DNA of 64,000 nt from Pristiophorus japonicus. Lineage: Eukaryota. This document shows positions 1-64,000 of the stretch, in pieces. Positions within the stretch are counted from its first letter, which is position 1. Every line of letters starts with the position of its first letter. The stretch covers positions 375,286,001 through 375,350,000 of the forward strand of contig NC_091978.1 of the NCBI RefSeq assembly GCF_044704955.1. Direction: 5' to 3'. The position numbers and the translations under genes were made by a program. The notes under the pieces are model-generated. The model did not search any database. It saw only the letters and a program-made list of their open reading frames with translations, and was not told the origin of the DNA.

Positions 1-174
1 AGAGCTCGCATAGCGCTTACTGCTCCAGTCCCACTCCCGAGATGAAGTGGAGCACCCCATCATTGTGCTCACGGGGTGGGAGGTCCGCACTGGGCACGGG
101 AAGTCGCGTCTCACCTGTGTTACTACCCCAAATGGGGCGATGCCCAATTTCAACCCCTGAATGTTTGGTTTCCT

Positions 175-885
175 GAAGGTTGTCTATGATGGTCATCCTG
201 CAATGCCCAAATGTTGGGGACTGGATTGCAGGACATTCCCCCTTCTCATCTCCATACTTAAATAACGTTCCTGCTTCCCCTATGTGGGGCTTCCAGCCCC
301 ATCGACTCAGAGGCAAAATGCCAAATTCATGTCAATGGGCAGAATTTCTGAGCCTTTCCTGCATTACTGGAACAATGGTCTTTCCTGTAACGGTCTCAAC
401 TAAGTTCCCTTAAGACTCTCGATGCCATCAATAACTTGCATTGATAGACCTTTAATGTAGAAATCTGATCCAAGGTACTTCACAGATGCCTGAGCAAAAT
501 GGATGAGGAGTTGAAAAGGAGGTATTGGAAGGCTTAAGCAAAAACCTGCTAAAAACTGGGGTTTAAAGGCAGACAGAGAAGTGCAGAGACAGAGCAGTTT
601 AGGGGGGGAATTTCAGAGGGTGGGGATGACTGAAGGTATTGCTGCCAATGGTGAGATGAAGGGACGGAGACAGGTGTAGCTTATAGCAGACAAGTAACGA
701 ACAGGTTTTCAGACTATTCCTGAGCTAGATACCAGGATAGGAATCTGAGCTGTAACACTTCTGTTGCTCCACAGCAAAACATGCATTGACCAATACGTTC
801 CAGGTCTCTGAGTACATTTATTTAATTTGTAGATTCACCAATTCTTTATTCCATTGCAGTTCATCATAATTAATTTGCAAAGTTC
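175..885. repeat. Segmental duplication block upstream of SPP2-like copy 1; paralogous to 57750-58126 plus 61583-61900
   Basis: Direct sequence match: ~197-572 to 57750-58126 (about 9 differences in ~370 bp) and 573-881 to 61588-61899 (clearly more diverged). The site near 569-573 (GCAGA) is the empty site of the Gypsy insertion in the second copy. Confidence 0.9.
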
Positions 886-1589
886 TCAATATAACTAGCA
901 GCCTGGAATTTATTAGCTATGAAACTGGAATTTGACAAACCTCACTCCGTGCAAAATACATTGCAACACCTAACGACACTTTTCAAACACATTTTGTTGA
1001 CAACAGGTCAGATATTGCAGGAAATGAAGAACATGACAATCGCTGCTGGATATTCCCAATGACCATGTTGGGTTGTGGGGGCACAATCTGCCTTTTTTGA
1101 GAATAGTTGCCAGAAAGGTGTGAGTGAAGCTAAATGCCAGTAAGAAACAAAACCTCGAAATATACCAACAGAAGTCCAGGAATGGCCTAGGGATAGATTC
1201 CCTTACATTACTCTGCCCTTTCAGTGAACCTCCATCTGGTTTCTCAGTCCCTAGTTACCCACACTGTATCGTTTCCCCAAGGTTGTCTATGATGGAGATC
1301 CTGCAGTAAACTAATGTTGGGAATTGATTGCCACATCTTCCCCTTCACATCGCCATATTTAAATAAAGTTCCTGCTTCTCCTGATGGAAGCTCCCAGCCC
1401 CATCGCTAATACGAAATGGCATGTAACCCTAACCCTAATGCAGAGACCAGACATTTTCAGGGCCATATAGAGATTATATGAAGCCCCATTGACTCTAAGA
1501 GGCAGAATTCCAAACTCATGTCAATGGGCAGAATTTCTGTACCATTCCTGCGTTACTGGGTCAGCGGTCTTTCCTGTAACCCTGGACAA

Positions 1590-3170
1590 CATGGACCTCC
1601 CAGGGGATTTGCAGGACCTTGCAGAGGCAGCGCTGGTGGTATTTTTCCAGCGATTTGAGGTGTCTACTGTATATGGTCCATGTCTCTGAGCCATACAGGA
1701 GAGCAGGTATCACTATAGCCCTATAGACCATAAGTTTGGTGCCAGATTTGAGGGCCTGATCTTCAAACACTCTTTTCCTCAAGCTGCTGAAGGCTGCGCT
1801 GGCGCACTAGAGGCGATGTTGAACCTCAGCGTCAATATCTGCTCTTGCTGATAATAGGCTCCCGAGGTATGGAAAGTGGTCCACATTGTCCAGGGCTGCG
1901 CCGTGGATCATGATGACTGGGGGGCAGTGCTGTGTGGTGGGGTCAGGTTGGTGGAGGACCTTTGTCTTACAGATGTTTAGCGTAAGGCCCATGCTTTCAT
2001 ACACCTCGGTGAAGATGTTGACGATGACGTGGAGTTCAGCCTCTGAATGTGCGCAGACGCAAACGTCGGTCGCGTACTGTAGTTCGACGACAGAGGATGG
2101 GACAGTCTTGGATCCGGCCTGGAGGCGACGAAGGTTGAACAGGTTCCCGCTGGTTCTGTAGTTTAGTTCCACTCCAGCGGGGAGCTTGTTGACTGTGAGG
2201 TGGAGCATGGCGGCCAGAAAGATTAAGGAGAGGGATGGGGCGATGACGCAGCCCTGTTTGACCCCGGTCCGGATGCGGATTGGGTCTGGAATGGATCCGT
2301 TGGTAAGGATCACGGCCTGCATGTCGTCGTGGAGCAGGCGGAGGATGGTGACCAACTTTTGGGGGCAGCCAAAATGGAGGAGGACGCTCCATAGTCCCTC
2401 ATTGTTAACAGTGTCAAAGGCCTTTGTGAGGTCAAAGAAGGCCATGTACAAGGGTTGGTGCTGTTCCCTGCATTTCTCTTGTAGTTGTGGCGCCGTAAAG
2501 ATCATGTCCGTTGTACCCCGTAGTGGACGGAATCCGCACTGTGACTCTGTGAGGAGCTCCTCAGCCACAGGGAGAAGACGATTGAGGAGGATTCTTGCAA
2601 TGACTTTCCCAGTGGCTGACAACAGGGAGATTCCTCTGTAGTTGGCACAGTCAGACTTGTCCCCTTTTTAAAAGATGGTCACGATTACTGCATCTCTGAG
2701 ATATCCCGGCATGCTCTCCTCCTTCCAGATGAGAGAGATGAGGTCATGCCTCCCTGTCATACTTTAGTGTCTCAGCGGGGATTCCATCCATTCCGATGCC
2801 TTGTTGTTCTTGAGCTGGCAGATGGCCTTTTCTACCTTGTGCTGGGCTGGGGTTTTGCTGAGGTGGTGGCGGGTGACATGCTGCGGGATAGAGTCGAGGA
2901 CACTTGTGTCGAAGGCAGAGTCTCGATTAAGGAGATCTTCGAAGTGTTCCTTCCAGCGAGTCCTCACTGCCTCGGTGTCCTTGATAAGTGTCTCCCCGTT
3001 CTTGACCAGCAGTGGGGTGGGGCCTTGGGTGCTTGGGTCATAAGTGGCTTTGACTGCGATGAAGAATCCTTGCACATCATGGCTGTCGGCCAGCTGCTGT
3101 ATCTCCTGTGTTTTCTCCACCCACCATCTATTCCTTAGGTTGCGGGTTTTTTGTTGGACCTCGGCCTTAA
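1590..3170 (-). mobile_element. RTE/BovB-like non-LTR retrotransposon, degenerate RT fragment
   Basis: ORFs 2764-3207, 1807-2622 and 1561-1782 carry RTE-type RT motifs (ESQCGFRP, FFDLTKAFD, GVKQGCVIAP, degenerate LQYATD, FPYLGS, LLYGSETW) split by frameshifts. Confidence 0.9.
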
Positions 3171-4049
3171 GCTCTTTGATTAAGTTTTTTGATTCAGAGC
3201 TGATCACTCATGGCCTGGAAAAACATGAAAACACATCAGTATGAAGACATTTTAAAATTTTGGCCTCCCTAACCACCTTTACTGCTCCCCAAGCGGTCAG
3301 CCATGGTCACAACGCTTCTTGCAGCTGCCATTGTTGACCCCCGGCGATGCTGCAGGGGGCGGAAGCCAATTTTATAACCAGGGCGATAACGCGTCGCTAT
3401 GCGATGATGTCACGATCAACGGGATGTAGAGATTGCGGCGGTAAGTTTTAGCGCCATCACTAACCTGCCATGCAAGTTCGCGGGTGTCAGTACTCTCACT
3501 GCGCTAGGTCGGCATGCTGTGAACGCCCCATTATCACCCCGCGGAGGCGCTAACAGGAAGCGCAAAGGAGGCCAATTTCTCTCCCTCGAAGTCAAGGAAG
3601 TGGAGAGGGAGAGGAATTTAGGGAGGGAACTCCAGAGAATGGGACCGGGTGGCTGAAGGTACTGCTGCCAATGGTGAGGTGAAGGGACGGGACAGGTGTC
3701 GGTTACAGCAGGCAAGCAGCAGACCGGTTTTCGGACCATTCCGGAGCTTGTAAGAATTCTGTTGCCACACACTGAAATATCTAGTGACCCAGCAGTGAGC
3801 GATAGGTTCCAGGTCTCTGAGTTCATTTATTGATATTTAAAATTCACCACTTCTTTATTCCATTGCATTTCATCATAATTAATTTGCAAAATCCTTAAAA
3901 TAGTTAGCAGCATGATGTGTCCTGATGGTGAAACTGGAAACGGACACACCTCACTCCTTACAAACACATTGCAACACTCAGCAATACACTTGGACAACAT
4001 GTAACCAACTCCTGGGAAGTTTGCAGGGGACTGAATGCAGTGGAGTCGG

Positions 4050-4125
4050 TGCAGTGATTGGTCAGTTTACAACATTGGTTATAATTTGCCCTCCGGCCTT
4101 GCGTGCTCTGAAGTATATAACCATT
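4050..4125 (+). promoter_or_regulatory. Pol II core promoter of SPP2-like gene copy 1
   Basis: TATATAA at 4114-4120 and inverted CCAAT (ATTGG) at 4057-4061 and 4074-4078, ~75 bp upstream of a signal-peptide ATG. Largely conserved in the second copy. Confidence 0.65.
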
Positions 4126-4192
4126 GAACAGAACCAGTCAATAGACAGAGAAGAACGAGGTAGAAGTGTCCTCCACCGATCCAGATGACAAG

Positions 4193-4244
4193 ATGAAAAT
4201 CATTCTCTTCATTCTTGCTGCAGTCCGGATCCTCCGCTGTTCTG
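4193..4244 (+). CDS. spp2: SPP2-like gene copy 1, exon 1 (signal peptide MKIILFILAAVRILRCS-G)
   Basis: ATG at 4193, basic-hydrophobic signal-peptide pattern, phase-1 donor G|GCAAGT (GC-AG intron) in frame with exon 2. Confidence 0.8.
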
Positions 4245-4350
4245 GCAAGTATTGAAGGGCGCTGTGGGATGATTGGAGCAAGAGCTGTTGTTCTGATCAT
4301 CAGTTGGTCTTGTCCCAATGTTACTTAAACCTCTTTGCTTTTTGGTTCAG

Positions 4351-4475
4351 GAATACCGTGTGAAGCTTCTACCCGACCAGAGGTTCCACCAGCGCTAAAT
4401 GCTACACTTACGAAGGTGAATGAGGAATCCACCCTTAATAACCTCTTTACTGTGACCGGCTGTGAATTGGTAAAT
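4351..4475 (+). CDS. spp2: SPP2-like gene copy 1, exon 2 (cystatin helix: GIPCEASTRPEVPPALNATLTKVNEESTLNNLFTVTGCELVN)
   Basis: Pyrimidine tract plus TTCAG acceptor, AAT|GTAAGT donor, 125 bp, phase 1 to 0. ALNATLTKVNEESTLNNLF resembles SPP2 ALxASVxKVNSQSLSPYLF (recalled from memory). Confidence 0.85.
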
Positions 4476-4902
4476 GTAAGTGCCATCGAATCCAACGGAT
4501 TCATTTTTGTCTCTAGTAATAAAGGTCATTAATGTGAATTTATTCTGTGGAGTTAGCAAGGATTGCACTGTGACAAATTATACTACTGTCGAGAGATAGA
4601 AAATAATAATTTGTAGCGTTTTATAAAAGTAATGGAACAATTCGCTTTCTATATCTTTCTATAAATTAATGTTTGATTGCAATTTCTGTCCAACTAAACT
4701 ACTTTATGATGTCAGTATTGATTTCTGATGCTTTTGTGTGAACTTTTAACGTGAAATTGCCTTGTAAAGATTATAATGGGATTTCCCTGTGCAAGCTCCA
4801 CCTGAGGCTGCAGTTCCGCCGCAGTGACAGGTTCTGGCCACCAGTTGCCGCTGTGCAGCAACTCTCGCTTTGCTCTCCAACTCGTTCCACATCAGAATAT
4901 TT

Positions 4903-5070
4903 CTATTGACAAACATTCACCATAAGCCCACTGACCCCACAGCTACCTGGGGATAGTCTATTGACAAACATTCACCATAAGCCCACTGACCCCCACAGCT
5001 ACCTGGGGATAGTCTATTGACAAACATTCACCATAAGCCCACTGACCCCCACAGATACCTGGACTACACC
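4903..5070 (+). repeat. ~56-bp tandem triplication at the 5' end of a Penelope fragment
   Basis: CTATTGACAAACATTCACCATAAGCCCACTGACC... starts at 4903, 4958 and 5014. Confidence 0.9.
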
Positions 5071-6312
5071 TCCTCCCATCCCGCTATCAGTAAGGACTCC
5101 ATTCCATTCTCCCAGTTGCTCTGTCTCCGTTGAATTTGTTCTGACGACGCCACCTTCCATAACAGTGCTTCCTTGTTCCTCAACCGAGGATTCCCCTCTA
5201 CCGTGATATACACGGCCCTCGACCGTGTCCATGCCATTTCCGGCACCTCTGCTCTCATCCCTTCCCCTACCTTCCAGAACCACAATACGGTTTCCCCTGA
5301 CCTCGCCTTTAACCTCATCAGTTCCAAATTCAACGGATCATCTTCCGCCATTTCCGCCACCTCCTGCGTGATCCCACCACCAATCAAATCTCCCCCTCCC
5401 CTCCCCTCTCAGCATTCCGAAGGAACCGCTCCCTCCACAACACCCTGGTCCATTCCACAGTCACCCCCAGCACCTCCTCCCCTTCCCACAGCACCTTCCC
5501 GTGCAAACACAGGAGTTGCAACACCTGCCCTTTTACCTCCTCCCTTCTCACTGTCCAGGGCCCCAAACACTCCCTCCAGGTGAAACAGCGATTTACTTGT
5601 ACTTCTTGCAATGTAGTATACTGTATTCGCTGCTCACAATGTGGTCTCCTCTACATTGGGGAGACCAAACGTAGATTGGGTGACCGCTTTACGGAACACC
5701 TCTGTTCGTGACCCTGAGCTTCCGGTCGCCTGTCGCTTTAATTCCCCGCTCCACTCCCACTCTGACCTCTCTGTCCTTGGCCTCCTAAACTGTTCCAATG
5801 AAGCTCAACGCAAGCTCGAGGAACAGCACCTCATCTTTCGTTTAGGCACTTTACAGCCTTCTGGCCTCAACATCGAGTTCAACAATTTCAAAACGTAACC
5901 ACTGCCCATATTTCTTTTTCTCTTCTAAATTTTTTTTCTCTCTTTCCCACGGCAGCTGTTGATGAGTCTGCCATTCACACCCTATCTAGAGCTACCTGTT
6001 GTTCCTTAACTTGACTCATTACCATCTCCCTTTGCCTCACACCATCATCCCTTTTGTTCTTTAATCTCTCTGGCCTCCCACCCAATCACTGACCTTCCTT
6101 TTGATCTTCCCTCCCCTCCCCCCTTTCCCTGCCCCTACACCAGCTTAAAAAGCTGTTACATCTGAAACTTCTTCCAGTTCTGACAAAGGGTCAGCGACCT
6201 GAAACATTAACTCTGTTTCTCTCTCCACAGATGCTGCCTGACCCGCTGAGATTTCCAGCATCTTCTGTTTTTTATTTCATATTTCCAGCATCTGCAGTGT
6301 TTTGCTTTTGTA
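4903..6312 (+). mobile_element. Penelope-like element 3' fragment (RT C-terminus, GIY-YIG endonuclease, pLTR)
   Basis: VYCIRCSQCGLLYIGETKRRLGDRF (GIY-YIG) at ~5615-5690; RKLEEQHLIFRLGTLQPSGLNIEF end; typical tail CTCTCCACAGATGCTGCCTGACC..TCCAGCA; degenerate hammerhead core at ~6175-6216. Confidence 0.85.
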
Positions 6313-6399
6313 TCAGAATATTTCTGCCTGATATTGTATCATTATTTATGTGTTATCTCAAACATCTTTCATTAAGTGTAGCGCTTTTTCTTTGGGTAG

Positions 6400-6522
6400 G
6401 TTACTGATGCCGGAGAACGTGTATTTGAGGCAAATTTAGTTATTGAGGTCCAGAAAGCGGAGTGCCTCAATGGTTCTGGATCTGACCCAGCACAATATGA
6501 ACTGAAACCTGTCTTGGATCTT
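6400..6522 (+). CDS. spp2: SPP2-like gene copy 1, exon 3 (VTDAGERVFEANLVIEVQKAECLNGSGSDPAQYELKPVLDL)
   Basis: TTTTTCTTTGGGTAG acceptor, CTT|GTGAGT donor, 123 bp, phase 0-0, stop-free. Aligns with SPP2 NLEFSIRETTCRKDSGEDPATC (recalled from memory). Confidence 0.85.
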
Positions 6523-6644
6523 GTGAGTATTACAAAGCTTTTCGTTTGCTTCTCTGTTGCAATGAATCCTGAGACTGGAGGCTTTCGTGTGGTGGGAAAA
6601 TGGCACAATGAGCTACCGTGGAACATTTGAAGTTTAGTCCTCTG

Positions 6645-8300
6645 TCATAGAACCATAGAAATTTACAGCCCATGGTGTCTGCACCGGCTGACCAAGAGCT
6701 ACCCAGCCTAATCCCACTTTCCAGCTCTAGGTCCATGGCCCTGTAGGTTACGGCACTTCAGGTGCACATCCAAATATCTTTTAAATATGATGAGGGTTTC
6801 TGCCTCTACCACCCTTTCAGGCAGTGAGTTCCAGACCCCCACCACACTCTGGGTGAAGAAATTTCCCCTCATATCTCCTCTAAACCTCCCCCCAATTACT
6901 TTAAATCTATGTCCCCGGTTGTTCATCCCTCTGCCAAGGGAAACTGGTCCTTCCTATCCACTCTATCCAGGCCCCTTATAATTTTATACACCTCAATCAG
7001 GTCTCCCCTCAGCCTCCTCTGTTCCAAAGAAAACAGACCCAGCATCTCCAATCTTTCCTCATAACCAAAATTCTCCAGTCCAGGCAACATTCTTGTAAAT
7101 CTCCTCTGCACCCTCTCCAGTGCAATCACATCTTTCCTGTAATGTGGTGACCAGAACTGCACGCAGTACTCCAGCTGCGGCCTAACCAGTGTTTTATACA
7201 GATCAAGCATAACCTCCCAGCTCTTGTATTCCATGCTTTGATTAATAAAGGCAAGTATTCCATATGCCTTCTTAACCAACTTATCTACCTGGCCTGCTAC
7301 CTTCAGGGATCTGTGGACCTGCACTCCCAGGTCCCTTTGTTCCTCTACACTTCTCAGTGTCCTACCATTTAATGTGTATTCCCTTGCCTTGTTAGACCTC
7401 CCCAAATGCATTACTTCACACTTATCTGGATTGAATTCCACTTGTCACTGTTCTGTCCACTTGACCAGTACATTGATATCTTCCTGCAGTCTACAGCTTT
7501 CTTCTTCGTTATCAACCACACAGCCAATTTTAGTATCATCTGCAAACTTCTTAATCATACCTCCAACATTTAAGTCCAAGTCATTGATATATACCACAAA
7601 AAGCAAGGGACCCAGTACTGAGTCCTGCGGAACCCCACTGGAAACATCCTTCCAGTCACAAAAACACCCATCAACCATTACCCTTTGCTTCCTGCCTCTG
7701 AGCCAATTTTGGATCTAACTTGTCACTTTGCCCTGGATCCCATGGGCTTTTACTTTCGTGATCAGTCTGCCGTGTGGGACCTTATCAAATGCTTTGCTAA
7801 AATCCATATACACTACATCATATGCACTGCCCTCATCAACCCTCTGGGTTACCTCCTCGAAAAATTCGATCAAGTTCGTCAGGCATGACCTTTCCTTGAC
7901 AAATCCATGCTGACTGTCCTTGATTGATCTATGTCCTTCCAAATGAAGATTTATACTGTCGCTCAGGATTTTTTCCAATAATTTTCCCACCACTGAGGTT
8001 AGGCTGACTGGCCTGTAATTACTCGGTCTATCCCTTTCTCCCTTTTTAAATAAAGGTACAACATTATCAATCCTCCAGTCCTCTGGCACTGCACCTGTAG
8101 CCAGAGAGGACTGGAAAATGATAGTCAGAGCCTCTGCTATTTCCTCTTTTGCTTCTCTTAACAGCCTCGAATATATTTCACCCAGGCTTGGGGATTTATC
8201 CACTTTCAAAGCTGCTAACTCCCTTAATACTTCCTCTCTCACTATGTTTATCTCATCTAATATTTCACTCCTCCTCCCTCATTTCATAATCTGCATTGCC
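6645..8300 (-). mobile_element. CR1 LINE, 5'-truncated
   Basis: RT ORFs with NYRPVSLTS, DFSKAFDKV, KFADDTK, LVRPQLEYC; 3' tail at ~6645-6665. Confidence 0.95.
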
Positions 8301-8557
8301 GTCAGTTGGTATTTCTCACTGACCCCCCACACAGCAGAAACCAATAAAGCACCCTCCAGTCTCTCCGCATTATAGGGGTAGTTTTGCAAGGCTGTACTGT
8401 CAAATTGAACCTCAATAAGCACAAGCTGGGATCTGAGATAGGGCAATTATACTGTAAACTATAATGCTGATTTTGGCACAGTAGACCTCCCCAATGGCTC
8501 ACCTCCATTGTCCAGTTGAGTGGGACTGCCCTTGACCGTTCCCTCTCTTAGGTAAGA

Positions 8558-8912
8558 GTCATCATCATCGTAGGCAGTCCCTCGAAATCAAGGAAGACTC
8601 TAAAAGTGAGTTCTCAGGTGGCTGTACAGTCCAATGTGGGAATTACAGTCTCTGTCACAGGTGGGACAGACAGTGGTTGAGGGAAGGGGAGGGTGGGACT
8701 GGTTTGCCGCATGCTCCTTCCGTTGCCTGTGCTTGGTTTCTGCATGCTCTCAGCGATGAGACTCGAGGTGCTCAGCGCCCTCCTGGATGCTCTTCCTCCA
8801 CTTAGGGCAGTCTTTGGCCAGGGACTCCCAGGTGTCGGTGGGGATGTTGCACTTTATCAGGGAGGCTTTGAGGGTGTCCCTGTAATGTTTCCTCTGCCCA
8901 CTGAGGCATGCT
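8558..8912 (-). mobile_element. RTE-like LINE 3' end
   Basis: (CAT)n tail followed by AGGCAGTCCCTCG and C-terminal ORF remnants on the minus strand. Confidence 0.65.
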
Positions 8913-9464
8913 TGGTAAGAGTGGGGTGGCCATTAGGATCGGTGCTGGAAATATGGTGAAAGGCAGATTGTGACGTCAATCAGTGTGCAATGTCGATTTG
9001 ATGCCAGTGCTGCTATTTTTGTCGACATCACGGAAACTAACGTCCTGTGTTAACCTTGCACAACTGAGCATGTGTTCAGCAGCAGGAAGGACCCCCCAGA
9101 CCCCGCCAGCGATATTTAAAGGGGTCATCACCAATTTTCAGGTAACCTTCTTTTTGATTTCTACTGCCTCTGTGTAACTGTTTGAAGCTTTCTCGAGTTG
9201 TTTAAAGTTGGTGAAGTGACATGTGGAGAAGGCCTTGCTTCTGACTTTAAGGGCTCTGGTCAGACTATTTGCTCCCAGTTTCACGTTGTGAACGCGACCT
9301 CTCTCTGACCTGGTCTTTACTTTAGTGATGTTGGCTGTCCCTTTCTCCCTCTCTAATAATGCCCTTTCTCCCTCCCTCTGCAGTGACTATTCCAGAACTC
9401 TGCCAACCGAATCCTTCTCCTGTAATAATTCCCAATCCCCTCACCCCTGTACCTGCTGACCTTC

Positions 9465-10740
9465 CAGGTGAGGCCTCACCAAGGCCCTGTACAACTGCAG
9501 TAAGACCTCCCTGCTCCTATACTCAAATCCCCTAGCTATGAAGGCCAACATACCATTTGCCTTCTTCACCGCCTGCTGTACCTGCATGCCAACTTTCAAT
9601 GACTGATGTACCATGACACCCAAGTCTCGTTGCACCTCCCCTTTTCCTAATCTGCCGCCATTCAGATAATATTCTGTCTTCGCGTTTTTGCCCCCAAAGT
9701 GGATAACCTCACATTTATCCACATTATGCTGCATCTGCCATGCATTTGCCCACTCACCTAACCTGTCCAAGTCACCCTGCAGCCTCCTAGCGTCCCCCTC
9801 ACAGCTCACACCGCCACCCAGTTTAGTGTCATCTGCAAACTTGGAGATATTGCACTCAATTCCTTCATCTAAATCATTGATGTATAATGTAAATAGCTGG
9901 GGTCCCAGCACTGAGCCCTGCGGCACACCACTAGTCACTGCCTGCCATTCTGAAAAGGACCCGTTTATCCCGACTCTCTGCTTCCTATCTGCCAACCAGT
10001 TCTCTATCCACGTCAGTATATTACCCCTAATACCATGTGCTTTGATTTTGCACACCTGGTATGGGACCTTGTCAAAGGCCTTTTGAAAGTCCAAATACAC
10101 CACATCCACTGGTACTCCCTTGTCCACTCTACTAGTTACATCCTCAAAAAATTCCAGAAGATTTGTCAAGCACGATTTCCCTTTCTTAAATCCATGTTGA
10201 CTTGGACCAATCCTGTCACTGCTTTCCAAATGCATTGCTATTTCATCTTTAATAATTGATTCCAACATTTTCCCCACTACTGATGTCAGGCTAACCGGTC
10301 TATAATTACCCATTTTCTCTCTCCCTCCTTTTTTAAAAAGTGGTGTTACATTAGCTACCCTCCAGTCCATAGGAACTGATCCAGAGTCAACAGACTGTTG
10401 GAAAATGATCACCAATGCATCCACTATTTCTAGGGCCACTTCCTTAAGTACTCTGGGATGCAGACTATCAGGCCCCAGGGATTTATCGGCCTTCAATCCC
10501 ATCAATTTCCCTAACACAATTTCCCGCCTAATAAGGATATCCTTCAGTTCCTCCTTCTCACTAGACCCTCGGTCCCCTAGTACTTCCGGAAGGTCATTTG
10601 TGTCTTCCTTCGTGAAGCCAGAACCAAAGTATTTGTTCAATTGGTCTGCCATTTTTTTGTTCCCCATTATAAATTCACCCGAATCCGACTGCAAGGGACC
10701 TACGTTTGTCTTCATTAATCTTTTTCTCTTCACATATCTA
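9465..10740 (-). mobile_element. CR1 LINE internal RT fragment
   Basis: ORF 9441-10733 with PQGSVLGP and KFADDTK motifs. Confidence 0.95.
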
Positions 10741-11064
10741 AATTACCTGGGGTCTGTCTCCATCTCTCTCTCTGTAATTCATGCTGTCTGACCCCCGCTC
10801 CCTGCAATAATGTCCCATTGTCTGTCTCCAGCTCTCCCTATTCAATCATTACCTGCTGTCTGTCTCTATCGTTTCCTATTTAATGATTGCCTGGTATCTG
10901 GCCCATCTCTCCCTCTCTCTCTCTCTCTCTTGCTCTACAGGTCCTCCCTCAAAAGGATCCAGGATCCTATTTCCCTCACAGGACAGGGGTTTCCATATTG
11001 AGACAGGCCTATCTTTGGACCCCCGGTATTAGGCCCCTGTTAAAATGCTGCCAGATGCAGTGGC

Positions 11065-11340
11065 GGTGTCCATGGGGTGGGGGTGTGTGTCCATGGGATG
11101 GGGGTGTGTGTCCATGGGGTGGGGGTGTGTGTCCATGGGGTGGGGGGTGTGTCCATGGGGTGGGGGTGTGTGTCCATGGGGTGGGGGGGTGTGTCCATTG
11201 GGGAGGGGTGTGTCCTTGGGTGGGGGCGGTGCGTCCATTGGGGAGGGGTGTGTCCTTGGGTGGGTGTGTCCTTGGGTGGGTGTGTCCATTGGGGTGGGGT
11301 GTGTCCTTGGGTGGGTGTGTAGATGGGGGTGCGTCCATGG
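11065..11340. repeat. G-rich ~18-21-bp minisatellite (GTGTCCATGGGGTGGGGGTGT)
   Basis: Directly visible tandem units. The overlapping ORFs are low-complexity artefacts. Confidence 0.9.
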
Positions 11341-11714
11341 GCCGGTGAGGCCACTGACCCCATTTTCAGGCCAGGGACCCCATTCTCAGGCCATTAACAG
11401 CACACCAGGACACCCAAAATCCACCCCAAGGATTTGAAAGGAACGCAGTGGGGATGTTATTATTTCCCCCTCTCTCCATCTCTCTGCAGCAGTAGCAAAT
11501 GTGATAATTCTGCTCTCCTCCTCTCCCTCTGAATGATTGGAAGTGTTGTAAGCCCCTTCCTCTTCTTCCTGGGCTGTTCTCAGGGTTTTCCAGGCCTTCA
11601 AGCAGGAGCTAAAGCAGAGAGCACCTTCCCTCACTGCTCCAGGCTCCAAATGATTAGGCCACGCCTCCAACAGCTCCACAACTCTTTTGGGAAAACATAA
11701 TAAATTAAATCAAG

Positions 11715-12020
11715 TGCCCCCTGATCTGCCCTTTTTTTGTTTTTTTTTGTTTTTTTTGGGTGATTTTTGTGGGTTTTTTTTTGGGGGGGCATTAAAATCA
11801 TAATTTTTCAAGTGCCCCCTATAAAAGGGGAGGGGGACACTTAAACCGGCATTTAAAACAAATTAAACTTTAAAACATATAAAATCAAATAAAAATTTGG
11901 TTGCCGGGGGTAATAATGCACTCCAGTCCCTCCGGTGCCCACATCTCGCGGAAGGCCACGAGCGTACCGGTGGACACCACGTGCTCCATCTCTAAGGACA
12001 CCCTGGCCCGGATGTAGGCA
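11715..12020 (-). mobile_element. Tx1/L1-like LINE 3' end
   Basis: Poly(T) tract at ~11733-11780. Minus strand reads YIRARVSLEMEHVVSTGTLVAFREMWAPEGLECII, like L1/Tx1 ORF2 C-termini. Confidence 0.6.
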
Positions 12021-13701
12021 CGCAGTGGGGATGAACCAGGGCAGCAGTGTCAGGTGAAGAGGGATTAGTACAGGACAGGACATGAGCAATGGGAATTTGA
12101 ATCTGTTGCAGCTTACGAAGGATGGAGTTTGGGAGACCAGCAGGAAAAGCGTTGAAGCAATTGAGCCTGGGGCTGATAAAGGCATGGATAGGGATGGAGC
12201 TGAGCAATATTACAGGAGGGAAACAGATGATTTGATGAGGGAAGGAAGTGAGTTTGAAGTTGAGAGTGAAACAGGCTTTCGCCAGCAGAACCTGCCTGAG
12301 CAAGACACTAAGGAAGGATTTAAGGAGCACGGTGTGTGGCTGCTCTCTTCAATTCTGAACCTTCAACCAAATCCAACATGTCGAAACCCAACTGCTCAAC
12401 AAGAGGTTTGAGACATCGGAGTCCAGAAAGGGGGCTGTTTATTCATTGGTTTGATTGGTGGCTGTCCTTTATCCCGACTGATGTCGAGGTATTTTGCTCT
12501 GATGGGTTTGATTAAGGAAATTGTTCCATCAGAAAAAACCCATCACAAGTGGGCACCATTCACCCAACTGAAAGAGGTTTCACTTTGTAAAGGGATTCTG
12601 CAACTTTATCTGTGACTGCTCGTAAAACAGCCCCACAGGGGCACAGCCTGCTTTTCTCATTAATAATTCCTGCAACTTGCCAATCAATGGCTCATTTAAA
12701 AACGTTCCCTGTTATCGCTCCGTGAGTATAAATGCTGAAATGCTGGTACACGATCCCAAAGAGAAGGAACAACATTGAGCTGCCTGATTCTACTCTGTGA
12801 TTTTGAGTGATTCTGAGTGACTGATTGTGACATCTTCATCAAAGGCTTTAAGCAGAATGGGTGCTGTTCATGGAGTTCTGTTACATCAAATCTGCGGCAC
12901 AGAGTCAAATATTTAAACATTCTCCGACAAATTGTTCAAAAAGTGTCAAACATGTAACAGAAGATTACAGAGTGCACGGTATGGAAAGAGAGGGGTACAG
13001 GGCATGGTGTGAGAGGGGAGGGGTACAGAATGCACGGTGTGACAGTAAGGGGGGTGGGGTACAACAAAGAAAGACATATTTCAGGAAATATCAGAATTAT
13101 AATTTCTCTGCAGAGCTTCAGGATTTTGCTGCAACAAATCTGAGTCCCCAACCCAGCTCTGTCAGTGGCCTCACTTTTCTGATGGGTTCAGTGATCAGTT
13201 CCTTTAAGCAAGGCAGCTCTGTCATTGTTCACCTTCCCCCATCCACTGCTTTAGAAATGCTGGATATCAGAAGGCAACAGCCTTGCTGATGCCCAGTGTT
13301 GGTAAGGTGTTAATGGTCGGAAACATGGCAGGGCACAGAGTCCTGTCTCTAATCTACCATTTGTTTTGGGAGCCCCTCCGTCCCTCTCAACGGATAATCC
13401 TGGATGTGGCAGTGCAGCTCAGGGAGCAGCAAAGGAATAACGAGGATTGGGTCTCCGACACTGAGCCCCTTGTAAGGTCTCCCTCACTGTGGGACTATCA
13501 CAACATCACATTAATGTGTAATGCAACATTACCCTGATCATCAAACAGTATCCTGTCTTAATAAAACCCCTTGATGTTTACAGTATTGGCCACTCAGGCA
13601 CGTGGCCATTAGTTAAATATTCCACTGTCGATGCCCACTCACTATTGTGCCTGGTGTGGTACTCTGTTACTGAATCACAATATCAACCTTTCTATCTGTA
13701 G

Positions 13702-16700
13702 GTAGCTGCTACTTGCACCAGCCAGGTCACAATCCAAACTGATGTCATCCAGAGCGTTGACGTGCAATGCATAAACTTAAATATTAATGCAACCGCCGCA
13801 CCAACAACAACTGGTGCAATAACAACAACTGACACACCAACAACAACTGATGCACCAACAACAACTGACACACCAACAACAACTGACGCAATAACAACAA
13901 CCGCCGCAATAACAACAGCTGCCGCAATAACAACAACTGATGCAATAACAACAACTGCCGCACCAACAACAACCGCCGCAATAACAACAACCGCCGCACC
14001 AACAACAACTGACGCAATAACAACAACCGAACCAACAACAACTGACGCAATAACAACAACCGCCGCACCAATAACAACCGCCGCACCAACAACAACTGAC
14101 GCAATAACAACAACCGCTGCACCAACAACAACTGATGCACCAACAACAACTGATGCACCTACAACAACTGACGCACCAACAACAACTGACGCACCAACAA
14201 CAACCGACGCACCAACAACAACCGCCGCACCAACAACAACTGACGCACCAACAACAACCGCCGCACCAACAACAACTGATGCACCAACAACAACTGGTGC
14301 ACCAACAACAACTGACGCACCAACAACAACCGCCGCACCAACAACAACTGACGCCCCAACAACAACTGACGCACCAACAACAACTGACGCACCTACAACA
14401 ACCGCCGCACCAACAACTGACGCACCTACAACAACCGCCGCACCAACAACAACTGACGCACCAACAACAACCGCCGCACCAACAACAACTGACGCACCAA
14501 CAACAACTGACGCACCAACAACAACTGACGCACCAACAACAACTGACGCACCAAGAACAACCGACGCACCTACAACAACCGCCGCACCAACAACAACTGA
14601 CGCACCAACAACAACTGACGCACCTACAACAACCGCCGCACCAACAACAACTGACGCACCAACAACAACTGACGCACCTACAACAACCGCCGCACCAACA
14701 ACAACTGATGCACCAACAACAACTGACGCACCGACAACAACCGCCGCACCAACAACAACTGACGCACCTACAACAACTGCCACACCAACAACAACTGACG
14801 CACCAACAACAACTGGCGCACCTACAACAACCGCCGCACCAACAACAACTGATGCACCTACAACAACCGCCGCACCAACAACTGACGCACCAACAACAAC
14901 CGCCGCACCAACAACAACCGCCGCAATAACAACAACCGCCGCACCAACAACAACCACCGCAATAACAACAACTGACTCACCTACAACAACCGCCGCACCA
15001 ACAACAACCGCCGCACCAACAACAACTGACGCACCTACAACAACTGATGTACCAACAACAACTGACGCACCTACAACAACCGCCGCACCAACAACAACTG
15101 ACGCACCAACAACAACCGCCGCACCAACAACAACCGCCGCACCAACAACAACCACCGCACCAACAACTGACGCAACAACAACTGACGCACCAACAACAAC
15201 CGCCGCACCAACAACTGACGCAACAACAACAACCGCCGCAATAACAACAACCGCCGCACCTACAACAACCGCCGCAATAACAACAACTGACGCACCAACA
15301 ACAACCATCGCACCAACAACAACCGCCGCACCAACAACTGACGCACCTACAACAACCGCCTCACCAACAACAACCGCCACAATAACAACAACTGACGCAC
15401 CAACAACAACCGCCGCACCTACAACAACCGTCGCACCAACAACCGCTGCACCAACAACCGCCGCAATAACAACAACCGCCGCACCAACAACAACTGACGC
15501 CCCAACAACAACTGACGCACCAACAACAACTGACGCACCAACAACAACTGACGCACCTACAACAACTGACGCACCTACAACAACTGACGCACCAACAACA
15601 ACTGACGCACCAACAACAACCGCCGCACCAACAACAACTGACGCACCAACAACAACTGACGCACCAACAACAACTGACGCACCTACAACAACCGCCGCAC
15701 CAACAACAACTGACGCACCTACAACAACTGACGCACCTACAACAACTGACGCACCAACAACAACTGACGCACCAACAACAACTGACGCACCAACAACAAC
15801 TGACGCACCTACAACAACCGCCGCACCAACAACAATCGACGCACCAACAACAACTGACGCACCTACAACAACCGCCACACCAACAACAACTGACGCACCA
15901 ACAACAACTGACGCACCTACAACAACCGCCACACCAACAACAACTGACGCACCTACAACAACCGCCGCACCAACAACAACTGACGCCCCAACAACAACTG
16001 ACGCACCAACAACAACTGACGCACCTACAACAACCGCCGCACCAACAACAATCGACGCACCAACAACAACTGACGCACCTACAACAACCGCCACACCAAC
16101 AACAACTGACGCACCAACAACAACTGACGCACCTACAACAACCGCCACACCAACAACAACTGACGCACCTACAACAACCGCCGCACCAACAACTGACGCA
16201 CCTACAACAACCGCCGCACCAACAACAACTGACACACCAACAACAACCGCCGCACCAACAACAACTGACGCACCAACAACAACCGCCGCACCAACAACAA
16301 CTGATGCACCAACAACAACCGCCGCACCAACAACAACTGGCGCACCTACAACAACCGCCGCACCAACAACAACTGATGCACCTACAACAACCACCGCACC
16401 AACAACTGACGCACCAACAACAACTGCCGCACCAACAACAACTGACACACCAACAACAACTGACGCACCAACAACAACTGACGCACCAACAACAACCGCC
16501 GCACCAACAACAACTGACGCACCTACAACAACTGATGCACCAACAACAACTGACGCACCTACAACAACCGCCGCACCAACAACAACTGACGCACCAACAA
16601 CAACCGCCGCACCAACAACTGACGCAACAACAACAACTGACGCACCTACAACAACCGCCGCACCAACAACAACCGCCGCACCAACAACAACCACCGCAAT

Positions 16701-19700
16701 AACAACAACTGACGCACCTACAACAACCGCCGCACCAACAACAACCGCCGCACCAACAACTGACGCACCTACAACAACCGCCTCACCAACAACAACCGCC
16801 GCAATAACAACAACTGACGCACCAACAACAACCGCCGCACCTACAACAACCGCCGCACCAACAACCGCCGCACCAACAACCGCCGCAATAACAACAACCG
16901 CCGCACCAACAACAACTGACGCACCAACAACAACTGACGCACCTACAACAACCGATGCACCAACAACAACCGCCGCACCAACAACCGCCGCAATAACAAC
17001 AACCGCCGCACCAACAACAACTGACGCACCAACAACAACAGACGCACCAACAACAACCGACGCACCAACAACAACCGACGCACCAACAACAACCGATGCA
17101 CCAACAACAACCGACGCACCAACAACAACCGACGCACCAACAACAACTGACGCACCAACAACAACCGCCGCACCAACAACAACCGACGCACCAACAACAA
17201 CCGCCGCACCAACAACAACCGACGCACCAACAACAACAGCCGCACCAACAACAACCGCCGCAATAACAACAACTGACGCAATAACAACAACTGACGCAAT
17301 AACAACAACCGCCGCACCAACAACAACCGACGCACCAACAACAACAGCCGCACCAACAACAACAGCCGCACCAACAACAACCGCCGCACCAACAACAACT
17401 GACGCAATAACAACAACTGACGCAATAACAACAACTGCCGCAATAACAACAACTGACGCACCAACAACAACCGCCGCAATAACAACAACTGACGCAATAA
17501 CAACAACCGCCGCAATAACAACAACTGACGCACCAACAACAACCGCCGCAATAACAACAACTGACGCACCAACAACAACCGCCGCACCAACAACAACCGC
17601 CGCACCAACAACAACCGCCGCACCAACAACAACCGCCGCACCAACAACAACCGACGCACCAACAACAACCGACGCACCAACAACAACCGCCGCACCAACA
17701 ACAACCGACGCACCAACAACAACCGCCGCACCAACAACAACCGCCGCACCAACAACAACCGCCGCACCAACAACAACTGACGCACCAACAACAACCGCCG
17801 CACCAACAACAACTGACGCAATAACAACAACTGACGCAATAACAACAACTGACGCAATAACAACAACTGACGCACCAACAACAACCGCCGCAATAACAAC
17901 AACTGACGCAATAACAACAACCGCCGCAATAACAACAACTGACGCACCAACAACAACCGCCGCAATAACAACAACTGACGCACCAACAACAACCGCCGCA
18001 CCAACAACAACCGCCGCACCAACAACAACCGCCGCACTAACAACAACCGCCGCACCAACAACAACCGACGCACCAACAACAACCGACGCACCAACAACAA
18101 CCGACGCACCAACAACAACCGCCGCACCAACAACAACCGACGCACCAACAACAACCGCCGCACCAACAACAACCGACGCAGCAACAACAACCGACGCACC
18201 AACAACAACCGACGCACCAACAACAACCGACGCACCAACAACAACCGCCGCACCAACAACAACCGCCGCACCAACAACAACCGCCGCACCAACAACAACC
18301 GCCGCACCAACAACAACCGCCGCACCAACAACAACCGACGCACCAACAACAACCGACGCACCAACAACAACCGCCGCACCAACAACAACCGCCGCACCAA
18401 CAACAACCGACGCACCAACAACAACCGACGCACCAACAACAACCGACGCACCAACAACAACCGCCGCACCAACAACAACCGACGCACCAACAACAACCGC
18501 CGCACCAACAACAACCGACGCACCAACAACAACAGCCGCACCAACAACAACCGCCGCAATAACAACAACTGACGCAATAACAACAACTGACGCAATAACA
18601 ACAACCGACGCACCAACAACAACAGCCGCACCAACAACAACAGCCGCACCAACAACAACCGCCGCACCAACAACAACTGACGCAATAACAACAACTGACG
18701 CAATAACAACAACTGCCGCAATAACAACAACTGACGCACCAACAACAACCGCCGCAATAACAACAACTGACGCAATAACAACAACCGCCGCAATAACAAC
18801 AACTGACGCACCAACAACAACCGCCGCAATAACAACAACTGACGCACCAACAACAACCGCCGCACCAACAACAACCGCCGCACCAACAACAACCGCCGCA
18901 CCAACTACAACCGACGCACCAACAACAACCGCCGCACCAACAACAACCGCCGCACCAACAACAACCGACGCACCAACAACAACCGATGCACCAACAACAA
19001 CCGACGCACCAACAACAACCGCCGCACCAACAACAACTGACCCACCAACAACCGCCGCAATAACAACAACTGACGCACCTACAACAACCGCCGCAATAAC
19101 AACAACTGACGCACCTACAACAACCGCCGCAATAACAACAACTGACGCACCTACAACAACTGCCACAATAACAACAACCGACGCACCAACAACAACCGAC
19201 GCACCAACAACAACTGACGCACCAACAACAACCGACGCACCAACAACAACCGACGCACCAACAACAACTGACGCACCTACAACAACTGACGCACCAACAA
19301 CAACTGACGCACCTACAACAACTGCCACAATAACAACAACTGACGCACCTACAACAACCGCCGCACCAACAACAACCGCCGCACCAACAACAACTGCCGC
19401 ACCAACAACAACCGACGCACCAACAACAACTGATGCACCAACAACAACCGACGCACCAACAACAACTGACGCACCTACAACAACTGACGCACCAACAACA
19501 ACTGACGCACCTACAACAACTGACGCACCAACAACAACTGACGAACCTACAACAACTGACGCACCAACAATAACTGACGCACCAACAACAACTGACGCAC
19601 CTACAACAACCGCCGCACCAACAACAACTGACGCAATAACAACAACTGGTGCACCAACAACCAATGCACCAACAATAACCGATGCACCTACAACAACTGA

Positions 19701-19872
19701 CGCACCAACAACAACTGACGCACCTACAACAACCGCCGCAATAACAACAACTGGTGCACCAACAACAACTGACACACCAACAACAACTGACGCACCAACG
19801 ACAGCAACATCAACATCATTCTCATCATCTTCATCTTCATCGGAAAGCAGTGAATCATCAGAGAGATGCAGA
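13702..19872 (+). CDS. spp2: SPP2-like gene copy 1, giant exon 4: end of cystatin domain + ~2000-aa Thr-rich mucin-like repeat + phosphoserine cluster
   Basis: CTTTCTATCTGTAG acceptor, AGA|GTAAGT donor, 6171 bp (2057 codons), phase 0-0, stop-free. Starts VAATCTSQVTIQTDVIQSVDVQC (cf. SPP2 TAVCRSTVKVSAQQVQGVHARC) and ends SSSSSSSESSESSERCR (cf. SPP2 SSSTSESYSSEE). Confidence 0.88.
13790..19800 (+). repeat. Coding minisatellite, 18-bp unit (CCAACAACAACTGACGCA / CCAACAACAACCGCCGCA), roughly 330-340 units
   Basis: Encodes PTTTDA/PTTTAA/ITTTDA hexapeptides; length variants are whole codons (e.g. PTTDA). Confidence 0.98.
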
Positions 19873-20088
19873 GTAAGTGTATATGACAGATATATTTTGA
19901 ATTTATGCTAGTTGAAACAATGGCCTACAAAGTTCTGATCACCTGTGCCAAAACAATAGCCCAAGTACGGTGAAAGACTGTTTTCGGCACTAAAAATCGT
20001 GGAAGTCACTTACACACTTTTTATGCTGCGCTTGAAGTGCCATGATATTTTGCACCAATTCTGTGACACCTCCACATTAATATAAAAA

Positions 20089-22600
20089 AAACATAAGAAA
20101 TAGGAGCAGGAGTCGGCCATTCGGCCCCTCGAGCCTGCTCCGCCATTCAATAAGATCACGGCTGATCTTCAACATAAGCTCCACTTTCCCAGCCGATCTC
20201 AATATCCCTTGATTACCTTAGTGCCAAAATTCTTTTGATCTCAGTCTTGAATATATTCATCGACTGAGTATCCACAGCCCTCTGGGGTTGTATGTCCAGA
20301 GATTCACCACCCTCTGAGTGAAGACATTTCTCCTCATCTCAGTCTTAAATGGCTGATTCCTTATCCTGAGACTGTGACCCCTGGTTCTAGATTCTCCAGC
20401 CCGGGGAACAACCTCTCTGCATCTACACTCTCAAGCCCTCTAAGAATTTTATATGTTTCACTGAGATCACTTCTCATTCTTCAAAACTCGAGATAGTATA
20501 GGCCCAATCTGCTCAATATCTTTTCATAGGACAGCTCTCTCATCCCAGTAATCAATTTAATGAACCTTTGTTGCACCCCTTTAAGGCAAGGTTTTCCTTA
20601 GAAAGGAAAGTGTACACAGTACTTGGTGTAGAAACATAGGAACATAGAAAATAGGTGTAGCTGTAGGCCATTCTGCACCACCATTCAACAAGATCATGGC
20701 TGATCTTTCACCTCAGTACCCCTTTCCTGCTTTCTCTCCATACCCCTTGATCCCTTTAGCCGTAAGGACCATATCTAATTCCCTCTTGAATATATCCAAC
20801 GAACTGGCATCAACAACTCTCTGCGGTAGAGAATTCCACAGGTTAACAACTCTCTGAGTGAAGAAGTTTCTCCTCATCTCAGTCCTAAATGGCTTACCCC
20901 TTATCCTTAGACTGTGTCCCCGGTTGTGGACTTCCCCAACATCGGGAACATTCTTCCTGCATCTAACCTGTCCAGTTCCACCAGGTTTTTATATGTTTCG
21001 ATGAGATCCCCTCTCATCCTTCTAAACTCCAGTGAATAAAGGCCCAGTCAATCCAGTCTCTCCTCATATGTCAGCCCTGCCATCCCAGGAATCAGTCTGG
21101 TGAACCTTCGCTGCACTCCCTCAATAGCAAGAACGTCCTTCCTCAGATTAGGAGTCCAAAACTGAACACAGTATTTCAGATGAGGCCTCACCAAGGCCCT
21201 GTACAACTGCAGTAAGACCTCCCTGCTCCTATACTCAAATCCCCTAGCTATGAAGGCCAACATACCATTTGCCTTCTTCACCGCCTGCTGTACCTGCATG
21301 CCAACTTTCAATGACTGATGTACCATGACACCCAGGTCTCGCTGCACTTCTCCTTTTCCTAATCTGCCGCCATTCAGATAATATTCTGCCTTCGTGTTTC
21401 TGCCCCCAAAGTGGATAACCTCACATTTATCCACATTATACTGCATCTGCCATGCATTTGCCCACTCACCTAACCTGTCCAAGTCATCCTGCAGCATCTT
21501 CGTGTCCTCCTTACGCTCACACCGCCATCAAGTTTAGTGTCATCTGCAAGCTTGGAGATATTACACTCAATTCCTTCATCCAAATCATTAATGTATATTG
21601 TAAATAGCTGGGGTCCCAGCACTGAGCCCTGCGGCACCCCACTAGTCACTGCCTGCCATTCTGAAAAGGACCCATTTATACCAACTCTCTGCTTCCTGTC
21701 TACCAACTAGTTCTCTATCCACATCAGTACATTACCCCCAATACCATGTGCTTTAATTTTGCTCACCAATCTCTTGTGTGGGACCTTGTTAAAAGCCTTT
21801 TTAAAGTCCAAATACACCACATCCACTGGTTCTCCCTTGTCCACTCTACTAGTTACATCCTCAAAAAATTCCAGAAGATTTGTCAATCATGATTTCCCTT
21901 TCATAAATCCATGCTGACTTGGACCGATCCTGTCACTGCTTTCTAAATGCGCTGTTATTTCATCTTTAATAATTGATTCCAACATTTTCCCCACTACTGA
22001 TGTCAGGCGAAAAGGTCTATAATTACCCGTTTTCTCTCTCCCTCCCTTTTTAAAAAGTGGTGTACATTAGCTACCCTCCAGTCTATAGGAACTGATCCAG
22101 AGTCGATAGACTGTTGGAAAATGATCACCTATACATCCACTATTTCTAAGGGCCACTTCCTTAAGTACTCTGGGATGCAGACTATCAGGCCCCGGGGATT
22201 TATCGGCCTTCAATCCCATCAATTTCCTTAACACAATTTCCCGCCTAATAAGGATATCCTTCAGTTCCTCCTTCTCACGAGACACTCGATCCCCTAGTAC
22301 TTCCGGAAGGTTATTTGTGTCTTCCTTCGTGAAGACGGAACCCAAGTATTTGTTCAACTGATCTGCCATTTCTTTGTTCCCCATTATAAATTCACCTGAA
22401 TCTGACTGCAAGAGACCTATGTTTGTCTTCACTAATCTTTTTCTCTTCACATATCTATAGAAGCTTTTGCAGTCAGTTTTTATGTTCCCGGCAAGCTTCC
22501 TCTCATACTCTATTTTCCCCCTCCTAATTAAACCCTTTGTCCACCTCTGCTGAATTCTAAATTTTTCCCAGTTTTGCTGCTTTTTCTGGCCAATTTATAC
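20089..22600 (-). mobile_element. Nested CR1 LINEs (3' end 20089-20630, plus a copy from ~20630)
   Basis: CATAAGAA/CATAGAAA tails and RT ORFs 21048-21497, 21470-21706, 22067-22450. Confidence 0.92.
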
Positions 22601-22607
22601 GCCTCTT

Positions 22608-23085
22608 CCGGGATGGTGGGACTGACCTATCAAGAAAGACTGGATCAACTGGGCTTGTATTCACTGGAGTTCAGAAGAATGAGAGGGGACCTCATAGAAA
22701 CGTTTAAAATTCTGACGGGTTTGGACAGGTTAGATGCAGGAAGAATGTTCCCAATGTTGGGGAAGTCCAGAACCAGGGGTCACAGTCCAAGGATAAGGGG
22801 TAAGCCATTTAGGACCGAGATGAGGAGAAACTTCTTCACCCAGAGAGTGGTGAACCTGTGGAATTCTCTACCACAGAAAGTAGTTGAGGCCAATTCACTA
22901 AATATATTCAAAAGGGAGTTAGATGGTGTCCTTACTACTAGGGGGATCAAGGGGTATGGCGAGAAAGCAGGAATGGGGTACTGAAGTTGCATGTTCAGCC
23001 ATGAACTCATTGAATGGCGGTGCAGTCTAGAAGGGCTGAATGGCCTACTCCTGCAACAATTTTCTATGTTTCTATGTTTCTATGT
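22608..23085 (+). mobile_element. CR1 3' fragment (young subfamily)
   Basis: YSLEFRRMRGDLIETFKI...VVNLWNSLP followed by a (TTCTATGT)n tail. Confidence 0.92.
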
Positions 23086-23364
23086 GAACACTATCCTTAA
23101 TTTCCCTTGTTAGCCACGGTTGAGCCACCTTCCCCGTTTTATTTTTACTCCAGACAGGGATGGACAATTGTTGAAGTTCATCCATGTGATCTTTAAATGT
23201 TTGCCATTGCCTATTCACAGTCAACCCTTTAAGTATCATTTGCCAGTCTATTCTAACCAATTCACGTCTCATACCATCGAAGTTACCTTTCCTTAAGTTC
23301 AGGACCCTAGTCTCTGAATTAACTGCGTCACTCTCCACCTTAATAAAGAATTCTACCATATTAA

Positions 23365-26300
23365 GGTATCAAATTAAAAACCAATGCGTGTAAGGTGGCC
23401 ATGGTTAGTGGGAAACTAGAAGATTGGGAAAATTTTAAACAACAGCAAAGAATGACTAAAAAAGCAATAAAGAAAGGAAAGATAGATTACGAAGGTAAAC
23501 TTGCGCAAAACATAAAAACAGATAGTAAAAGCTTTTACAGATATATAAAATGGAAAAGAGTGACTAAAGTAAATGTTGGTCCCTAAGAAGATGAGAAGGG
23601 GGATTTAATAATGGGAAATGTGGAAATGGCTGAGACCTTAAACAATTATTTTGCTTCGGTCTTCACAGTGGAAGACACAAAAACCATGCCAAAAATTGCT
23701 GGTCACAGGAATGTGGGAAGGGAGGACCTTGAGACACTCACTATCACTAGGGGAGTAGTGCTGGACAGGCTAATGGGACTCAAGGTAGACAAGTCCCCTG
23801 GTTCTGATGAAATGCATCCCAGGGTATTAAAAGAGATGGCGGAAGTTATAGCAGATGCATTCGTTATAATCTACCAAAATTCTCTGGACTCTGGGGAGGT
23901 ACCATCGGATTGGAAAGCAGCGAATGTAACGCCTCTGTTTAAGAAAGGGGGCAGACAAAAGGCAAGTAACTATAGGCCGGTTAGTTTAACATCTGTAGTG
24001 GGGAAAATGCTTGAAGCTATCATTAAGGAAGAAATAGCGGGACATCTGGATAGGAATAGTGCAATCAAGCAGACGCAGCATGGATTCATGAAGGGGAAAT
24101 CATGTTTAACTAATTTACTGGAATTCTTTGAGGATATAATGAGCATGGTGGATAGAGGTGTACCGATGGATGTGGTGTATTTAGATTTTCAAAATACATT
24201 CGATAAGGTGCCATACAAAAGGTTACTGCAGAAGATAAAGGTACGCGGAGTCAGAGGAAATGTATTACATAGAAAACATAGAAAATAGGTGCAGGAGTAG
24301 GCCATTCGGCCCTTCTAGCCTGCACCGCCATTCAATGAGTTCATGGCTGAACATGCAACTTCAGTACCCCATTCCTGCTTTCTCACCATACCCCTTGATT
24401 CCCCTAGTAGTAAGGACTTCATCTAACTCCTTTTTGAATATATTTAGTGAATTGGCCTCAACAACTTTCTGTGGTAGAGAATTCCACAGGTTCACCACTC
24501 TCTGGGTGAAGAAATTCCTCCTCATCTCGGTCCTAAATGGCTTCCCCCTTATCCTTAGACTGTGTCCCCTGGTTCTGGACTTCCCCAACATTGGGAACAT
24601 TCTTCCTGCATCTAACCTGTCTAACCCCGTCAGAATTTTAAACGTTTCTATGAGGTCCCCTCTCATTCTTCTGAACTCCAGTGAATACAAGCCCAGTTGA
24701 TCCAGTCTTTCTTGATATGTCAGTCTCGCCATCCCGGGAATCAGTCTGGTGAACCTTCGCTGCACTCCCTCAATAGCAAGAATGTCCTTCTTCAGGTTAG
24801 GAGACCAAAACTGTACACAATACTCTAGGTGTGGCCTCACCACGGCCCTGTACAATTGTAGCAACACCTCCCTGCCCCTGTACTCAAATCCCCTCGCTAT
24901 GAAGGCCAACATGCCATTTGCTTTCTTAACCGCCTGCTGTACCTGCATGCCAACCTTCAATGACTGATGTACCATGACACCCAGGTCTCGCTGCACCTCC
25001 CCTTTTCCTAATCTGTCACCATTCAGATAATAGTCTGTCTCTCTGTTTTTACCACCAAAGTGGATAACCTCACATTTATCCACATTATACTTCATCTGCC
25101 ATGCATTTGCCCACTCACCTAACCTATCCAAGTCGCTCTGCAGCCTCATAGCATCCTCCTCGCAGCTCACACTGCCACCCAACTTAGTGTCATCCGCAAA
25201 TTTGGAGATACTACATTTAATCCCCTCGTCTAAATCATTAATGTACAGTGTAAACAGCTGGGGCCCCAGCACAGAACCTTGCGGTACCCCACTAGTCACT
25301 GCCTGCCATTCTGAAAAGTCCCCATTTACTCCTACTCTTTACTTCCTGTCTGACAACCAGTTCTCAATCCATGTCAGCACACTACCCCCAATCCCATGTG
25401 CTTTAACTTTGCACATTAATCTCTTGTGTGGGACCTGTTCGAAAGCCTTCTGAAAGTCCAAATATACCACATCAACTGGTTCTCCCTTGTCCACTCTACT
25501 GGAAACATCCTCAAAAAATTCCAGAAGATTTGTCAAGCATGATTTCCCTTTCACAAATCCATGCTGACTTGGACCTATCATATTACCTCTTTCCAAATGC
25601 ACTGCTATGACATCCTTAATAATTGATTCCATCATTTTACCCACTACCGATGTCAGGCTAACCGGTCTATAATTCCCTGTTTTCTCTCTCCCTCCTTTTT
25701 TAAAAAGTGGGGTTACATTGGCTACCCTCCACTCCATAGGAACTGATCCAGAGTCAATGGAATGTTGGAAAATGACTGTCAATGCATCCACTATTTCCAA
25801 GGCCACCTCCTTAAGTACTCTGGGATGCAGTCCATCAGGCCCTGGGGATTTATCGGCCTTCAATCCCATCAATTTCCCCAACACAATTTCCTGACTAATA
25901 AGGATTTCCCTCAGTTCCTCCTCCTTACTAGACCCTCCGAACCCTTTTATATCCGGAAGGTTGTTTGTGTCCTCCTCAGTGAATACCGAACCAAAGTACT
26001 TGTTCAATTGGTCCGCCATTTCTTTGTTCCCCGTTATGACTTCCCCTGATTCTGACTGCAGGGGACCTACGTTTGTCTTTACTAACCTTTTTCTCTTTAC
26101 ATATCTAAAGAAACTTTTGCAATCCTTCTTAATGTTCCCTGCAAGCTTCTTCTCGTACTCCATTTTCCCTGCCCTAATCAAACCCTTTGTCCTCCTCTGC
26201 TGAGTTCTAAATTTCTCCCAGTCCCCGGGTTCGCTGCTATTTCTGGCCAATTTGTATGCCACTTCCTTGGCTTTAATGCTATCCCTGATTTCGCTTGATA

Positions 26301-27400
26301 GCATGGATCGAGAATTGGCTGGCTAACAGAAAGCAGAGAGTGGGATAAATGGGTCCTTTTCGGGTTGGAAATCGGTGGTTAGTGGTGTGCCACAGGGATC
26401 GGTGCTGGGACCACAACTGTTTACAATATACATAGATGACCTGGAAGAGGGGACTGAGTGTAGTGTAACAAAATTTGCAAATGACACAAAGATTAGTGGG
26501 AAAGCGGGTTGTGTAGAGGACACAGAGAGGCTGCAAAGAGATTTGGATAGGTTAAGCGAATGGGCTAAGGTTTGGCAGATGGAATACAATGTCGGAAAGT
26601 GTGAAGTCATCCACCTTGGGAAAAAAAAACAGTAAAAGGGAATATTATTTGAATGGGGAGAAATTACAACATGCTGAGGTGCAGAGGGACCTGGGGGTCC
26701 TTGTGCATGAATCCCAAAAAGTTAGTTTGCAGGTGCAGCAGGTAATCAGGAAGTCGAATGGAATGTTGGCCTTCATTGCGAGAGGGATGGAGTACAAAAG
26801 CAGGGAGGTCCTGCTGCAACTGTATAGGGTATTGGTGAGGCCGCACCTGGAGTACTGCGAACAGTTACTTAAGGAAGGATATACTGGCTTTGGAGGAGGT
26901 ACAGAGACGATTCACTCGGCTGATTCCGGAGATGAGGGGGTTACCTTATGATGATAGATTGAGTAGACTGGGTCTTTACTCGTTGGAGTTCAGAAGGATG
27001 AGGGGTGATCTTATAGAAACATTTAAAATAATGAAAGGGATAGACAAGATAGAGGCAGAGAGGTTGTTTCCACTGGTAGGGGAGTCTCGAACTAGGGGGC
27101 ACAGCCTCAAAATATGGGGGAGCCAATTTAAAACCGAGTTGAGAAGGACTTTCTTCTCCCAGAGGGTTGTGAATCTGTGGAATTCTCTGCCCAAGGAAGC
27201 AGTTGAGGCTAGCTCATTGAATGTATTCAAGTCACAGATAGTTAGATTTTTAACCAAAAAGGGAATTAAGGGTTACGGGGAGCGGGCAGGTAAGTGGAGC
27301 TGAGTCCACGGCCAGATCAGCCATGATCTTGTTGAATGGCGGAGCAGGCTCGAGGGGCTAGATGGCCTACTCCTGTTCCTAATTCTTATGTTCTTATGTT
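23365..27400 (+). mobile_element. CR1 LINE interrupted by an opposite-strand CR1 (24268-26298)
   Basis: The RT reading breaks at GNVL (24267) and resumes at AWIENWL (~26300); (TTCTTATG)n tail at ~27383-27407. Confidence 0.88.
24268..26298 (-). mobile_element. CR1 LINE, 5'-truncated, young
   Basis: Long RT ORFs 25339-26304 and 24361-25299; CATAGAAA tail at 24268. Confidence 0.95.
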
Positions 27401-27404
27401 CTTA

Positions 27405-28545
27405 TGGTCACTCTTCCCCAAGGGGCCTCGCACAACAAGATTGCTAATTAGTCCTTTCTCATTGTACATCACCCAGTCTAGGATGGCCAGCCCACTAGTT
27501 GGTTCCTCGACATATTGGTCCAGAAAACCATCCCTAATACACTCCAGGAAATGCTCCTCCATCGTATTGCTACCAGTTTGGTTAGTCCAGTCTATATGTA
27601 GATTAAAGTCACCCATGATAACTGCTGTACCTTTATTGCACGCATCCCTAATTTCTTGTTTGATGCTGTCCCCAACCTTACTACTACTGTTTGATGGTTT
27701 ATGCACAACTCCCACGAGCATTTTCTGCCCTTTTGTATTCCGCAGCTCCACCCATACAGATTCCACATCATCCAAGCTAATGTCCTTCTTTACTATTGCG
27801 TTAATTTCCTCTCTAACCAGCAATGCTACACCACCTCCTTTTCCTTTCTGTCTATCCTTCCTGAATGTTGAATACCCCTGGATGTTGAGTTCCCAGCCTT
27901 GGTCACCCTGGAGTCATGTCTCCATGATGCCAATTATATCATATTCATTAATTGCTGCCTGTGCAGTTAATTGGTCCACCTTATTAGGAATACTCCTCGC
28001 ATTGAGGCACAGAGCCTTCAGGCTTGTCTTTTTAACACACTTTGCCCCTTTAGAATTTTGCTGTAATGTGGCCCTTTTTGATTTTTGCCTTGGGTTTCTC
28101 TGCCCTCTACTTTTACTTTTGCTTCTGCCCCTATTTTACTTCCCTCTGTCTCCTTGAATAGGTTCCCATCCCCCTGCCATATTGGTTTAACCCCTCCCCA
28201 ACAGCACTAGCGAACACTCCCCCTTGGACATTGGTTCTGGTCCTGCCCAGGTGCAGACCGTCCGGTTTGTACTGGTCCCACCTCCCCCAGAACCGGTTCC
28301 AATGTCCCAGAAATTTGAATTCCTCCCTTCTGCACCATTCCTCAAGCCACATATTCATTTGAGCTATCCTGCGATTCCTGCTCTGACTAGCACGTGGCAC
28401 TGTAGCAATTCTGGGATTACTGCCTTTGAGGCCCTACTTTTAATTAGCTCCTAGCTCCCTAAATTCAGCTTGTAGGACCTCATCCCGTTTTTTACCTGTA
28501 TCATTGGTATCTATATGCACCCCGGCAACTGGCTGTTCACCCTCT
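27405..28545 (-). mobile_element. CR1 5' portion: ORF1 esterase (SGNH) and APE endonuclease remnants
   Basis: ORF 28131-28400 (WGRWDQYKPDGLHL) and ORF 27386-27823 (IMGDFN, LDWV, SDH). Confidence 0.88.
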
Positions 28546-28549
28546 CATC

Positions 28550-30578
28550 AAACCCTACATAATGTAGCAAGACTTCCTTACTCCTATACTCCAAACCCCT
28601 TGTAATAAAGGGTAACATACAATTTGCCTTCCTAATTGCTTGCTGTGCCCACATGTTAACTTTCTATGATTGGTGTACAAGGACACCCAAATCTCTTTGA
28701 ACACCAACATTTACTAGTCTCTCATCTTTTAAAAAATATTCTGCTTTTCCATTCTTCCTCCCAAAGTGGATAATTTCGCACTTCCCCACAATATATCTCT
28801 GGCCCCATGTCATCTACCAAAATTCTCTGGATTCCGGAGAGGTCCAAGCGAACTGGATAACTCGAAATGTAATGCCCCTATTTAAGAAAAGAGGGAGACA
28901 GAAAGCAGGAAATTATAAACCAGTTAGTCTAACTGGAGTCCATCATAAAGGAAGTAGTAGCAGGATATTTAGAAAATTTGTTCAAGTTCTATGAGGATGT
29001 AATGAGCAAGGTGGCTGAAGGGGAACCAGTAGATGTCATATATTTGGATTTCCAGAAAGCATTTGAGAAGGTGCCACATAAAAGGTTACTGCACAAGATA
29101 AGAGCTCACAGGGCTTGGGGTAATATATTAGCATGGATAAAGAATTGGCTAACTAACAGAAAGCAGAGAGTTAGGGTAAATGGGTCATAAGAACATAAGA
29201 AATAAGAGCAGAATTCGCCTCTTGAGCCTGCTCTGCCATTCAATACGATCATGGCTGATCTGATCATGGACTCAGCTCAACTTCCCTGCCCACTCCCCAT
29301 AACCTTTTACTCTCTTATCACTCAGAAATCTGTATCTCCGCGTTAAATATATTCAATGTCCCAGCTTCCACAACTCTCTGGGGCAGAGAATTCCACAGAT
29401 TTACAACCTTCTGAGAGAAGAAATTCCTCCTCATCTCTGTTTTAAATGGTCGACCCCTTATTCTAAAACTATACCTCCTAATTCTAGATTCCCCCATGAG
29501 TGGAAACATCCTCCCTGCATTTACCAGGTCATTTTCAGGTTGGCAAACTGTAACTAGTGTGTTGCCATAGAGATCAGTGCTGGGGTCTCAACTATTTACA
29601 ATTTATATTAATGACTTGAATGAAGGGATCGCGTGTAATGTAGCCAAATTTGCTGATGATGCAAAGATAGGTGGGAAAGCAAGTTGTGAGGTTGACGCAA
29701 ATAATCTACAAAGGGATAGAGACAGATTATGTGAGTGGGCAAAAATTTAGCAGATAGAGTATAATGTGGAAAAATGTGAGATTATCCACTTTGGTAGGAA
29801 AAATAAAAAAGCTAGTTATTATTTAAATGGGGAAAGATTACAAAATGCGGTGGTACAGAGGAATCTGGGGGTCCTTGTACATGAAACACAAAAAGTTAGT
29901 ATGCAGGTACAGCAAGTGATCAAGAAGGCAAATGGAATGTTGGCCTTTATTGCAAGGGGGATAGAGTATAAAAGTAGGGAAGTCCTGCTACAAATGTACA
30001 GGGCGTTGGCGAGGTCACACCTGGAGTACTGCGTACAGTTTTGGTCTCCTTATATAAGGAAGGATATACTTGCACTGGAGGCAGTTCAGAGAAGGTTCAC
30101 GAGGTTGATTCCTGAGGCGAAGGGGTTGTCATATGAAGAAAGGTTGAGCAGGATGGACCTATATTCATTGGAGTTTAGAAGACTTCGAGGTGATCCTACT
30201 GAAACATATAAGCTTCTGAGGGGGCTCGGCAAGGTAGATGCAAAGAGGCTGTTTCCCCCCCGTGGGGGAATCTAGAACTAGGGGCATAGTTTCAGAATAA
30301 GGGGGCGCCCATTTAAAACGTAAATGAGGAATTTCTTCTCTGAGGGTCATGAATCTTTGGAATTCTCTGCCCTAGAGAGCTGTGGAGGCTGGGTCGTTGA
30401 ATATATTTAAGGTGGAGATAGACAGATTTTTGAATGATAAGGGAGTGAAGGGTTATGGGGAGCGGGCAGGGAAGTGAAGTTGAGGCCAAGGTCAGATCAG
30501 CCATGGTCTTATTGAATGGCGGAGCAGGCTCGAGGGGTCAAATGGCAGACTCCTGCTCCTATTTCTTATGTTCTTATA
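28550..30578. mobile_element. Further nested CR1 fragments (both strands)
   Basis: RT ORFs 28978-29190 (+), 29318-29509 (-), 29766-30275 (+); TTCTTATG tail at ~30562-30577. Confidence 0.88.
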
Positions 30579-31587
30579 CAAAAGTGAAGTTCATGCAAAT
30601 TTCATGAATTTATACCCATTCTGAACGGGTTATAAATTTAAGCCTAAAGTTTTACACACAACAGGACCAAACTTATTTTGTTTTTTCACAGTTTTTAAAT
30701 TCTGCTCACTGAGACATACAATGTGTCTTCTATATCTAAAAATGTATCTTCATGGACCCGAGAATGATTTGCATTAAGAACTGTTTTAAGCATTAAAAAC
30801 GTCATGATTACATTTGCTGAAACATGCTGTGCCTAATGTGTATAAAAGATAGTTTGATGACTTCAAACTTTAATTTTCATTGTTAAAGATGACATAAAGA
30901 AAGAAGAGCGCGTAAGTTCAGCACGTCCCTCGGGCAATGATTTCCAATTGTTGGACGCTGGTTTTTAAGATTCTGGCGTATGCTAATGGGATTCTCAAAG
31001 AATTTCAACATAACTCAGCAACAGGAAGAACGGCATTAATTTTGGCTTAACTTGCTGGTTCGCCATTTCAGGAAATTCCAGACCAGATCATTTGGAAATC
31101 ACACCTTGAGGTAACAGTGGGCGGAACTATCTCCATTCCCTGGTCGCTGGTTGGGCGCCTTGCCAGGATGTTATTGGCGAACTTGCCTACGAAAATTGCT
31201 GCCGTAAATGCCAATGGGCGGATTATTGCAGGCGGGGCACCAATGATTTTGCAATATGTTGCTCACTGCGTACGAAGCTCAGTGTTGGGAGGCCTCGGAA
31301 ACCTCCGCCCTATTTATGTAACTTGTTGGAGAGACTCAGTACCATAGTAATCAGATCATTAATGACTGGTTATATCCAACACTTCTTTCAGCCAATGGTC
31401 CAGCCAACTTACTCGGAGTGAGGATCCATAATTAGCCAATGAGATAAAAGCAATGAATGTGCTTTGCTGGCGCCGGTTGAGCGAGCAGGTTGCCCACGAG
31501 AGCTTGCAGCTCTTCGGATCTCGCTACGGGACACTGTGTGTCCACCTCCATCAGCAGACTTGATTCAACATCTCATCTACAGAAGGG

Positions 31588-31985
31588 CCCCACCGACAGT
31601 GCAGCACTCCCCCAGTCCCACCGACAGTGCAGCACTCCCCCAGCCCCACCGACAGTGCAGCACTCCCCCAGCCCCACCGACAGTGCAGCACTCCCCCAGC
31701 CCCACTGACAGTGCAGCACTCCCCCACCGACAGTGCAGCACTCCCCCAACCCCACTGACAGTGCAGCACTCCTCCACTGACAGTGCAGCACTCCCCCAAC
31801 CCCACTGACAGTGCAGCACTCCTCCACTGACAGTGCAGCACTCCCCCAACCCCACTGACAGTGCAGCACTCCTCCACTGACAGTGCAGCACTCCCCCAGC
31901 GCCACCGACAGTGCAGCACTCCCCCACCGACAGTGCAGCACTCCCCCAGCCCCACCGACAGTGCAACACTCCCCCAGTCCCGCAC
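31588..31985 (+). repeat. 22/28-bp minisatellite (CCCCACCGACAGTGCAGCACTCCCCCAG), probably SINE-derived
   Basis: Visible tandem units. The core GACAGTGCAGCACTCCC resembles a vertebrate SINE central-domain motif (recalled). Confidence 0.85.
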
Positions 31986-32286
31986 TGAACCTTGGGCTGG
32001 ATAAAGTTCTCCACCCCATGCCGTGGGGATTGATTCGAGGATCGGTGCACTCCGAGGAAGAAGCTCCGGTCCTGAGCCACGCTGACACACCTCTGTCCGA
32101 TGCAGAGTTAAACCGAGGGAGGGCACTGTACTGAGCATTGACAGGTTTAACTGCAAATGTGACTTGATTGGTTCGTCAGAGGGCCATTCTTCAGATATTT
32201 AATATAATGTTCTATTCTAGAAAAATGTAAATGTAAAGAAAATTCTGTTTTCTGGACTGAGATATAAATAATGCCATTTGACTTAG

Positions 32287-32439
32287 AAGCGTCGCAGAGG
32301 ACGGAGAAACCGGCGTTGCAGGAGGAAAAAAGGTTCAAAAGCAAAAAGCCGGGGTCGGGGGAGACGTGGTCGGAAGGGAAGAAGGAAATCTCATGGTTGG
32401 AGGCACGGATCGAGCTCTGAAACTGGTGCAGACAGATAG
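32287..32439 (+). CDS. spp2: Candidate last coding exon of the SPP2-like gene: cationic peptide KRRRGRRNRRCRRKKGSKAKSRGRGRRGRKGRRKSHGWRHGSSSETGADR*
   Basis: TTTGACTTAG acceptor (weak). Phase 0 matches the exon 4 donor. TAG at 32437-32439 and strong donor A|GTAAGT at 32486/7. Other frames are also open, so the frame is inferred. Confidence 0.6.
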   Translation, partial: KRRRGRRNRRCRRKKGSKAKSRGRGRRGRKGRRKSHGWRHGSSSETGADR

Positions 32440-32918
32440 ACAGATCGCAAGACTGAATGAACCGCAGAGAGTAAAACACAGATTCAGTAAGTATCACCAG
32501 AGATTATGTGTCACTTTTTGAAGAGTAAATTCTCCTTAATTTTGTCCCATTTCTGTGGTCGCAATATTGCATAGAATTACAACCTGTAAACAGGCCGTTG
32601 GACCCAGCTGGTCTGTGTTGGTGTGGATCCTCCAGCGAGTAATGGTCCTGATCCCATTTGCCGGCTCAGTTCCCAAATCCCACTATCCTGCTCTCCTTCA
32701 GCCTCCTATATAACCAACTAACCCATCCTCAAATGTTGATCAAGTCTATGGATTTGATTCTTCCTGTACTATTTTGATCTTGTATATTTCTGTAAGGCCA
32801 CCTCTCTGATGCCTCCTTTCAAAGCTGAAAAGCCCAAAGTTTTTCCTTATAACTCAGTTCTCTGACAACAGGATCAGACTCTTTATCTGAACTGCCTCAG
32901 GATTTGAATGTCTGCCTC

Positions 32919-33320
32919 GTGTCTCAGTGACCAGGGCTGGACACCGAACTCCAAGTGTGGTCTGACCAGTGTCTCAGTGACCAAGGCTGGACACAGTGCT
33001 CCAAGTGTGGTCTGACCAGTGTCTCAGTGACCAGGGCTGGACACAGTGTTCCAAGTGTGGTCTGACCAGTGTCTCAGTGACCAGGGCTGGACACAGTGCT
33101 CCAAGTGTGGTCTGACCAGTGTCTCAGTGACCAGGGCTGGACACAGTGCTCCAATTGTGGTCTGACCAGTGTCTCAGTGACCAGGGCTGGACACCGAACT
33201 CCAAGTGTGGTCTGACCAGTATCTCAATGACCAGGGCTGGACACAGTGCTCCAAGTGTGGTCTGACCAGTGTCTCAGTGACCAGGGCTGGACACAGTGCT
33301 CCAAGTGTGGTCTGACCAGT
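32919..33320. repeat. 50-bp tandem repeat x8 derived from an old CR1 RT segment
   Basis: Units start at 32919, 32969 ... 33269. Minus strand reads LVRPHLEHCVQPW, the CR1 LVRPHLEYC motif. Confidence 0.9.
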
Positions 33321-33982
33321 AGGCCTTGAGCACGACTTTCCCTGACTAACACTCTGCTGTTTGAGTGATGTGGTTTAGAATTCCATTTATTGTTTGATCG
33401 TTGCCCTGCAATGATTGGACATGTTCAGGAATCTCCCTTACCTGTGGACCCACATTTGGTATTGTGAGCAAATTTTACAATATGTTGAAATCCTTTTTAA
33501 TGACAGCAGAGAACCGGGGACAGGACCTGCAGAATCCAATAGTCAATAATCCCGAGAGAGCTTTTCCAACTTAGAGCAAGACTGTACCGTGCAGGTGTGA
33601 GAGTCATCGAGTGCGATGAAGTGTGAGCAGCATTTGCCCATATTGGAGGATCGATCAATATTTGTGTGTGAGGATGAAACAAATCCTCCCAATTTCTGTT
33701 AAACTTGCTTCACTCACGCAGCTGTGTGTGAACAGAGTTAAAAGGCTCCATGTATCCATGCTTGGTGATTGCAGTAAGAGCAAGGGACACATCCCGTGGG
33801 AAACTCATTTCCTTGCCAACATCAGCCCCTTTGGACACATGTAGAAAGTGACTCTCGTTTTACGGAGAAAGGCTTTTCAGCTCACTGAATGTTCACCAAA
33901 AACCGCTAGAAAAATGGTTAACTGACATTCAGCTGAAAGTATTGGAAAGACCCAATGATTAATGTTGCTGATTAAATTACAG

Positions 33983-34400
33983 ATGTTGTAAGGAAGCTGA
34001 AGAGTGGATAAAGATCTCTGGGCAAAGGTGGTGAACATGAAGAAAATTCTACATGCCTTAAACTGTTTAATTTCAAAGCATTATTTTTCACGTTTAATTA
34101 TACGTAGTTTAATGATTAATCATTATTATTTCATGCTGTAGCTTATTATACTGGTGGTCATGATAGTCTCACTGCTCAGCAGTGTGCCAACTAACGAAAT
34201 CATGTGATATATTCCATACCGGACGTCAATGAGAAGCCGGATAATAAACAGAACAATGAATTACTGGATCGCTGGGGCTCTCTCAGTTCTGTAAAACAAT
34301 ATCGGGAACAACTCACACATATTGGACCCATCGCCAGACTTTTAGCAATCTGACTTGTTAACTGTGATTTGTCTTGTATTAAATAAAACTCTAATTATCA
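33983..34400 (+). other. Possible non-coding terminal (3' UTR) exon of the SPP2-like gene
   Basis: TTACAG acceptor at 33981-33982 and AATAAA at 34243 and 34382 in unique AT-rich sequence; no direct proof. Confidence 0.3.
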
Positions 34401-34544
34401 GAACCCTGTTGGTGTAGTCTGCTTCTGAATGTCTTAAAAGGCCAGTAATCAGATTTACTAAAAGTAGAACATCAAAGAAACAGAAAGTCAAAACAGCATG
34501 AAAATAATAAATACGGCGGATTTCTCCAACACCAAATTTCACTG

Positions 34545-34772
34545 AAGCTGAAGAAACTTCTTCACCCAGAGAGCGGTGAGAATGTGGAACTCCCTACCAC
34601 AGGGAGTGGTTGAGGCGAATAGTATTGATGGATTTAAGGGGAGGTTAGACAAGCAGGTGGGGAGAAGGGAATAGAGTTACATGAGGAGGTTTGAGTGGAA
34701 CATAAACGCCGCATGGACTGGTTGGGTCGAATGGTCTGTTTCTGTGCTGTATATCCTGTGTAATTCTGTGTA
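34545..34772 (+). mobile_element. CR1 3' fragment
   Basis: FFTQRAVRMWNSLP motif followed by a CR1-like 3' UTR. Confidence 0.7.
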
Positions 34773-34976
34773 AACCAGGCTCCTTAACACAAACTGATAC
34801 ACGAGGCTTAATCTGAAGCAATGAAGGCTCCAGATGGACCTGGTGCACATTTTGGGACTGCGTTAGATAATCTCTCAGATTAGCAACATCTATTTCTCCC
34901 ATAAACTGACTTGTGTCTCTCGTGACCAAGAGTTTACTCTTGTTACCCAATATCGAGATGTGTAATAGTGTAACAG

Positions 34977-35651
34977 TGTTGTAGAGAGTAGAAATATATA
35001 TAGACTTAGGCATTAGGCACCTGCTGGATATTTAAAACTCACATAAGCTTAAATGGACACACACATAAAATGGCTGCCCAGGCATTATGGGAAATCAGGT
35101 AGTCAAACTGTGAACTGTTGAACGTTCACTGACCGAGCAATAACCCTGTGAGGCCCACTGTAGGAATGCCTGGGAAGACAGAGATAAGAAGGAAACCATC
35201 TCCTGTGAACAAGGCCATGAAACCAATTATTTCAGGAAGAAAGATAAGAGGGAAACCATTTGCTGTAAACAAGGCTATATACCAATTATTTCTCCCAGAT
35301 GAAAGAACTAGGGAGAGAACCTATAAAGCCATCGATCAGCCCAAGCTGACAATAACCGAACATATGGTTCCCTGGATAGTAGGAGAATTCTATTGGATTA
35401 AAGAACCTATATGTAATCTATAATCGTTGTGATTGGCTTGTGTCCAGCCGTGATGGGCTGTGTAACTGTAGTAAACTGTTTTGTAACTGTTGTGAAACAT
35501 ATAAAGGTGCATGTAACTCTTTGTTCTGTGAAGAGAAACCTGGATACGGTCCTGAGTTTTTCCTTCCCGCTGAGCGTAATAAAAGCTGCTTCAGCATTGG
35601 AACCGACCCTGAGTGTTGAGTGATTCTTCTAAGAAAACACTAACGCTAACA
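34977..35651 (+). repeat. 5' LTR of env-only provirus
   Basis: TG...CA ends, CATATAAAA TATA-like box at ~35498, AATAAA at ~35578. Confidence 0.95.
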
Positions 35652-38235
35652 ATGGCGTAGTCGACGGGATTTCCCGGAGTCGCTGGACGCCCTTGGAAAA
35701 AAAACCCGGGTGAGTATAAAAAACTATTTTTAAGTATAAAGGGTGCGGAAGGTGGAAGCTGGTTGATCGACATGAGGAGACGGTCTAATATCTCAAACGC
35801 CTAGCCTGAGCCTGAATTAAGAGGACTTTTGTCCCACGTGACGGCCAGGAACCAAGTAGGCGTAGGGAACACACTTAGACCGTGGGATCGTGATACCGAG
35901 AGACATCTTCCGGACTCAGTAGTGTAATTTGAAATACCCCGGGATAGAACCAAGCGGTGTACAGCGGCTAACGGAATCCAAACCTGTGAACAGGGTCGGA
36001 CCAACAGGCTGAGCGGTGGTAGGTAGTCGTTAAGGATACGTAGAGCACTGCGGGAATTGCTTAAACGCGTTTTTAAGAATTGTATAAGTTTGTGCAACAG
36101 CAGAACTTGTGACCTGACAGTAGCCAAGAGACAGTTTACTACAAGTCGCGCTAGAAAGAAAGCGGACCTCTGAGAGTAGATTCCTAACGGTAGTAGTCCT
36201 ACCCAGGAATGGCCATGAAAACAAGTAAACTCGAGTGGGGACCAGAAGGGTCGCTTACCCGCCACCTGGCGGAAAAACAAAAGAAGCTAATTGAAAAAAT
36301 GATTAAAGCAGGGTGGAATCCTCAGGAATTAGTTATGTGAGGAATTATTTAGATAAAACTACGAATTCCCTGAAAGGTCATGGATCCAAAAATAGAGCCG
36401 GCCAAAACAAGAAGAGAGACTGTTGTAAATGTCTGATCGTTGAGTGAGAAGTGTCTGTGTGATTTTTGACTGCAGAATGAATTTTTTATGTTTTCATGTT
36501 CCGAAAGCCTGGTTGGAAGAGGAATGCAAGTGTCTGTTTATTTTAGAAACAGAGTGAAAGTCTTTTTTTAAACCCTTTGTAATGTTGTCCTGTATGTGGG
36601 AAGTTTTAAGACATTTAAGTTAGAAACGCAGGTGTGGATTTATTCGGATGATAAGTTACGGAGCTAGGAAAATAAACAAATAAAGAATAGGTTTGTTGAG
36701 CAAAATATTTATTTGACATGCTCACTTACTTGCCGAAAGAAAACATGCAATGATTGATTGGGTTGAAAGACATAAATTTAGTCTCGGAATGAGATAAAGA
36801 ATGCTTTAAAAAAAAAGAGCTTCTAAAAAAAAAGTTTTAAATAAAGATTGAAATTACAACGTTTGAATTGGGATTTTGAGATATTCAGAGAAGGCACAGG
36901 AAATACTGAGGTGGATTTAAAAAAAAAGAGAAAGATTAAATTAAATCTGATCAGGTCAAACTCCTGGGCAAGTGGCGAGCTATCTGCGAAGGTGTAAAAG
37001 GAACTTTTGGAAAATGTTAAAAAACAGCAAGCTTTAGTAACGACTTTGAAACTGGAGCATTTTGAGATAACGAAAGGCAGCACTCAAACTCTCAAAGCTG
37101 GTCTCCATTCCAGTTATGGAGAAAAAGAAAAAGATAAAGACGCCACTTTGAAAGTAAACAAATGATTTTAAATTAACAACTTTATGGAGTTACGAACCCT
37201 CCGTGTAAAATACAAAACCTAATTTGAAGAAAGGAAAAAAAAAGATGTAACGGACTAAATGGAAAAAGACATAACTTACTAAATACTAGTTGATGTTTGC
37301 TGTGAAAAAGATATTGGTTTAATTAGAAGAGAAAAAAAAATTGGAATAAGTAAAAAAAACACTCTACATGGATTCGAATTTTCAATTATGAAAAAGTTTC
37401 AATGCAGTTTGAAAAGATTTCCAAAATGGACAGTGTTTATCAAAAATGTCCCGAACAGTCTAAACAAGCAGGAGGGTTTTGAAGATAACGAGGAGAAAGA
37501 GAGAAATTAAAAAAAAAACAGAATTGAATTTCAGTAAACAAAATTGCTATTGTATGTGTGGTCTTGTTTTAAAACAATTAAAAAAAAAAATTATTTGGCA
37601 AGTACTTGAATTAGAAGTTAAGAAAACATTGGAGTTTACTCTAATGATTTATGCTGTTTAACGGATTCCTAATTTCGAAGCCAGTTTTGAAGGCACAAAG
37701 ACTTTTTTTTCAGATGATTACGTGAAGTCACGTAATGACATCAGGTCTTCTTACAAACCTGGAAAGGAGTTAACCCTTTCCATTGACAGCCGTTTTATAC
37801 TGAACATTATTAATTTGGATTTCTTAATAGATATTCAATAAAACAAATTGAAGAGTTAAAAGCTAAGATAAACAGGCTGGAAGAGATAACGGGACTAGAC
37901 GGATAGTGCAGTGCGCAGCCATAGCACCATCACCTCTGGCAATAGAGCCAATGTACCCCACGGTGGGTAGGTGTAGTCCACAAACCCAACCTAACGGTAA
38001 AGCAGACAGCGATGTTTGGAGGAATAGCTTTGGCCTTGGTCATAATAGGAGTTTGGGTAATATTTAAGTGGGTAAAGACACGGGCGCACGCCCTACAGAT
38101 TCAGCTCGAAATGGTTCGATTATAACCTTGTCCTTCTGATTTTGCAGGGTGACAGGGACACTCGTAGAGCAAAAAAACTTAACCCCTGGTGACGACCAGG
38201 CCGTCTGTTTAAAATTACAGATAATACTTACCGGA

Positions 38236-40363
38236 ATGGGAATACGAAAGGCGCTACTCGTAATATGGATAGCCCTGCGACATGCACGTACCCTGGGCAA
38301 CACCGACGGACAGCAGAGCACGCTGGAAATAAACAACTATATGAACTATGGAGTCTTGTTTAATTTAACGGACGGAATGTGCATCCCAGCAGCCAAGGAC
38401 TGGAGCAAGGACAGGACTTATTTTAATGCATGGTTACAAGTGAATCCTAATAAGAATCCTAATAAGAATAAGAGTATGTGTACAGTGCTCCACGGGTATA
38501 AGGAGCAGATGCATTAAACGGAGGGATGTCATAGGGCCTGATGAATGTACTTTCGGCATAATTTGCGCGCCTCCGGGACAATCCCAGCAATCAGTCATCC
38601 GCAAGAAGAGAATGGGGCTGTGTGGGTATTACGAGGAGGCGGGGGCGGCTGCAATATCATTGTATGTATGTTTCTCACCCCCTCCGACACCGCGCCCCAT
38701 AAGAATCACTACATTGCCCGAAGAACTGCCTTGTCCCATAACTACTAAGGGACCAGAAAATGGGATTGCAATGTACAACGAAGGGGAATTATTGTATGAT
38801 AATGTTAAACATGAAATTGTGCCTGTTCTGATCAATATTTCAGGCATCCAGATGCCGGAATATTGTACCGAACAGTCAAGGAAGATGTACAATGTATTAA
38901 GTAAAGTCGTAATGCAGCAGGCTGCCGATGCCATGGGTGCCAGTAAGTTCCGGGGACAGGGGTTAGCACCCAGGGTGAAGAGGGAAATAGTAAATGATGT
39001 TGCTACCGTTTTTAATACAGGAACCTCCGTAGTGAACTCGATAGACATACAAGGGCTAAATGAGAGGGTAGAACAGCTTAAAGGGGTGATGAAGGGGTTA
39101 TTGGAGAGGTTGGAGCAAAACCAGGAAGACCAGGCCAACCTAGGAAAGGAGGGTGCCGAAATCCAGTTGGATGGCATCTCAGTCCTGGAAGCTCACGCTA
39201 AAACCATCAATCACCTCATTGATAGAGAACAAGAAGATACAATAAAGCAAAGACAGGGGCAACTCTGTCATGCTTATGGTCTGTGGATGGTGGGACAGAT
39301 CCGCCACAACCTCGACCAGATCCAACGTGGGGAAGTACCCGATTGGATAGACAGTTCACATTTAGCTCAGTTGGCGAACCAAAGGGGGACACTGGATAAT
39401 TGTACTCTGAAGGGACTGACCCGAGTATACCCCGCAATTCCAGATTGCCAGATGGGTAGGACTACCGGGATAGGGATAGTCCTGTTGATCCCCATAGCAA
39501 CGCCGGACTCAGGGCCGTTCCCCTTATACCAACTAGAGAATATCGGAGTAATACGGGAAAATGTCTCCATACGCTACTACCTAACCACCACCTCTGCCGT
39601 TCGTCGAAACAACATACTTACTGGGATTTCCCTAGCAGATTGCAAGCAAAGGGGGGAAATCACAGTATGCCCTCACCCGGTGGGCCGAGGGGAACTAGAC
39701 GAGTGCGGGTTTAACCGAACCAACGGGTGTGTACTAGAAATAGTGCCCGCACACATGCACTTCGCGAGGGCAGGCTACGGAGGGAGGGGAAGATACTGCG
39801 TCTCTACTACTGAGCGTTCATACCAGTATAATGACCTACAGTGCCCTATACCGCAGCCAAACTTTTGCTTTACACCACTACGACCTGTCGCGATCGGGCA
39901 AGCGCATATCACCCAGGTTAGGCGCCGGAAGTCCAAAGTTATTGAAGTAACTGATCAGCTCCATGATCATTTGCAGGATTATGACGAGCCAGAGCAGGTC
40001 CCTATCCCACATCTAACCGAAGTATTACGGGAGTTGAGGCTCAGAGTGGGTCAATCTGTAAAACTCTATCACCAGCTACAAACTAAAATCAAAGAAGATA
40101 CCGAGGTAGACTTACAAAGTCAGAGTTGGTGGAGAAAGGTCTGGGACTGGGGAATAAATGTGAACATCCACCCATGGATCCGAATTATTTCACACACACT
40201 GGTCGGAATACAATTAATCTTAGCAATAACATGGGGCGTGATGGCCTGCCAGGTATGCAGGCGCCACAAATGGCGGAAACGGACTAATCACCGTTCCCTG
40301 GATATTAAACAGGCCTGTTTGATAAGGGGACGGGAGGAGCTAGCCTTTGTTAATTTGATTTAA
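38236..40363 (+). CDS. env: Envelope / class I fusion glycoprotein (F-like); N-terminal signal-peptide frame separated by one frameshift near 38440-38475
   Basis: MGIRKALLVIWIAL signal peptide at 38236. The main frame is open from ~38444 to 40363, with furin site RVKR, fusion-peptide-like EIVNDVATVFNTGTSVV, a heptad repeat, a Cys-rich ectodomain, Trp-rich WWRKVWDW and a TM segment. Confidence 0.85.
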
Positions 40364-40502
40364 GCAACCGGAACTCCTGAAACCGCGTGACTGGCCAGCA
40401 CGTTGAGGCAAGGAGTACCGGGCAGTGCACAAATATCAGATAAAGGCAGTACGGTCGGTTAAAAGGGGACTAGGACTAGTCCCTTTACCGAAAGGGGGGA
40501 AT

Positions 40503-41177
40503 TGTTGTAGAGAGTAGAAATATATATAGACTTAGGCATTAGGCACCTGCTGGATATTTAAAACTCACATAAGCTTAAATGGACACACACATAAAATGGC
40601 TGCCCAGGCATTATGGGAAATCAGGTAGTCAAACTGTGAACTGTTGAACGTTCACTGACCGAGCAATAACCCTGTGAGGCCCACTGTAGGAATGCCTGGG
40701 AAGACAGAGATAAGAAGGAAACCATCTCCTGTGAACAAGGCCATGAAACCAATTATTTCAGGAAGAAAGATAAGAGGGAAACCATTTGCTGTAAACAAGG
40801 CTATATACCAATTATTTCTCCCAGATGAAAGAACTAGGGAGAGAACCTATAAAGCCATCGATCAGCCCAAGCTGACAATAACCGAACATATGGTTCCCTG
40901 GATAGTAGGAGAATTCTATTGGATTAAAGAACCTATATGTAATCTATAATCGTTCTGATTGGCTTGTGTCCAGCCGTGATGGGCTGTGTAACTGTAGTAA
41001 ACTGTTTTGTAACTGTTGTGAAACATATAAAGGTACATGTAACTCTTTGTTCTGTGAAGAGAAACCTGGATACGGTCCTGAGTTTTTCCTTCCCGCTGAG
41101 CGTATTAAAAGCTGCTTCAGCATTGGAACCGACCCTGAGTGTTGAGTGATTCTTCTAAGAAAACACTAACGCTAACA
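40503..41177 (+). repeat. 3' LTR of env-only provirus
   Basis: Near-identical to 34977-35651; the poly(A) signal reads ATTAAA here. Confidence 0.95.
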
Positions 41178-41709
41178 CAGTAAACCCACTTTCCCCACAC
41201 AAGAGGGCGCCTGTGCTACTCGTTCCTTCCAAAAGGAGGATTGGTCAGCACTTTAGTGAGATGAAGCCAGATATAAATCATTAAGCTGCTTTATTTTACA
41301 GTCAGTAAAGAGCAACAGTCATAATTAATGAAATTTTACTTTAAGTCATCTCAGCTTCTCCTTCCCATGAGGAACTGTCTCTGTAACACTTGGGCTTGGC
41401 TGTCTCCCTTACGTTGACAGGCCAAGGCCCTACCAGCTTCCTTAGCCAGAGTTTTTCCAACTGACCTACATCAATGAGTTTTCCTCTTGTGTTCCCCTGG
41501 CCAGGAATGTTGTCATTTCTTCCCTTTGCTCCTTCCCTGCCCTTGGGTTGGCCAATAGAACTGCTCATGATCCAGCCAGGTCCCTATCGAGCGGATTTCT
41601 ACCAGACAATCCCAGGCTGTGTACACAAGGACATGTTTACTCACACCACCTCAAATATGAATGCCAATGGGAAGCATCGGAAATGAAATGATAAACTACT
41701 TACTGTTCC

Positions 41710-42140
41710 ATCATCCACCAATGGATCCACCACCGACCCAATCCACATCCGAACCGGGATCAAGCAGAGCTGCGTCATCACTCCGACCCTCTTCATGATC
41801 TTCCTCGCTGCCATGCTCCACCTCACAGTCAACAAGCTCCCCGCTGGAGTGCAACTAAACTACAGAACCAGTGGGAACCTGTTCAACCTTCGTCGCCTCC
41901 AGGTCAGATCCAAGACTGTCCCATCCTCTGTCGTCGAGCTACAGTACACGGACGATGCCTGCGTCTGCGCACATACAGAGGCTGCACTCCAAGCTATTGT
42001 CATCACCTTCACCGAGGTGTACAAAAGCATGGGCCTTACGCTAAACATCCATAAGACAAAGGTCCTCCACCAACCTGACCCCACCACACAGCACTGCCCC
42101 CCAGTCATCATGATCCACGGCGTGGTCCGGGACAACATTG
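41710..42140 (+). mobile_element. RTE/BovB-like RT fragment
   Basis: Same family as 1590-3170 (LQYTDDAC motif). Confidence 0.85.
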
Positions 42141-42374
42141 TTGTGGATAGCAGTTTCAAAAGCAGGTTCATTATGTCCTCTTTGTCCACGTGCTCCAGCC
42201 TTTCATGGTGCCAACGGGCCCTGTGGGTTCCAGTGGCATTCCTAAAGCTGGATGAGAAAGAAGAAAAAATGGATGAAGGCAAATTACATCAAAGAAGGTC
42301 ATGTAGCAGGGACAAAACATTGACTTCAGTGAGCAATCTGAGCCCCCCACCAACAGTCCTGCCCTATAGACATG

Positions 42375-44117
42375 CAGGGACAGCAGGCAGTAAAGGAAGC
42401 AAATGGCATGTTGGCCTTCATAGCAAGAGGATTTGAGTATAGGAGCAGGGAAGTCTTGCTGCAGTTGTACAGGGCCTTGGTGAGACCACACCTTGAGTAT
42501 TGTGTGCAGTTTTAGTCTCCTAATCTGAAGAAGGACTTTCTTGCTATTGAGGGAGTGCAGCGAAGGTTCACCAGACCGATTCCCGGGATGGTAGGACTGA
42601 CATATGAAGCAAGGTTGGATCGACTCGGCTCATATTCAATGGAACTTAGAAGAATGAGAGGGAATCTCATAGAAGCATATAAAATTCTGACGGGATTGGT
42701 CAGGTTAGATGCAGGAAGAATGTTCCTGATGTTGGGGAAGTCCAGAACCAGGGGTCACAGGCTAAGGATAAGGGATAAACCATCTAGGACCCCTCCCCAC
42801 AGTGACGGGATCAGCCCAAGTCAGTATGGATTTATGAAAGGGAAATCCTGCTTGACAAATCCTCTAGATTTTTTGCGGATGTAACTAGTAGAGTGGACAA
42901 GGGAGAACCAGTGGATGTGGTGTATTTGGACTTTCAAAAGGCTTTTGTCAAGGTCCCACACAAGAGATTGGTGTGCAAAATTAAAGCACATAGTATTGGG
43001 GGTAATGTACTGACATGGATAGAGAACTGGTTGGCAGACAGGAAGCAGAGATTTGGGATAAACTGGTCCTTTTCCGAATGGCAGGCAGTGACTAGTGGGG
43101 TACTGCAGGGCTCAGTGCTGGGACCCCAGCTATTTGCAATATATATTAATAATTTGGCTGAGGGAATTGAGTGTAATATCTCCAAGTTTTCAGATGACAC
43201 TAAGCTGGGTGGCGGTGTGAGCTGTGAAGAGGACGCTAAGAGGCTGCAGGGTGACTTGGGCAGGTTAGGTGAGTGGGCAAACACATAGCAGATGCAGTAT
43301 AATGTGGATAAATATGAGATTATCCACTTTGGTGGCAAAAACACGAAGGCAGAATATTATCTGAATGGCAGCAGATTAGGAAAAGGGGAGGTGCAACGAG
43401 ACCTGGGTGTCATGGTACATCAGTCATTGAAAGTTGGCATGCAGGTACAGCAGGCGGTGAAGAAGGTAAATGGTATGTTGGCCTTCATAGCTAGGGGATT
43501 TGAGTATAGGAGCAGGGAGGTCTTACTGCAGTTGTACAGGGCCTTAGTGAGGCCTCACCTGGAATATTGTGTTCAGTTTTGGTCTCCTAATCTGAGGAAG
43601 GACGTTCTTGCTATTGAGGGAATACAGCGAAGGTTCACCAGACTGATTCCCGGGATGGCAGGACTGACATATGAGGAGAGACTGAATCGAATGGGCCTGT
43701 ATTCACTGGAGTTTAGAAGGATGAGAGGGGATCTCATAGAAACATATAAAATTCTGTCGGGACTGGACAGGTTAGATGTAGGAAGAATGTTCCCGATGTT
43801 GGGGAAGTCCAGAACCAGGGGACATAGTCGAAGGATAAGGGTTTAGCCATTTAGGACTGAGATGATGAGAAACTTCTTCACTCAGAGAGTTGTTAACCTG
43901 TGGAATTCCCTACTGCAGAGAGTTGTTGATGCCAGTTCATTGGGTATATTCAAGGAGGAGTTAGGTATGGCCCTTACGGCTAAAGGGATCAAGGGGATAT
44001 GGAGAGAAAGCAGGAAAGGGGTATTGAGGGAATGATCTGCCATGATCTTATTGAATGGTGGTGCAGGCTCGAAGGGCCGAATGGCCTACTCCAGCACCTA
44101 TTTTCTATGATTCTATG
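42375..44117 (+). mobile_element. CR1 LINE fragments (two pieces)
   Basis: RT ORFs 42555-42884, 42893-43288, 43292-43846; TTCTATGA tail at ~44103-44117. Confidence 0.92.
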
Positions 44118-44710
44118 TGTCTATCTCTCTCTCTGCCCCCCCTCTCTCTCTCTCCCACCCTCGCCTCTCTCTCTCTCTCTCTCTGTCCCAACCCCACCTC
44201 TCTCTCTCTCTTCTCTCTCCCCACCCCTCCCCACATCTTTCTTTCTCCCCCCCCGTATCTCTCTCTCCCACCCTCCCGTGTCTCTCTCTCTCCACCCCGT
44301 GTCTCTCGCTCTCTCTCCCCAGCCCCCAGTCCTCTCTCTCACTCCCTCCCACCCCCCCCTGTCTCTCTCTATCTCTCTCTCCCCACAGCCCCTCTCCCCC
44401 GTCTCTCTCTCTCTCTCCCACCCCCCCCCTTGTCTCTCTCTATCTCCCCCCCGTGTCTCTCTCTCTCTCACCCCCTGTCTCTCTCTCTCTCTTTCCCCCA
44501 TCTCTCTCTCTCCCCACCCCCCACATCTCTCTCTCTCTCCCCCTCTGCCTCTCTCTCTCTCTCCACACCCCCCACTTCTCCCTCTCTCTCTCCACACCCC
44601 CACTTCTCCCTCTCTCTCTCTCTCCACACCCCCCACATCGCTCTCTCTCTCTCCCCACCCCCTCCACATCTCTCTCTGTCGCTCTCTCTCCTCACCCCCC
44701 CCACATCTCT
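44118..44710. repeat. CT-rich low-complexity tract
   Basis: (CT)n and poly-C mosaic next to the assembly gap. Confidence 0.95.
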
Positions 44711-44960
44711 NNNNNNNNNNNNNNNNNNNNNNNNNNNNNNNNNNNNNNNNNNNNNNNNNNNNNNNNNNNNNNNNNNNNNNNNNNNNNNNNNNNNNNNNNN
44801 NNNNNNNNNNNNNNNNNNNNNNNNNNNNNNNNNNNNNNNNNNNNNNNNNNNNNNNNNNNNNNNNNNNNNNNNNNNNNNNNNNNNNNNNNNNNNNNNNNNN
44901 NNNNNNNNNNNNNNNNNNNNNNNNNNNNNNNNNNNNNNNNNNNNNNNNNNNNNNNNNNNN
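44711..44960. other. Assembly gap (250 N)
   Basis: Run of N. Confidence 1.
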
Positions 44961-45422
44961 TCCCACTACCTCCGATGTTTTTTCTCCCACAGAAGGCTGC
45001 AATGATGCAAAAACTGGGAGCAATGTTTCAGCAGTGGACTCCATGCTGACTCTTCGGGGCCCCACTGCCGATTCTGCTTTCAGTTGCACGAGAGGCGTCG
45101 GGGGCGGAGGCCAGAGGACGCAGGCGCAGAAAAAACGCAGTGCATATAGTCACAGTGATTTAACAATGGGGATAGGGAACTAGGGAGCAATTAGCTTAAC
45201 GTCGGTTGTTGGAAATGTAATGGGATCTTACTCAAAGACGTAATAGAAAAATATCTAGAAACCAAAACTATAATAAAGAATAATTAGTATTTCTTATATT
45301 CTTATGTTCACTTTTTATAGAAAACTGATTATCATCACAGCAATATTAATGAAATGAAATTGAGAAAGAGCGCGAGCTACCTGTCTGAGTAGCAGCCAGG
45401 CAGAGGCACTGGCAGTCGATGG

Positions 45423-45676
45423 GGTCATGTATTTCACCATCTTGCAATGACTATAAGTATGTAACTGTAACTCATACATACTGTACCTGTACCCTTGTAA
45501 TGCACACCCTGACCACAGGGAGTGAGCTCCTCACCTGGAATTTCAGGTATAAAAGGGGAGGTCCCACCCAGGATCAGCACTCTTCAGTCCTGGAAATAAA
45601 GTGAAGGTCACAGAGTGACCGTGTCTGATATATACATGCCTCGTGTGAGTTTGTAACAAGGTGCAGAGACACTACA
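45423..45676 (+). mobile_element. Gypsy-type solo LTR
   Basis: (G)GTCATG...CTACA flanked by 5-bp TSD GATGG (45418-45422 / 45677-45681); internal TATAAAA and AATAAA. Confidence 0.75.
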
Positions 45677-45804
45677 GATGGCTTGCCAGAATATTATCGG
45701 TGAGCTGATAAGGTGGCACTGCAAATACACAACAATCTTTTCCCTTTTTTGTCTCAGGCCAAGATGTTACAGTGCCACCACTGGAGAATGCAGCAATAGC
45801 AGAT

Positions 45805-46232
45805 GGAACAAAAGCAAAATACTGCGTAACTGGAAATCTGAAATAAAAACAGAAAATGCTGGAAATACTCGGCAGGTCAGGCAGCGTCTGTGGAGAGAGA
45901 CACAGAGTTAACGTTTCAGGTCCATGACCTTTTGTCAGAACTGGAATAAGTTCAAGATGTAACAAGTTTTAAGCTGGGGCAGGGAGAGGGGGGAGGGGAG
46001 GGGAGGAGAAAAGTGATTGGGTGGGAGGCAGGAGAGGTTAAAGGACAGAGGGATGATGGTGCGAGGCAAAGGGTGGTATTGGGACAAGTACAGAAACAAT
46101 GGATGAGATTAGAAGAGGTGTAAATGAGAATATCTGAATCATCATCATTTGCTGTCTGCAGAACTGGGGCAGAGAGTATGATGTGAAATTGTTGAACTTG
46201 ATGTTGAACCAGGAAAAGTTCAAAGTGCCAAA
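45805..46232 (-). mobile_element. Penelope-like 3' end / pLTR
   Basis: Reverse-complement similarity to 5860-6312, including a degenerate hammerhead core at 45903-45944. Confidence 0.75.
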
Positions 46233-47381
46233 TCAACAGATAATCGAAAGAAGAATAGCAGATGGATCAGAAAAGTCCCAGGGCCTCCACTGAAGTTCTT
46301 TTTTAAATTGGCACTTAGAAAGACCTGGGATGTGGGCGTTGCTGGCAAGGCCGGCATTTATTGCCCATCCCTAATTGCCCCTTGAGAAGGTGGTGGTAAG
46401 CTGCCTTCTTGAACCGCTGCAGTCCGTGTGGTGAAGATGCTCCCACAGTGCTGTTAGGGAGGGAGTTCCAGGATTGTGACCCAGCGACGATGAAGGAACG
46501 GCCGATATATTTCCCAGTCGGGATGGTGTGTGACTGGGAGGGGAACGTGGAGGTGGTGGTGTTCCCATGCGCCTGCTGCCCTTGTCCTTCTAGGTGGTAG
46601 AGGTCGTGGGATTGGGAGGTGCTGCCGAAGAAGCCTTGGCGAGTTGCTGCAGTGCATCTTGTAGATGGTGCACACTGCAGCCACGGTGCGCCGGTGGTGG
46701 AGGGAGTGAGTGTTGAAGGTGGTGGATGGGATGCTGATAGAGAATTCAAACAGGCTGCATTTAGACAGGCTGCGAAAATTCACAGACCCCAAATCAAAGC
46801 TACTACGTGCAGTTCAGCATGTGGCATTAAGTCATCAATCAACTTGACATTTCAGGACCTTGGGTAGCGAGCCAATTAAAAGGTTAAAAGACCATTAATT
46901 TAGCCAATAAGGTCAAAGAAGGTGAGTTCTTTTCTGTAAATTGAACCCGGTATAAATATAGCCATTTTAGCCATGTGGTCCCAGAAGGACAAAGGCCTGG
47001 CTTAAAGCCAAGAGCTTGTTACTGCTGCCAAAATAAAGTGACATTAAAACTACAATCGGAGTTCGTATTTCATTGGAAATCAAGAGATCTAACAATTTTG
47101 GCATCACGAACATGATTGCTGAGGAAAGAAACTGAATTTTGGACATCGGACCTACATACTGAGGTAAGGACTCCTCTTTATAAAAGTCCTCGGTCAAAAG
47201 TCTAAATTCACCTCTCCTTCTACGTGATTCCGAAAACCTCCGGTTTGCGAACCCTCCAGTTGGTAGTCGGCTCGAGGTCCCATAGACGTCTAACTTCGGC
47301 GGTGTGTTAGTTAATTAATCACCGACCTATTGATCGGCTGGAAAGTCTACGACTCGAGACCCCAGTAAAGAAATCAGTATT

Positions 47382-48938
47382 ATGGCAGCAGGAGATAAGA
47401 GCAAAGAATTGCCTACAACTGTTAAAGGTGGGCAGGCACCACCTGAGGTTTCGATCGATGAAATCCTCCAACAGTTGAAAGGATACATAGAGCAACAATT
47501 CAACTTATCTAAAACCTGTATTAAGATCGAACAAAAATATGGTATCTCCAAAGGACAATGGTCCTTGGACGAGATTAAAAGGGTCTGGGGAAAAACGACC
47601 CGTATGAAAAATAAAGAGCGAACTAGATGGTCCCTAGCGGTTATGGGCCAGATTCGAAACCAGAATGAAATTATAATGCGTTCCCAACATGATCGAGAAC
47701 TGACCAGTATAAAGGATCAATTGCAAGCTGTTTGTGCACAGCTGCGACAGAAAAAGCTTGAACTTGAAAAGCTGGAAGCGGAAGTTAAAGATCTTAAAGG
47801 TATAATTAAAGAATGAAAAAAATCATAAGGTCAAGAGACATTAATAGGAAAAGGAAAATGTATCGATCGGTCAATTCCCAGGGTACCCATGTTTGGATAA
47901 ATTAAAAGCGCAAACCCGAAGACACGACCGAGGAATAGATCCGGATTCTCAACCCGACGACGATACAGGGTCGGAGGATGATGAAGAATTAGGGGTGCGC
48001 TTTGCCCCGTTAAAAAAAAGACGAGTTGTAGTCAAATCAGAAGAGACTGCGGATGAGGGCGGAACCAAAAAAACAAAGAAAAGGCTGTATGAAAAATACT
48101 TAGTTCATGATCCGGCAGACCCAGAGAAAATTGATAAATGGTCCAAGGAGTTGCCCAATCCAAAGAAAGGGGGAGTAAAAACGTGGGACCAATTGGACCG
48201 CTTAAGAAATATATATCAACTTCATCCCTGGGACGGAGTGCAAATTTTGACCATAATGGTGCCAAAAACACAGGGAAGAAAATTGCACGACAAGGTAGAT
48301 GAAGCTTTGGGGCAGAATGAGCAAGAATTAGACGCAGGATGGGAGGCGATTAAACACTGGCTGCAAGCCTTCAGTCCAGCTAAGACAGACTGGGGAAAAA
48401 TTGCAGCCTGCTAACAGAAAGGAACAGAGGAGGTCCTGGAGTATGGCGAGCGGTTTAGATGCACGTGGCTAGAACATTCGGGTATGAATAATACAGATGA
48501 GGAAATGGATGAACAAGTGTTTGGACCCCTGAAAGCAGCTTTCGTGGCAGAACTGTTAAAATGCTTAAGGTAGTGTTACCGGACTGGGAAGGTAGAGGAA
48601 CTACCTTTGCAGCATTGGTGGATCGATGTAACCAATTAGATCGGAATATGGGGGCTAAAGTCCGAGCTGTACAGGCTATGGGATGGAAATCCCAGGATTC
48701 CGATAAACAGTTATTAGGAAAATTACCCGGAAAATGTCATTATTGTGGGAAAGAAGGTCACTGGGCCAAGACGTGCAGGGCAAAACAGCAAGGTCACGGC
48801 CAGGGAAGAGGACGCAGTCAGGGATACAATTCAGCCAACAAACCAGGCTTGTCACAAGATAACGACCTCATAGAAGCATTTAAGCGACTGACAATACAAA
48901 AACATAAGGAGTTACTTGGGATAGCAAAAGACGATTAG
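47382..48938 (+). pseudogene. gag: gag (disrupted): coiled-coil N-terminal part, capsid (YQLHPWDG), CCHC zinc knuckle
   Basis: ORFs 47382-47816, 47893-48414 and 48561-48938 with CHYCGKEGHWAKTC; stops and frameshifts between them. Confidence 0.88.
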
Positions 48939-49983
48939 AGCCCACCCTGGCCCCCCTCCTCGCACTAATACAACAAAGGGGAGATGGGCTATATATATAA
49001 CTGTGAGGGTGGGCGATAAGGATGTGGACTGTCTTTTAGACACGGGCGGAATTAACATGCTTACCCCTACAATATGGAGACTTTTTGCCGTTGGATGGTA
49101 GGGCACGTACAGCCTATGGAGTTGGGGGCCATAAAATGGAAATTAAAAGGACAATACCAGTACTTATAGGGCTGGGTCCACATGAATTCAGCAATTGGAG
49201 AAACAAGGGGTGCTTATTAAAACGCACAGCTCCTCCAATAGCCCCGTGTGGCCGGTACAGAAATCTAATGAGACTTGGCGTTTGACTGTCGATTATAGGA
49301 GAGCTAACCAGTGTATTGATCAAAAAGCTCCTTTGGTCGCAGATCCCTCCACCATTTTTAACGCCCTCAAACCGGAACATAAATATTTCTCGGTTATAGA
49401 TATGGCCAATGGATTTTGGTCGGTGCCTCTGGCACCGGAGGTTCGACAGTGGTTTGCTTTCACGGTCCAAGGACAACAGTATACTTGGACCCGGTTACCG
49501 CAGGGTTTCCACAACAGCCCTACGGTATTCCACATGGCTTTACAAAGCCATTTGCGAGAATTACCTCCCCTGTCATCCACAGTCATCCAATATGTAGACG
49601 ATATCCTGCTAGCTTCAAACACGGAAGAACAGCATGAACAAGATTTATGAGCTTTGCTGGACCACCTTTGGCTGAAAGGACATAAAGCCAGCATCGACAA
49701 AGCACAAATATCCCAAGAAGAGGTTGTATACCTGGGACAAAAGATTTCACGAGGAAAGAGAGAATTTACCCAGGATAGAACTGCAGCCATTCGGGCTGCT
49801 AAAAAACCCACCACTATTCAGGAACTAAGGTCCTTTTTGGGATTGTGTAACTTTAACAGAAATTGGATTGACTCCTTCACACAGCTTGCTCAGCCATTGA
49901 ATGATATCTTAAAGGGGAAACGTGCCTCTAAAGAAGCCATCACCCTCACTAAGGAACAGCAAGAGGCCTTCCTGAGTTTGAAA

Positions 49984-52032
49984 CATAGAAACATAGGGCC
50001 CAAGTTTCCACATGATTTGTGCCTGATTTTTAGGAGCAACTGGTGGAGAACGGACTATCTTAGAAATCGCAATTCTCCACATTTTTTTTTCTGCAGTTCT
50101 AGTGAGGTAGAACAGTTCTACTTTAGAACAGAATTTTTTCTTCAAAAGGGGGCGTGTCCGGCCACTGACGCCTGATTTCAAAGTTTCCACAGTGAAAACG
50201 TAATCCAAACTAAAGTAGAATGGAGCAAGTGAAGATTTTTGTAGAGCTGAAAAAACCTGTTCTACACATTAAAAAATCAGGTGCAGGTTACAAATTAGGC
50301 GTCCAGAACGAGGTGGGGGGGGAAGGGGAGTCATTAAATTCTATAATCAATCCTTATTTATACTTCCACAAATATTATACAAATAAATCCAACCTGAATA
50401 AACATCTATAAGCAAAGAAAAGATTAAATAAACCATCTTCCTACCTGTGTGAAAGTGCTTCAGCCATCGTTCGTTCCCGCAGGGGGTGGGGAAGGAGACC
50501 GCCGTTTGTTGCCGCAGAGGGGAGGGAGGGGAAGGAAACCGCCGTTTGTTGCCGCGGAGGGGAGGGAGGGGAAGGAGACAGTGGTTTGTTGCCGCGGAGG
50601 GGAGGGAGGGGAAGGAGACAGCGGCTTGTTGCCGTGGAGGGTGGGGAAGGGAAGGAGACAGCGGCTTGTTGCCGCGGAGGGGAGGGAGGGGAAGGAGACA
50701 GCGGCTTGTTGCCGCGGAGGGTGGGGAGGGGAAGGAGACAGCGGCTTGTTGCCGCGGAGGGGAGGGAGGGGAAGGAGACAGCGGCTTGTTGCCGCGGAGG
50801 GGAGGGAGGGGAAGGAGACAGCGGCTTGTTGCCGTGTAGGGTGGGGAAGGGAAGGAGACAGTGGCTTGTTGCCGCGGAGGGGAGGGAGGGGAAGGAGACA
50901 GCGGCTTGTTGCCGCGGAGGGGAGGGAGGGGGAGGAAACCGCCGTTTGTTGCCGTGGAGGGTGGGGAGGGGAAGGAGACAGTGAGAAGGGTAGCCTCAGT
51001 GCTGATGTGCTGATGGCAACGTGCTTTTATTAAAAAATTAAACAGCTACAAAGAACTACAAAAATGGCCGAGTGCCAATGTTTCCTTCACACTGAGCATG
51101 TGCGAACGCTCCAACGCGCACGCGCAGCGTTGCTGGCAGGAAAAAAACTAATTTAAATAGTACCCGCTCCCTCCCACTTACAAAATCGGCGCGAGTGTAG
51201 GCTCCGCCCCCCCTGGGCGCCGCACCAAACAGACAAGGAGCTGCAAAGCGCTCGAGAATAGCGTGTTTTTTTTCTGGCGCCGTTTTAGGCGCGAAAAACG
51301 GGCGCCCAGCTCGGAAGGGCGCCTGTTTTTTATCGTGTGGAAACTTGGGCCCATAGAAACATAGAAAATAGGTACGGGAGTAGGCCATTCGGCCCTTCTA
51401 GCCTGCACCGCCATTCAATAAGTTCATGGCTGAACATGCAACTTCAGTACCCCATTCCTGCTTTCTCGCCATACCCCTTGATCCCCCGAGTAGTAAGGAC
51501 TTCATCTAACTCCTTTTTGAATATATTTAGTGAATTGGCCTCAACAACTTTCTGTGGTAGAGAATTCCACAGGTTCACCACTCTCTGGGTGAAGAAGTTC
51601 CTCCTCATCTCGGTCCTAAATGGCTTACCCCTTATCCTTAGACTGTGTCCCCTGGTTCTGGACTTCCCCAACATTGGGAACATTCTTCCTGCATCTAACC
51701 TGTCTAACCCCGTCAGAATTTTAAATGTTTCTATGAGGTCCCCTCTCATTCTTCTGAACTCCCTGAATACAAGCCCAGTTGATCCAGTCTTTCTTGATAG
51801 GTCAGTCCCGCCATCCCGGGAATCAGTCTGGTGAACCTTCGCTGCACTCCCTCAATTGCAAGAATGTCCTTTCTTAAGTTAGGAGACCAAAACTGTACAC
51901 AATACTCCAGGTGTGGCCTCACCAAGGCCCTGTACAACTGTAGCAACACCTCCCTGCCCCTGTACTCAAATCCCCTCGCTATGAAGGCCAACATGCCATT
52001 TGCTTTCTTAACCGCCTGCTGTACCTGCATGC
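49984..52032 (-). mobile_element. CR1 3' fragment inserted in pol, with the MITE inside its tail
   Basis: CATAGAAA tail on both sides of the MITE; RT C-terminus at 51444-52030; pol reads FLSLK before and KALCSAP after. Confidence 0.9.
49996..51352. mobile_element. Non-autonomous DNA transposon (PIF/Harbinger-like MITE) containing a 40-bp minisatellite
   Basis: 21-bp TIR GGGCCCAAGTTTCCACA(T/C)GAT, 3-bp TSD ATA, internal 40-bp repeat GGGGAAGGAGACAGCGGCTTGTTGCCGCGGAGGGGAGGGA at ~50480-50980. Confidence 0.88.
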
Positions 52033-54129
52033 ATGAAAAAGGCTTTGTGTTCGGCACCGGCTCTGGGAATCCCCGACAGTGGTAAGCCATTTACCCTGTT
52101 TGTTCATGAGAAAGAAGGATATATGACAGCTATACTGACACAAGAACATGAGGATCGGCAAAGACCTATTGGCTATTATTCAGCAAAACTGGATGCGGTA
52201 GTCCTCGGATGGGGAAGTTGCCTAAGGGCCATGGAAGCTGCATGTCGAGCGGTAATGATCACTGCGGGTCTAGTCCTCGACCAAAAGCTGATTGTCAAGT
52301 GTTCCCACACCGTACACGCTTTGCTGTCTATGAATAGAATGTCTCAGGTGACAGCAGCAAGATGGACCCGCTGGACAGCAGTTTTGGAAGCTCCTAATCT
52401 CCATATCGTCCGGGCCAGCCCGGTTAATCCCGCAACTATGCTCCCGATGTCAGAATCGAGGGAGCAAGAGGGGGGAGAATGTGAAGAGCATGACTGCGTG
52501 GAGATTTTAAAAGAAACAGAAGAAGCAGTCTTAGCAGCAGAGGAGCCTCTGCACAACTCAGACCTCATCCTGTTTACAGATGGTTCCTCCTTTGTTGACA
52601 ATGGTACCAGAAAAGCAGGATGGGCAGTTACAACCTTATATGAGGTAGTGGCAAAAGTACGTTTACCCTCAGGAACGTCAGCACAACAGGCCGAGTTATG
52701 GGCCCTGTCAGAAGCATGTCGAATAGCAGAAGGACAGACAGCTAATGTCTACACAGATTCGCGTTATGCTTTTGGAGTCGCTCACGACTTTGGTATGTTA
52801 TGGCGGAAAAGAGGATTCCTCACTGCTGCTGGTACACCTATCCGAAATGGAAAAGAAGTCCGAGATTTACTAGAGGCCATACAATTACCTCAGGAAGTGT
52901 CCATCCTGAAGTGTAAGGTCCATACCAAGGAAAATACCACAGAAGCACAGGGAAATGCCCTAGCCGACCAGGCAGCGAAAGATGCCGCCTCACAGGGCGT
53001 TCCTCCAGAAGAACCAACACAGATGTGCAGATTGAAAGCACTCAGGACTCTGACACGAGACCTTCAAACAATGCAAGGCGAGTGCTCCCGAGAGGAAAAA
53101 TGGACATGGATTGAGGCAGGAATTAAGCTATGCGAAGATGGTGTCTGGAGACAAAGAGTTACCGACAAGCCAGTCGCGCCACAAGCGCTTATGCCTTTTT
53201 TAGCCCAACAGATCCACTCGTGGGGACACTTGGACTCACAACAGATGACAGCACAGTTCCAGAAAAGCTGGTGGGGTTGGGGATTTAAAAAACATGCCCA
53301 GCTGGTAACAGACCGCTGTGTGGTCTGCTCGAAAAATAATTCTGGACCCATCACGGTAATGCCCCAACTGAGGCCCCCTGCCCCTGTCGGACCATTCCAG
53401 CATCTGCAGGTTGATTATATATCTCTTCCTTCATGCCAACGATAAATTTGTGTGGAAGCTACTAGTCCGGACATGTGGCGAAACACATCAACAAATTTTA
53501 GAAGGAAACTCTATTAACATGTATGAAATTATTTTGTAGAATGTTTAACAAGTGATACCTGATGTTTTATGATTCAGTTTGTGAAAGAATCAAAGGGGGG
53601 ATTGATAGAGAATTCATACAGACTGCATTTAGACAGGCTGTGAAAATTCACAGACCCCAAGTCAAAGCTGCTACGTGCAGTTAAGCATGTTGCATTAAGT
53701 CATCAATCAACTTGACATTTTAGGACCTTGGGTAGCGAGTCAATTAAAAGGTTAAAAGACTATTAATTGAGCCAATAAGGTCAAAGAAGGTGAGTTCTTT
53801 TCTGTAAATTGAACCCGGTATAAATACAGCCATTTAAGCCATGTGGTCCCAGAAGGACAAAGGCCTGGCTGCAAGCCAAGAGCTTGTTACTGCTGCCAAA
53901 ATAAAGTGACATTAAAACTACAATCGGAGTTCGTATTTCATTGGAAATCAAGAGATCTAACAGATGCCGATCAAGTGGCTGCTTTGTCCTGGATGGTGTC
54001 GAGCTTCTCGAGTGTTGTTGGAGGTGCAACTCATCCAGGCAAGTGGAGAGTATTCCATCACACTCCTGAGTTGTGCCTTGTAGATGGTGGGAAGGCTTTG
54101 GGGAATTCAGGGGGTGTGACACTCAGATC

Positions 54130-57100
54130 CACTTCCCTGCCCGCTCCCCATAACCCCTTAGCCAATGTCTTTAGCCAATTTTGTATCCATGCTGCCACTG
54201 TCCCTTTTATTCCATGGGCAAGCCTATTGTGTGGCACTTTATCAAATTTCTTTTGGAAATCCATGTACACCATGTCAAACGCATTGCTCTCATCAACCCT
54301 CTCTGTTACCTCATCAAAAAACTCAATCAAGTTAATTAAACATGATTTGCTTTCTGTAATTAATCCATACTTGTCCAAGTGACTATTAATTTTGTCCCAG
54401 ATTTTCGTTTCTAAAAGCTTCCCCATTCCCGAGGTTAAAGTGGCAGGTCGGCACTGGGTGTAACCTTACACCCTTTTTTGATCAAGGTGGAACACTGGGG
54501 ATTCTCCATCCTCTGGCACCACCCCAGTATTTCTATAACTTGGATCCAACAGCTCCTCATCATAACAATGGGCATTTATATAGTGTCTTCAAAGTAGGAA
54601 AGGGCCCCGAGATGCTTTACACCGAGCTAGAGAAGCAGATATTAGGAGGGTTGATCAAAAACTTGGTCATAACTTAAGAGTATAAGAACTAGGAGCAGGA
54701 GTAGGGCATACGGCCCCTCAAGCCTGCTCCGCCATTTAATACGATCATGGCTGATCCGATCATGGACTCAGGTCCACTTCCCTGCCCGCTCCCCATAATC
54801 CCTTAATTCCTTATCGGTTAAGAAACTGTCTATCTCCGTCTTAAATATATTCAATGTCCCAGCTTCCACAAGCTCCCTGAGGCAGCGAATTTCACAGATT
54901 ACAACCCTCTGAGAGAAGAAATTCCTCCTCATCTCAGTATTAAATGGGCGGCCCCTTATTCTAAGATTATGTCCCCTGGTTCTAGTCTCCCCTATCAGTG
55001 AAACATCCTCTCTGCACCCACCTTGTCAAGCCCCCTCATAATCCTATACGTTTCGATATGATCACCTCTCATTCTTCTGAATTCCAATGAGTAGAGGCCC
55101 AACCTACTCAACCTTTCCTCAAAAGTCAACCCCCTCATCTCTGGAATCAACCGAGTGAACCTTCTCTGAACTGCCTCCAAATATGGAAACCAAAACTGCA
55201 TGCAGTATTCCAGGTGTGGCCTCACCAATACCCTGTATAACTGCAGCAAAACTTCCCTGCTTTTATACTCCATCCCCTTTGCAATAAAGGCCAAGATTCC
55301 ATTGGCCTCCCTGATCACTTGCTGTACCTGCATACTAACCATTTGTGTTTCATGCACAAATACCCCCAGGTCCCGCTGTACTGTGGCACTTTGCAATTTT
55401 TTTCCATTTAAATAATGACTTGCTCTTTGATTTTTTTCTGCCAAAGTGCATAACCTCACATTTTCCAACATTATACTCCATCTGTCAAATTTTTGCCCAC
55501 TCACTTAGCCTGTCTATGTCCTTTTGCAGATTTTTGTGTCCTCCTCACACATTGCTTTTCCTCCCATCTTTGTATCGTCAGCAAACTTGGCTACGTTACA
55601 CTCGGTCCCTTCTTCCAAGTCATTAATATAGATTGTAAATAGTTGGGGTCCCAGCACTGATCCCTGCGGCACCCCACTAGTTACTGAATGCCAACCCGAG
55701 AATGAACCATTTATCCCGAATCTCTGTTTTCTGTTTGTTAAAGATCAGTGACTGGAGGACTGCTAACATGGTACCTTTGTTTAAAAAGGGAGAAAGAGAT
55801 AGACCGAGTAATTATAGGCTAGTCAGCCTAACCTCGGTGGTGGGAAAATTATTGGAGAAAATTCTGAGGGACAGGATACAACTTCATTTAGAAAGATACG
55901 GGTTAATCGGGTCAGTCAGCATGGATTTGTTAAGGGAAGGCCATGTCTGTCTAACCTGATTGAATTTTTCGAGGAGGTAATGCGGAGGGTCTTTGAGGGT
56001 AGTGCGTTTGATGTAGTGTATATGGATTTTAGCAAGGCTTTTTATCGGGTCCCACATGGCAGCCCATGGGATCCAGGGCAAAGTGGCAAGTTGGATCCAA
56101 AATTGGCTCAGAGGCAGGAAGCAAAGGGTAATGGTTGATGAGTGTTTTTGTGACTGGGTGACTGGAAGGATGTTTCCAGTGGGGTTCCGGAGGGCTCAGT
56201 ACTAGGTCCCTTGCTTTTTGTGGTATATATCAGTGATTTAGACTTGAATATAGGGGGTATGATTAAGAAGTTTGCAGATGATACAAAAAGTGGCTGTGTG
56301 GTTGATAATGAAGAAGAAAGCTGCAGACTGCAGGAAGATATTAATGTACCGGTCAGGTGGGCAGAACAGTGGCAAATGGCATTCAATCCGGAGAAGTGTG
56401 AGGTAATGCATTTGGGGAGGTCTAACAAGGCAAGGTTATACACCTTAAATGGTAGGACACTGAAAATTGTAGAGGAACAAAGGGACCTGGGAGTGCAGGT
56501 CCACAGATCCCTGAAGGTAGCAGGCCAGGTAGATAAGGTGGTTACGAAGGCATATAGAATACTTGCCTTTATTAGTCGAGGCATAGAATACAGGAGCAGG
56601 GAGGTTATGCTTGAACTGTATAAAACACTGGTTAGGCCACAGTTGGAGTACTGCGTGCAGTTCTGATCACCACATTACAGGAAAGATGTGATTGCACTGG
56701 GGAGGGTACAGAGGAGATTTACGAGGATGTTGCCTGGACTGGAGAATTTTAGCGATGAGGAAAGATTGGATAGGCTGTTTTTTTCCCCTTTGGATTAGAG
56801 GAGACTGAGAGGAGATGTTATTGAGGTGTATAAAATTGTGAGGCGCTGAGATAGAGTTGATAGGAAGGACCTATTATCCTTAGCAGAGGACAACCAGGGG
56901 GCATAGATTTAAAGTAATTGGGGGTAGATTTAGAGGAGATTTGAGGGAGTTTTTTTCACCCAGAGGGTGGTGGGGATCTGTAACTCACTGCCTGAAAGGG
57001 TGGTAGAGGCAGAAACCCTCACCACATTTAAAAAGTACTTGATGTGTACCTGAAGTGTCGTAACCTACAGGGTAACAGACCGAGAGCTGGAAAGTGGGAT

Positions 57101-57186
57101 TAGACTGGGTAGCTTTTAATCGGTCAGCGAGGACACGATGGGTCGAAATGGCCTCCTTCCGTGCTGTAAATTTCTCTGATTCTATG
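54130..57186. mobile_element. CR1 LINE fragments (54130-54530 -, 54672-55740 -, 55745-57186 +)
   Basis: RT ORFs 54058-54426, 54995-55504, 55702-55959, 56211-56666 with CR1 motifs and tails. Confidence 0.9.
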
Positions 57187-57328
57187 AAGAGAGGGACCCC
57201 AACTGACTTACCGATCCGAACTTCCATCCTTTATCTGGCGGTGTCCCTGCTGCGATGGTGCAGCCCAACACTCCGCTTCTGTGCTGGGCTGTGACTGCGC
57301 CACCCCGCATCTCCGATGGTGACGTCTA

Positions 57329-57687
57329 GGTCCCTCATCCCACTGCAGGGCTCGCAGTGTCCCCTCCCCTTTAACGGGGGAGGTCCCTCGTCCCACTGCA
57401 GGGCTCGCAGTGTCCCCTCCCCTTTAACGGGGGTGGTCCCTCGCCCCACTGCAGGGCTCGCAGTGTCCCCTCCCCTTTAACGGGGTGGTCCCTCGCCCCA
57501 CTGCAGGGCTCGCAGTGTCCCCTCCCCTTTAACGGGGGAGGTCCCTCGTCCCACTGCAGGGCTCGCAGTGTCCCCTCCCCTTTAACGGGGGAGGTCCCTC
57601 GTCCCACTGCAGGACTCGCAGTGTCCCCTCCCCTTTAACGGGGGAGGTCCCTCGCCCCACCACAGGGCTCGCAGTGTCCCCTCCCCT
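57329..57687. repeat. 53-bp minisatellite, ~6.7 copies
   Basis: GGTCCCTCGTCCCACTGCAGGGCTCGCAGTGTCCCCTCCCCTTTAACGGGGGA repeated. Confidence 0.92.
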
Positions 57688-58126
57688 GTAAAGAGGAGGT
57701 GGGCTCTGAGCTTGCATCAGTGCTACGTGGAGATGTAGAAGCGGGAATCTCCTGCAATGCACAGATGTTGGGGACTGGATTGCAGGACATTCCCCCTTCT
57801 CATCTCCATACTTAAATAACATTCCTGCTTCCCCTATGTGGGGCTTCCAGCCCCATCGACTCAGAGGCAAATGCCAAATTCATGTCAATGGGCAGAATTT
57901 CTGAGCCTTTCCTGCGTTACTGGAACAATGGTCTTTCCTGTAACGGTCTCAACTAAGTTCCCTTAAGACTCTCGATGCCATCAATAACTTGCATTGATAG
58001 ACCTTTAATGTAGAAATCTGATCCAAGGCACTTCACAGATGCCTGAGCAAAATGGATGAGGAGCTGAAAAGGAGGTATTGGAAGGCTTAAGCAAAAACCT
58101 GCTAAACACTGGGGTTTAAAGGAAGA

Positions 58127-61100
58127 TGTTGTGTCAGCAAGCATTCTAGTAATGACTCCACAAGGTAAGGTATTGCACTTGAACTGTTGGGACCTTACTC
58201 CATTTATTGCAGCTCCTGAGTAAGGGTACAGTAAGGTGAGCAACCTTTTATACCTGGTTACCTGCAGTGTGCAGGTGACCCCTAGGTCTCCACCAGTTGC
58301 ATCCTCTGGTGGTACAGGCATAGTGTATATAGTGTAAAGATACATTCATTGGTCTTATGTAACTGTACATTGGGTGTACAGGGTATATATATATATAAAC
58401 AACATCACTCCCCCCCTAAGTCTTGTGCAACTGGGCTTTGCACTGTGTGCTCTGGCCCTCGACTTGAGTGCCCAAAGCCCTTGCAGTTTGTCTGAGTTTG
58501 GGAATGGCTCTCCCCCTGTGGACCCCCAAGTCCTTATTGCCACAACATTGGGAAATGGTCAGCAGTGGATGGTTGGAGGTTGCAGTGGGGGTTGCATGGG
58601 TTCTGGATGTGATCCATGTGTGTCCATGGCTACATACATCCATTTCACCCCCCCATACATAGACCATGTGTGTGGCTCGACATTTGCACTTACATACATG
58701 TACAGAGAATGAAAAATAAAAGTAGGATTGGTTGCATGACTATTTGGGTTTAGCAGTAGTGGAATAATTATATGTTACAGGTAAGGTACATATGTGGTAA
58801 CACAGTCTTGCCCCTGGGGTGTAGGTGCAGGTGGGTGAGCACGCTAGTTCCAGAGTAACCAGACTGTGTCCAGGTTGTCTGATGGCGCCGCTGTGCCCCC
58901 TGCCAGCTGGGTGGGCTCGGTTGCTCCCTTGGCTGGGTCTCGGGGCCTTTTCCATTGTCTAGTGGTGGGCAGAGCCACAGGAATGTGTGGCCTTCCTGTC
59001 CTCATTTGAGAGGTGCAGTGTCTCCCTGCTGCGATGGTTGGAGCTTGGTCATCCCAGGTCCCATCGAGAGGGCTGGAGGGTGCTGGCCTCTTGCTCCCGG
59101 TGCTGGCCCTGGTGGCCAGAGAGGTAGGGCCAATCTGGGGCAGGGTACCGGTAGTGGTGCCTGTGCCATCCGCTGATCGCTGGCCCTACAGTGGGTATGC
59201 TCCCACTGTGTGTGGCCACACTCCCTGGGGCATCACATTGGTCCCGGAGGTGCAGGCTACATGACCGGGTAGCCCGCTGGACCTGGGTGCTTCAAATGGG
59301 AGGTTGCCCTTGGTTTTGTCAGCGTGCATATTGAACCCGGCATCAGACATTATTCCATCGTTTACATTCATGATCCATTGGCTCCGATCGCTCTCAGGTA
59401 CTAGTTCACATTTGTCAATTACATCTTTTCCCTCAATTTTCCATGTATATTACCGGCATCGCTGCACAATGTTACATTTAGATACTTGTATTCATAAATT
59501 ACATATTTTCCACGTATCCGATGGGCATCGCTGTTCAACGGTACGTTTAGATACTTGTATTTGTTAATTATATCTCTCACATTAGTATCACTGGCATCAC
59601 TGTACAAAAAGTGGAACAGTCCCTTTAATTGTTTTGGGTTGCCGGTCCCCTTTAAGAGGGCCTTGCAATCTTTACCCCAATCCGGTTCGCTGCTCAGCAT
59701 CACATGTTGCTCCCTCAACGCTGCTCCTCGTGGTCTGGTCGTGGTCATCTTGATTTCAGGCGCTTCACCACGTGGTGCGGGCACCATCTTTTCTCTCTCC
59801 ACGAGGTAAGCTGTGGTGATCCTTTTCTCCCCAGGTTCTGCTACTGTAGCCGGGGATTTACCTTCTGCATCGATCTTCTCCCTTCGGAGCCCTGCCACGG
59901 CCCAGAAGGTGAGGTCTGGTCGTTCGGGTTGGATCATCTCGCCGTTGAGTAGTGTGGTCTGTGTCGTTGCCGCGCAGTCGAGTTGGATGGTCTTCAGGTA
60001 CTGCGATGGATCCAAATTTTGGACCGCATAGGACGTCGATCGCTGGGGCCTGGAGGCTTTCCCAACTCCAACAAATTTGGATTTGCTTCATCGATCTTCT
60101 TCCTAGCAGCGTTGGACCATCACCAGCAACGATCCACAAGGGTAGCTTGTGCATCACGCCACCGTAGGACACCTGGACATCCACACTGCCAACGACTGGG
60201 ATGGTGTCATTTGTGTAAGTGAGCAGCTTCACCTGAATCAATATCATTCTGGGTTGTACGATAGGATTGTCCCAGAGTATCTCGAAGGCCGTCTGGTTCA
60301 TCAGCGATTGGCTCGCCCCTGTGTCGACCTCCATCGAGACTGGAACACCATTGATTTCAACTTCCATTTTCAGTGGGGAACTCTCGGTGGAGCAGGTAAA
60401 CACTCCGTCCACCTCTTCCTGAGGCAGAGCTGCCTCCTGGACTCTCTCTTCGTCTTCATCAGCACTGGAGCCCGGGTGATCGACCAACTCTTCAGCGACT
60501 CGGTGAGTAAAGTTTCTTTTACACATTTGCTGTAGATGGCCTTTAGTGTTACAGCCTTTGCAAGTATAGTCTCGGTATCGGCACTGGTGAGCTCTGCGAT
60601 TTTCTCCACATCGCCAGCATGGGGCTGGCTGGTTGGCCACCTGCGGCGGACTCAGGGTTGCGGGGCTCGGGGTCGCAGTCTTGGCTCTGAAGGGCACCAG
60701 TCGGATCACTGTACTTGCCATGTTAGAGTCCTGGGGTTTAGTCATCATCCTTCTGGAATCGCAGGCCGAGGCCATGAACACTTGGCTCATACTAATTGCC
60801 TTCTGCAGGGTGATGGTGGTGTCTGCAGAGAACAGCCTGTGGAGGATACCTTTGTGGCCAAGTCCAATAACAAAGATGTCCCTCAGTGCTTTGGTGAGGT
60901 GGTCGCCAAAATCACACGGTGCAGCCAATCATCTCAGGTCTGCAGCATATTTTGTGATTTCTTGGCCTTCGGACCGTCGGTGGCTGCAGAACCGGTGTCT
61001 GGCTGTGAGGATGCTCTCTTTTGGCTTGAGCTGTTCCTGTATCAACTTTACGAGCTCCGTGTACGTTTAGGTTGTCATCTTCTCTGGGGCTAGCAAGTCC

Positions 61101-61582
61101 CTGACAAGACCATGGACAGTGGGCCCACAACTGCTGAGCAGGATAGCTCTGCGCTTGTCAGCCAGCGAGGTCGGTGTGTCTCCTGCCAGGTCGTTTGCGA
61201 TGAAGTAGTGTTCTAGTCTTTCCACAAAGGCATCCCAATCTTCCGCATCAGTGAATTGTTGAAAGGTGCCAAGGTTAGCCATTTTTCACGTGGAAATTCG
61301 TAATCTCATCGCCAGTTGTTGCATCTGTAAGCACTCTAGTAATATGGTAAGGTATTGCACTTGAACTGTTGGGACCTTCGTCCATTTAATGCAGCTACTG
61401 AATGAGGTTACAGTAAGGTGAGCTCCCTTTTATACCTGGTTACCTGCAGTGTGCAGGTAACCTCTCGGTCTCCACCAGTTGCACCCTCTTGTGTTGCAGG
61501 CATATTGTATACAGTGTAAAGATACATTTATTGGTCTTATGTAACTGTACATTAAGTGTACAAGGTATATACATACACAACA
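58127..61582 (-). mobile_element. Gypsy (Mag-like) LTR retrotransposon, deletion derivative with gag and protease only
   Basis: LTRs 58127-58404 and 61317-61582, TSD GAAGA, PBS TGGCGATGAG, PPT at ~58405-58417. gag MANLGTFQQF..DWDAFVERLE with tandem zinc knuckles and protease VDTGAS; no RT or IN seen. Confidence 0.9.
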
Positions 61583-61899
61583 GAAGACAGGGAAGTGGAG
61601 AGGCTGAGCAGTTTAGGGGGGAAATCTCAGAGGGTGGGGTGGGGATGGCTGAAGATATTGCTGCCAATGGTGAGGTGAAGGGACGGAGACAGGTGTAGCT
61701 TATAGCAGACAAGCAACTAGCAGGTTTTCAGACTATTCCTGAGCTTGATTCTAGGATAGGAATCTGAGCTGTAACACTTCTGTTGCTCCACAGTGAAACA
61801 TGCATTGACCAATACGTTCCAGGTCTCTGAGTTCATTTATTTAATTTGTAAATTCACCACTTCTTTATTCCATTGCAGTTCATCATAATTAATTTGCAA

Positions 61900-62500
61900 G
61901 GTTCCCAATATACCATTTTCAGTTGCTTCATCAATGACCTTCCCTCCATCATAAGGTCAGAAGTGGTGATGTCCGCTGATGATTGCAGTGTTCAGTTTCA
62001 CAACTCCTCAGATAATGGAGCAGTCCGTGCCCGCATGCAGCAAGACCTGGACAACATTCAGGCTTGGGCTGATAAGTGGCAAGTAACATTCTGGCCACAC
62101 AAGTGCCAGGCAATGACTATCTCCAAGAAACGAGAGTCTAACCACTGCCCCTTGACATCCAATGGCATTCCCGTCGCCGAGTCCCCTACCATCAATATCC
62201 TGGGAGTCACCATTGACCAGAAACTTAACTGGACCAGCCACATAAATACTCTGGCAACAAGAGCAGGTCAGAGGCTGGCTGGCTTGATGTCTCACCTCCT
62301 GACTCCCCAAAGCTTTTCCACAATCTACAAGGCACAAGTCAGTGATGGAATTCTCTGCACTTGCCTGGATGAGTGTAGCTCCAACAACACTCAAGACGCT
62401 CGACACCATCCGGGACAAAGCAGCCCGCGTAATTTGTATCCCATCCACCACCTTAAACATTCACTCCCTCCATCACTGATGTACAGTGGCTGCAGTTTCT
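61900..62500 (+). mobile_element. CR1/L2-group LINE fragment
   Basis: FINDLP..SADD, ILGVTIDQKLNW motifs in ORF 61873-62517. Confidence 0.8.
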
Positions 62501-62537
62501 TTTCTGTAACCGTCTAAACCAAATTCCTTTAAGACTC

Positions 62538-63200
62538 GAGGGATACAAATTGCCTAGTGCCCTGTTTGGGGCGATAACATTTGCGGGAGCACAGAAGTAT
62601 TGCTGGGCGCTACACAATTCAATCTGGTGCAAACTTCCAGTTTAGCACACCAGGAGGGAAATGGATCGCTAAATGAAGCGCTACTGTTTCCCTTGGAGCA
62701 CTAAACGGAGCAAGAGGGGCTGTAGTGGCAGAGCGTGGCCAATGTTGAGGGCAGCGTTGCCGGATTCACAGGTTCCTGCTCTCACTGAAAGGGAAGGGTC
62801 AACGCTGAGCTCATTTCAAGCTAAGGCTGGGAATGGTCGATGACGGCACTTGTGATCAGCGAAGTGCCGCCACAAGCAGTCTAAGAAAATGCAGGGCTGA
62901 TCAATCGCGGCCTGGAAAACAATGAAAACACGTCAGTATGGGGACAATTTTAAATCAATGCTGCAGGGGGCGGAAGCCAATTTTATAACCAGGGCGATAA
63001 CGCGTCGCTATGCGATGATGTCACGATCTCCGGGGTGTAGAGATTGCGGCGGTAAGTTTTAGCGCCATCACTAACCTGCCATGCAAGTTCGCGGGTGTCA
63101 GTACTCTCACTGCGCTAGGTCGGCATGCTGTGAGCGCCCCATTATCACCCCCCCCAGAGGCGCTAACAGGAAGCGCAAAGGAGGCCAATTTCTCCCCCTC
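62538..63200. mobile_element. Probable MITE with imperfect TIRs; partial paralogue at ~3200-3588
   Basis: GAGGGATACAAATTGCCT ... AGGCCAATTTCTCCCCCTC; CpG-rich interior. Confidence 0.5.
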
Positions 63201-63654
63201 GAAGTCAAGGAAGTGGAGAGGGAGAGGAATTTAGGGAGGGAACTCCAGAGAATGGGACCGGGTGGCTGAAGGTACTGCTGCCAATGGTGAGGTGAAGGGA
63301 CGGGACAGGTGTCGGTTACAGCAGGCAAGCAGCAGACCGGTTTTCGGACCATTCCGGAGCTTGTAAGAATTCTGTTGCCACACACTGAAATATCTAGTGA
63401 CCCAGCAGTGAGCGATAGGTTCCAGGTCTCTGAGTTCATTTATTGATATTTAAAATTCACCACTTCTTTATTCCATTGCATTTCATCATAATTAATTTGC
63501 AAAGTCCTTAAAATAGTTAGCAGCATGATGTGTCCTGATGGTGAAACAGGAAACGGACACACCTCACTCCTTACAAACACATTGCAACACTCAGCAATAC
63601 ACTTGGACAACATGTAACCAACTCCTGGGAAGTTTGCAGGGGACTGAATGCAGT

Positions 63655-63740
63655 GGAGTCGGTGCAGTGATTGGTCAGTTTACAACATTAGTTATAATTT
63701 GCCCTCCGGCCTTGCGTGCTCTGAAGTATATAACCATTGA
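63655..63740 (+). promoter_or_regulatory. Promoter of SPP2-like gene copy 2
   Basis: TATATAA at 63727-63733 and ATTGG at ~63670; the second ATTGG of copy 1 reads ATTAG here. Confidence 0.6.
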
Positions 63741-63796
63741 ACAGAACCAGTCAATAGACAGAGGTAGAAGTGTCCTCCACCGATCCAGATGACAAG

Positions 63797-63848
63797 ATGA
63801 AAATCATTCTCTTCATTCTTGCTGCAGCCCGGATCCTCCGCTGTTCTG
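63797..63848 (+). CDS. spp2: SPP2-like gene copy 2, exon 1 (MKIILFILAAARILRCS-G)
   Basis: One substitution (V to A) relative to copy 1; same G|GCAAGT donor. Confidence 0.8.
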
Positions 63849-63954
63849 GCAAGTATTGAAGGGCGCTGTGGGATGATTGGAGCAAGAGCTGTTGTTCTGA
63901 TCATCAGTTGGTCTTGTCCCAATGTTACTTAAACCTCTTTGCTTTTTGGTTCAG

Positions 63955-64000
63955 GAATACCGTGTGAAGCTTCTACCCGACCAGAGGTTCCACCAGCACT
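63955..64000 (+). CDS. spp2: SPP2-like gene copy 2, exon 2 (partial, runs off window)
   Basis: Same acceptor; GIPCEASTRPEVPPAL; offset exactly 59604 bp from 4351. Confidence 0.8.

Follow-up and report, generated by a model that had tools for sequence, protein, structure and literature searches.

Does the long Thr-rich reading frame in this window (the whole stretch of 64,000 nt of Pristiophorus japonicus DNA that was analysed) belong to a secreted phosphoprotein of the SPP2 family, and if so, is it part of the mature product and what could it do there?

Gene structure and predicted product

Five exons (Table 1) join in frame to 6624 nt, encoding 2207 aa followed by a single terminal stop, and the join with intron phases 1,0,0,0 that a first-pass annotation had proposed was confirmed on the sequence. 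Every acceptor is AG and the donors are GT, except for a GC in intron 1, which is shared by both sister copies of the gene, whereas the paralogues on C3 have GT at the equivalent site. All components proposed at the same time (a signal peptide, a cystatin-fold domain, a Thr-rich repeat of ~2000 aa, and a basic C-terminus) are present in the spliced model, in the order signal peptide, cystatin-like domain, Thr/Pro/Ala/Asp repeat (~2020 aa), Ser/S-x-E cluster, and basic tail. Hydropathy is 2.5–3.5 across the first hydropathy windows of the predicted signal peptide, whose exon also occurs in the paralogues (with the GT donor) and in the public model P0002. The Ser/S-x-E cluster at the end of exon 4 recurs in the sister copies and in relatives, and the tail (residues 2154–2207) has a net charge of ~+24, two cysteines (Cys2156 and Cys2168), and five R-x-K/R-R sites.

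Table 1. Features of the gene (copy 1) and its sister copies; positions are those of the window.
Feature	Position	Strand	Remarks
TATA-like element	4114..4120	+	upstream of exon 1; pattern match only
Exon 1, coding part	4193..4244 (52 nt)	+	residues 1-17, predicted signal peptide; GC donor next
Exon 2	4351..4475 (125 nt)	+	residues 18-59; helix and first strand of cystatin-like domain; Cys21, Cys55
Exon 3	6400..6522 (123 nt)	+	residues 60-100; Cys81 at 6463-6465; Tyr92 at 6496-6498
Exon 4, whole	13702..19872 (6171 nt)	+	phase 0-0; head, repeat, and Ser/S-x-E cluster
Exon 4, head	13702..13785	+	residues 101-128; last domain hairpin; Cys105, Cys123
Exon 4, repeat	13790..19803	+	337 copies of 18-nt unit (APTTTD/APTTTA/AITTTD), ~2000 residues
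Ser stretch with three S-x-E motifs	19822..19863	+	residues 2141-2154; predicted FAM20C sites
Exon 5	32287..32439 (153 nt)	+	basic tail through stop; also in P0002
Candidate polyadenylation signal AATAAA	34243..34248	+	pattern match only; ATTAAA at 33971, 34378
Sister copy 2, exon 1 and start of exon 2	63797..64000	+	295 aa, exon 4 435 nt; runs past window
Sister copy 3	beyond window	inverted	618 aa, exon 4 1404 nt

The repeat has a period of 18 nt with 86% matches. Most units (302 of 330) comprise six residues, mostly APTTTD or APTTTA, and 58 distinct unit strings occur, the longest exact repeat inside the array being 309 nt. Threonine makes up 50% of the repeat and 1021 residues of the whole product; the repeat further contains 185 Asp and a single Lys or Arg. 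The opposite strand is open as well (2071 aa), and a single-base change in the coding frame creates a stop in only 0.05% of cases, so that the long ORF by itself counts as weak evidence. Among the repeat variants the excess of synonymous changes was not significant (10/16 vs. 17/38, p 0.37), and purifying selection on the repeat codons was dropped as an interpretation. Long Pro/Thr/Ser repeat domains are shared with gel-forming mucins of the MUC2/5/6 type, which carry VWD and cystine-knot domains. Identity as such a mucin was also dropped, as neither domain was found and the whole protein has only 8 Cys and ~180 residues outside the repeat.

Affiliation with the spp2.Like genes

A profile search of 1.84 billion representatives retrieved 17 proteins, each with a shark or ray label, 16 of which matched Pfam Spp-24 at E<=0.01 and 12 above its cut-off. 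In the tree, the window copy fell into a clade of 12 rows (support 97/93) together with P0018 (XP_038664201.1, catshark Spp2L3), and six spp2.2/2.3-type genes of this genome formed a clade (100/100) on a branch of 1.17. The tree has no spp2.1 row; a short spp2.1 motif gave only 12 off-locus matches. A topology forced to unite the C2 copies and genes of the spp2.3 type was not rejected in the AU test (p 0.21; 107 columns). An elasmobranch spp2.Like clade has been described with the catshark genes spp2.L1–L3, its duplicates being lineage-specific and some of them located on other chromosomes (PMC13188829); 'sawshark' and 'Pristiophorus' do not occur in the accessible text of that paper, the species lying outside the study. 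On the sequence comparisons the window gene is a member of this clade, placed beside catshark spp2.L3, and besides the grouping it has the signal peptide and domain as well as the repeat, S-x-E motifs, and Arg-rich end of spp2.Like genes. The initial proposal, a paralogue within the SPP2 family whose exon 4 has expanded enormously, is supported by the profile search, the Pfam matches of the relatives, the tree, the spacer lengths, and the domain score on the relatives' profile (below).

As far as described, the catshark spp2.L genes have the same signal peptide, divergent cystatin-like domain, Thr/Pro repeat, S-x-E motifs, and Arg-rich end; spp2.L2 carries a short Thr/Pro repeat of the PTST type at the same place, between the domain and the Ser-rich region, so that the supposition that an SPP2-mucin is undescribed did not hold (PMC13188829). 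The kind of system is known already, and it is the long form that is predicted here. Literature searches for Spp24 with mucin in sharks, and for a cystatin with a mucin-like domain or a cathelicidin in chondrichthyans, found none, and nothing relevant was found for Pristiophorus japonicus with spp2.

Against a profile of 11 relatives from other species, the spliced domain scored 119.5 bits over positions 2–108 of 109 (shuffles <=7.8), and the form lacking exon 4 scored 85 bits over positions 2–82. Exon 2 alone reached 43.3 bits, exon 3 30.2 bits, and the first 26 residues of exon 4 26.0 bits over positions 85–108 (best of 200 shuffles, 9.8); by this measure the exon-4 head completes the cystatin-like domain. 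Pfam gave no match for any single exon of the window gene; in a scan of the unjoined exons and P0002 only, Spp-24 matched neither exon 3 nor P0002, but did match the other 6 of 7 paralogous exons, the sister exon 3 with a score of 26.4 at a cut-off of 26. The PF07448 profile run over the genome, in which controls also gave nothing, and PDB sequence searches returned 0 matches. The predicted fold of the relative P0004 is that of a cystatin (pLDDT 75–93 over residues 21–120; Foldseek E 7.5e-5 to cystatin E/M; Z 11.4, rmsd 4.1–4.2, 108–111 aligned). The P0002 model was poor (mean pLDDT 55, best Z 5.2), residues 18–100 of this skipped form being modelled as a helix and two strands, with cystatins within the best five rows (Z 4.5–5.2), and the nearest entries in the structure atlas were SPP24 clusters (TM 0.71, below threshold). 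The relatives' profile and the fold of P0004 support the reading of the N-terminal domain as SPP2/cystatin; the missing Spp-24 match of exon 3 and P0002 counts against it.

Mammalian SPP2/Spp24 likewise has a cystatin-like domain that closes with a 19-residue Cys loop, a Ser-rich region, and an Arg-rich, proteolysed C-terminus, but is liver-derived, ~200 aa long, and described without a mucin spacer; the BMP-binding peptide of bovine Spp24 corresponds to the Cys loop of this domain (PMC3753320). In the window gene, Cys105–Cys123 delimit the corresponding 19-residue loop, for which BMP binding is putative, and the authors of the shark study left spp2.Like out of their shared BMP2-binding inference (PMC13188829). 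Three of the four canonical domain cysteines (Cys81, 105, 123) are present and position 92 is Tyr, whereas both sisters have all four. This loss leaves one unpaired Cys (Cys81). A further difference from Spp24 is the pair Cys21–Cys55, which is additional to the canonical four and common to a 12-member subclade.

The gene lies on C2, near its end and away from the main cluster. Synteny with the SPP2 locus, suggested in the first-pass annotation as a check, was not found: of the landmarks of the canonical cops8/vps8/nme9 position, VPS8 (C3:172.59 Mb) and a COPS8-family match (C3:169.59 Mb) are on C3, as are 19 spp2.3-type exon-3 matches at 173.06–174.36 Mb and five spp2.Like-type genes at 170.76–171.31 Mb. 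On C2, 111 non-repeat frames of at least 70 aa from 20 neighbouring stretches yielded only retroelement domains and one Arf-family exon.

Inclusion of exon 4 and comparison with the sister copies

Exon 4 is probably included in the mature transcript, as its head provides the last hairpin of the cystatin-like domain. It also rises above chance because both its ends are family-conserved, the head by its profile score and the distal end by a Ser/S-x-E cluster and donor that are the same as in the paralogues. The public protein P0002 (150 aa) is identical in every residue to the translation of exons 1+2+3+5, so that an independent annotation also uses junctions 1-2 and 2-3 as well as the acceptor of exon 5, but neither junction 3-4 nor junction 4-5. 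ORF-based annotation had been expected to call the gene only mucin-like; instead, the public model bears the name 'secreted phosphoprotein 24-like' and leaves out the mucin exon, thereby concealing the main feature of the gene. For a basking-shark locus, the annotation contains an exon-4 form (P0014) as well as a skipping form (P0012). A single RNA run (share 0.05) over 4000–13785 covered repeats, had no exon-junction joint among the matches listed, and is evidence for neither form. Word-indexed searches gave 0 of 39 candidates for the exon-4 head among proteins of 1131–3600 aa, 0 of 11 for exon 3 of copy 2 among proteins of 73–2000 aa, and one match (319 aa) among 8000 scored for the family alignment among proteins of 308–2000 aa; the absence of the long form from public proteins is weak evidence.

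The spacer of the window gene is 2017 aa long, those of sister copies 2 and 3 are 99 and 421 aa, and those of the shark and ray relatives 17–105 aa (nine public relatives and three C3 paralogues; C3_B ~180 aa by eye), making the Thr-rich spacer five to twenty times longer than in relatives. Both sisters are intact and have the same exon junctions. Three features appear new at the sequence level and set the gene apart from its spp2.Like relatives: the spacer size, although published spp2.Like alignments of other species may hold longer ones; the replacement of Cys92 by Tyr, with the resulting free Cys; and, in a three-copy array, a mosaic identity pattern in which certain exons escape homogenisation. 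As promoter region and tail are shared across the series of 99, 421, and 2017 aa, what the spacer does is directly testable. One skate relative carries the name 'mucin-2-like'.

Copy 1 is 98–100% identical to its sisters over the promoter, exons 1, 2, and 5 (98–99% among all three copies for exon 5), and late intron 3, but only 70–72% in exon 3 and the exon-4 head, where 35/123 and 25/84 bases differ from a sister copy. In the comparison with copy 2, the last 600 nt of intron 3 contain 5 mismatches, with 0 in the last 312, and the break falls at base 2 of exon 4, followed by 25 mismatches in the first 84 nt (Fisher p 4e-20). Gene conversion that homogenises the three copies, held off by selection preserving a distinct exon 3 and exon-4 head in copy 1, is a likely explanation of this mosaic, and the break at the exon edge suggests which portion of the domain has probably diverged in function. 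The intron stretches directly behind exons 3 and 4 are unconverted too (15–17% different), with non-alignable sequence starting within ~200 nt, and nearby insertions may therefore explain part of the pattern. dN/dS between copy 1 and its sister is 0.87–1.26, depending on transition weight; as it is also near 1 between the sister and C3_C (0.67–0.95), this is a trait of the subclade. Relaxed constraint would likewise give such values. Synonymous divergence is raised over the flanking introns as much as non-synonymous divergence, and positive selection was consequently dropped as an established conclusion.

Predicted function and alternative readings

To our knowledge, cartilaginous fishes lack most enamel-matrix phosphoproteins of bony vertebrates. 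At about an even chance, the window gene is an intact, transposed spp2.Like member with a spacer of ~2000 residues whose product is a secreted bottle-brush phosphoglycoprotein binding calcium-phosphate at tooth and denticle surfaces. By analogy with the catshark, it would be secreted by odontode-associated epithelium. The Thr repeat would be O-glycosylated and the S-x-E motifs phosphorylated, the phosphoserine cluster and the Arg/Lys tail could anchor the product on apatite or on an anionic matrix, and the product could be set free where proprotein convertases cut the tail. An extended peptide measures ~0.25 nm per residue. The spacer, at ~0.5 micrometre if extended, would keep the cystatin-like head off the surface and might form a hydrated layer spacing or capping growing crystals; the unpaired Cys81 could join two chains. 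Lubricin/PRG4 has a central O-glycosylated Thr/Pro brush between surface-binding ends, and statherin a phosphoserine patch beside a basic patch as apatite anchor. Both may resemble the product in the way they work, not by homology, the window product being without somatomedin-B or hemopexin domains. A more far-reaching version is doubtful: a megadalton, apatite-anchored, disulfide-dimerising mucin brush on odontodes, possibly the continually replaced saw-teeth, with the array providing short, medium, and giant brushes under homogenised promoters and tails, and selection against conversion keeping the ligand-facing half-domain of the giant form distinct. If true, cartilaginous fishes would have arrived independently at a coat resembling lubricin or a pellicle.

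Denticles and dental lamina are sites of spp2.Like expression in catshark, with 342 and 77 TPM, respectively, for spp2.L3; the values of this gene are <0.4 TPM in gills, oesophagus, stomach, intestine, uterus, and ovary, in a table without shell gland (PMC13188829). The egg-case or general mucus role envisaged initially fits poorly with this profile of a gene from the same clade, and an egg-case protein was dropped. In situ hybridisation failed to detect spp2.Like, whose function was called difficult to apprehend and, for the denticle- and tooth-expressed genes, stated as open (PMC13188829).

The reading as a brush protein competes with a rather unlikely one in which splicing mostly bypasses exon 4, leaving as product the 150-aa form with its truncated domain and basic tail, and in which a rarely translated repeat ran away. 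P0002 and the basking-shark skip isoform agree with it, the phase 0-0 of exon 4 means that skipping preserves the frame, and all four mature cysteines of the short form could pair (21-55 and 81-tail). Such a product would lose profile positions 83–108, the hairpin with Cys105–Cys123, and the Ser/S-x-E cluster, whereas exon 4 has retained both splice sites, its frame, and conserved ends despite the changes in its head, and the conversion tract ends at its second base. Gene predictors often omit long low-complexity exons, which also weakens the case for skipping. Cathelicidin precursors have their cationic C-terminal peptide on its own exon, behind a cystatin-fold pro-domain. The resemblance suggests a skin or mouth defence protein on a mucin stalk, from which proteases free an antimicrobial, cationic, disulfide-looped tail and whose head varies under microbial pressure. 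The cystatin-fold head, acidic spacer, tail charge, and R-x-K/R-R sites would suit this putative activity, coding exons differ from C3_C by 26–29% vs. 16–27% for nearby introns, the catshark 'denticles' sample probably contains skin, and some relatives match Pfam Cathelicidins (P0006 29.4 bits, cut-off 21). However, Spp-24 outscores Cathelicidins in 4/4 relatives matching both, P0002 and exon 3 match neither, and, unlike in cathelicidins, there are five exons with a mucin spacer and Ser/S-x-E cluster. The three copies share 98% identity in the tail, an Arg-rich, trimmed end is described as general in Spp24 (PMC3753320), expression of spp2.L1 and L3 in catshark is close to zero in gills, oesophagus, stomach, and intestine (PMC13188829), and a proteomics study of skin mucus from other shark species has 0 occurrences of 'phosphoprotein' in its main text (PMC10707392). 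Defence is an unlikely role.

That the gene is a redundant duplicate drifting to a pseudogene under relaxed selection, with Cys92 loss and repeat growth as decay and the mosaic as transposon-blocked conversion, is very unlikely. It would account for dN/dS near 1, the 16 residue changes on the copy-1 branch vs. 10 on that of the sisters, the missing Pfam match of exon 3 alone, the non-alignable intron behind exons 3 and 4, and the subtelomeric, repeat-rich surroundings. Yet no stop, frameshift, or broken splice site has arisen after 15–30% divergence, an outcome seen for the divergent exons in only 0.7–8% of neutral simulation runs (assumed indel rates), whereas the copy at C3:170762754 shows real decay; the dN/dS of the sister vs. 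C3_C is near 1 as well, and distance alone would not be expected to give a sharp boundary at the exon-4 acceptor. Hardly credible is an assembly or polishing artefact behind the 6-kb array or the three-copy mosaic: the chromosome end, near-identical copies, and an N run of 250 at 44711–44960 could invite one, but the array combines its many distinct unit strings with exact internal repeats of 309 nt at most, the copies have private differences and different insertions, copy 3 is inverted, and the identity break coincides with an exon edge.

Gene structure and tandem copies

When spliced in silico, the five exons of the window gene join in phases 1,0,0,0, as the first-pass annotation had proposed, and yield an open frame of 2207 amino acids (GC donor at intron 1, GT at the remaining introns). 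The protein has a hydrophobic N-terminus (hydropathy), a domain of ~108 residues, a repeat with 337 copies of an 18-nt unit (13790–19803), a serine run containing three S-x-E motifs, and a tail whose net charge is ~+24 and which holds two cysteines and five R-x-K/R-R sites; the computed mass of the chain is 211 kDa. The long exon-4 frame by itself is little proof, because the reverse strand of exon 4 is likewise open and the repeat is hardly able to mutate to a stop. The two remaining forward frames contain 56 and 140 stops, and each repeat unit has a length divisible by three, an argument tempered by the slippage in threes of the ACA run inside the unit.

The window, G000:C2:375286001–375350000, sits ~0.3 Mb from the end of chromosome C2 in a genome of 5.9 Gb. 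In searches of this genome, exons 1–2 matched two nearly identical neighbouring copies as well as three places on chromosome C3, and exon 3 matched eight places. Both nearby copies are intact and have the same junctions as the window gene: copy 2 begins at window position 63797 and encodes 295 amino acids, and copy 3 is inverted and encodes 618. Chromosome C3 carries, at 170.76–171.31 Mb, four spp2.Like-type genes whose exons 1–4 are open and one broken copy (G000:C3:170762754–170783828, + strand; exon 1 has a frameshift and a stop, exon 3 has deletions), flanked by a COPS8-family match (169.59 Mb) and VPS8 (172.59 Mb). Exon-3 matches revealed ~19 copies of the spp2.2/2.3 type at 173.06–174.36 Mb, equalling the largest clusters in the consulted part of PMC13188829. 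Because the COPS8-family match, VPS8 and spp2.3-type matches surround the spp2.Like-type genes, C3 represents the known spp2 locus. The window array is a DNA-level transposition with retained introns. An Arf-family exon ~80 kb upstream (L072:1714–2118; G000:C2, ~375.208 Mb) was the sole host-gene neighbour found.

Among the other elements of the window, the young LTR element is missing from the flank of the sister copy. Its sole long frame had no match in Pfam and PDB, and no pol frame of at least 100 amino acids was recognised inside the element.

Mobile-element sequences and N run in the window
Element	Position	Strand	Remarks
Young LTR element	34977–41177	+	terminal repeats ~675 nt, 3 mismatches
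Sole long frame of LTR element, 639 aa	38444–40363	+	by eye resembles an envelope protein, with hydrophobic segments and a basic cleavage motif
LTR-retroelement fragments: pol (RNase H, integrase zinc finger) and gag-protease	52012–53445, 59858–60928	+, −	
LINE-type reverse-transcriptase frames	1807–2667, 9441–10742, 23587–26322, 41687–42436		several within introns 3 and 4
N run, 250	44711–44960		inside CT-rich repeat, outside gene

Family affiliation and the cystatin-like domain

Exon 3 of a sister copy matched the Pfam family Spp-24 at 26.4 bits (cut-off 26), and exon 3 of the window gene had no Pfam match; six of the seven paralogous exons matched this family. A profile built from the paralogous exons and run against 1.84 billion representatives retrieved 17 proteins, every one labelled shark or ray, of which 16 carry an Spp-24 match (above the cut-off in 12) and most share the layout of domain, Thr/Pro spacer, Ser/S-x-E cluster and basic tail. 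The top match, P0002 from Pristiophorus japonicus (“secreted phosphoprotein 24-like”), is identical letter for letter to window exons 1, 2, 3 and 5. According to the consulted part of PMC13188829, cartilaginous fishes have four spp2 clades, of which spp2.Like is divergent and partly dispersed to other chromosomes. For spp2.L2 of the catshark, the study describes a PTST-type repeat that separates the domain from the Ser-rich region, and an Arg-rich end. In a tree calculated without any spp2.1 row, the window copy fell within a 12-row clade (support 97/93) whose rows have Cys21 and Cys55 in common and which holds P0018 (XP_038664201.1), named Spp2L3 in Table S14 of that study; union of the clade with the spp2.3 types was not rejected by the AU test (p 0.21). 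The catshark spp2.L1 probe is a cDNA sequence; judged by eye, it runs uninterrupted across the same exon junctions (1-2, 2-3, 3-4). The family assignment of the window gene is almost certain; the gene is filed under spp2.Like, and canonical SPP2, mucins and cathelicidins are all set aside. In Additional files 12 and 18 of PMC13188829, the probe that bears the label spp2.L2 resembles P0018 by eye, and the spp2.L1 probe seemingly has a single surplus base shortly after the start of exon 4; this base may account for the “missing” domain of spp2.L1.

The predicted fold of the relative P0004 consists of a helix and four strands (pLDDT 75–93 at residues 21–120, disorder behind) and matches cystatins; P0002, which lacks the exon-4 head, gave a poor model with just the first half of this fold. 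Against a domain profile of 11 relatives of other species (109 positions), the spliced window domain scored 119.5 bits over positions 2–108, the form skipping exon 4 scored 85 bits over positions 2–82, and the exon-4 head alone scored 26.0 bits over positions 85–108, with shuffle maxima of 7.8 and 9.8 (exon-4 head). Exon 4 therefore completes the domain.

Copy divergence, spacer expansion and alternative readings

Copies 1 (window) and 2 differ little from promoter to intron 2 (11 of 1401 bases), over the last 600 bases of intron 3 (5 bases) and over exon 5 with the 3′ flank (3 of 453). Exon 3, by contrast, has 35 differences in 123 bases, and the exon-4 head has 25 in 84, starting at base 2. 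In these last two parts the divergence is as deep as that to C3_C, an spp2.Like-type paralogue on C3. From the sequences, we interpret the copies as duplicates of old origin in which gene conversion would have homogenised all but the second half of the domain, with the caveats that the intron stretches directly behind exons 3 and 4 are likewise unconverted (15–17%) and are followed by unrelated insertions, and that a dN/dS of 0.87–1.26 demonstrates neither purifying nor positive selection. The same pattern has been reported for ATP1A1 of Leptodactylus (10.1101/2020.08.04.234435).

The spacer between the last domain cysteine and the Ser run measures 2017 amino acids in the window copy versus 99 and 421 in its sisters, 17–105 in 12 further relatives in which it could be measured (no value came from P0010 or from three rows lacking a Ser run) and, by eye, ~180 in the C3 paralogue C3_B. 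As far as found in the literature, the alignment files of PMC13188829 lying outside this scope, neither an spp2 with so long a spacer nor the Pristiophorus japonicus copies are described. A C3 paralogue (G000:C3:170958124–170976220, − strand) has a second, independent spacer expansion of Glu-Pro-Thr-rich units (~180 residues). The window copy has Tyr instead of Cys at position 92, and its mature chain thus contains seven cysteines versus eight in the sisters.

An assembly artefact is most improbable, given 58 distinct units in the array and exact internal repeats that never exceed 309 nt. The lost cysteine and this dN/dS would suit a redundant copy in decay, but neutral simulations keep frame and splice sites in only 0.7–8%, and we consider decay improbable. 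The cationic tail and the fast evolution of the exons would agree with a cathelicidin-like defence role, which seems unlikely. Habitual skipping of exon 4 in the window copy, which P0002 as a skip form and an annotated isoform pair in the basking shark would favour, is also rather unlikely; a long transcript including exon 4 is probable.

Expression in relatives and proposed function

Expression of catshark spp2.L3 is highest in denticles (342 TPM), followed by dental lamina (77), Meckel's cartilage (27) and ampullae (7.6), and stays below 1.2 TPM in the remaining 27 samples; the consulted part of a preprint lists an unspecified spp24 beside mmp20 in late-stage shark teeth. By analogy, these data make odontode epithelium a likelier site for the window gene than general mucus or the egg case. 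Of the first-pass interpretation, the SPP2-family paralogue with a cystatin-like domain stands, and the proposed role in egg case or general mucus does not agree with the catshark expression.

Judging from its anatomy, the chain would be secreted and become far heavier once O-glycosylated. The predicted phosphoserine cluster and basic tail could anchor it to apatite or anionic matrix, and the acidic hydrated brush, bearing the cystatin-like head, might space or cap crystals; Cys81 perhaps links two chains as a dimer. The whole reading including this mechanism has an even chance of being correct. According to the consulted part of PMC3753320, bovine Spp24 binds BMP-2 via a 19-residue Cys loop, and its Arg-rich end is trimmed. 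The counterpart of this loop in the window copy, Cys105–Cys123, lies inside the part that escaped homogenisation.

Follow-up and report, generated by a model that had tools for sequence, protein, structure and literature searches.

A multi-copy endogenous retrovirus family of Pristiophorus japonicus that retains env between its LTRs and probably spreads on borrowed Gag and Pol

Introduction

Endogenous retroviruses (ERVs) that amplify in genomes usually lose env. The stretch of Pristiophorus japonicus DNA analysed here (the window, 64 kb in its full length) carries a provirus that seems to have gone the other way, as it has paired LTRs and an env gene with no recognisable gag or pol between them. 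The locus thus raises the questions of when the missing genes were lost, how an element of this kind could have multiplied, and whether its env has been of any use. The original prediction, made from the letters of the sequence, held that gag-pol was probably already absent at integration, that the element is non-autonomous and mobilised in trans, and that it might represent the envelope-donor half of a bipartite system. The reading favoured here, with a probability of about 0.68, is that the provirus belongs to a non-autonomous ERV family present in many copies in a cartilaginous fish, which would obtain Gag-Pol from an intact relative and whose env was once under selection and is now broken in the sub-lineage of the studied copy.

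Structure of the provirus

The two LTRs differ at 3 sites over 675 bp and share TG...CA termini, and a PBS-like 18-mer and a PPT are located at their inner sides (Table 1), in agreement with the original prediction. Within the 5' LTR, a two-copy 60-bp repeat (35173-35292), a TATA-like element (35500) and an AATAAA hexamer (35578) were identified. One of the three LTR differences (41105) falls into this poly(A) hexamer, which reads AATAAA in the 5' LTR and ATTAAA in the 3' LTR. The target-site repeat is atypically short, comprising the 3-bp CAG with TG...CA ends or, if each end lost one terminal base, a 5-bp ACAGT that then overlaps the LTR termini. The PBS resembles what we take to be the 3' end of tRNA-Ser. 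Primer binding sites of the serine type are linked with ERV4. Membership in ERV4, prompted by this likeness, was considered and dropped: the available text of PMC4299795 does not mention a tRNA and describes ERV4 without the GPY/F motif. Rfam and ARAGORN searches returned no matches. When the RNA was folded in 12 equal tiles, the 491-nt tile that spans the putative packaging region was the most structured one (z of -4.4 to -5.2, the next tile reaching -2.95), a signal seen in the 491-nt tile only, as the leader was not outstanding in 200-nt tiles. The provirus had been called very young, which fits the 3/675 LTR differences, but in a relative sense: at the shark rate assumed in the available part of PMC4422223 its age may be about 10 My (95% range 2-30), against 1 My at a mammalian rate.

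Table 1. Features of the provirus, in window coordinates
Feature	Position	Strand	Remark
Provirus (element)	34977-41177	+	paired LTRs, PBS, PPT
Left target-site repeat CAG	34974-34976	.	second copy 41178-41180
5' LTR	34977-35651	+	675 bp
R-U5-PBS-leader, putative packaging region	35530-36020	+	folding z of tile
Putative PBS, 18-mer	35653-35670	+	one base past 5' LTR
Splice-donor consensus G/GTGAGT	35709-35716, cut 35709/10	+	predicted from consensus
Leader segment matching first exon of paralogue model P0007	35974-36024	+	13/16 residues
Candidate donor GTG/GTAGGT	36018/9	+	ends P0007-matching leader segment
43-codon ORF, possible gag stump	36209-36340	+	at usual gag start position; no homolog
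A-rich, C-poor decayed interior	36400-37850 (about)	+	many A-runs; common to many copies
Donor-like CG/GTAAAG	37996/7	+	consensus
37-codon ORF, one hydrophobic stretch	38012-38125	+	upstream of env; no family match
Splice-acceptor consensus TTTTGCAG	38140-38147	+	consensus
Second acceptor ATTACAG	38214-38220, cut 38220/1	+	coincides with exon junction of P0007
5' part of env, with signal peptide and beginning of SU	38236-38517	+	93 aa, then stop
env frame break	38442-38475	+	12-bp tandem repeat
env main frame, 639 codons	38444-40363	+	rest of SU, RVKR, fusion subunit, membrane anchor
PPT	40490-40501	+	precedes 3' LTR
3' LTR	40503-41177	+	99.56% identity to 5' LTR

Both sites on which the proposed splicing of env was based, a donor at 35709/10 and an acceptor TTTTGCAG at 38147, are present as consensus sequences. 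The acceptor had been placed just before the env ATG, but the first ATG is 89 nt downstream, and the acceptor at 38220/1 is in better agreement with the paralogue P0007. In this automatic gene model, a peptide matching 35974-36018 is joined to env, which fits the donor at 36018/9 and the acceptor at 38220/1. Among the public sequencing runs described below, X6 contains a joint 37995->38176, close to the donor-like site 37996/7 and to the 38147 acceptor; the joint 35709->38148 was absent among the 15 of 64 joints listed, which counts neither for nor against splicing. By these predicted sites, env of the element may be spliced.

Between the donor and the acceptor, about 2.3 kb of largely A-rich DNA had been described. 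The A-rich composition holds over approximately 36400-37850, but the first ~550-750 bp of the 2.6-kb interior are a leader of ordinary composition. The A content is 41.5% over 36800-37850, and nine A-runs of at least 6 occur in the 1.45 kb of A-rich interior. The reported lack of recognisable gag and pol was borne out by several searches: no Pfam domain was matched in any of the 6 read-through frames of the interior, no homolog of one such frame was found among 2787 candidates at E<=1, env and the leader were the sole matches of note when 75 retrieved proteins were used in tblastn, and no integrase-tail remnant was detected in the 64-kb window. From its position, the 43-codon ORF at 36209 is a possible gag stump, and the 37-codon ORF upstream of env possibly encodes a small accessory membrane protein or arose by chance. 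Over 36209-37510 (434 codons), the frame of the ATG at 36209 contains 20 stops vs 34 and 32 in the other two; as few as 20 were obtained in 26 of 1000 dinucleotide shuffles, for an interval picked after inspection, and a weak residual bias is located at 36851-37510. This frame bias points weakly to an old ORF, which may be decayed gag or swapped-in junk.

Related copies and their diversity

Contigs of four of the eight listed sequencing runs were aligned onto 34900-40502 at 85% likeness. The DNA run X1, which may be the source of the window itself, contributed 24,406 contigs covering all 30 bins, with median summed depths of 189k for the interior, 267k for env and 304k for the LTR, where summed contig depth is not equivalent to copy number. 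None of the listed variant places has an X1 depth below ~21,000, and the eight long X1 contigs listed have depths of 14-67. By a rough inference, the family would comprise hundreds of copies, if not more. In X1, the A-rich interior and env are similarly abundant, contigs diverged by 8-14% were found in both the interior and env, and in X6 and X7 a different left flank, the one other flank observed, adjoins the LTR start; the structure is thus multi-copy. No contig spans the element, and interior and env are presumably linked in the other copies. Because the A-rich interior is about as deep as env in X1, gag-pol was gone before the studied insertion occurred, and on this point the original prediction stands.

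At several places, more than 99% of the X1 depth is unlike the window, which marks letters private to the studied copy. Among the 40 listed differences, at least 10 are such near-private letters, near the ~11 expected from the LTR divergence, and the letter at 35379, which is the same in both LTRs, is missing from ~95% of the X1 depth. In X5-X7, the env depth is 2.8- to 4.7-fold the interior depth, although the kind of these runs is unknown and the ratio is no measure of expression. The proportion of X1 contigs that continue into dissimilar sequence, such as that of a helper, was 0, the contigs being short and 1165 loose ends lying outside those listed. A depth peak at 36583-36769 is present in all four runs (13,254 in X5, vs ~800 in the adjoining bin), and another abundant repeat may contain this part of the interior.

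The env gene and its relatives

Nearly all of env is present, as predicted, but a frameshift breaks it in the studied copy, where the signal-peptide frame (ATG 38236) and the 639-codon frame differ, with the switch at the 12-bp tandem repeat. The 5' piece shows 81% identity with P0007 across 74 aa. The main frame includes the RVKR cleavage site at 38972, an F-like fusion subunit and a membrane anchor near residues 586-604, and, compared to P0002, is devoid of three residues near the C-terminal heptads. The most that the studied copy could produce is a short SU stub, which would be secreted, or a fragment devoid of the leader. The break is not private to this copy: the sole X5 contig over 38532 (367 nt, depth 633.5, 3 other letters) is gap-free across it, and at least one other abundant form has the same broken layout. 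In X7, a contig of higher divergence has another length at the break, and P0007 reads through this region and is broken later.

All nine close homologs of env are labelled as shark proteins, those of Pristiophorus at 92% and 85% and the others at 57-66%; both of the closest ones, P0002 and P0007, are partial. A deeper search yielded 54 proteins, and among the 10 looked up, 9 are labelled as proteins of sharks, a skate or frogs. A structural model of env built from 39 sequences reached a pLDDT of 75, and an earlier one from 10 sequences (pLDDT 29.5) was set aside. Using Foldseek, the model was matched to RSV F (E 1.9e-10) and hPIV3 F (E 4.3e-10), and among the viral models of BFVD to the Env of the walleye epsilonretroviruses WEHV1 and WDSV; the env profile gave a weak match to foamy Env 8rm1 (E 0.0025). 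Env is therefore predicted to be an F-type class I fusion protein with a fold like that of paramyxovirus and pneumovirus F.

The N-terminus of the Chiloscyllium model P0008 resembles the C-terminal domain of MLV-type integrases (MLVIN_C; 0.94, Pfam share 90%), and an integrase tail directly before env implies that relatives with pol exist or existed, with env right behind pol. No longer pol-env fusion was found among 5293 candidates, which is weak evidence, and scans of metagenome and viral contigs revealed no relatives. Related env pieces are fused into the shark host gene models P0047, P0038 and P0033 (cadherin-related, Niban-like and fbxo15); these fusions are probably annotation chimeras or exonised ERV fragments. 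The distant homolog P0041 shows a weak Ig V-set match (E 0.045), with none detected in the studied env.

Selection was assessed by synonymous counts for the 40 best supported of 437 differences, among which 21 fall into the env main frame and 12 into the interior frame, the other 7 being unclassed. The env differences shared among copies are synonymous in 12 of 14 cases, against an expected share of 0.28 (p 1.2e-5), which is the signature of purifying selection across copies and shows that env was constrained as a protein during the diversification of the family. Those private to the studied copy are synonymous in 2 of 7 cases (shared vs private, Fisher p 0.017), as this copy has drifted since insertion, and only 2 of the 12 interior differences leave the amino acid of the 36209 frame unchanged. 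As the variants are not tied to individual copies, it may be in full-length parents that the selection acted, and some of the differences may stem from full-length relatives.

Origin and spread

Most likely, the element spreads on enzymes borrowed from an intact relative. The ancestor would have been a gag-pol-env retrovirus with an F-type Env, whose descendants lost their centre long ago, either because it was partly deleted and the remainder decayed where it stood, or because older junk was swapped in. Env would have been kept under protein-level selection through much of the diversification of the family, be it within the parent virus or within the elements themselves. The LTR would drive a full-length RNA retaining the PBS, the structured leader and the PPT, which Gag and Pol of the intact relative would package, reverse-transcribe and integrate, and a later frameshift would have broken env in the sub-lineage of the studied copy, turning it into a passenger. 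The claim of a non-autonomous element mobilised in trans was supported as far as the multi-copy structure lacking gag-pol is concerned, but no helper was found, nor a competent sibling with a matching LTR within the 64-kb window, and the mobilisation in trans is what we infer.

The env-only elements might instead be the envelope-donor half of a bipartite system with an env-less gag-pol partner, both being packaged, env being selected via reinfection and the studied copy being a dead member. Such a system would agree with the strongly synonymous env polymorphisms beside an unconstrained interior, with the existence of diverged versions of both, with the retained env splice signals and the joining of leader to env in the paralogue model, and with the excess of env over interior depth in the runs of unknown kind. 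Nevertheless, we regard it as unlikely, and the donor role originally proposed was not supported: a frameshifted env cannot give a full envelope, the broken layout is common to the only X5 contig over this place, the two closest proteins are partial, neither a helper nor a partner lacking env was found, the LTRs of the env-less provirus at 46728-53962 being unrelated, and central loss with the ends kept is a known pattern, described in the available part of PMC10924933. Similarly doubtful is a long-spread env-only satellite which lost gag-pol early and whose Env, functional and selected, is supplied to an env-less gag-pol partner, which would amount to a two-part vertebrate ERV with an F-type fusion protein.

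Alternatively, most of the copies could stem from an old provirus bearing the deletion that was copied by segmental duplication in the host or by gene conversion, its LTRs becoming homogenised later; this would be compatible with the heavily decayed interior beside near-identical LTRs and with the atypical target-site repeat. This origin is very improbable given the other flank at the LTR start in X6 and X7, the presence in both LTRs of a letter at 35379 that most of the X1 depth is without, as expected from copying one template, and the agreement of the near-private letters with their expected number. Still more improbable is an env retained by the host, whose full or truncated product blocks the receptor of related exogenous viruses or has another host function: the signal peptide reads on in frame into the start of SU, and the product is predicted to be secreted, and defective env-expressing proviruses of mouse and cat are restriction factors (PMC10536682, in the part available), but 5 of the 7 private changes of the studied copy are non-synonymous, as under neutral decay. 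Finally, the possibility of a post-insertion deletion in a single copy, or of recent decay of a full provirus, to which the weak frame bias downstream of the 36209 ATG could point, is largely refuted and the least credible of all, since the interior is abundant and diverse in X1 and 20 stops in 434 codons cannot build up during 0.4% LTR divergence.

Relation to known systems

The D-type of bovine ERVK[2-1-LTR], mouse ETn/MusD and koala recKoRV are trans-complemented ERVs with a replaced centre, as described in the available portions of PMC10924933 and PMC6112702. The studied family resembles them in that the LTRs, PBS, PPT, leader and 3' end are kept, gag-pol is gone or not intact, copies are numerous and probably at independent loci, one further flank having been observed, and a competent relative would be needed. 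As far as the same portions describe them, these elements retain portions of env or pol only and their centre derives from an older retroelement, whereas here nearly the whole env is present, with a synonymous bias, the interior has no homolog and a weak frame bias, and no competent sibling was found in the window. Zebrafish BHIKHARI Bik-2 is likewise a non-autonomous fish ERV family with a single viral gene between LTRs, but according to the available part of PMC12067270 it keeps gag, not env, and has intact copies with a host function. No multi-copy env-only ERV family was found among the papers listed in literature searches, within which subscription journals were thinly covered.

Chicken EAV-HP carries a pol deletion. 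Like the provirus studied here, it is short (4.2 kb), present in multiple copies and equipped with env and LTRs, and its env passed to ALV-J through recombination, a precedent for env donation; it differs by its 10-15 copies, its alpharetroviral env and the one-off recombination in place of standing complementation (PMC9481566 and PMC10820513, both in part). The signal peptide, RXKR site, coiled coils, membrane anchor and F-like fold are shared with the Env of lokiretroviruses (PMC7947760, in part), walleye epsilonretroviruses and foamy viruses, but these groups are defined by RT, which in lokiretroviruses is placed as sister to that of retroviruses and which the studied element does not have, so that its lineage is not nameable from Env. 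The F-like Env with an RXKR site, typical of lokiretroviruses, was found here as RVKR with RSV F and hPIV3 F matches. Lokiretroviruses also have a CGIN1-related integrase; the integrase tail of the relative P0008, the part of the enzyme available for comparison, scores as MLVIN_C and is MLV-like. Sharks are not mentioned in the available text of the lokiretrovirus paper (PMC7947760).

Env loss favours ERV amplification, as cited in the available part of PMC6112702. A large family without gag-pol but with a selected env would, if true, be the reverse of this usual loss and would make it possible to test if the genes of a retrovirus can be divided among elements that complement each other. The ordinary reading, too, would add a shark ERV family, of high copy number and with an F-type envelope, which pol-based screens would miss.

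Neighbouring sequence

Several other repeats were observed in the window. A second, older provirus at 46728-53962 has 367-bp LTRs that are 95.4% identical, 5-bp GATGC flanks, and an MLV-like RNase H and integrase zinc-finger fragment at 52012-53442, and is devoid of an F-like env. It was ruled out as a helper, as it shares no DNA similarity with the studied element; the LTRs of both end in CTAACA. A third LTR-like element (58124-61575, 270-bp repeats, 86%) contains a minus-strand ORF with a zinc knuckle and an aspartyl protease at 59861-60928. To the right of the studied provirus, a LINE-type RT fragment (41687-42436) and an assembly gap of 250 N (44711-44960) are located, and a 50-bp tandem array occupies 32919-33320. 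Further upstream, a plus-strand ORF of 2069 codons (13702-19908), rich in Thr, Pro, Asp and Ala and built of 337 copies of an 18-bp repeat, resembles a host mucin repeat exon.

Follow-up and report, generated by a model that had tools for sequence, protein, structure and literature searches.

SPP2-like exons were detected at two loci only, using a profile of relatives in six frames, in the window (the whole 64,000-nt stretch of Japanese sawshark DNA analysed here): a complete gene, termed copy A, and a second, copy B, which is cut off by the window end. Profile E-values ranged from 6e-18 to 2e-6 for four exons of copy A and reached 2e-7 for exon 1 of copy B, the cut exon 2 of copy B gave 0.023, and the next match anywhere in the window 0.49. 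Both copies lie on the forward strand, as do all features described below unless stated otherwise. In the five-coding-exon model of copy A, the frame stays open for 2,207 aa, is intact across 6,624 nt and encodes a putative signal peptide followed, in order, by a cystatin-like domain, a 2,017-aa Thr-rich linker, a Ser/SxE cluster and a basic tail.

A TATA-like motif, presumed to have a promoter role, precedes copy A at 4114..4122; contig 25 of public run X5 starts further upstream, at 3975. The coding part of exon 1 (4193..4244; GC donor at 4245) shares its junction with the public protein P0001 and encodes the putative signal peptide, which aligns with the N-termini of relatives and has two Arg in its stretch. 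An ATG upstream of this start, at 4185, was discarded, an in-frame stop following it. Exon 2 (4351..4475; profile E 6e-18) encodes the first part of the cystatin-like domain and matches P0001 at 100%, while exon 3 (6400..6522; E 3e-11) carries, according to the alignment, Tyr92 at the second conserved SPP2 cysteine; three of the four conserved domain cysteines are present (Cys 81, 105 and 123), the missing one being a derived loss in copy A. [quoted passage not shown] Exon 5 (32287..32486; stop at 32437-32439, with a donor 47 nt past it) encodes a 50-aa Arg/Lys-rich tail (18 Arg, 7 Lys; pI 12; net charge +23) that is identical to the end of P0001, and the tail of epaulette-shark P0032 matches 32296-32394 (E 7e-6). 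An alternative frame of exon 5 was rejected because a basic tail matching P0001 and P0032 is obtained only through the phase-0 acceptors 32287/32290. Additionally, the exon 4/5 junction creates a furin-type motif. Searches with the tails of 10 relatives found no further coding exon 3' of exon 5 in the window, and none of the flanking synteny genes (sh3bp4/arl4c/nme9/vps8/cops8) lies within these 64 kb.

The SPP2-like identity and chondrichthyan source proposed in the original prediction were upheld by the profile, Pfam and tree results on relatives. In the 50% library, 22 matches were obtained at E<=0.001, comprising P0001, 17 shark/ray records, three bony-vertebrate-type SPP2 proteins (two of them named bowfin and gar) and a 5,670-aa outlier, the cluster of which includes sponge records. 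Spp-24 was the best Pfam match in 14 of the 17 shark/ray relatives and exceeded the curated cut-off in 10 of them, while neither P0001 nor any of the five single exons of copy A matched Pfam at E<=1. A profile made from bony SPP2 only matched the full copy A model with an E-value of 4e-24 (positions 1-125 of 127), and SPP24 clusters occupied Atlas rows 1-2 of a structure search (TM 0.60 and 0.59, below the naming bar). A word-indexed search with P0001 recovered only P0001 itself among 62 candidates, and the 65 proteins retrieved with the profile were for the most part bony SPP2 and included no labelled spp2.1-2.3. Copy A was placed in a 13-row branch with catshark XP_038664201.1 (spp2.L3 in Table S14 of PMC13188829; support 96/92). 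As the tree held no labelled spp2.1, spp2.2 or spp2.3 rows (nor spp2.L1 or spp2.L2), membership of those first three clades would also be compatible with this result.

Tandem clusters of spp2 in sharks and rays were published in 2026 (PMC13188829), with 11 spp2 genes in one cluster in the catshark and up to seven spp2.Like genes in the sevengill shark; the Japanese sawshark is not represented among the spp2 sequences of that paper, to whose pattern the present duplication adds one more species. The earlier proposal of a lineage-expanded family, the members of which differ in repeat length and cationic tail, is supported and already in print (PMC13188829); the family and its expansion are known, and what is added here is an extreme repeat variant, the translation of which is predicted only. 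Like copy A, the spp2.Like clade (catshark spp2.L2 and spp2.L3) is described as tandem duplicates with a signal peptide (putative in copy A) and a cystatin-like domain, and catshark spp2.L2 has a Thr/Pro repeat before the Ser-rich region and an Arg-rich end (PMC13188829); copy A differs from this clade in having lost the second conserved Cys. Bony-vertebrate SPP2/Spp24 (PF07448) shares the cystatin-like domain, the Ser/SxE cluster and the basic end with copy A, but is only 22-31% identical over the domain, is a single-copy gene, and lacks the extra Cys pair (residues 21 and 55 of copy A) found in many shark relatives; in mammals it is expressed in liver (PMC13188829). Among the papers listed in literature searches on the Japanese sawshark genome, shark SPP2, denticle spp2, shark mucus mucins, false duplications, cathelicidins and SPP2 exons or cleavage, none dealt with this gene. 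The window probably contains two members of a tandem spp2 cluster of elasmobranchs, the first complete and the second cut off; spp2.Like is their most likely clade, and their origin and matrix-phosphoglycoprotein function would be those proposed below.

The feature that sets copy A apart is an 18-bp minisatellite of 337 copies (13790..19803; identified by TRF and unit counts), which codes mostly for D/A-A-P/I-T-T-T and yields a linker with 50% Thr and 14% Pro. The linker spans 17-102 aa in the nine relatives that could be measured (a count leaving out eight shark/ray proteins without a Ser cluster, as well as the mis-parsed P0019 and P0001) and 2-5 aa in bony-vertebrate SPP2, while the longest family match is itself only 413 aa in length. 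P0013, which lies outside these measurements, has a repeat of about 200 aa as judged by eye. The repeat is inserted after the cystatin-like domain and before the Ser-rich region, as in catshark spp2.L2, although its unit is D/A-A-P-T-T-T as opposed to PTST in the latter (PMC13188829). In its single giant tandem-repeat exon and its composition copy A resembles the mucins (PTS-repeat glycoproteins). Mucins are defined by vWF-D, CysD, SEA or transmembrane parts; the copy A model has none of these, and its repeat is instead flanked by SPP2 domains. In the case that copy A is expressed whole, it would represent a 2,207-aa secreted mucin: a cystatin head would be joined to approximately 1,000 residues open to O-glycosylation, a phospho-Ser stretch serving as mineral anchor, and a polycationic tail that can be cleaved off. 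To this tentative proposal we give somewhat less than an even chance. If true, this would constitute a new route to a mucin, through repeat expansion within a mineralisation phosphoprotein to a linker some 20 times longer than in any measured relative, and the product might coat or space denticles, teeth or rostral spines. Translation of exon 4 would thus have turned a mineralisation phosphoprotein into a mucin-sized glycoprotein within one spp2 clade, and comparable giant exons may hide in other sharks where gene models end after exon 3 (P0002, P0005).

The public sawshark protein P0001, named secreted phosphoprotein 24-like, corresponds to exons 1+2+3+5 of copy A and lacks exon 4. A profile built from relatives only covers positions 1-124 of 126 (143 bits) in the model with exon 4 and positions 1-101 (111 bits) in the model without it, so that skipping deletes two cysteines and the last 23 of the 124 matched positions; were exon 4 translated, this would show that automatic annotation can omit an exon that completes the domain and carries the phosphorylation sites. 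In the basking shark, isoform X2 (P0015) likewise runs from exon 3 straight into the tail, so that exon-4 skipping may be real. From the bin depths of run X5, the numbers of covered bases work out at 245, 123 and 44; a single spliced contig that enters exon 4 is predicted to give 244, 123 and 44. These figures, which come from one public contig, point to a spliced form that enters exon 4, but from a version not identical to copy A (4434 C>A), with exon 4 covered only from 13706 to 13749; expression of copy A and of the full repeat consequently remain predicted. Among the matching runs listed, four of 24 rows contained at least half the words, all from one sample that is possibly the assembly's own, and none of the matches listed was an RNA run containing copy A sequence, X5 bearing neither an RNA label nor a stated tissue.

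These observations bear on the possibility that copy A is a decaying duplicate: its exon 4 would be a minisatellite that has grown neutrally and is either skipped or silent, and the other version would represent the working gene. The loss of Cys92, the absence of exon 4 from P0001 and the non-A letters in both the X5 contig and the principal DNA contigs would all fit such decay, as would the fact that two of the differences (Leu to Ile at 4434 and Val-Ala to Ala-Thr at 13702) are closer to the relatives than copy A is. Furthermore, the common repeat codons are more than one step from a stop, and the open frame is therefore weak evidence of selection. Conversely, the splice sites, Ser/SxE cluster, tail and frame are all intact over 6,624 nt, exons 1-2 equal those of copy B except for one residue, and the loss of exon 4 would cost the cysteines and profile positions named above; on balance we consider decay possible but doubtful.

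In the preferred reading of copy A as a working spp2.Like gene, its product would be a secreted extracellular-matrix phosphoglycoprotein of the denticle and tooth epithelium, each step of whose action we infer by analogy. Following cleavage of the signal peptide, the cystatin-like head would serve as a non-inhibitory binding module, the linker could be densely O-glycosylated to form an extended hydrated brush, and the Ser run with its three SxE motifs might be phosphorylated by FAM20C and thereby bind calcium phosphate. The basic tail would bind phosphate or polyanions, and may be released at the furin-type motif of the exon 4/5 junction. Such a protein would most likely serve as a mucin-like spacer, anchored on forming mineral, which limits or patterns mineralisation at the epithelial surface. 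According to PMC13188829, expression of catshark spp2.Like genes is highest in denticles and dental lamina, in situ probes against two of these genes yielded no signal in teeth or scales, and the function of spp2.Like is difficult to apprehend.

Alternatively, the protein might act in the manner of cathelicidins (PF00666), with the cystatin-like head as pro-piece and the last coding exon giving rise to a cationic peptide that is antimicrobial and set free in skin mucus. In copy A, as in these proteins, the head is of cathelin type and the last coding exon is cationic, the Arg/Lys-rich tail occupying its own exon after a furin-type motif; among solved structures, the family profile has cathelin domains as its three best matches (E 6e-7 to 2e-5), and the epithelial expression of the catshark genes (PMC13188829) would also be in keeping with this role. 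However, head and tail of copy A are separated by a predicted phospho-Ser cluster as well as a long Thr linker, Spp-24 scores above Cathelicidins in every relative matching both (the relatives, not copy A directly, being the proteins tested), and only one of 17 relatives passes the Cathelicidins cut-off. Moreover, an Arg-rich C-terminal end is an ordinary SPP2 feature (PMC13188829), and the main text of a shark skin-mucus proteomics study (PMC10707392) contains none of the terms 'spp2', 'phosphoprotein' or 'cathelicidin', rendering this mode of action unlikely.

The match between copies A and B is far above chance. Self-BLAST of the 64-kb window aligned the upstream region, exon 1, intron 1 and the exon 2 start of copy A (3347..4396) with 62958..64000 at 97.8% identity (1,052 columns, E 0.0; 12/1,039 mismatches for 3347-4394), the copy B block lacking 9 bp of the 5'UTR that A has at 4148-4156. 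Exon 1 of copy B (coding part 63797..63848, also with a GC donor) differs by the single change Val11 to Ala, and exon 2 (63955..64000) is cut by the window end. Two further blocks recur upstream: block X (196..573 in A, 57750..58127 in B; 97.6% for 196-573 vs 57750-58126, with 8/377 mismatches) and block Y (574..969 in A, 61588..61912 in B; 91.8% for 571-893 vs 61585-61912, with 22/320 mismatches against 61588-61912). Block Y is also an older relic duplicate of the region just 5' of exon 1 (62/362 vs 3597-3977), and an older second copy of block X, X', is present in A only (1265..1580; 23/139 and 12/97 mismatches vs 162-304 and 295-391). The recurrence of the promoter region, exon 1, intron 1, exon 2 start and upstream blocks was thus confirmed (91.8-97.8%), as was a 250-N assembly gap between the copies at exactly 44711..44960, 3' of a TC-rich tract (44120-44710).

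The blocks have diverged unequally (chi-square p 4e-8): the copies differ by 1-2% in block X and in the promoter-exon 1-2 block, and by 7% in block Y. Between blocks X and Y of copy B lies a 3.45-kb LTR retrotransposon on the reverse strand (58128..61582), which we take to be Ty3/Gypsy-like, with a gag/protease frame, a 5-bp target duplication and LTRs differing at 30/265 positions (11%); the site is empty in A. Block X is far closer between the copies than these adjacent LTRs are to each other (p 2e-6), and block Y does not differ significantly from them (p 0.08). Additionally, A 894-3346 and B 61913-62957 have a single common piece of 67 bp. As judged from the sequence comparison, this mosaic around a B-only element suggests paralogs with gene conversion rather than haplotypes. 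Repeated tandem duplication through unequal crossing-over, of which the older relic X/Y duplicate upstream of both copies may be a trace, would have been followed by copy-specific TE insertion, and later gene conversion or re-shuffling would have held the copies closer together in block X and in the promoter-exon 1-2 block than in block Y. Such a mosaic would be a small clear case of sequence exchange in an spp2 cluster, and calls for caution with trees and copy counts of these genes.

That A and B might instead be two haplotypes of one gene, falsely joined over the gap, is suggested by the gap itself, by the difference of only 1.2% in the coding blocks and by one DNA sample (runs X1 and X3) in which the letters of A and those of B both occur at 3424 and 3935, as is expected of alleles too, while copy number is not derivable from contig depth. 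Divergence of the extent seen here is high for alleles. The differences in block Y, the B-only element with its diverged LTRs and empty site in A, the 67 bp shared between otherwise unlike upstream stretches, and the multi-copy spp2.Like clusters regularly carried by relatives all argue against it, and we regard it as distinctly improbable. The earlier argument from different old TE content accordingly holds, but falls short of proof.

A tandem array with a period of about 59.6 kb had also been proposed. An offset of 59,604 applies only from 4157 on (5'UTR end, exon 1, intron 1 and the first 46 nt of exon 2); it is 59,613 for the TATA-like motif, 59,611 for the upstream part of the duplicated block, and 57,553-57,554 and 61,014-61,019 for the upstream blocks, a variation of 3.5 kb. 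Of the 6,251 bases in 57750-64000, no more than 1,746 can be aligned to copy A (28%, or 2.9% of 59,604), and some 70% of the interval between the copies is repeat or LTR-bounded sequence without counterpart, including an element whose LTRs differ at only 3/675. With just two loci in the window, one of them cut, block-dependent offsets and a placeholder gap inside the distance, neither array nor period is observed, and a regular array of such units is highly improbable even though the blocks share order and strand in both copies. In the DNA contigs, intron 3 and the beginning of exon 4 also occur in a second version, which differs at 9-10 of about 494 bases and has a depth of 8-12, compared with 4-7 for the pieces that equal A (a comparison without a single-copy control, the joint and loose-end tables being dominated by LINE copies), and more copies may therefore exist.

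The complete SPP2-like gene of the window (copy A) comprises five coding exons, at 4193-4244, 4351-4475, 6400-6522, 13702-19872 and, for the coding part of the last, 32287-32439, which together encode 2,207 aa and end in a single terminal stop. Exon 1 has a GC donor that is also present in the second copy (copy B), and the GC-AG type intron 1 (4245-4350 in A, 63849-63954 in B) is identical in both. The start of exon 4 encodes the final portion of the cystatin-like domain, which includes two cysteines. An 18-bp unit then recurs 337 times and translates into a 2,017-aa linker, half of which is threonine, before a Ser run carrying three SxE motifs closes the exon. Exon 5 supplies a tail of 50 aa, of which 25 are basic. 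Exon 2 is a 100% match to one public protein, secreted phosphoprotein 24-like of Pristiophorus japonicus; this sawshark record (P0001) is the exact sum of exons 1, 2, 3 and 5, with exon 4 skipped, and it makes this species the most likely source of the window. A 126-position profile built from relatives only is covered from 1 to 124 if exon 4 is included and from 1 to 101 if it is left out. The 6-kb coding repeat was left out by annotation and is approximately 20 times longer than in the measured relatives, and it is this feature of copy A that is of interest beyond the published expansion of the family. A splice donor at 32487, placed 47 nt past the stop, suggests that a final exon without coding sequence lies beyond it, and polyA hexamers occur at 33971, 34243, 34378 and 34506. 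Intron 4 holds about 10 kb of LINE fragments, stacked or nested in both orientations (20087-30580), and non-coding minisatellites lie at 4902-5062 (56 bp), 31587-31981 (50 bp), 32919-33320 (50 bp), 50484-50981 (40 bp) and 57328-57691 (53 bp).

An exhaustive search returned 22 proteins at E<=0.001, namely P0001, 17 shark or ray records, three bony-vertebrate-type SPP2 (one named from bowfin, one from gar, the third being P0020) and a 5,670-aa outlier, whose cluster includes sponge records and which was excluded from later analyses. Spp-24 was the best Pfam match in 14 of the 17 shark and ray records, above the cut-off in 10. Many relatives share the layout of copy A with a short Thr-rich linker, of 17-102 aa in the nine that could be measured as against 2,017 aa in copy A, and the longest family member found has 413 aa. 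In a tree of 29 rows, all shark and ray rows were set apart from the 10 bony rows (100/100), and copy A grouped with catshark XP_038664201.1, which is spp2.L3 of PMC13188829, in a 13-row branch (96/92). Copy A is likely a member of the spp2.Like clade, the tree including no labelled spp2.1, spp2.2 or spp2.3 rows. The models of white shark P0002 and cloudy catshark P0005 lose their similarity to the family immediately past exon 3, and they may hide unannotated repeat exons like that of copy A.

The expanded family proposed in the original prediction was already in print: PMC13188829 describes spp2 genes that are clustered in tandem in every elasmobranch examined and fall into four clades, with recent species-specific duplicates. 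The spp2.Like genes of the sevengill shark number up to seven, and catshark spp2.L2 has a PTST-type repeat and an Arg-rich end. The searched supplements of that paper mention the sawshark once, for a TGF-beta protein, and a term search of the main text of PMC10707392 gave no mention of SPP2. In PMC2784779, spp24 is listed among cystatin families with lost protease inhibition, and cathelicidin is scored present in cartilaginous fishes. No title on a mucin-sized SPP2 was found in a literature search covering few subscription papers.

Four public sequencing runs from one sample contain 71-72% of sampled words of 3300-6600, none of the listed runs being on record as RNA, and the contigs of four of 24 runs were compared with 3300-13800. 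In run X5, the match of contig 25 (643 nt, depth 51.5) spans 3975-4243 and breaks off where exon 1 ends, and the same depth figure reappears in exon 2. Three bin depths, converted to covered bases, give 245, 123 and 44, where one spliced contig spanning exon 1, exon 2 and 13706-13749 would be expected to give 244, 123 and 44. If the contig also includes exon 3, which is masked by repeats, 77 bases are left over, and contig 24 of run X3, from DNA, extends 77 bases past 13749. A spliced form entering exon 4 is indicated by this depth arithmetic, and not by any joint that was listed, although contigs may be chimeric between copies and this form gives no repeat length. It is not identical to copy A, from which it differs by 4434 C>A, and is without the 9-bp deletion of copy B. 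The DNA contigs carry variants at 13703 and 13705 relative to copy A, and they show intron 3 and the exon 4 start in a second version, with 9-10 differences in approximately 494 bases, contig depth giving no copy number. Since the tail follows directly on exon 3 in the basking-shark isoform P0015 too, as in P0001, exon-4 skipping may be natural.

It is possible, if somewhat short of probable, that the whole 2,207-aa protein is made from copy A. Thr/Pro repeats undergo O-glycosylation, and the linker would be so modified along its length; the basic tail could be cut off at a furin-type motif. From family knowledge (discussion of PMC13188829), the product is predicted to be secreted, to be phosphorylated on the Ser cluster by FAM20C and to be bound to calcium phosphate. 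Catshark spp2.Like genes are expressed in the denticles and the dental lamina (PMC13188829), and by analogy the product might work at the epithelium of denticles and teeth, as a spacer anchored on mineral that limits or patterns mineral growth, the whole mechanism being inferred. That copy A is instead a decaying duplicate is rather unlikely: residue 92, a tyrosine where nearly all aligned relatives have cysteine, would fit decay, and the frame, which runs unbroken to its stop, speaks against it. A cathelicidin-like use of the basic tail appears improbable.

Self-comparison of the window shows the duplication directly, as three blocks shared in order and strand: 196-573 with 57750-58126 (block X, 8/377 mismatches), 571-893 with 61585-61912 (block Y, 22/320), and 3347-4396 with 62958-64000 (upstream region, exon 1, intron 1 and start of exon 2, 12/1,039). 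A tandem array with a period of about 59.6 kb had been proposed; the duplication is real, and neither array nor period was borne out, as the profile of relatives found SPP2-family exons at two loci only in the window, the offsets vary and a gap intervenes. Recurrence exactly 59,604 bp downstream holds only from 4157 onward; the TATA-like motif and the part upstream of it are offset by 59,611-59,613, block X by 57,553-57,554 and block Y by 61,014-61,019. The noted assembly gap is present as 250 N between the copies, so that their distance is not physical, and approximately 70% of the interval consists of sequence that either recurs in the window or lies within paired LTRs. From 57750 to the window end, 1,746 of 6,251 bases align to copy A, exon 2 of copy B being cut off after 46 bases by the window end.

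Divergence is unequal among the duplicated blocks (p 4e-8). Only copy B contains an LTR element of 3,455 bp, flanked by a 5-bp target duplication; the site is empty in copy A, and the LTRs of the element differ at 30/265 sites, only two in CpG context. Set against this LTR divergence, the flanks differ between the copies at 8/377 for block X (p 2e-6) and 22/320 for block Y (p 0.08), a significant contrast for block X only. The LTRs of an insertion are not expected to have diverged more than the sequences on either side of it, so a later homogenisation of block X and the promoter-exon block is probable, unless one copy is a chimera produced by unequal crossing-over; alternatively, the LTRs may simply evolve faster. 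Upstream of both copies lies an older duplicate of the upstream region that holds no exon (162-969 with 1265-1580 and 3597-3977); it is 12-17% diverged and is regarded as a relic of an earlier duplication round. All this is consistent with paralogs belonging to a cluster in which duplication and sequence exchange take place, and two haplotypes falsely joined across the gap are very unlikely.

Two further elements were observed on the + strand between the copies. The first, at 34977-41177, is a young LTR element with 675-bp LTRs differing at three sites; its 639-codon open frame (38444-40363), presumably an envelope gene, had no Pfam match and no PDB match better than E 0.36, and it has no intact gag or pol, since no other + strand frame reaches 150 aa. 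The second, at 46728-53962, is a broken retrovirus-like element whose LTRs differ at 15/365 sites, and in which pieces of reverse transcriptase, RNase H and the integrase zinc finger are broken up by stops and, near 49980-52030, by repeat insertions.
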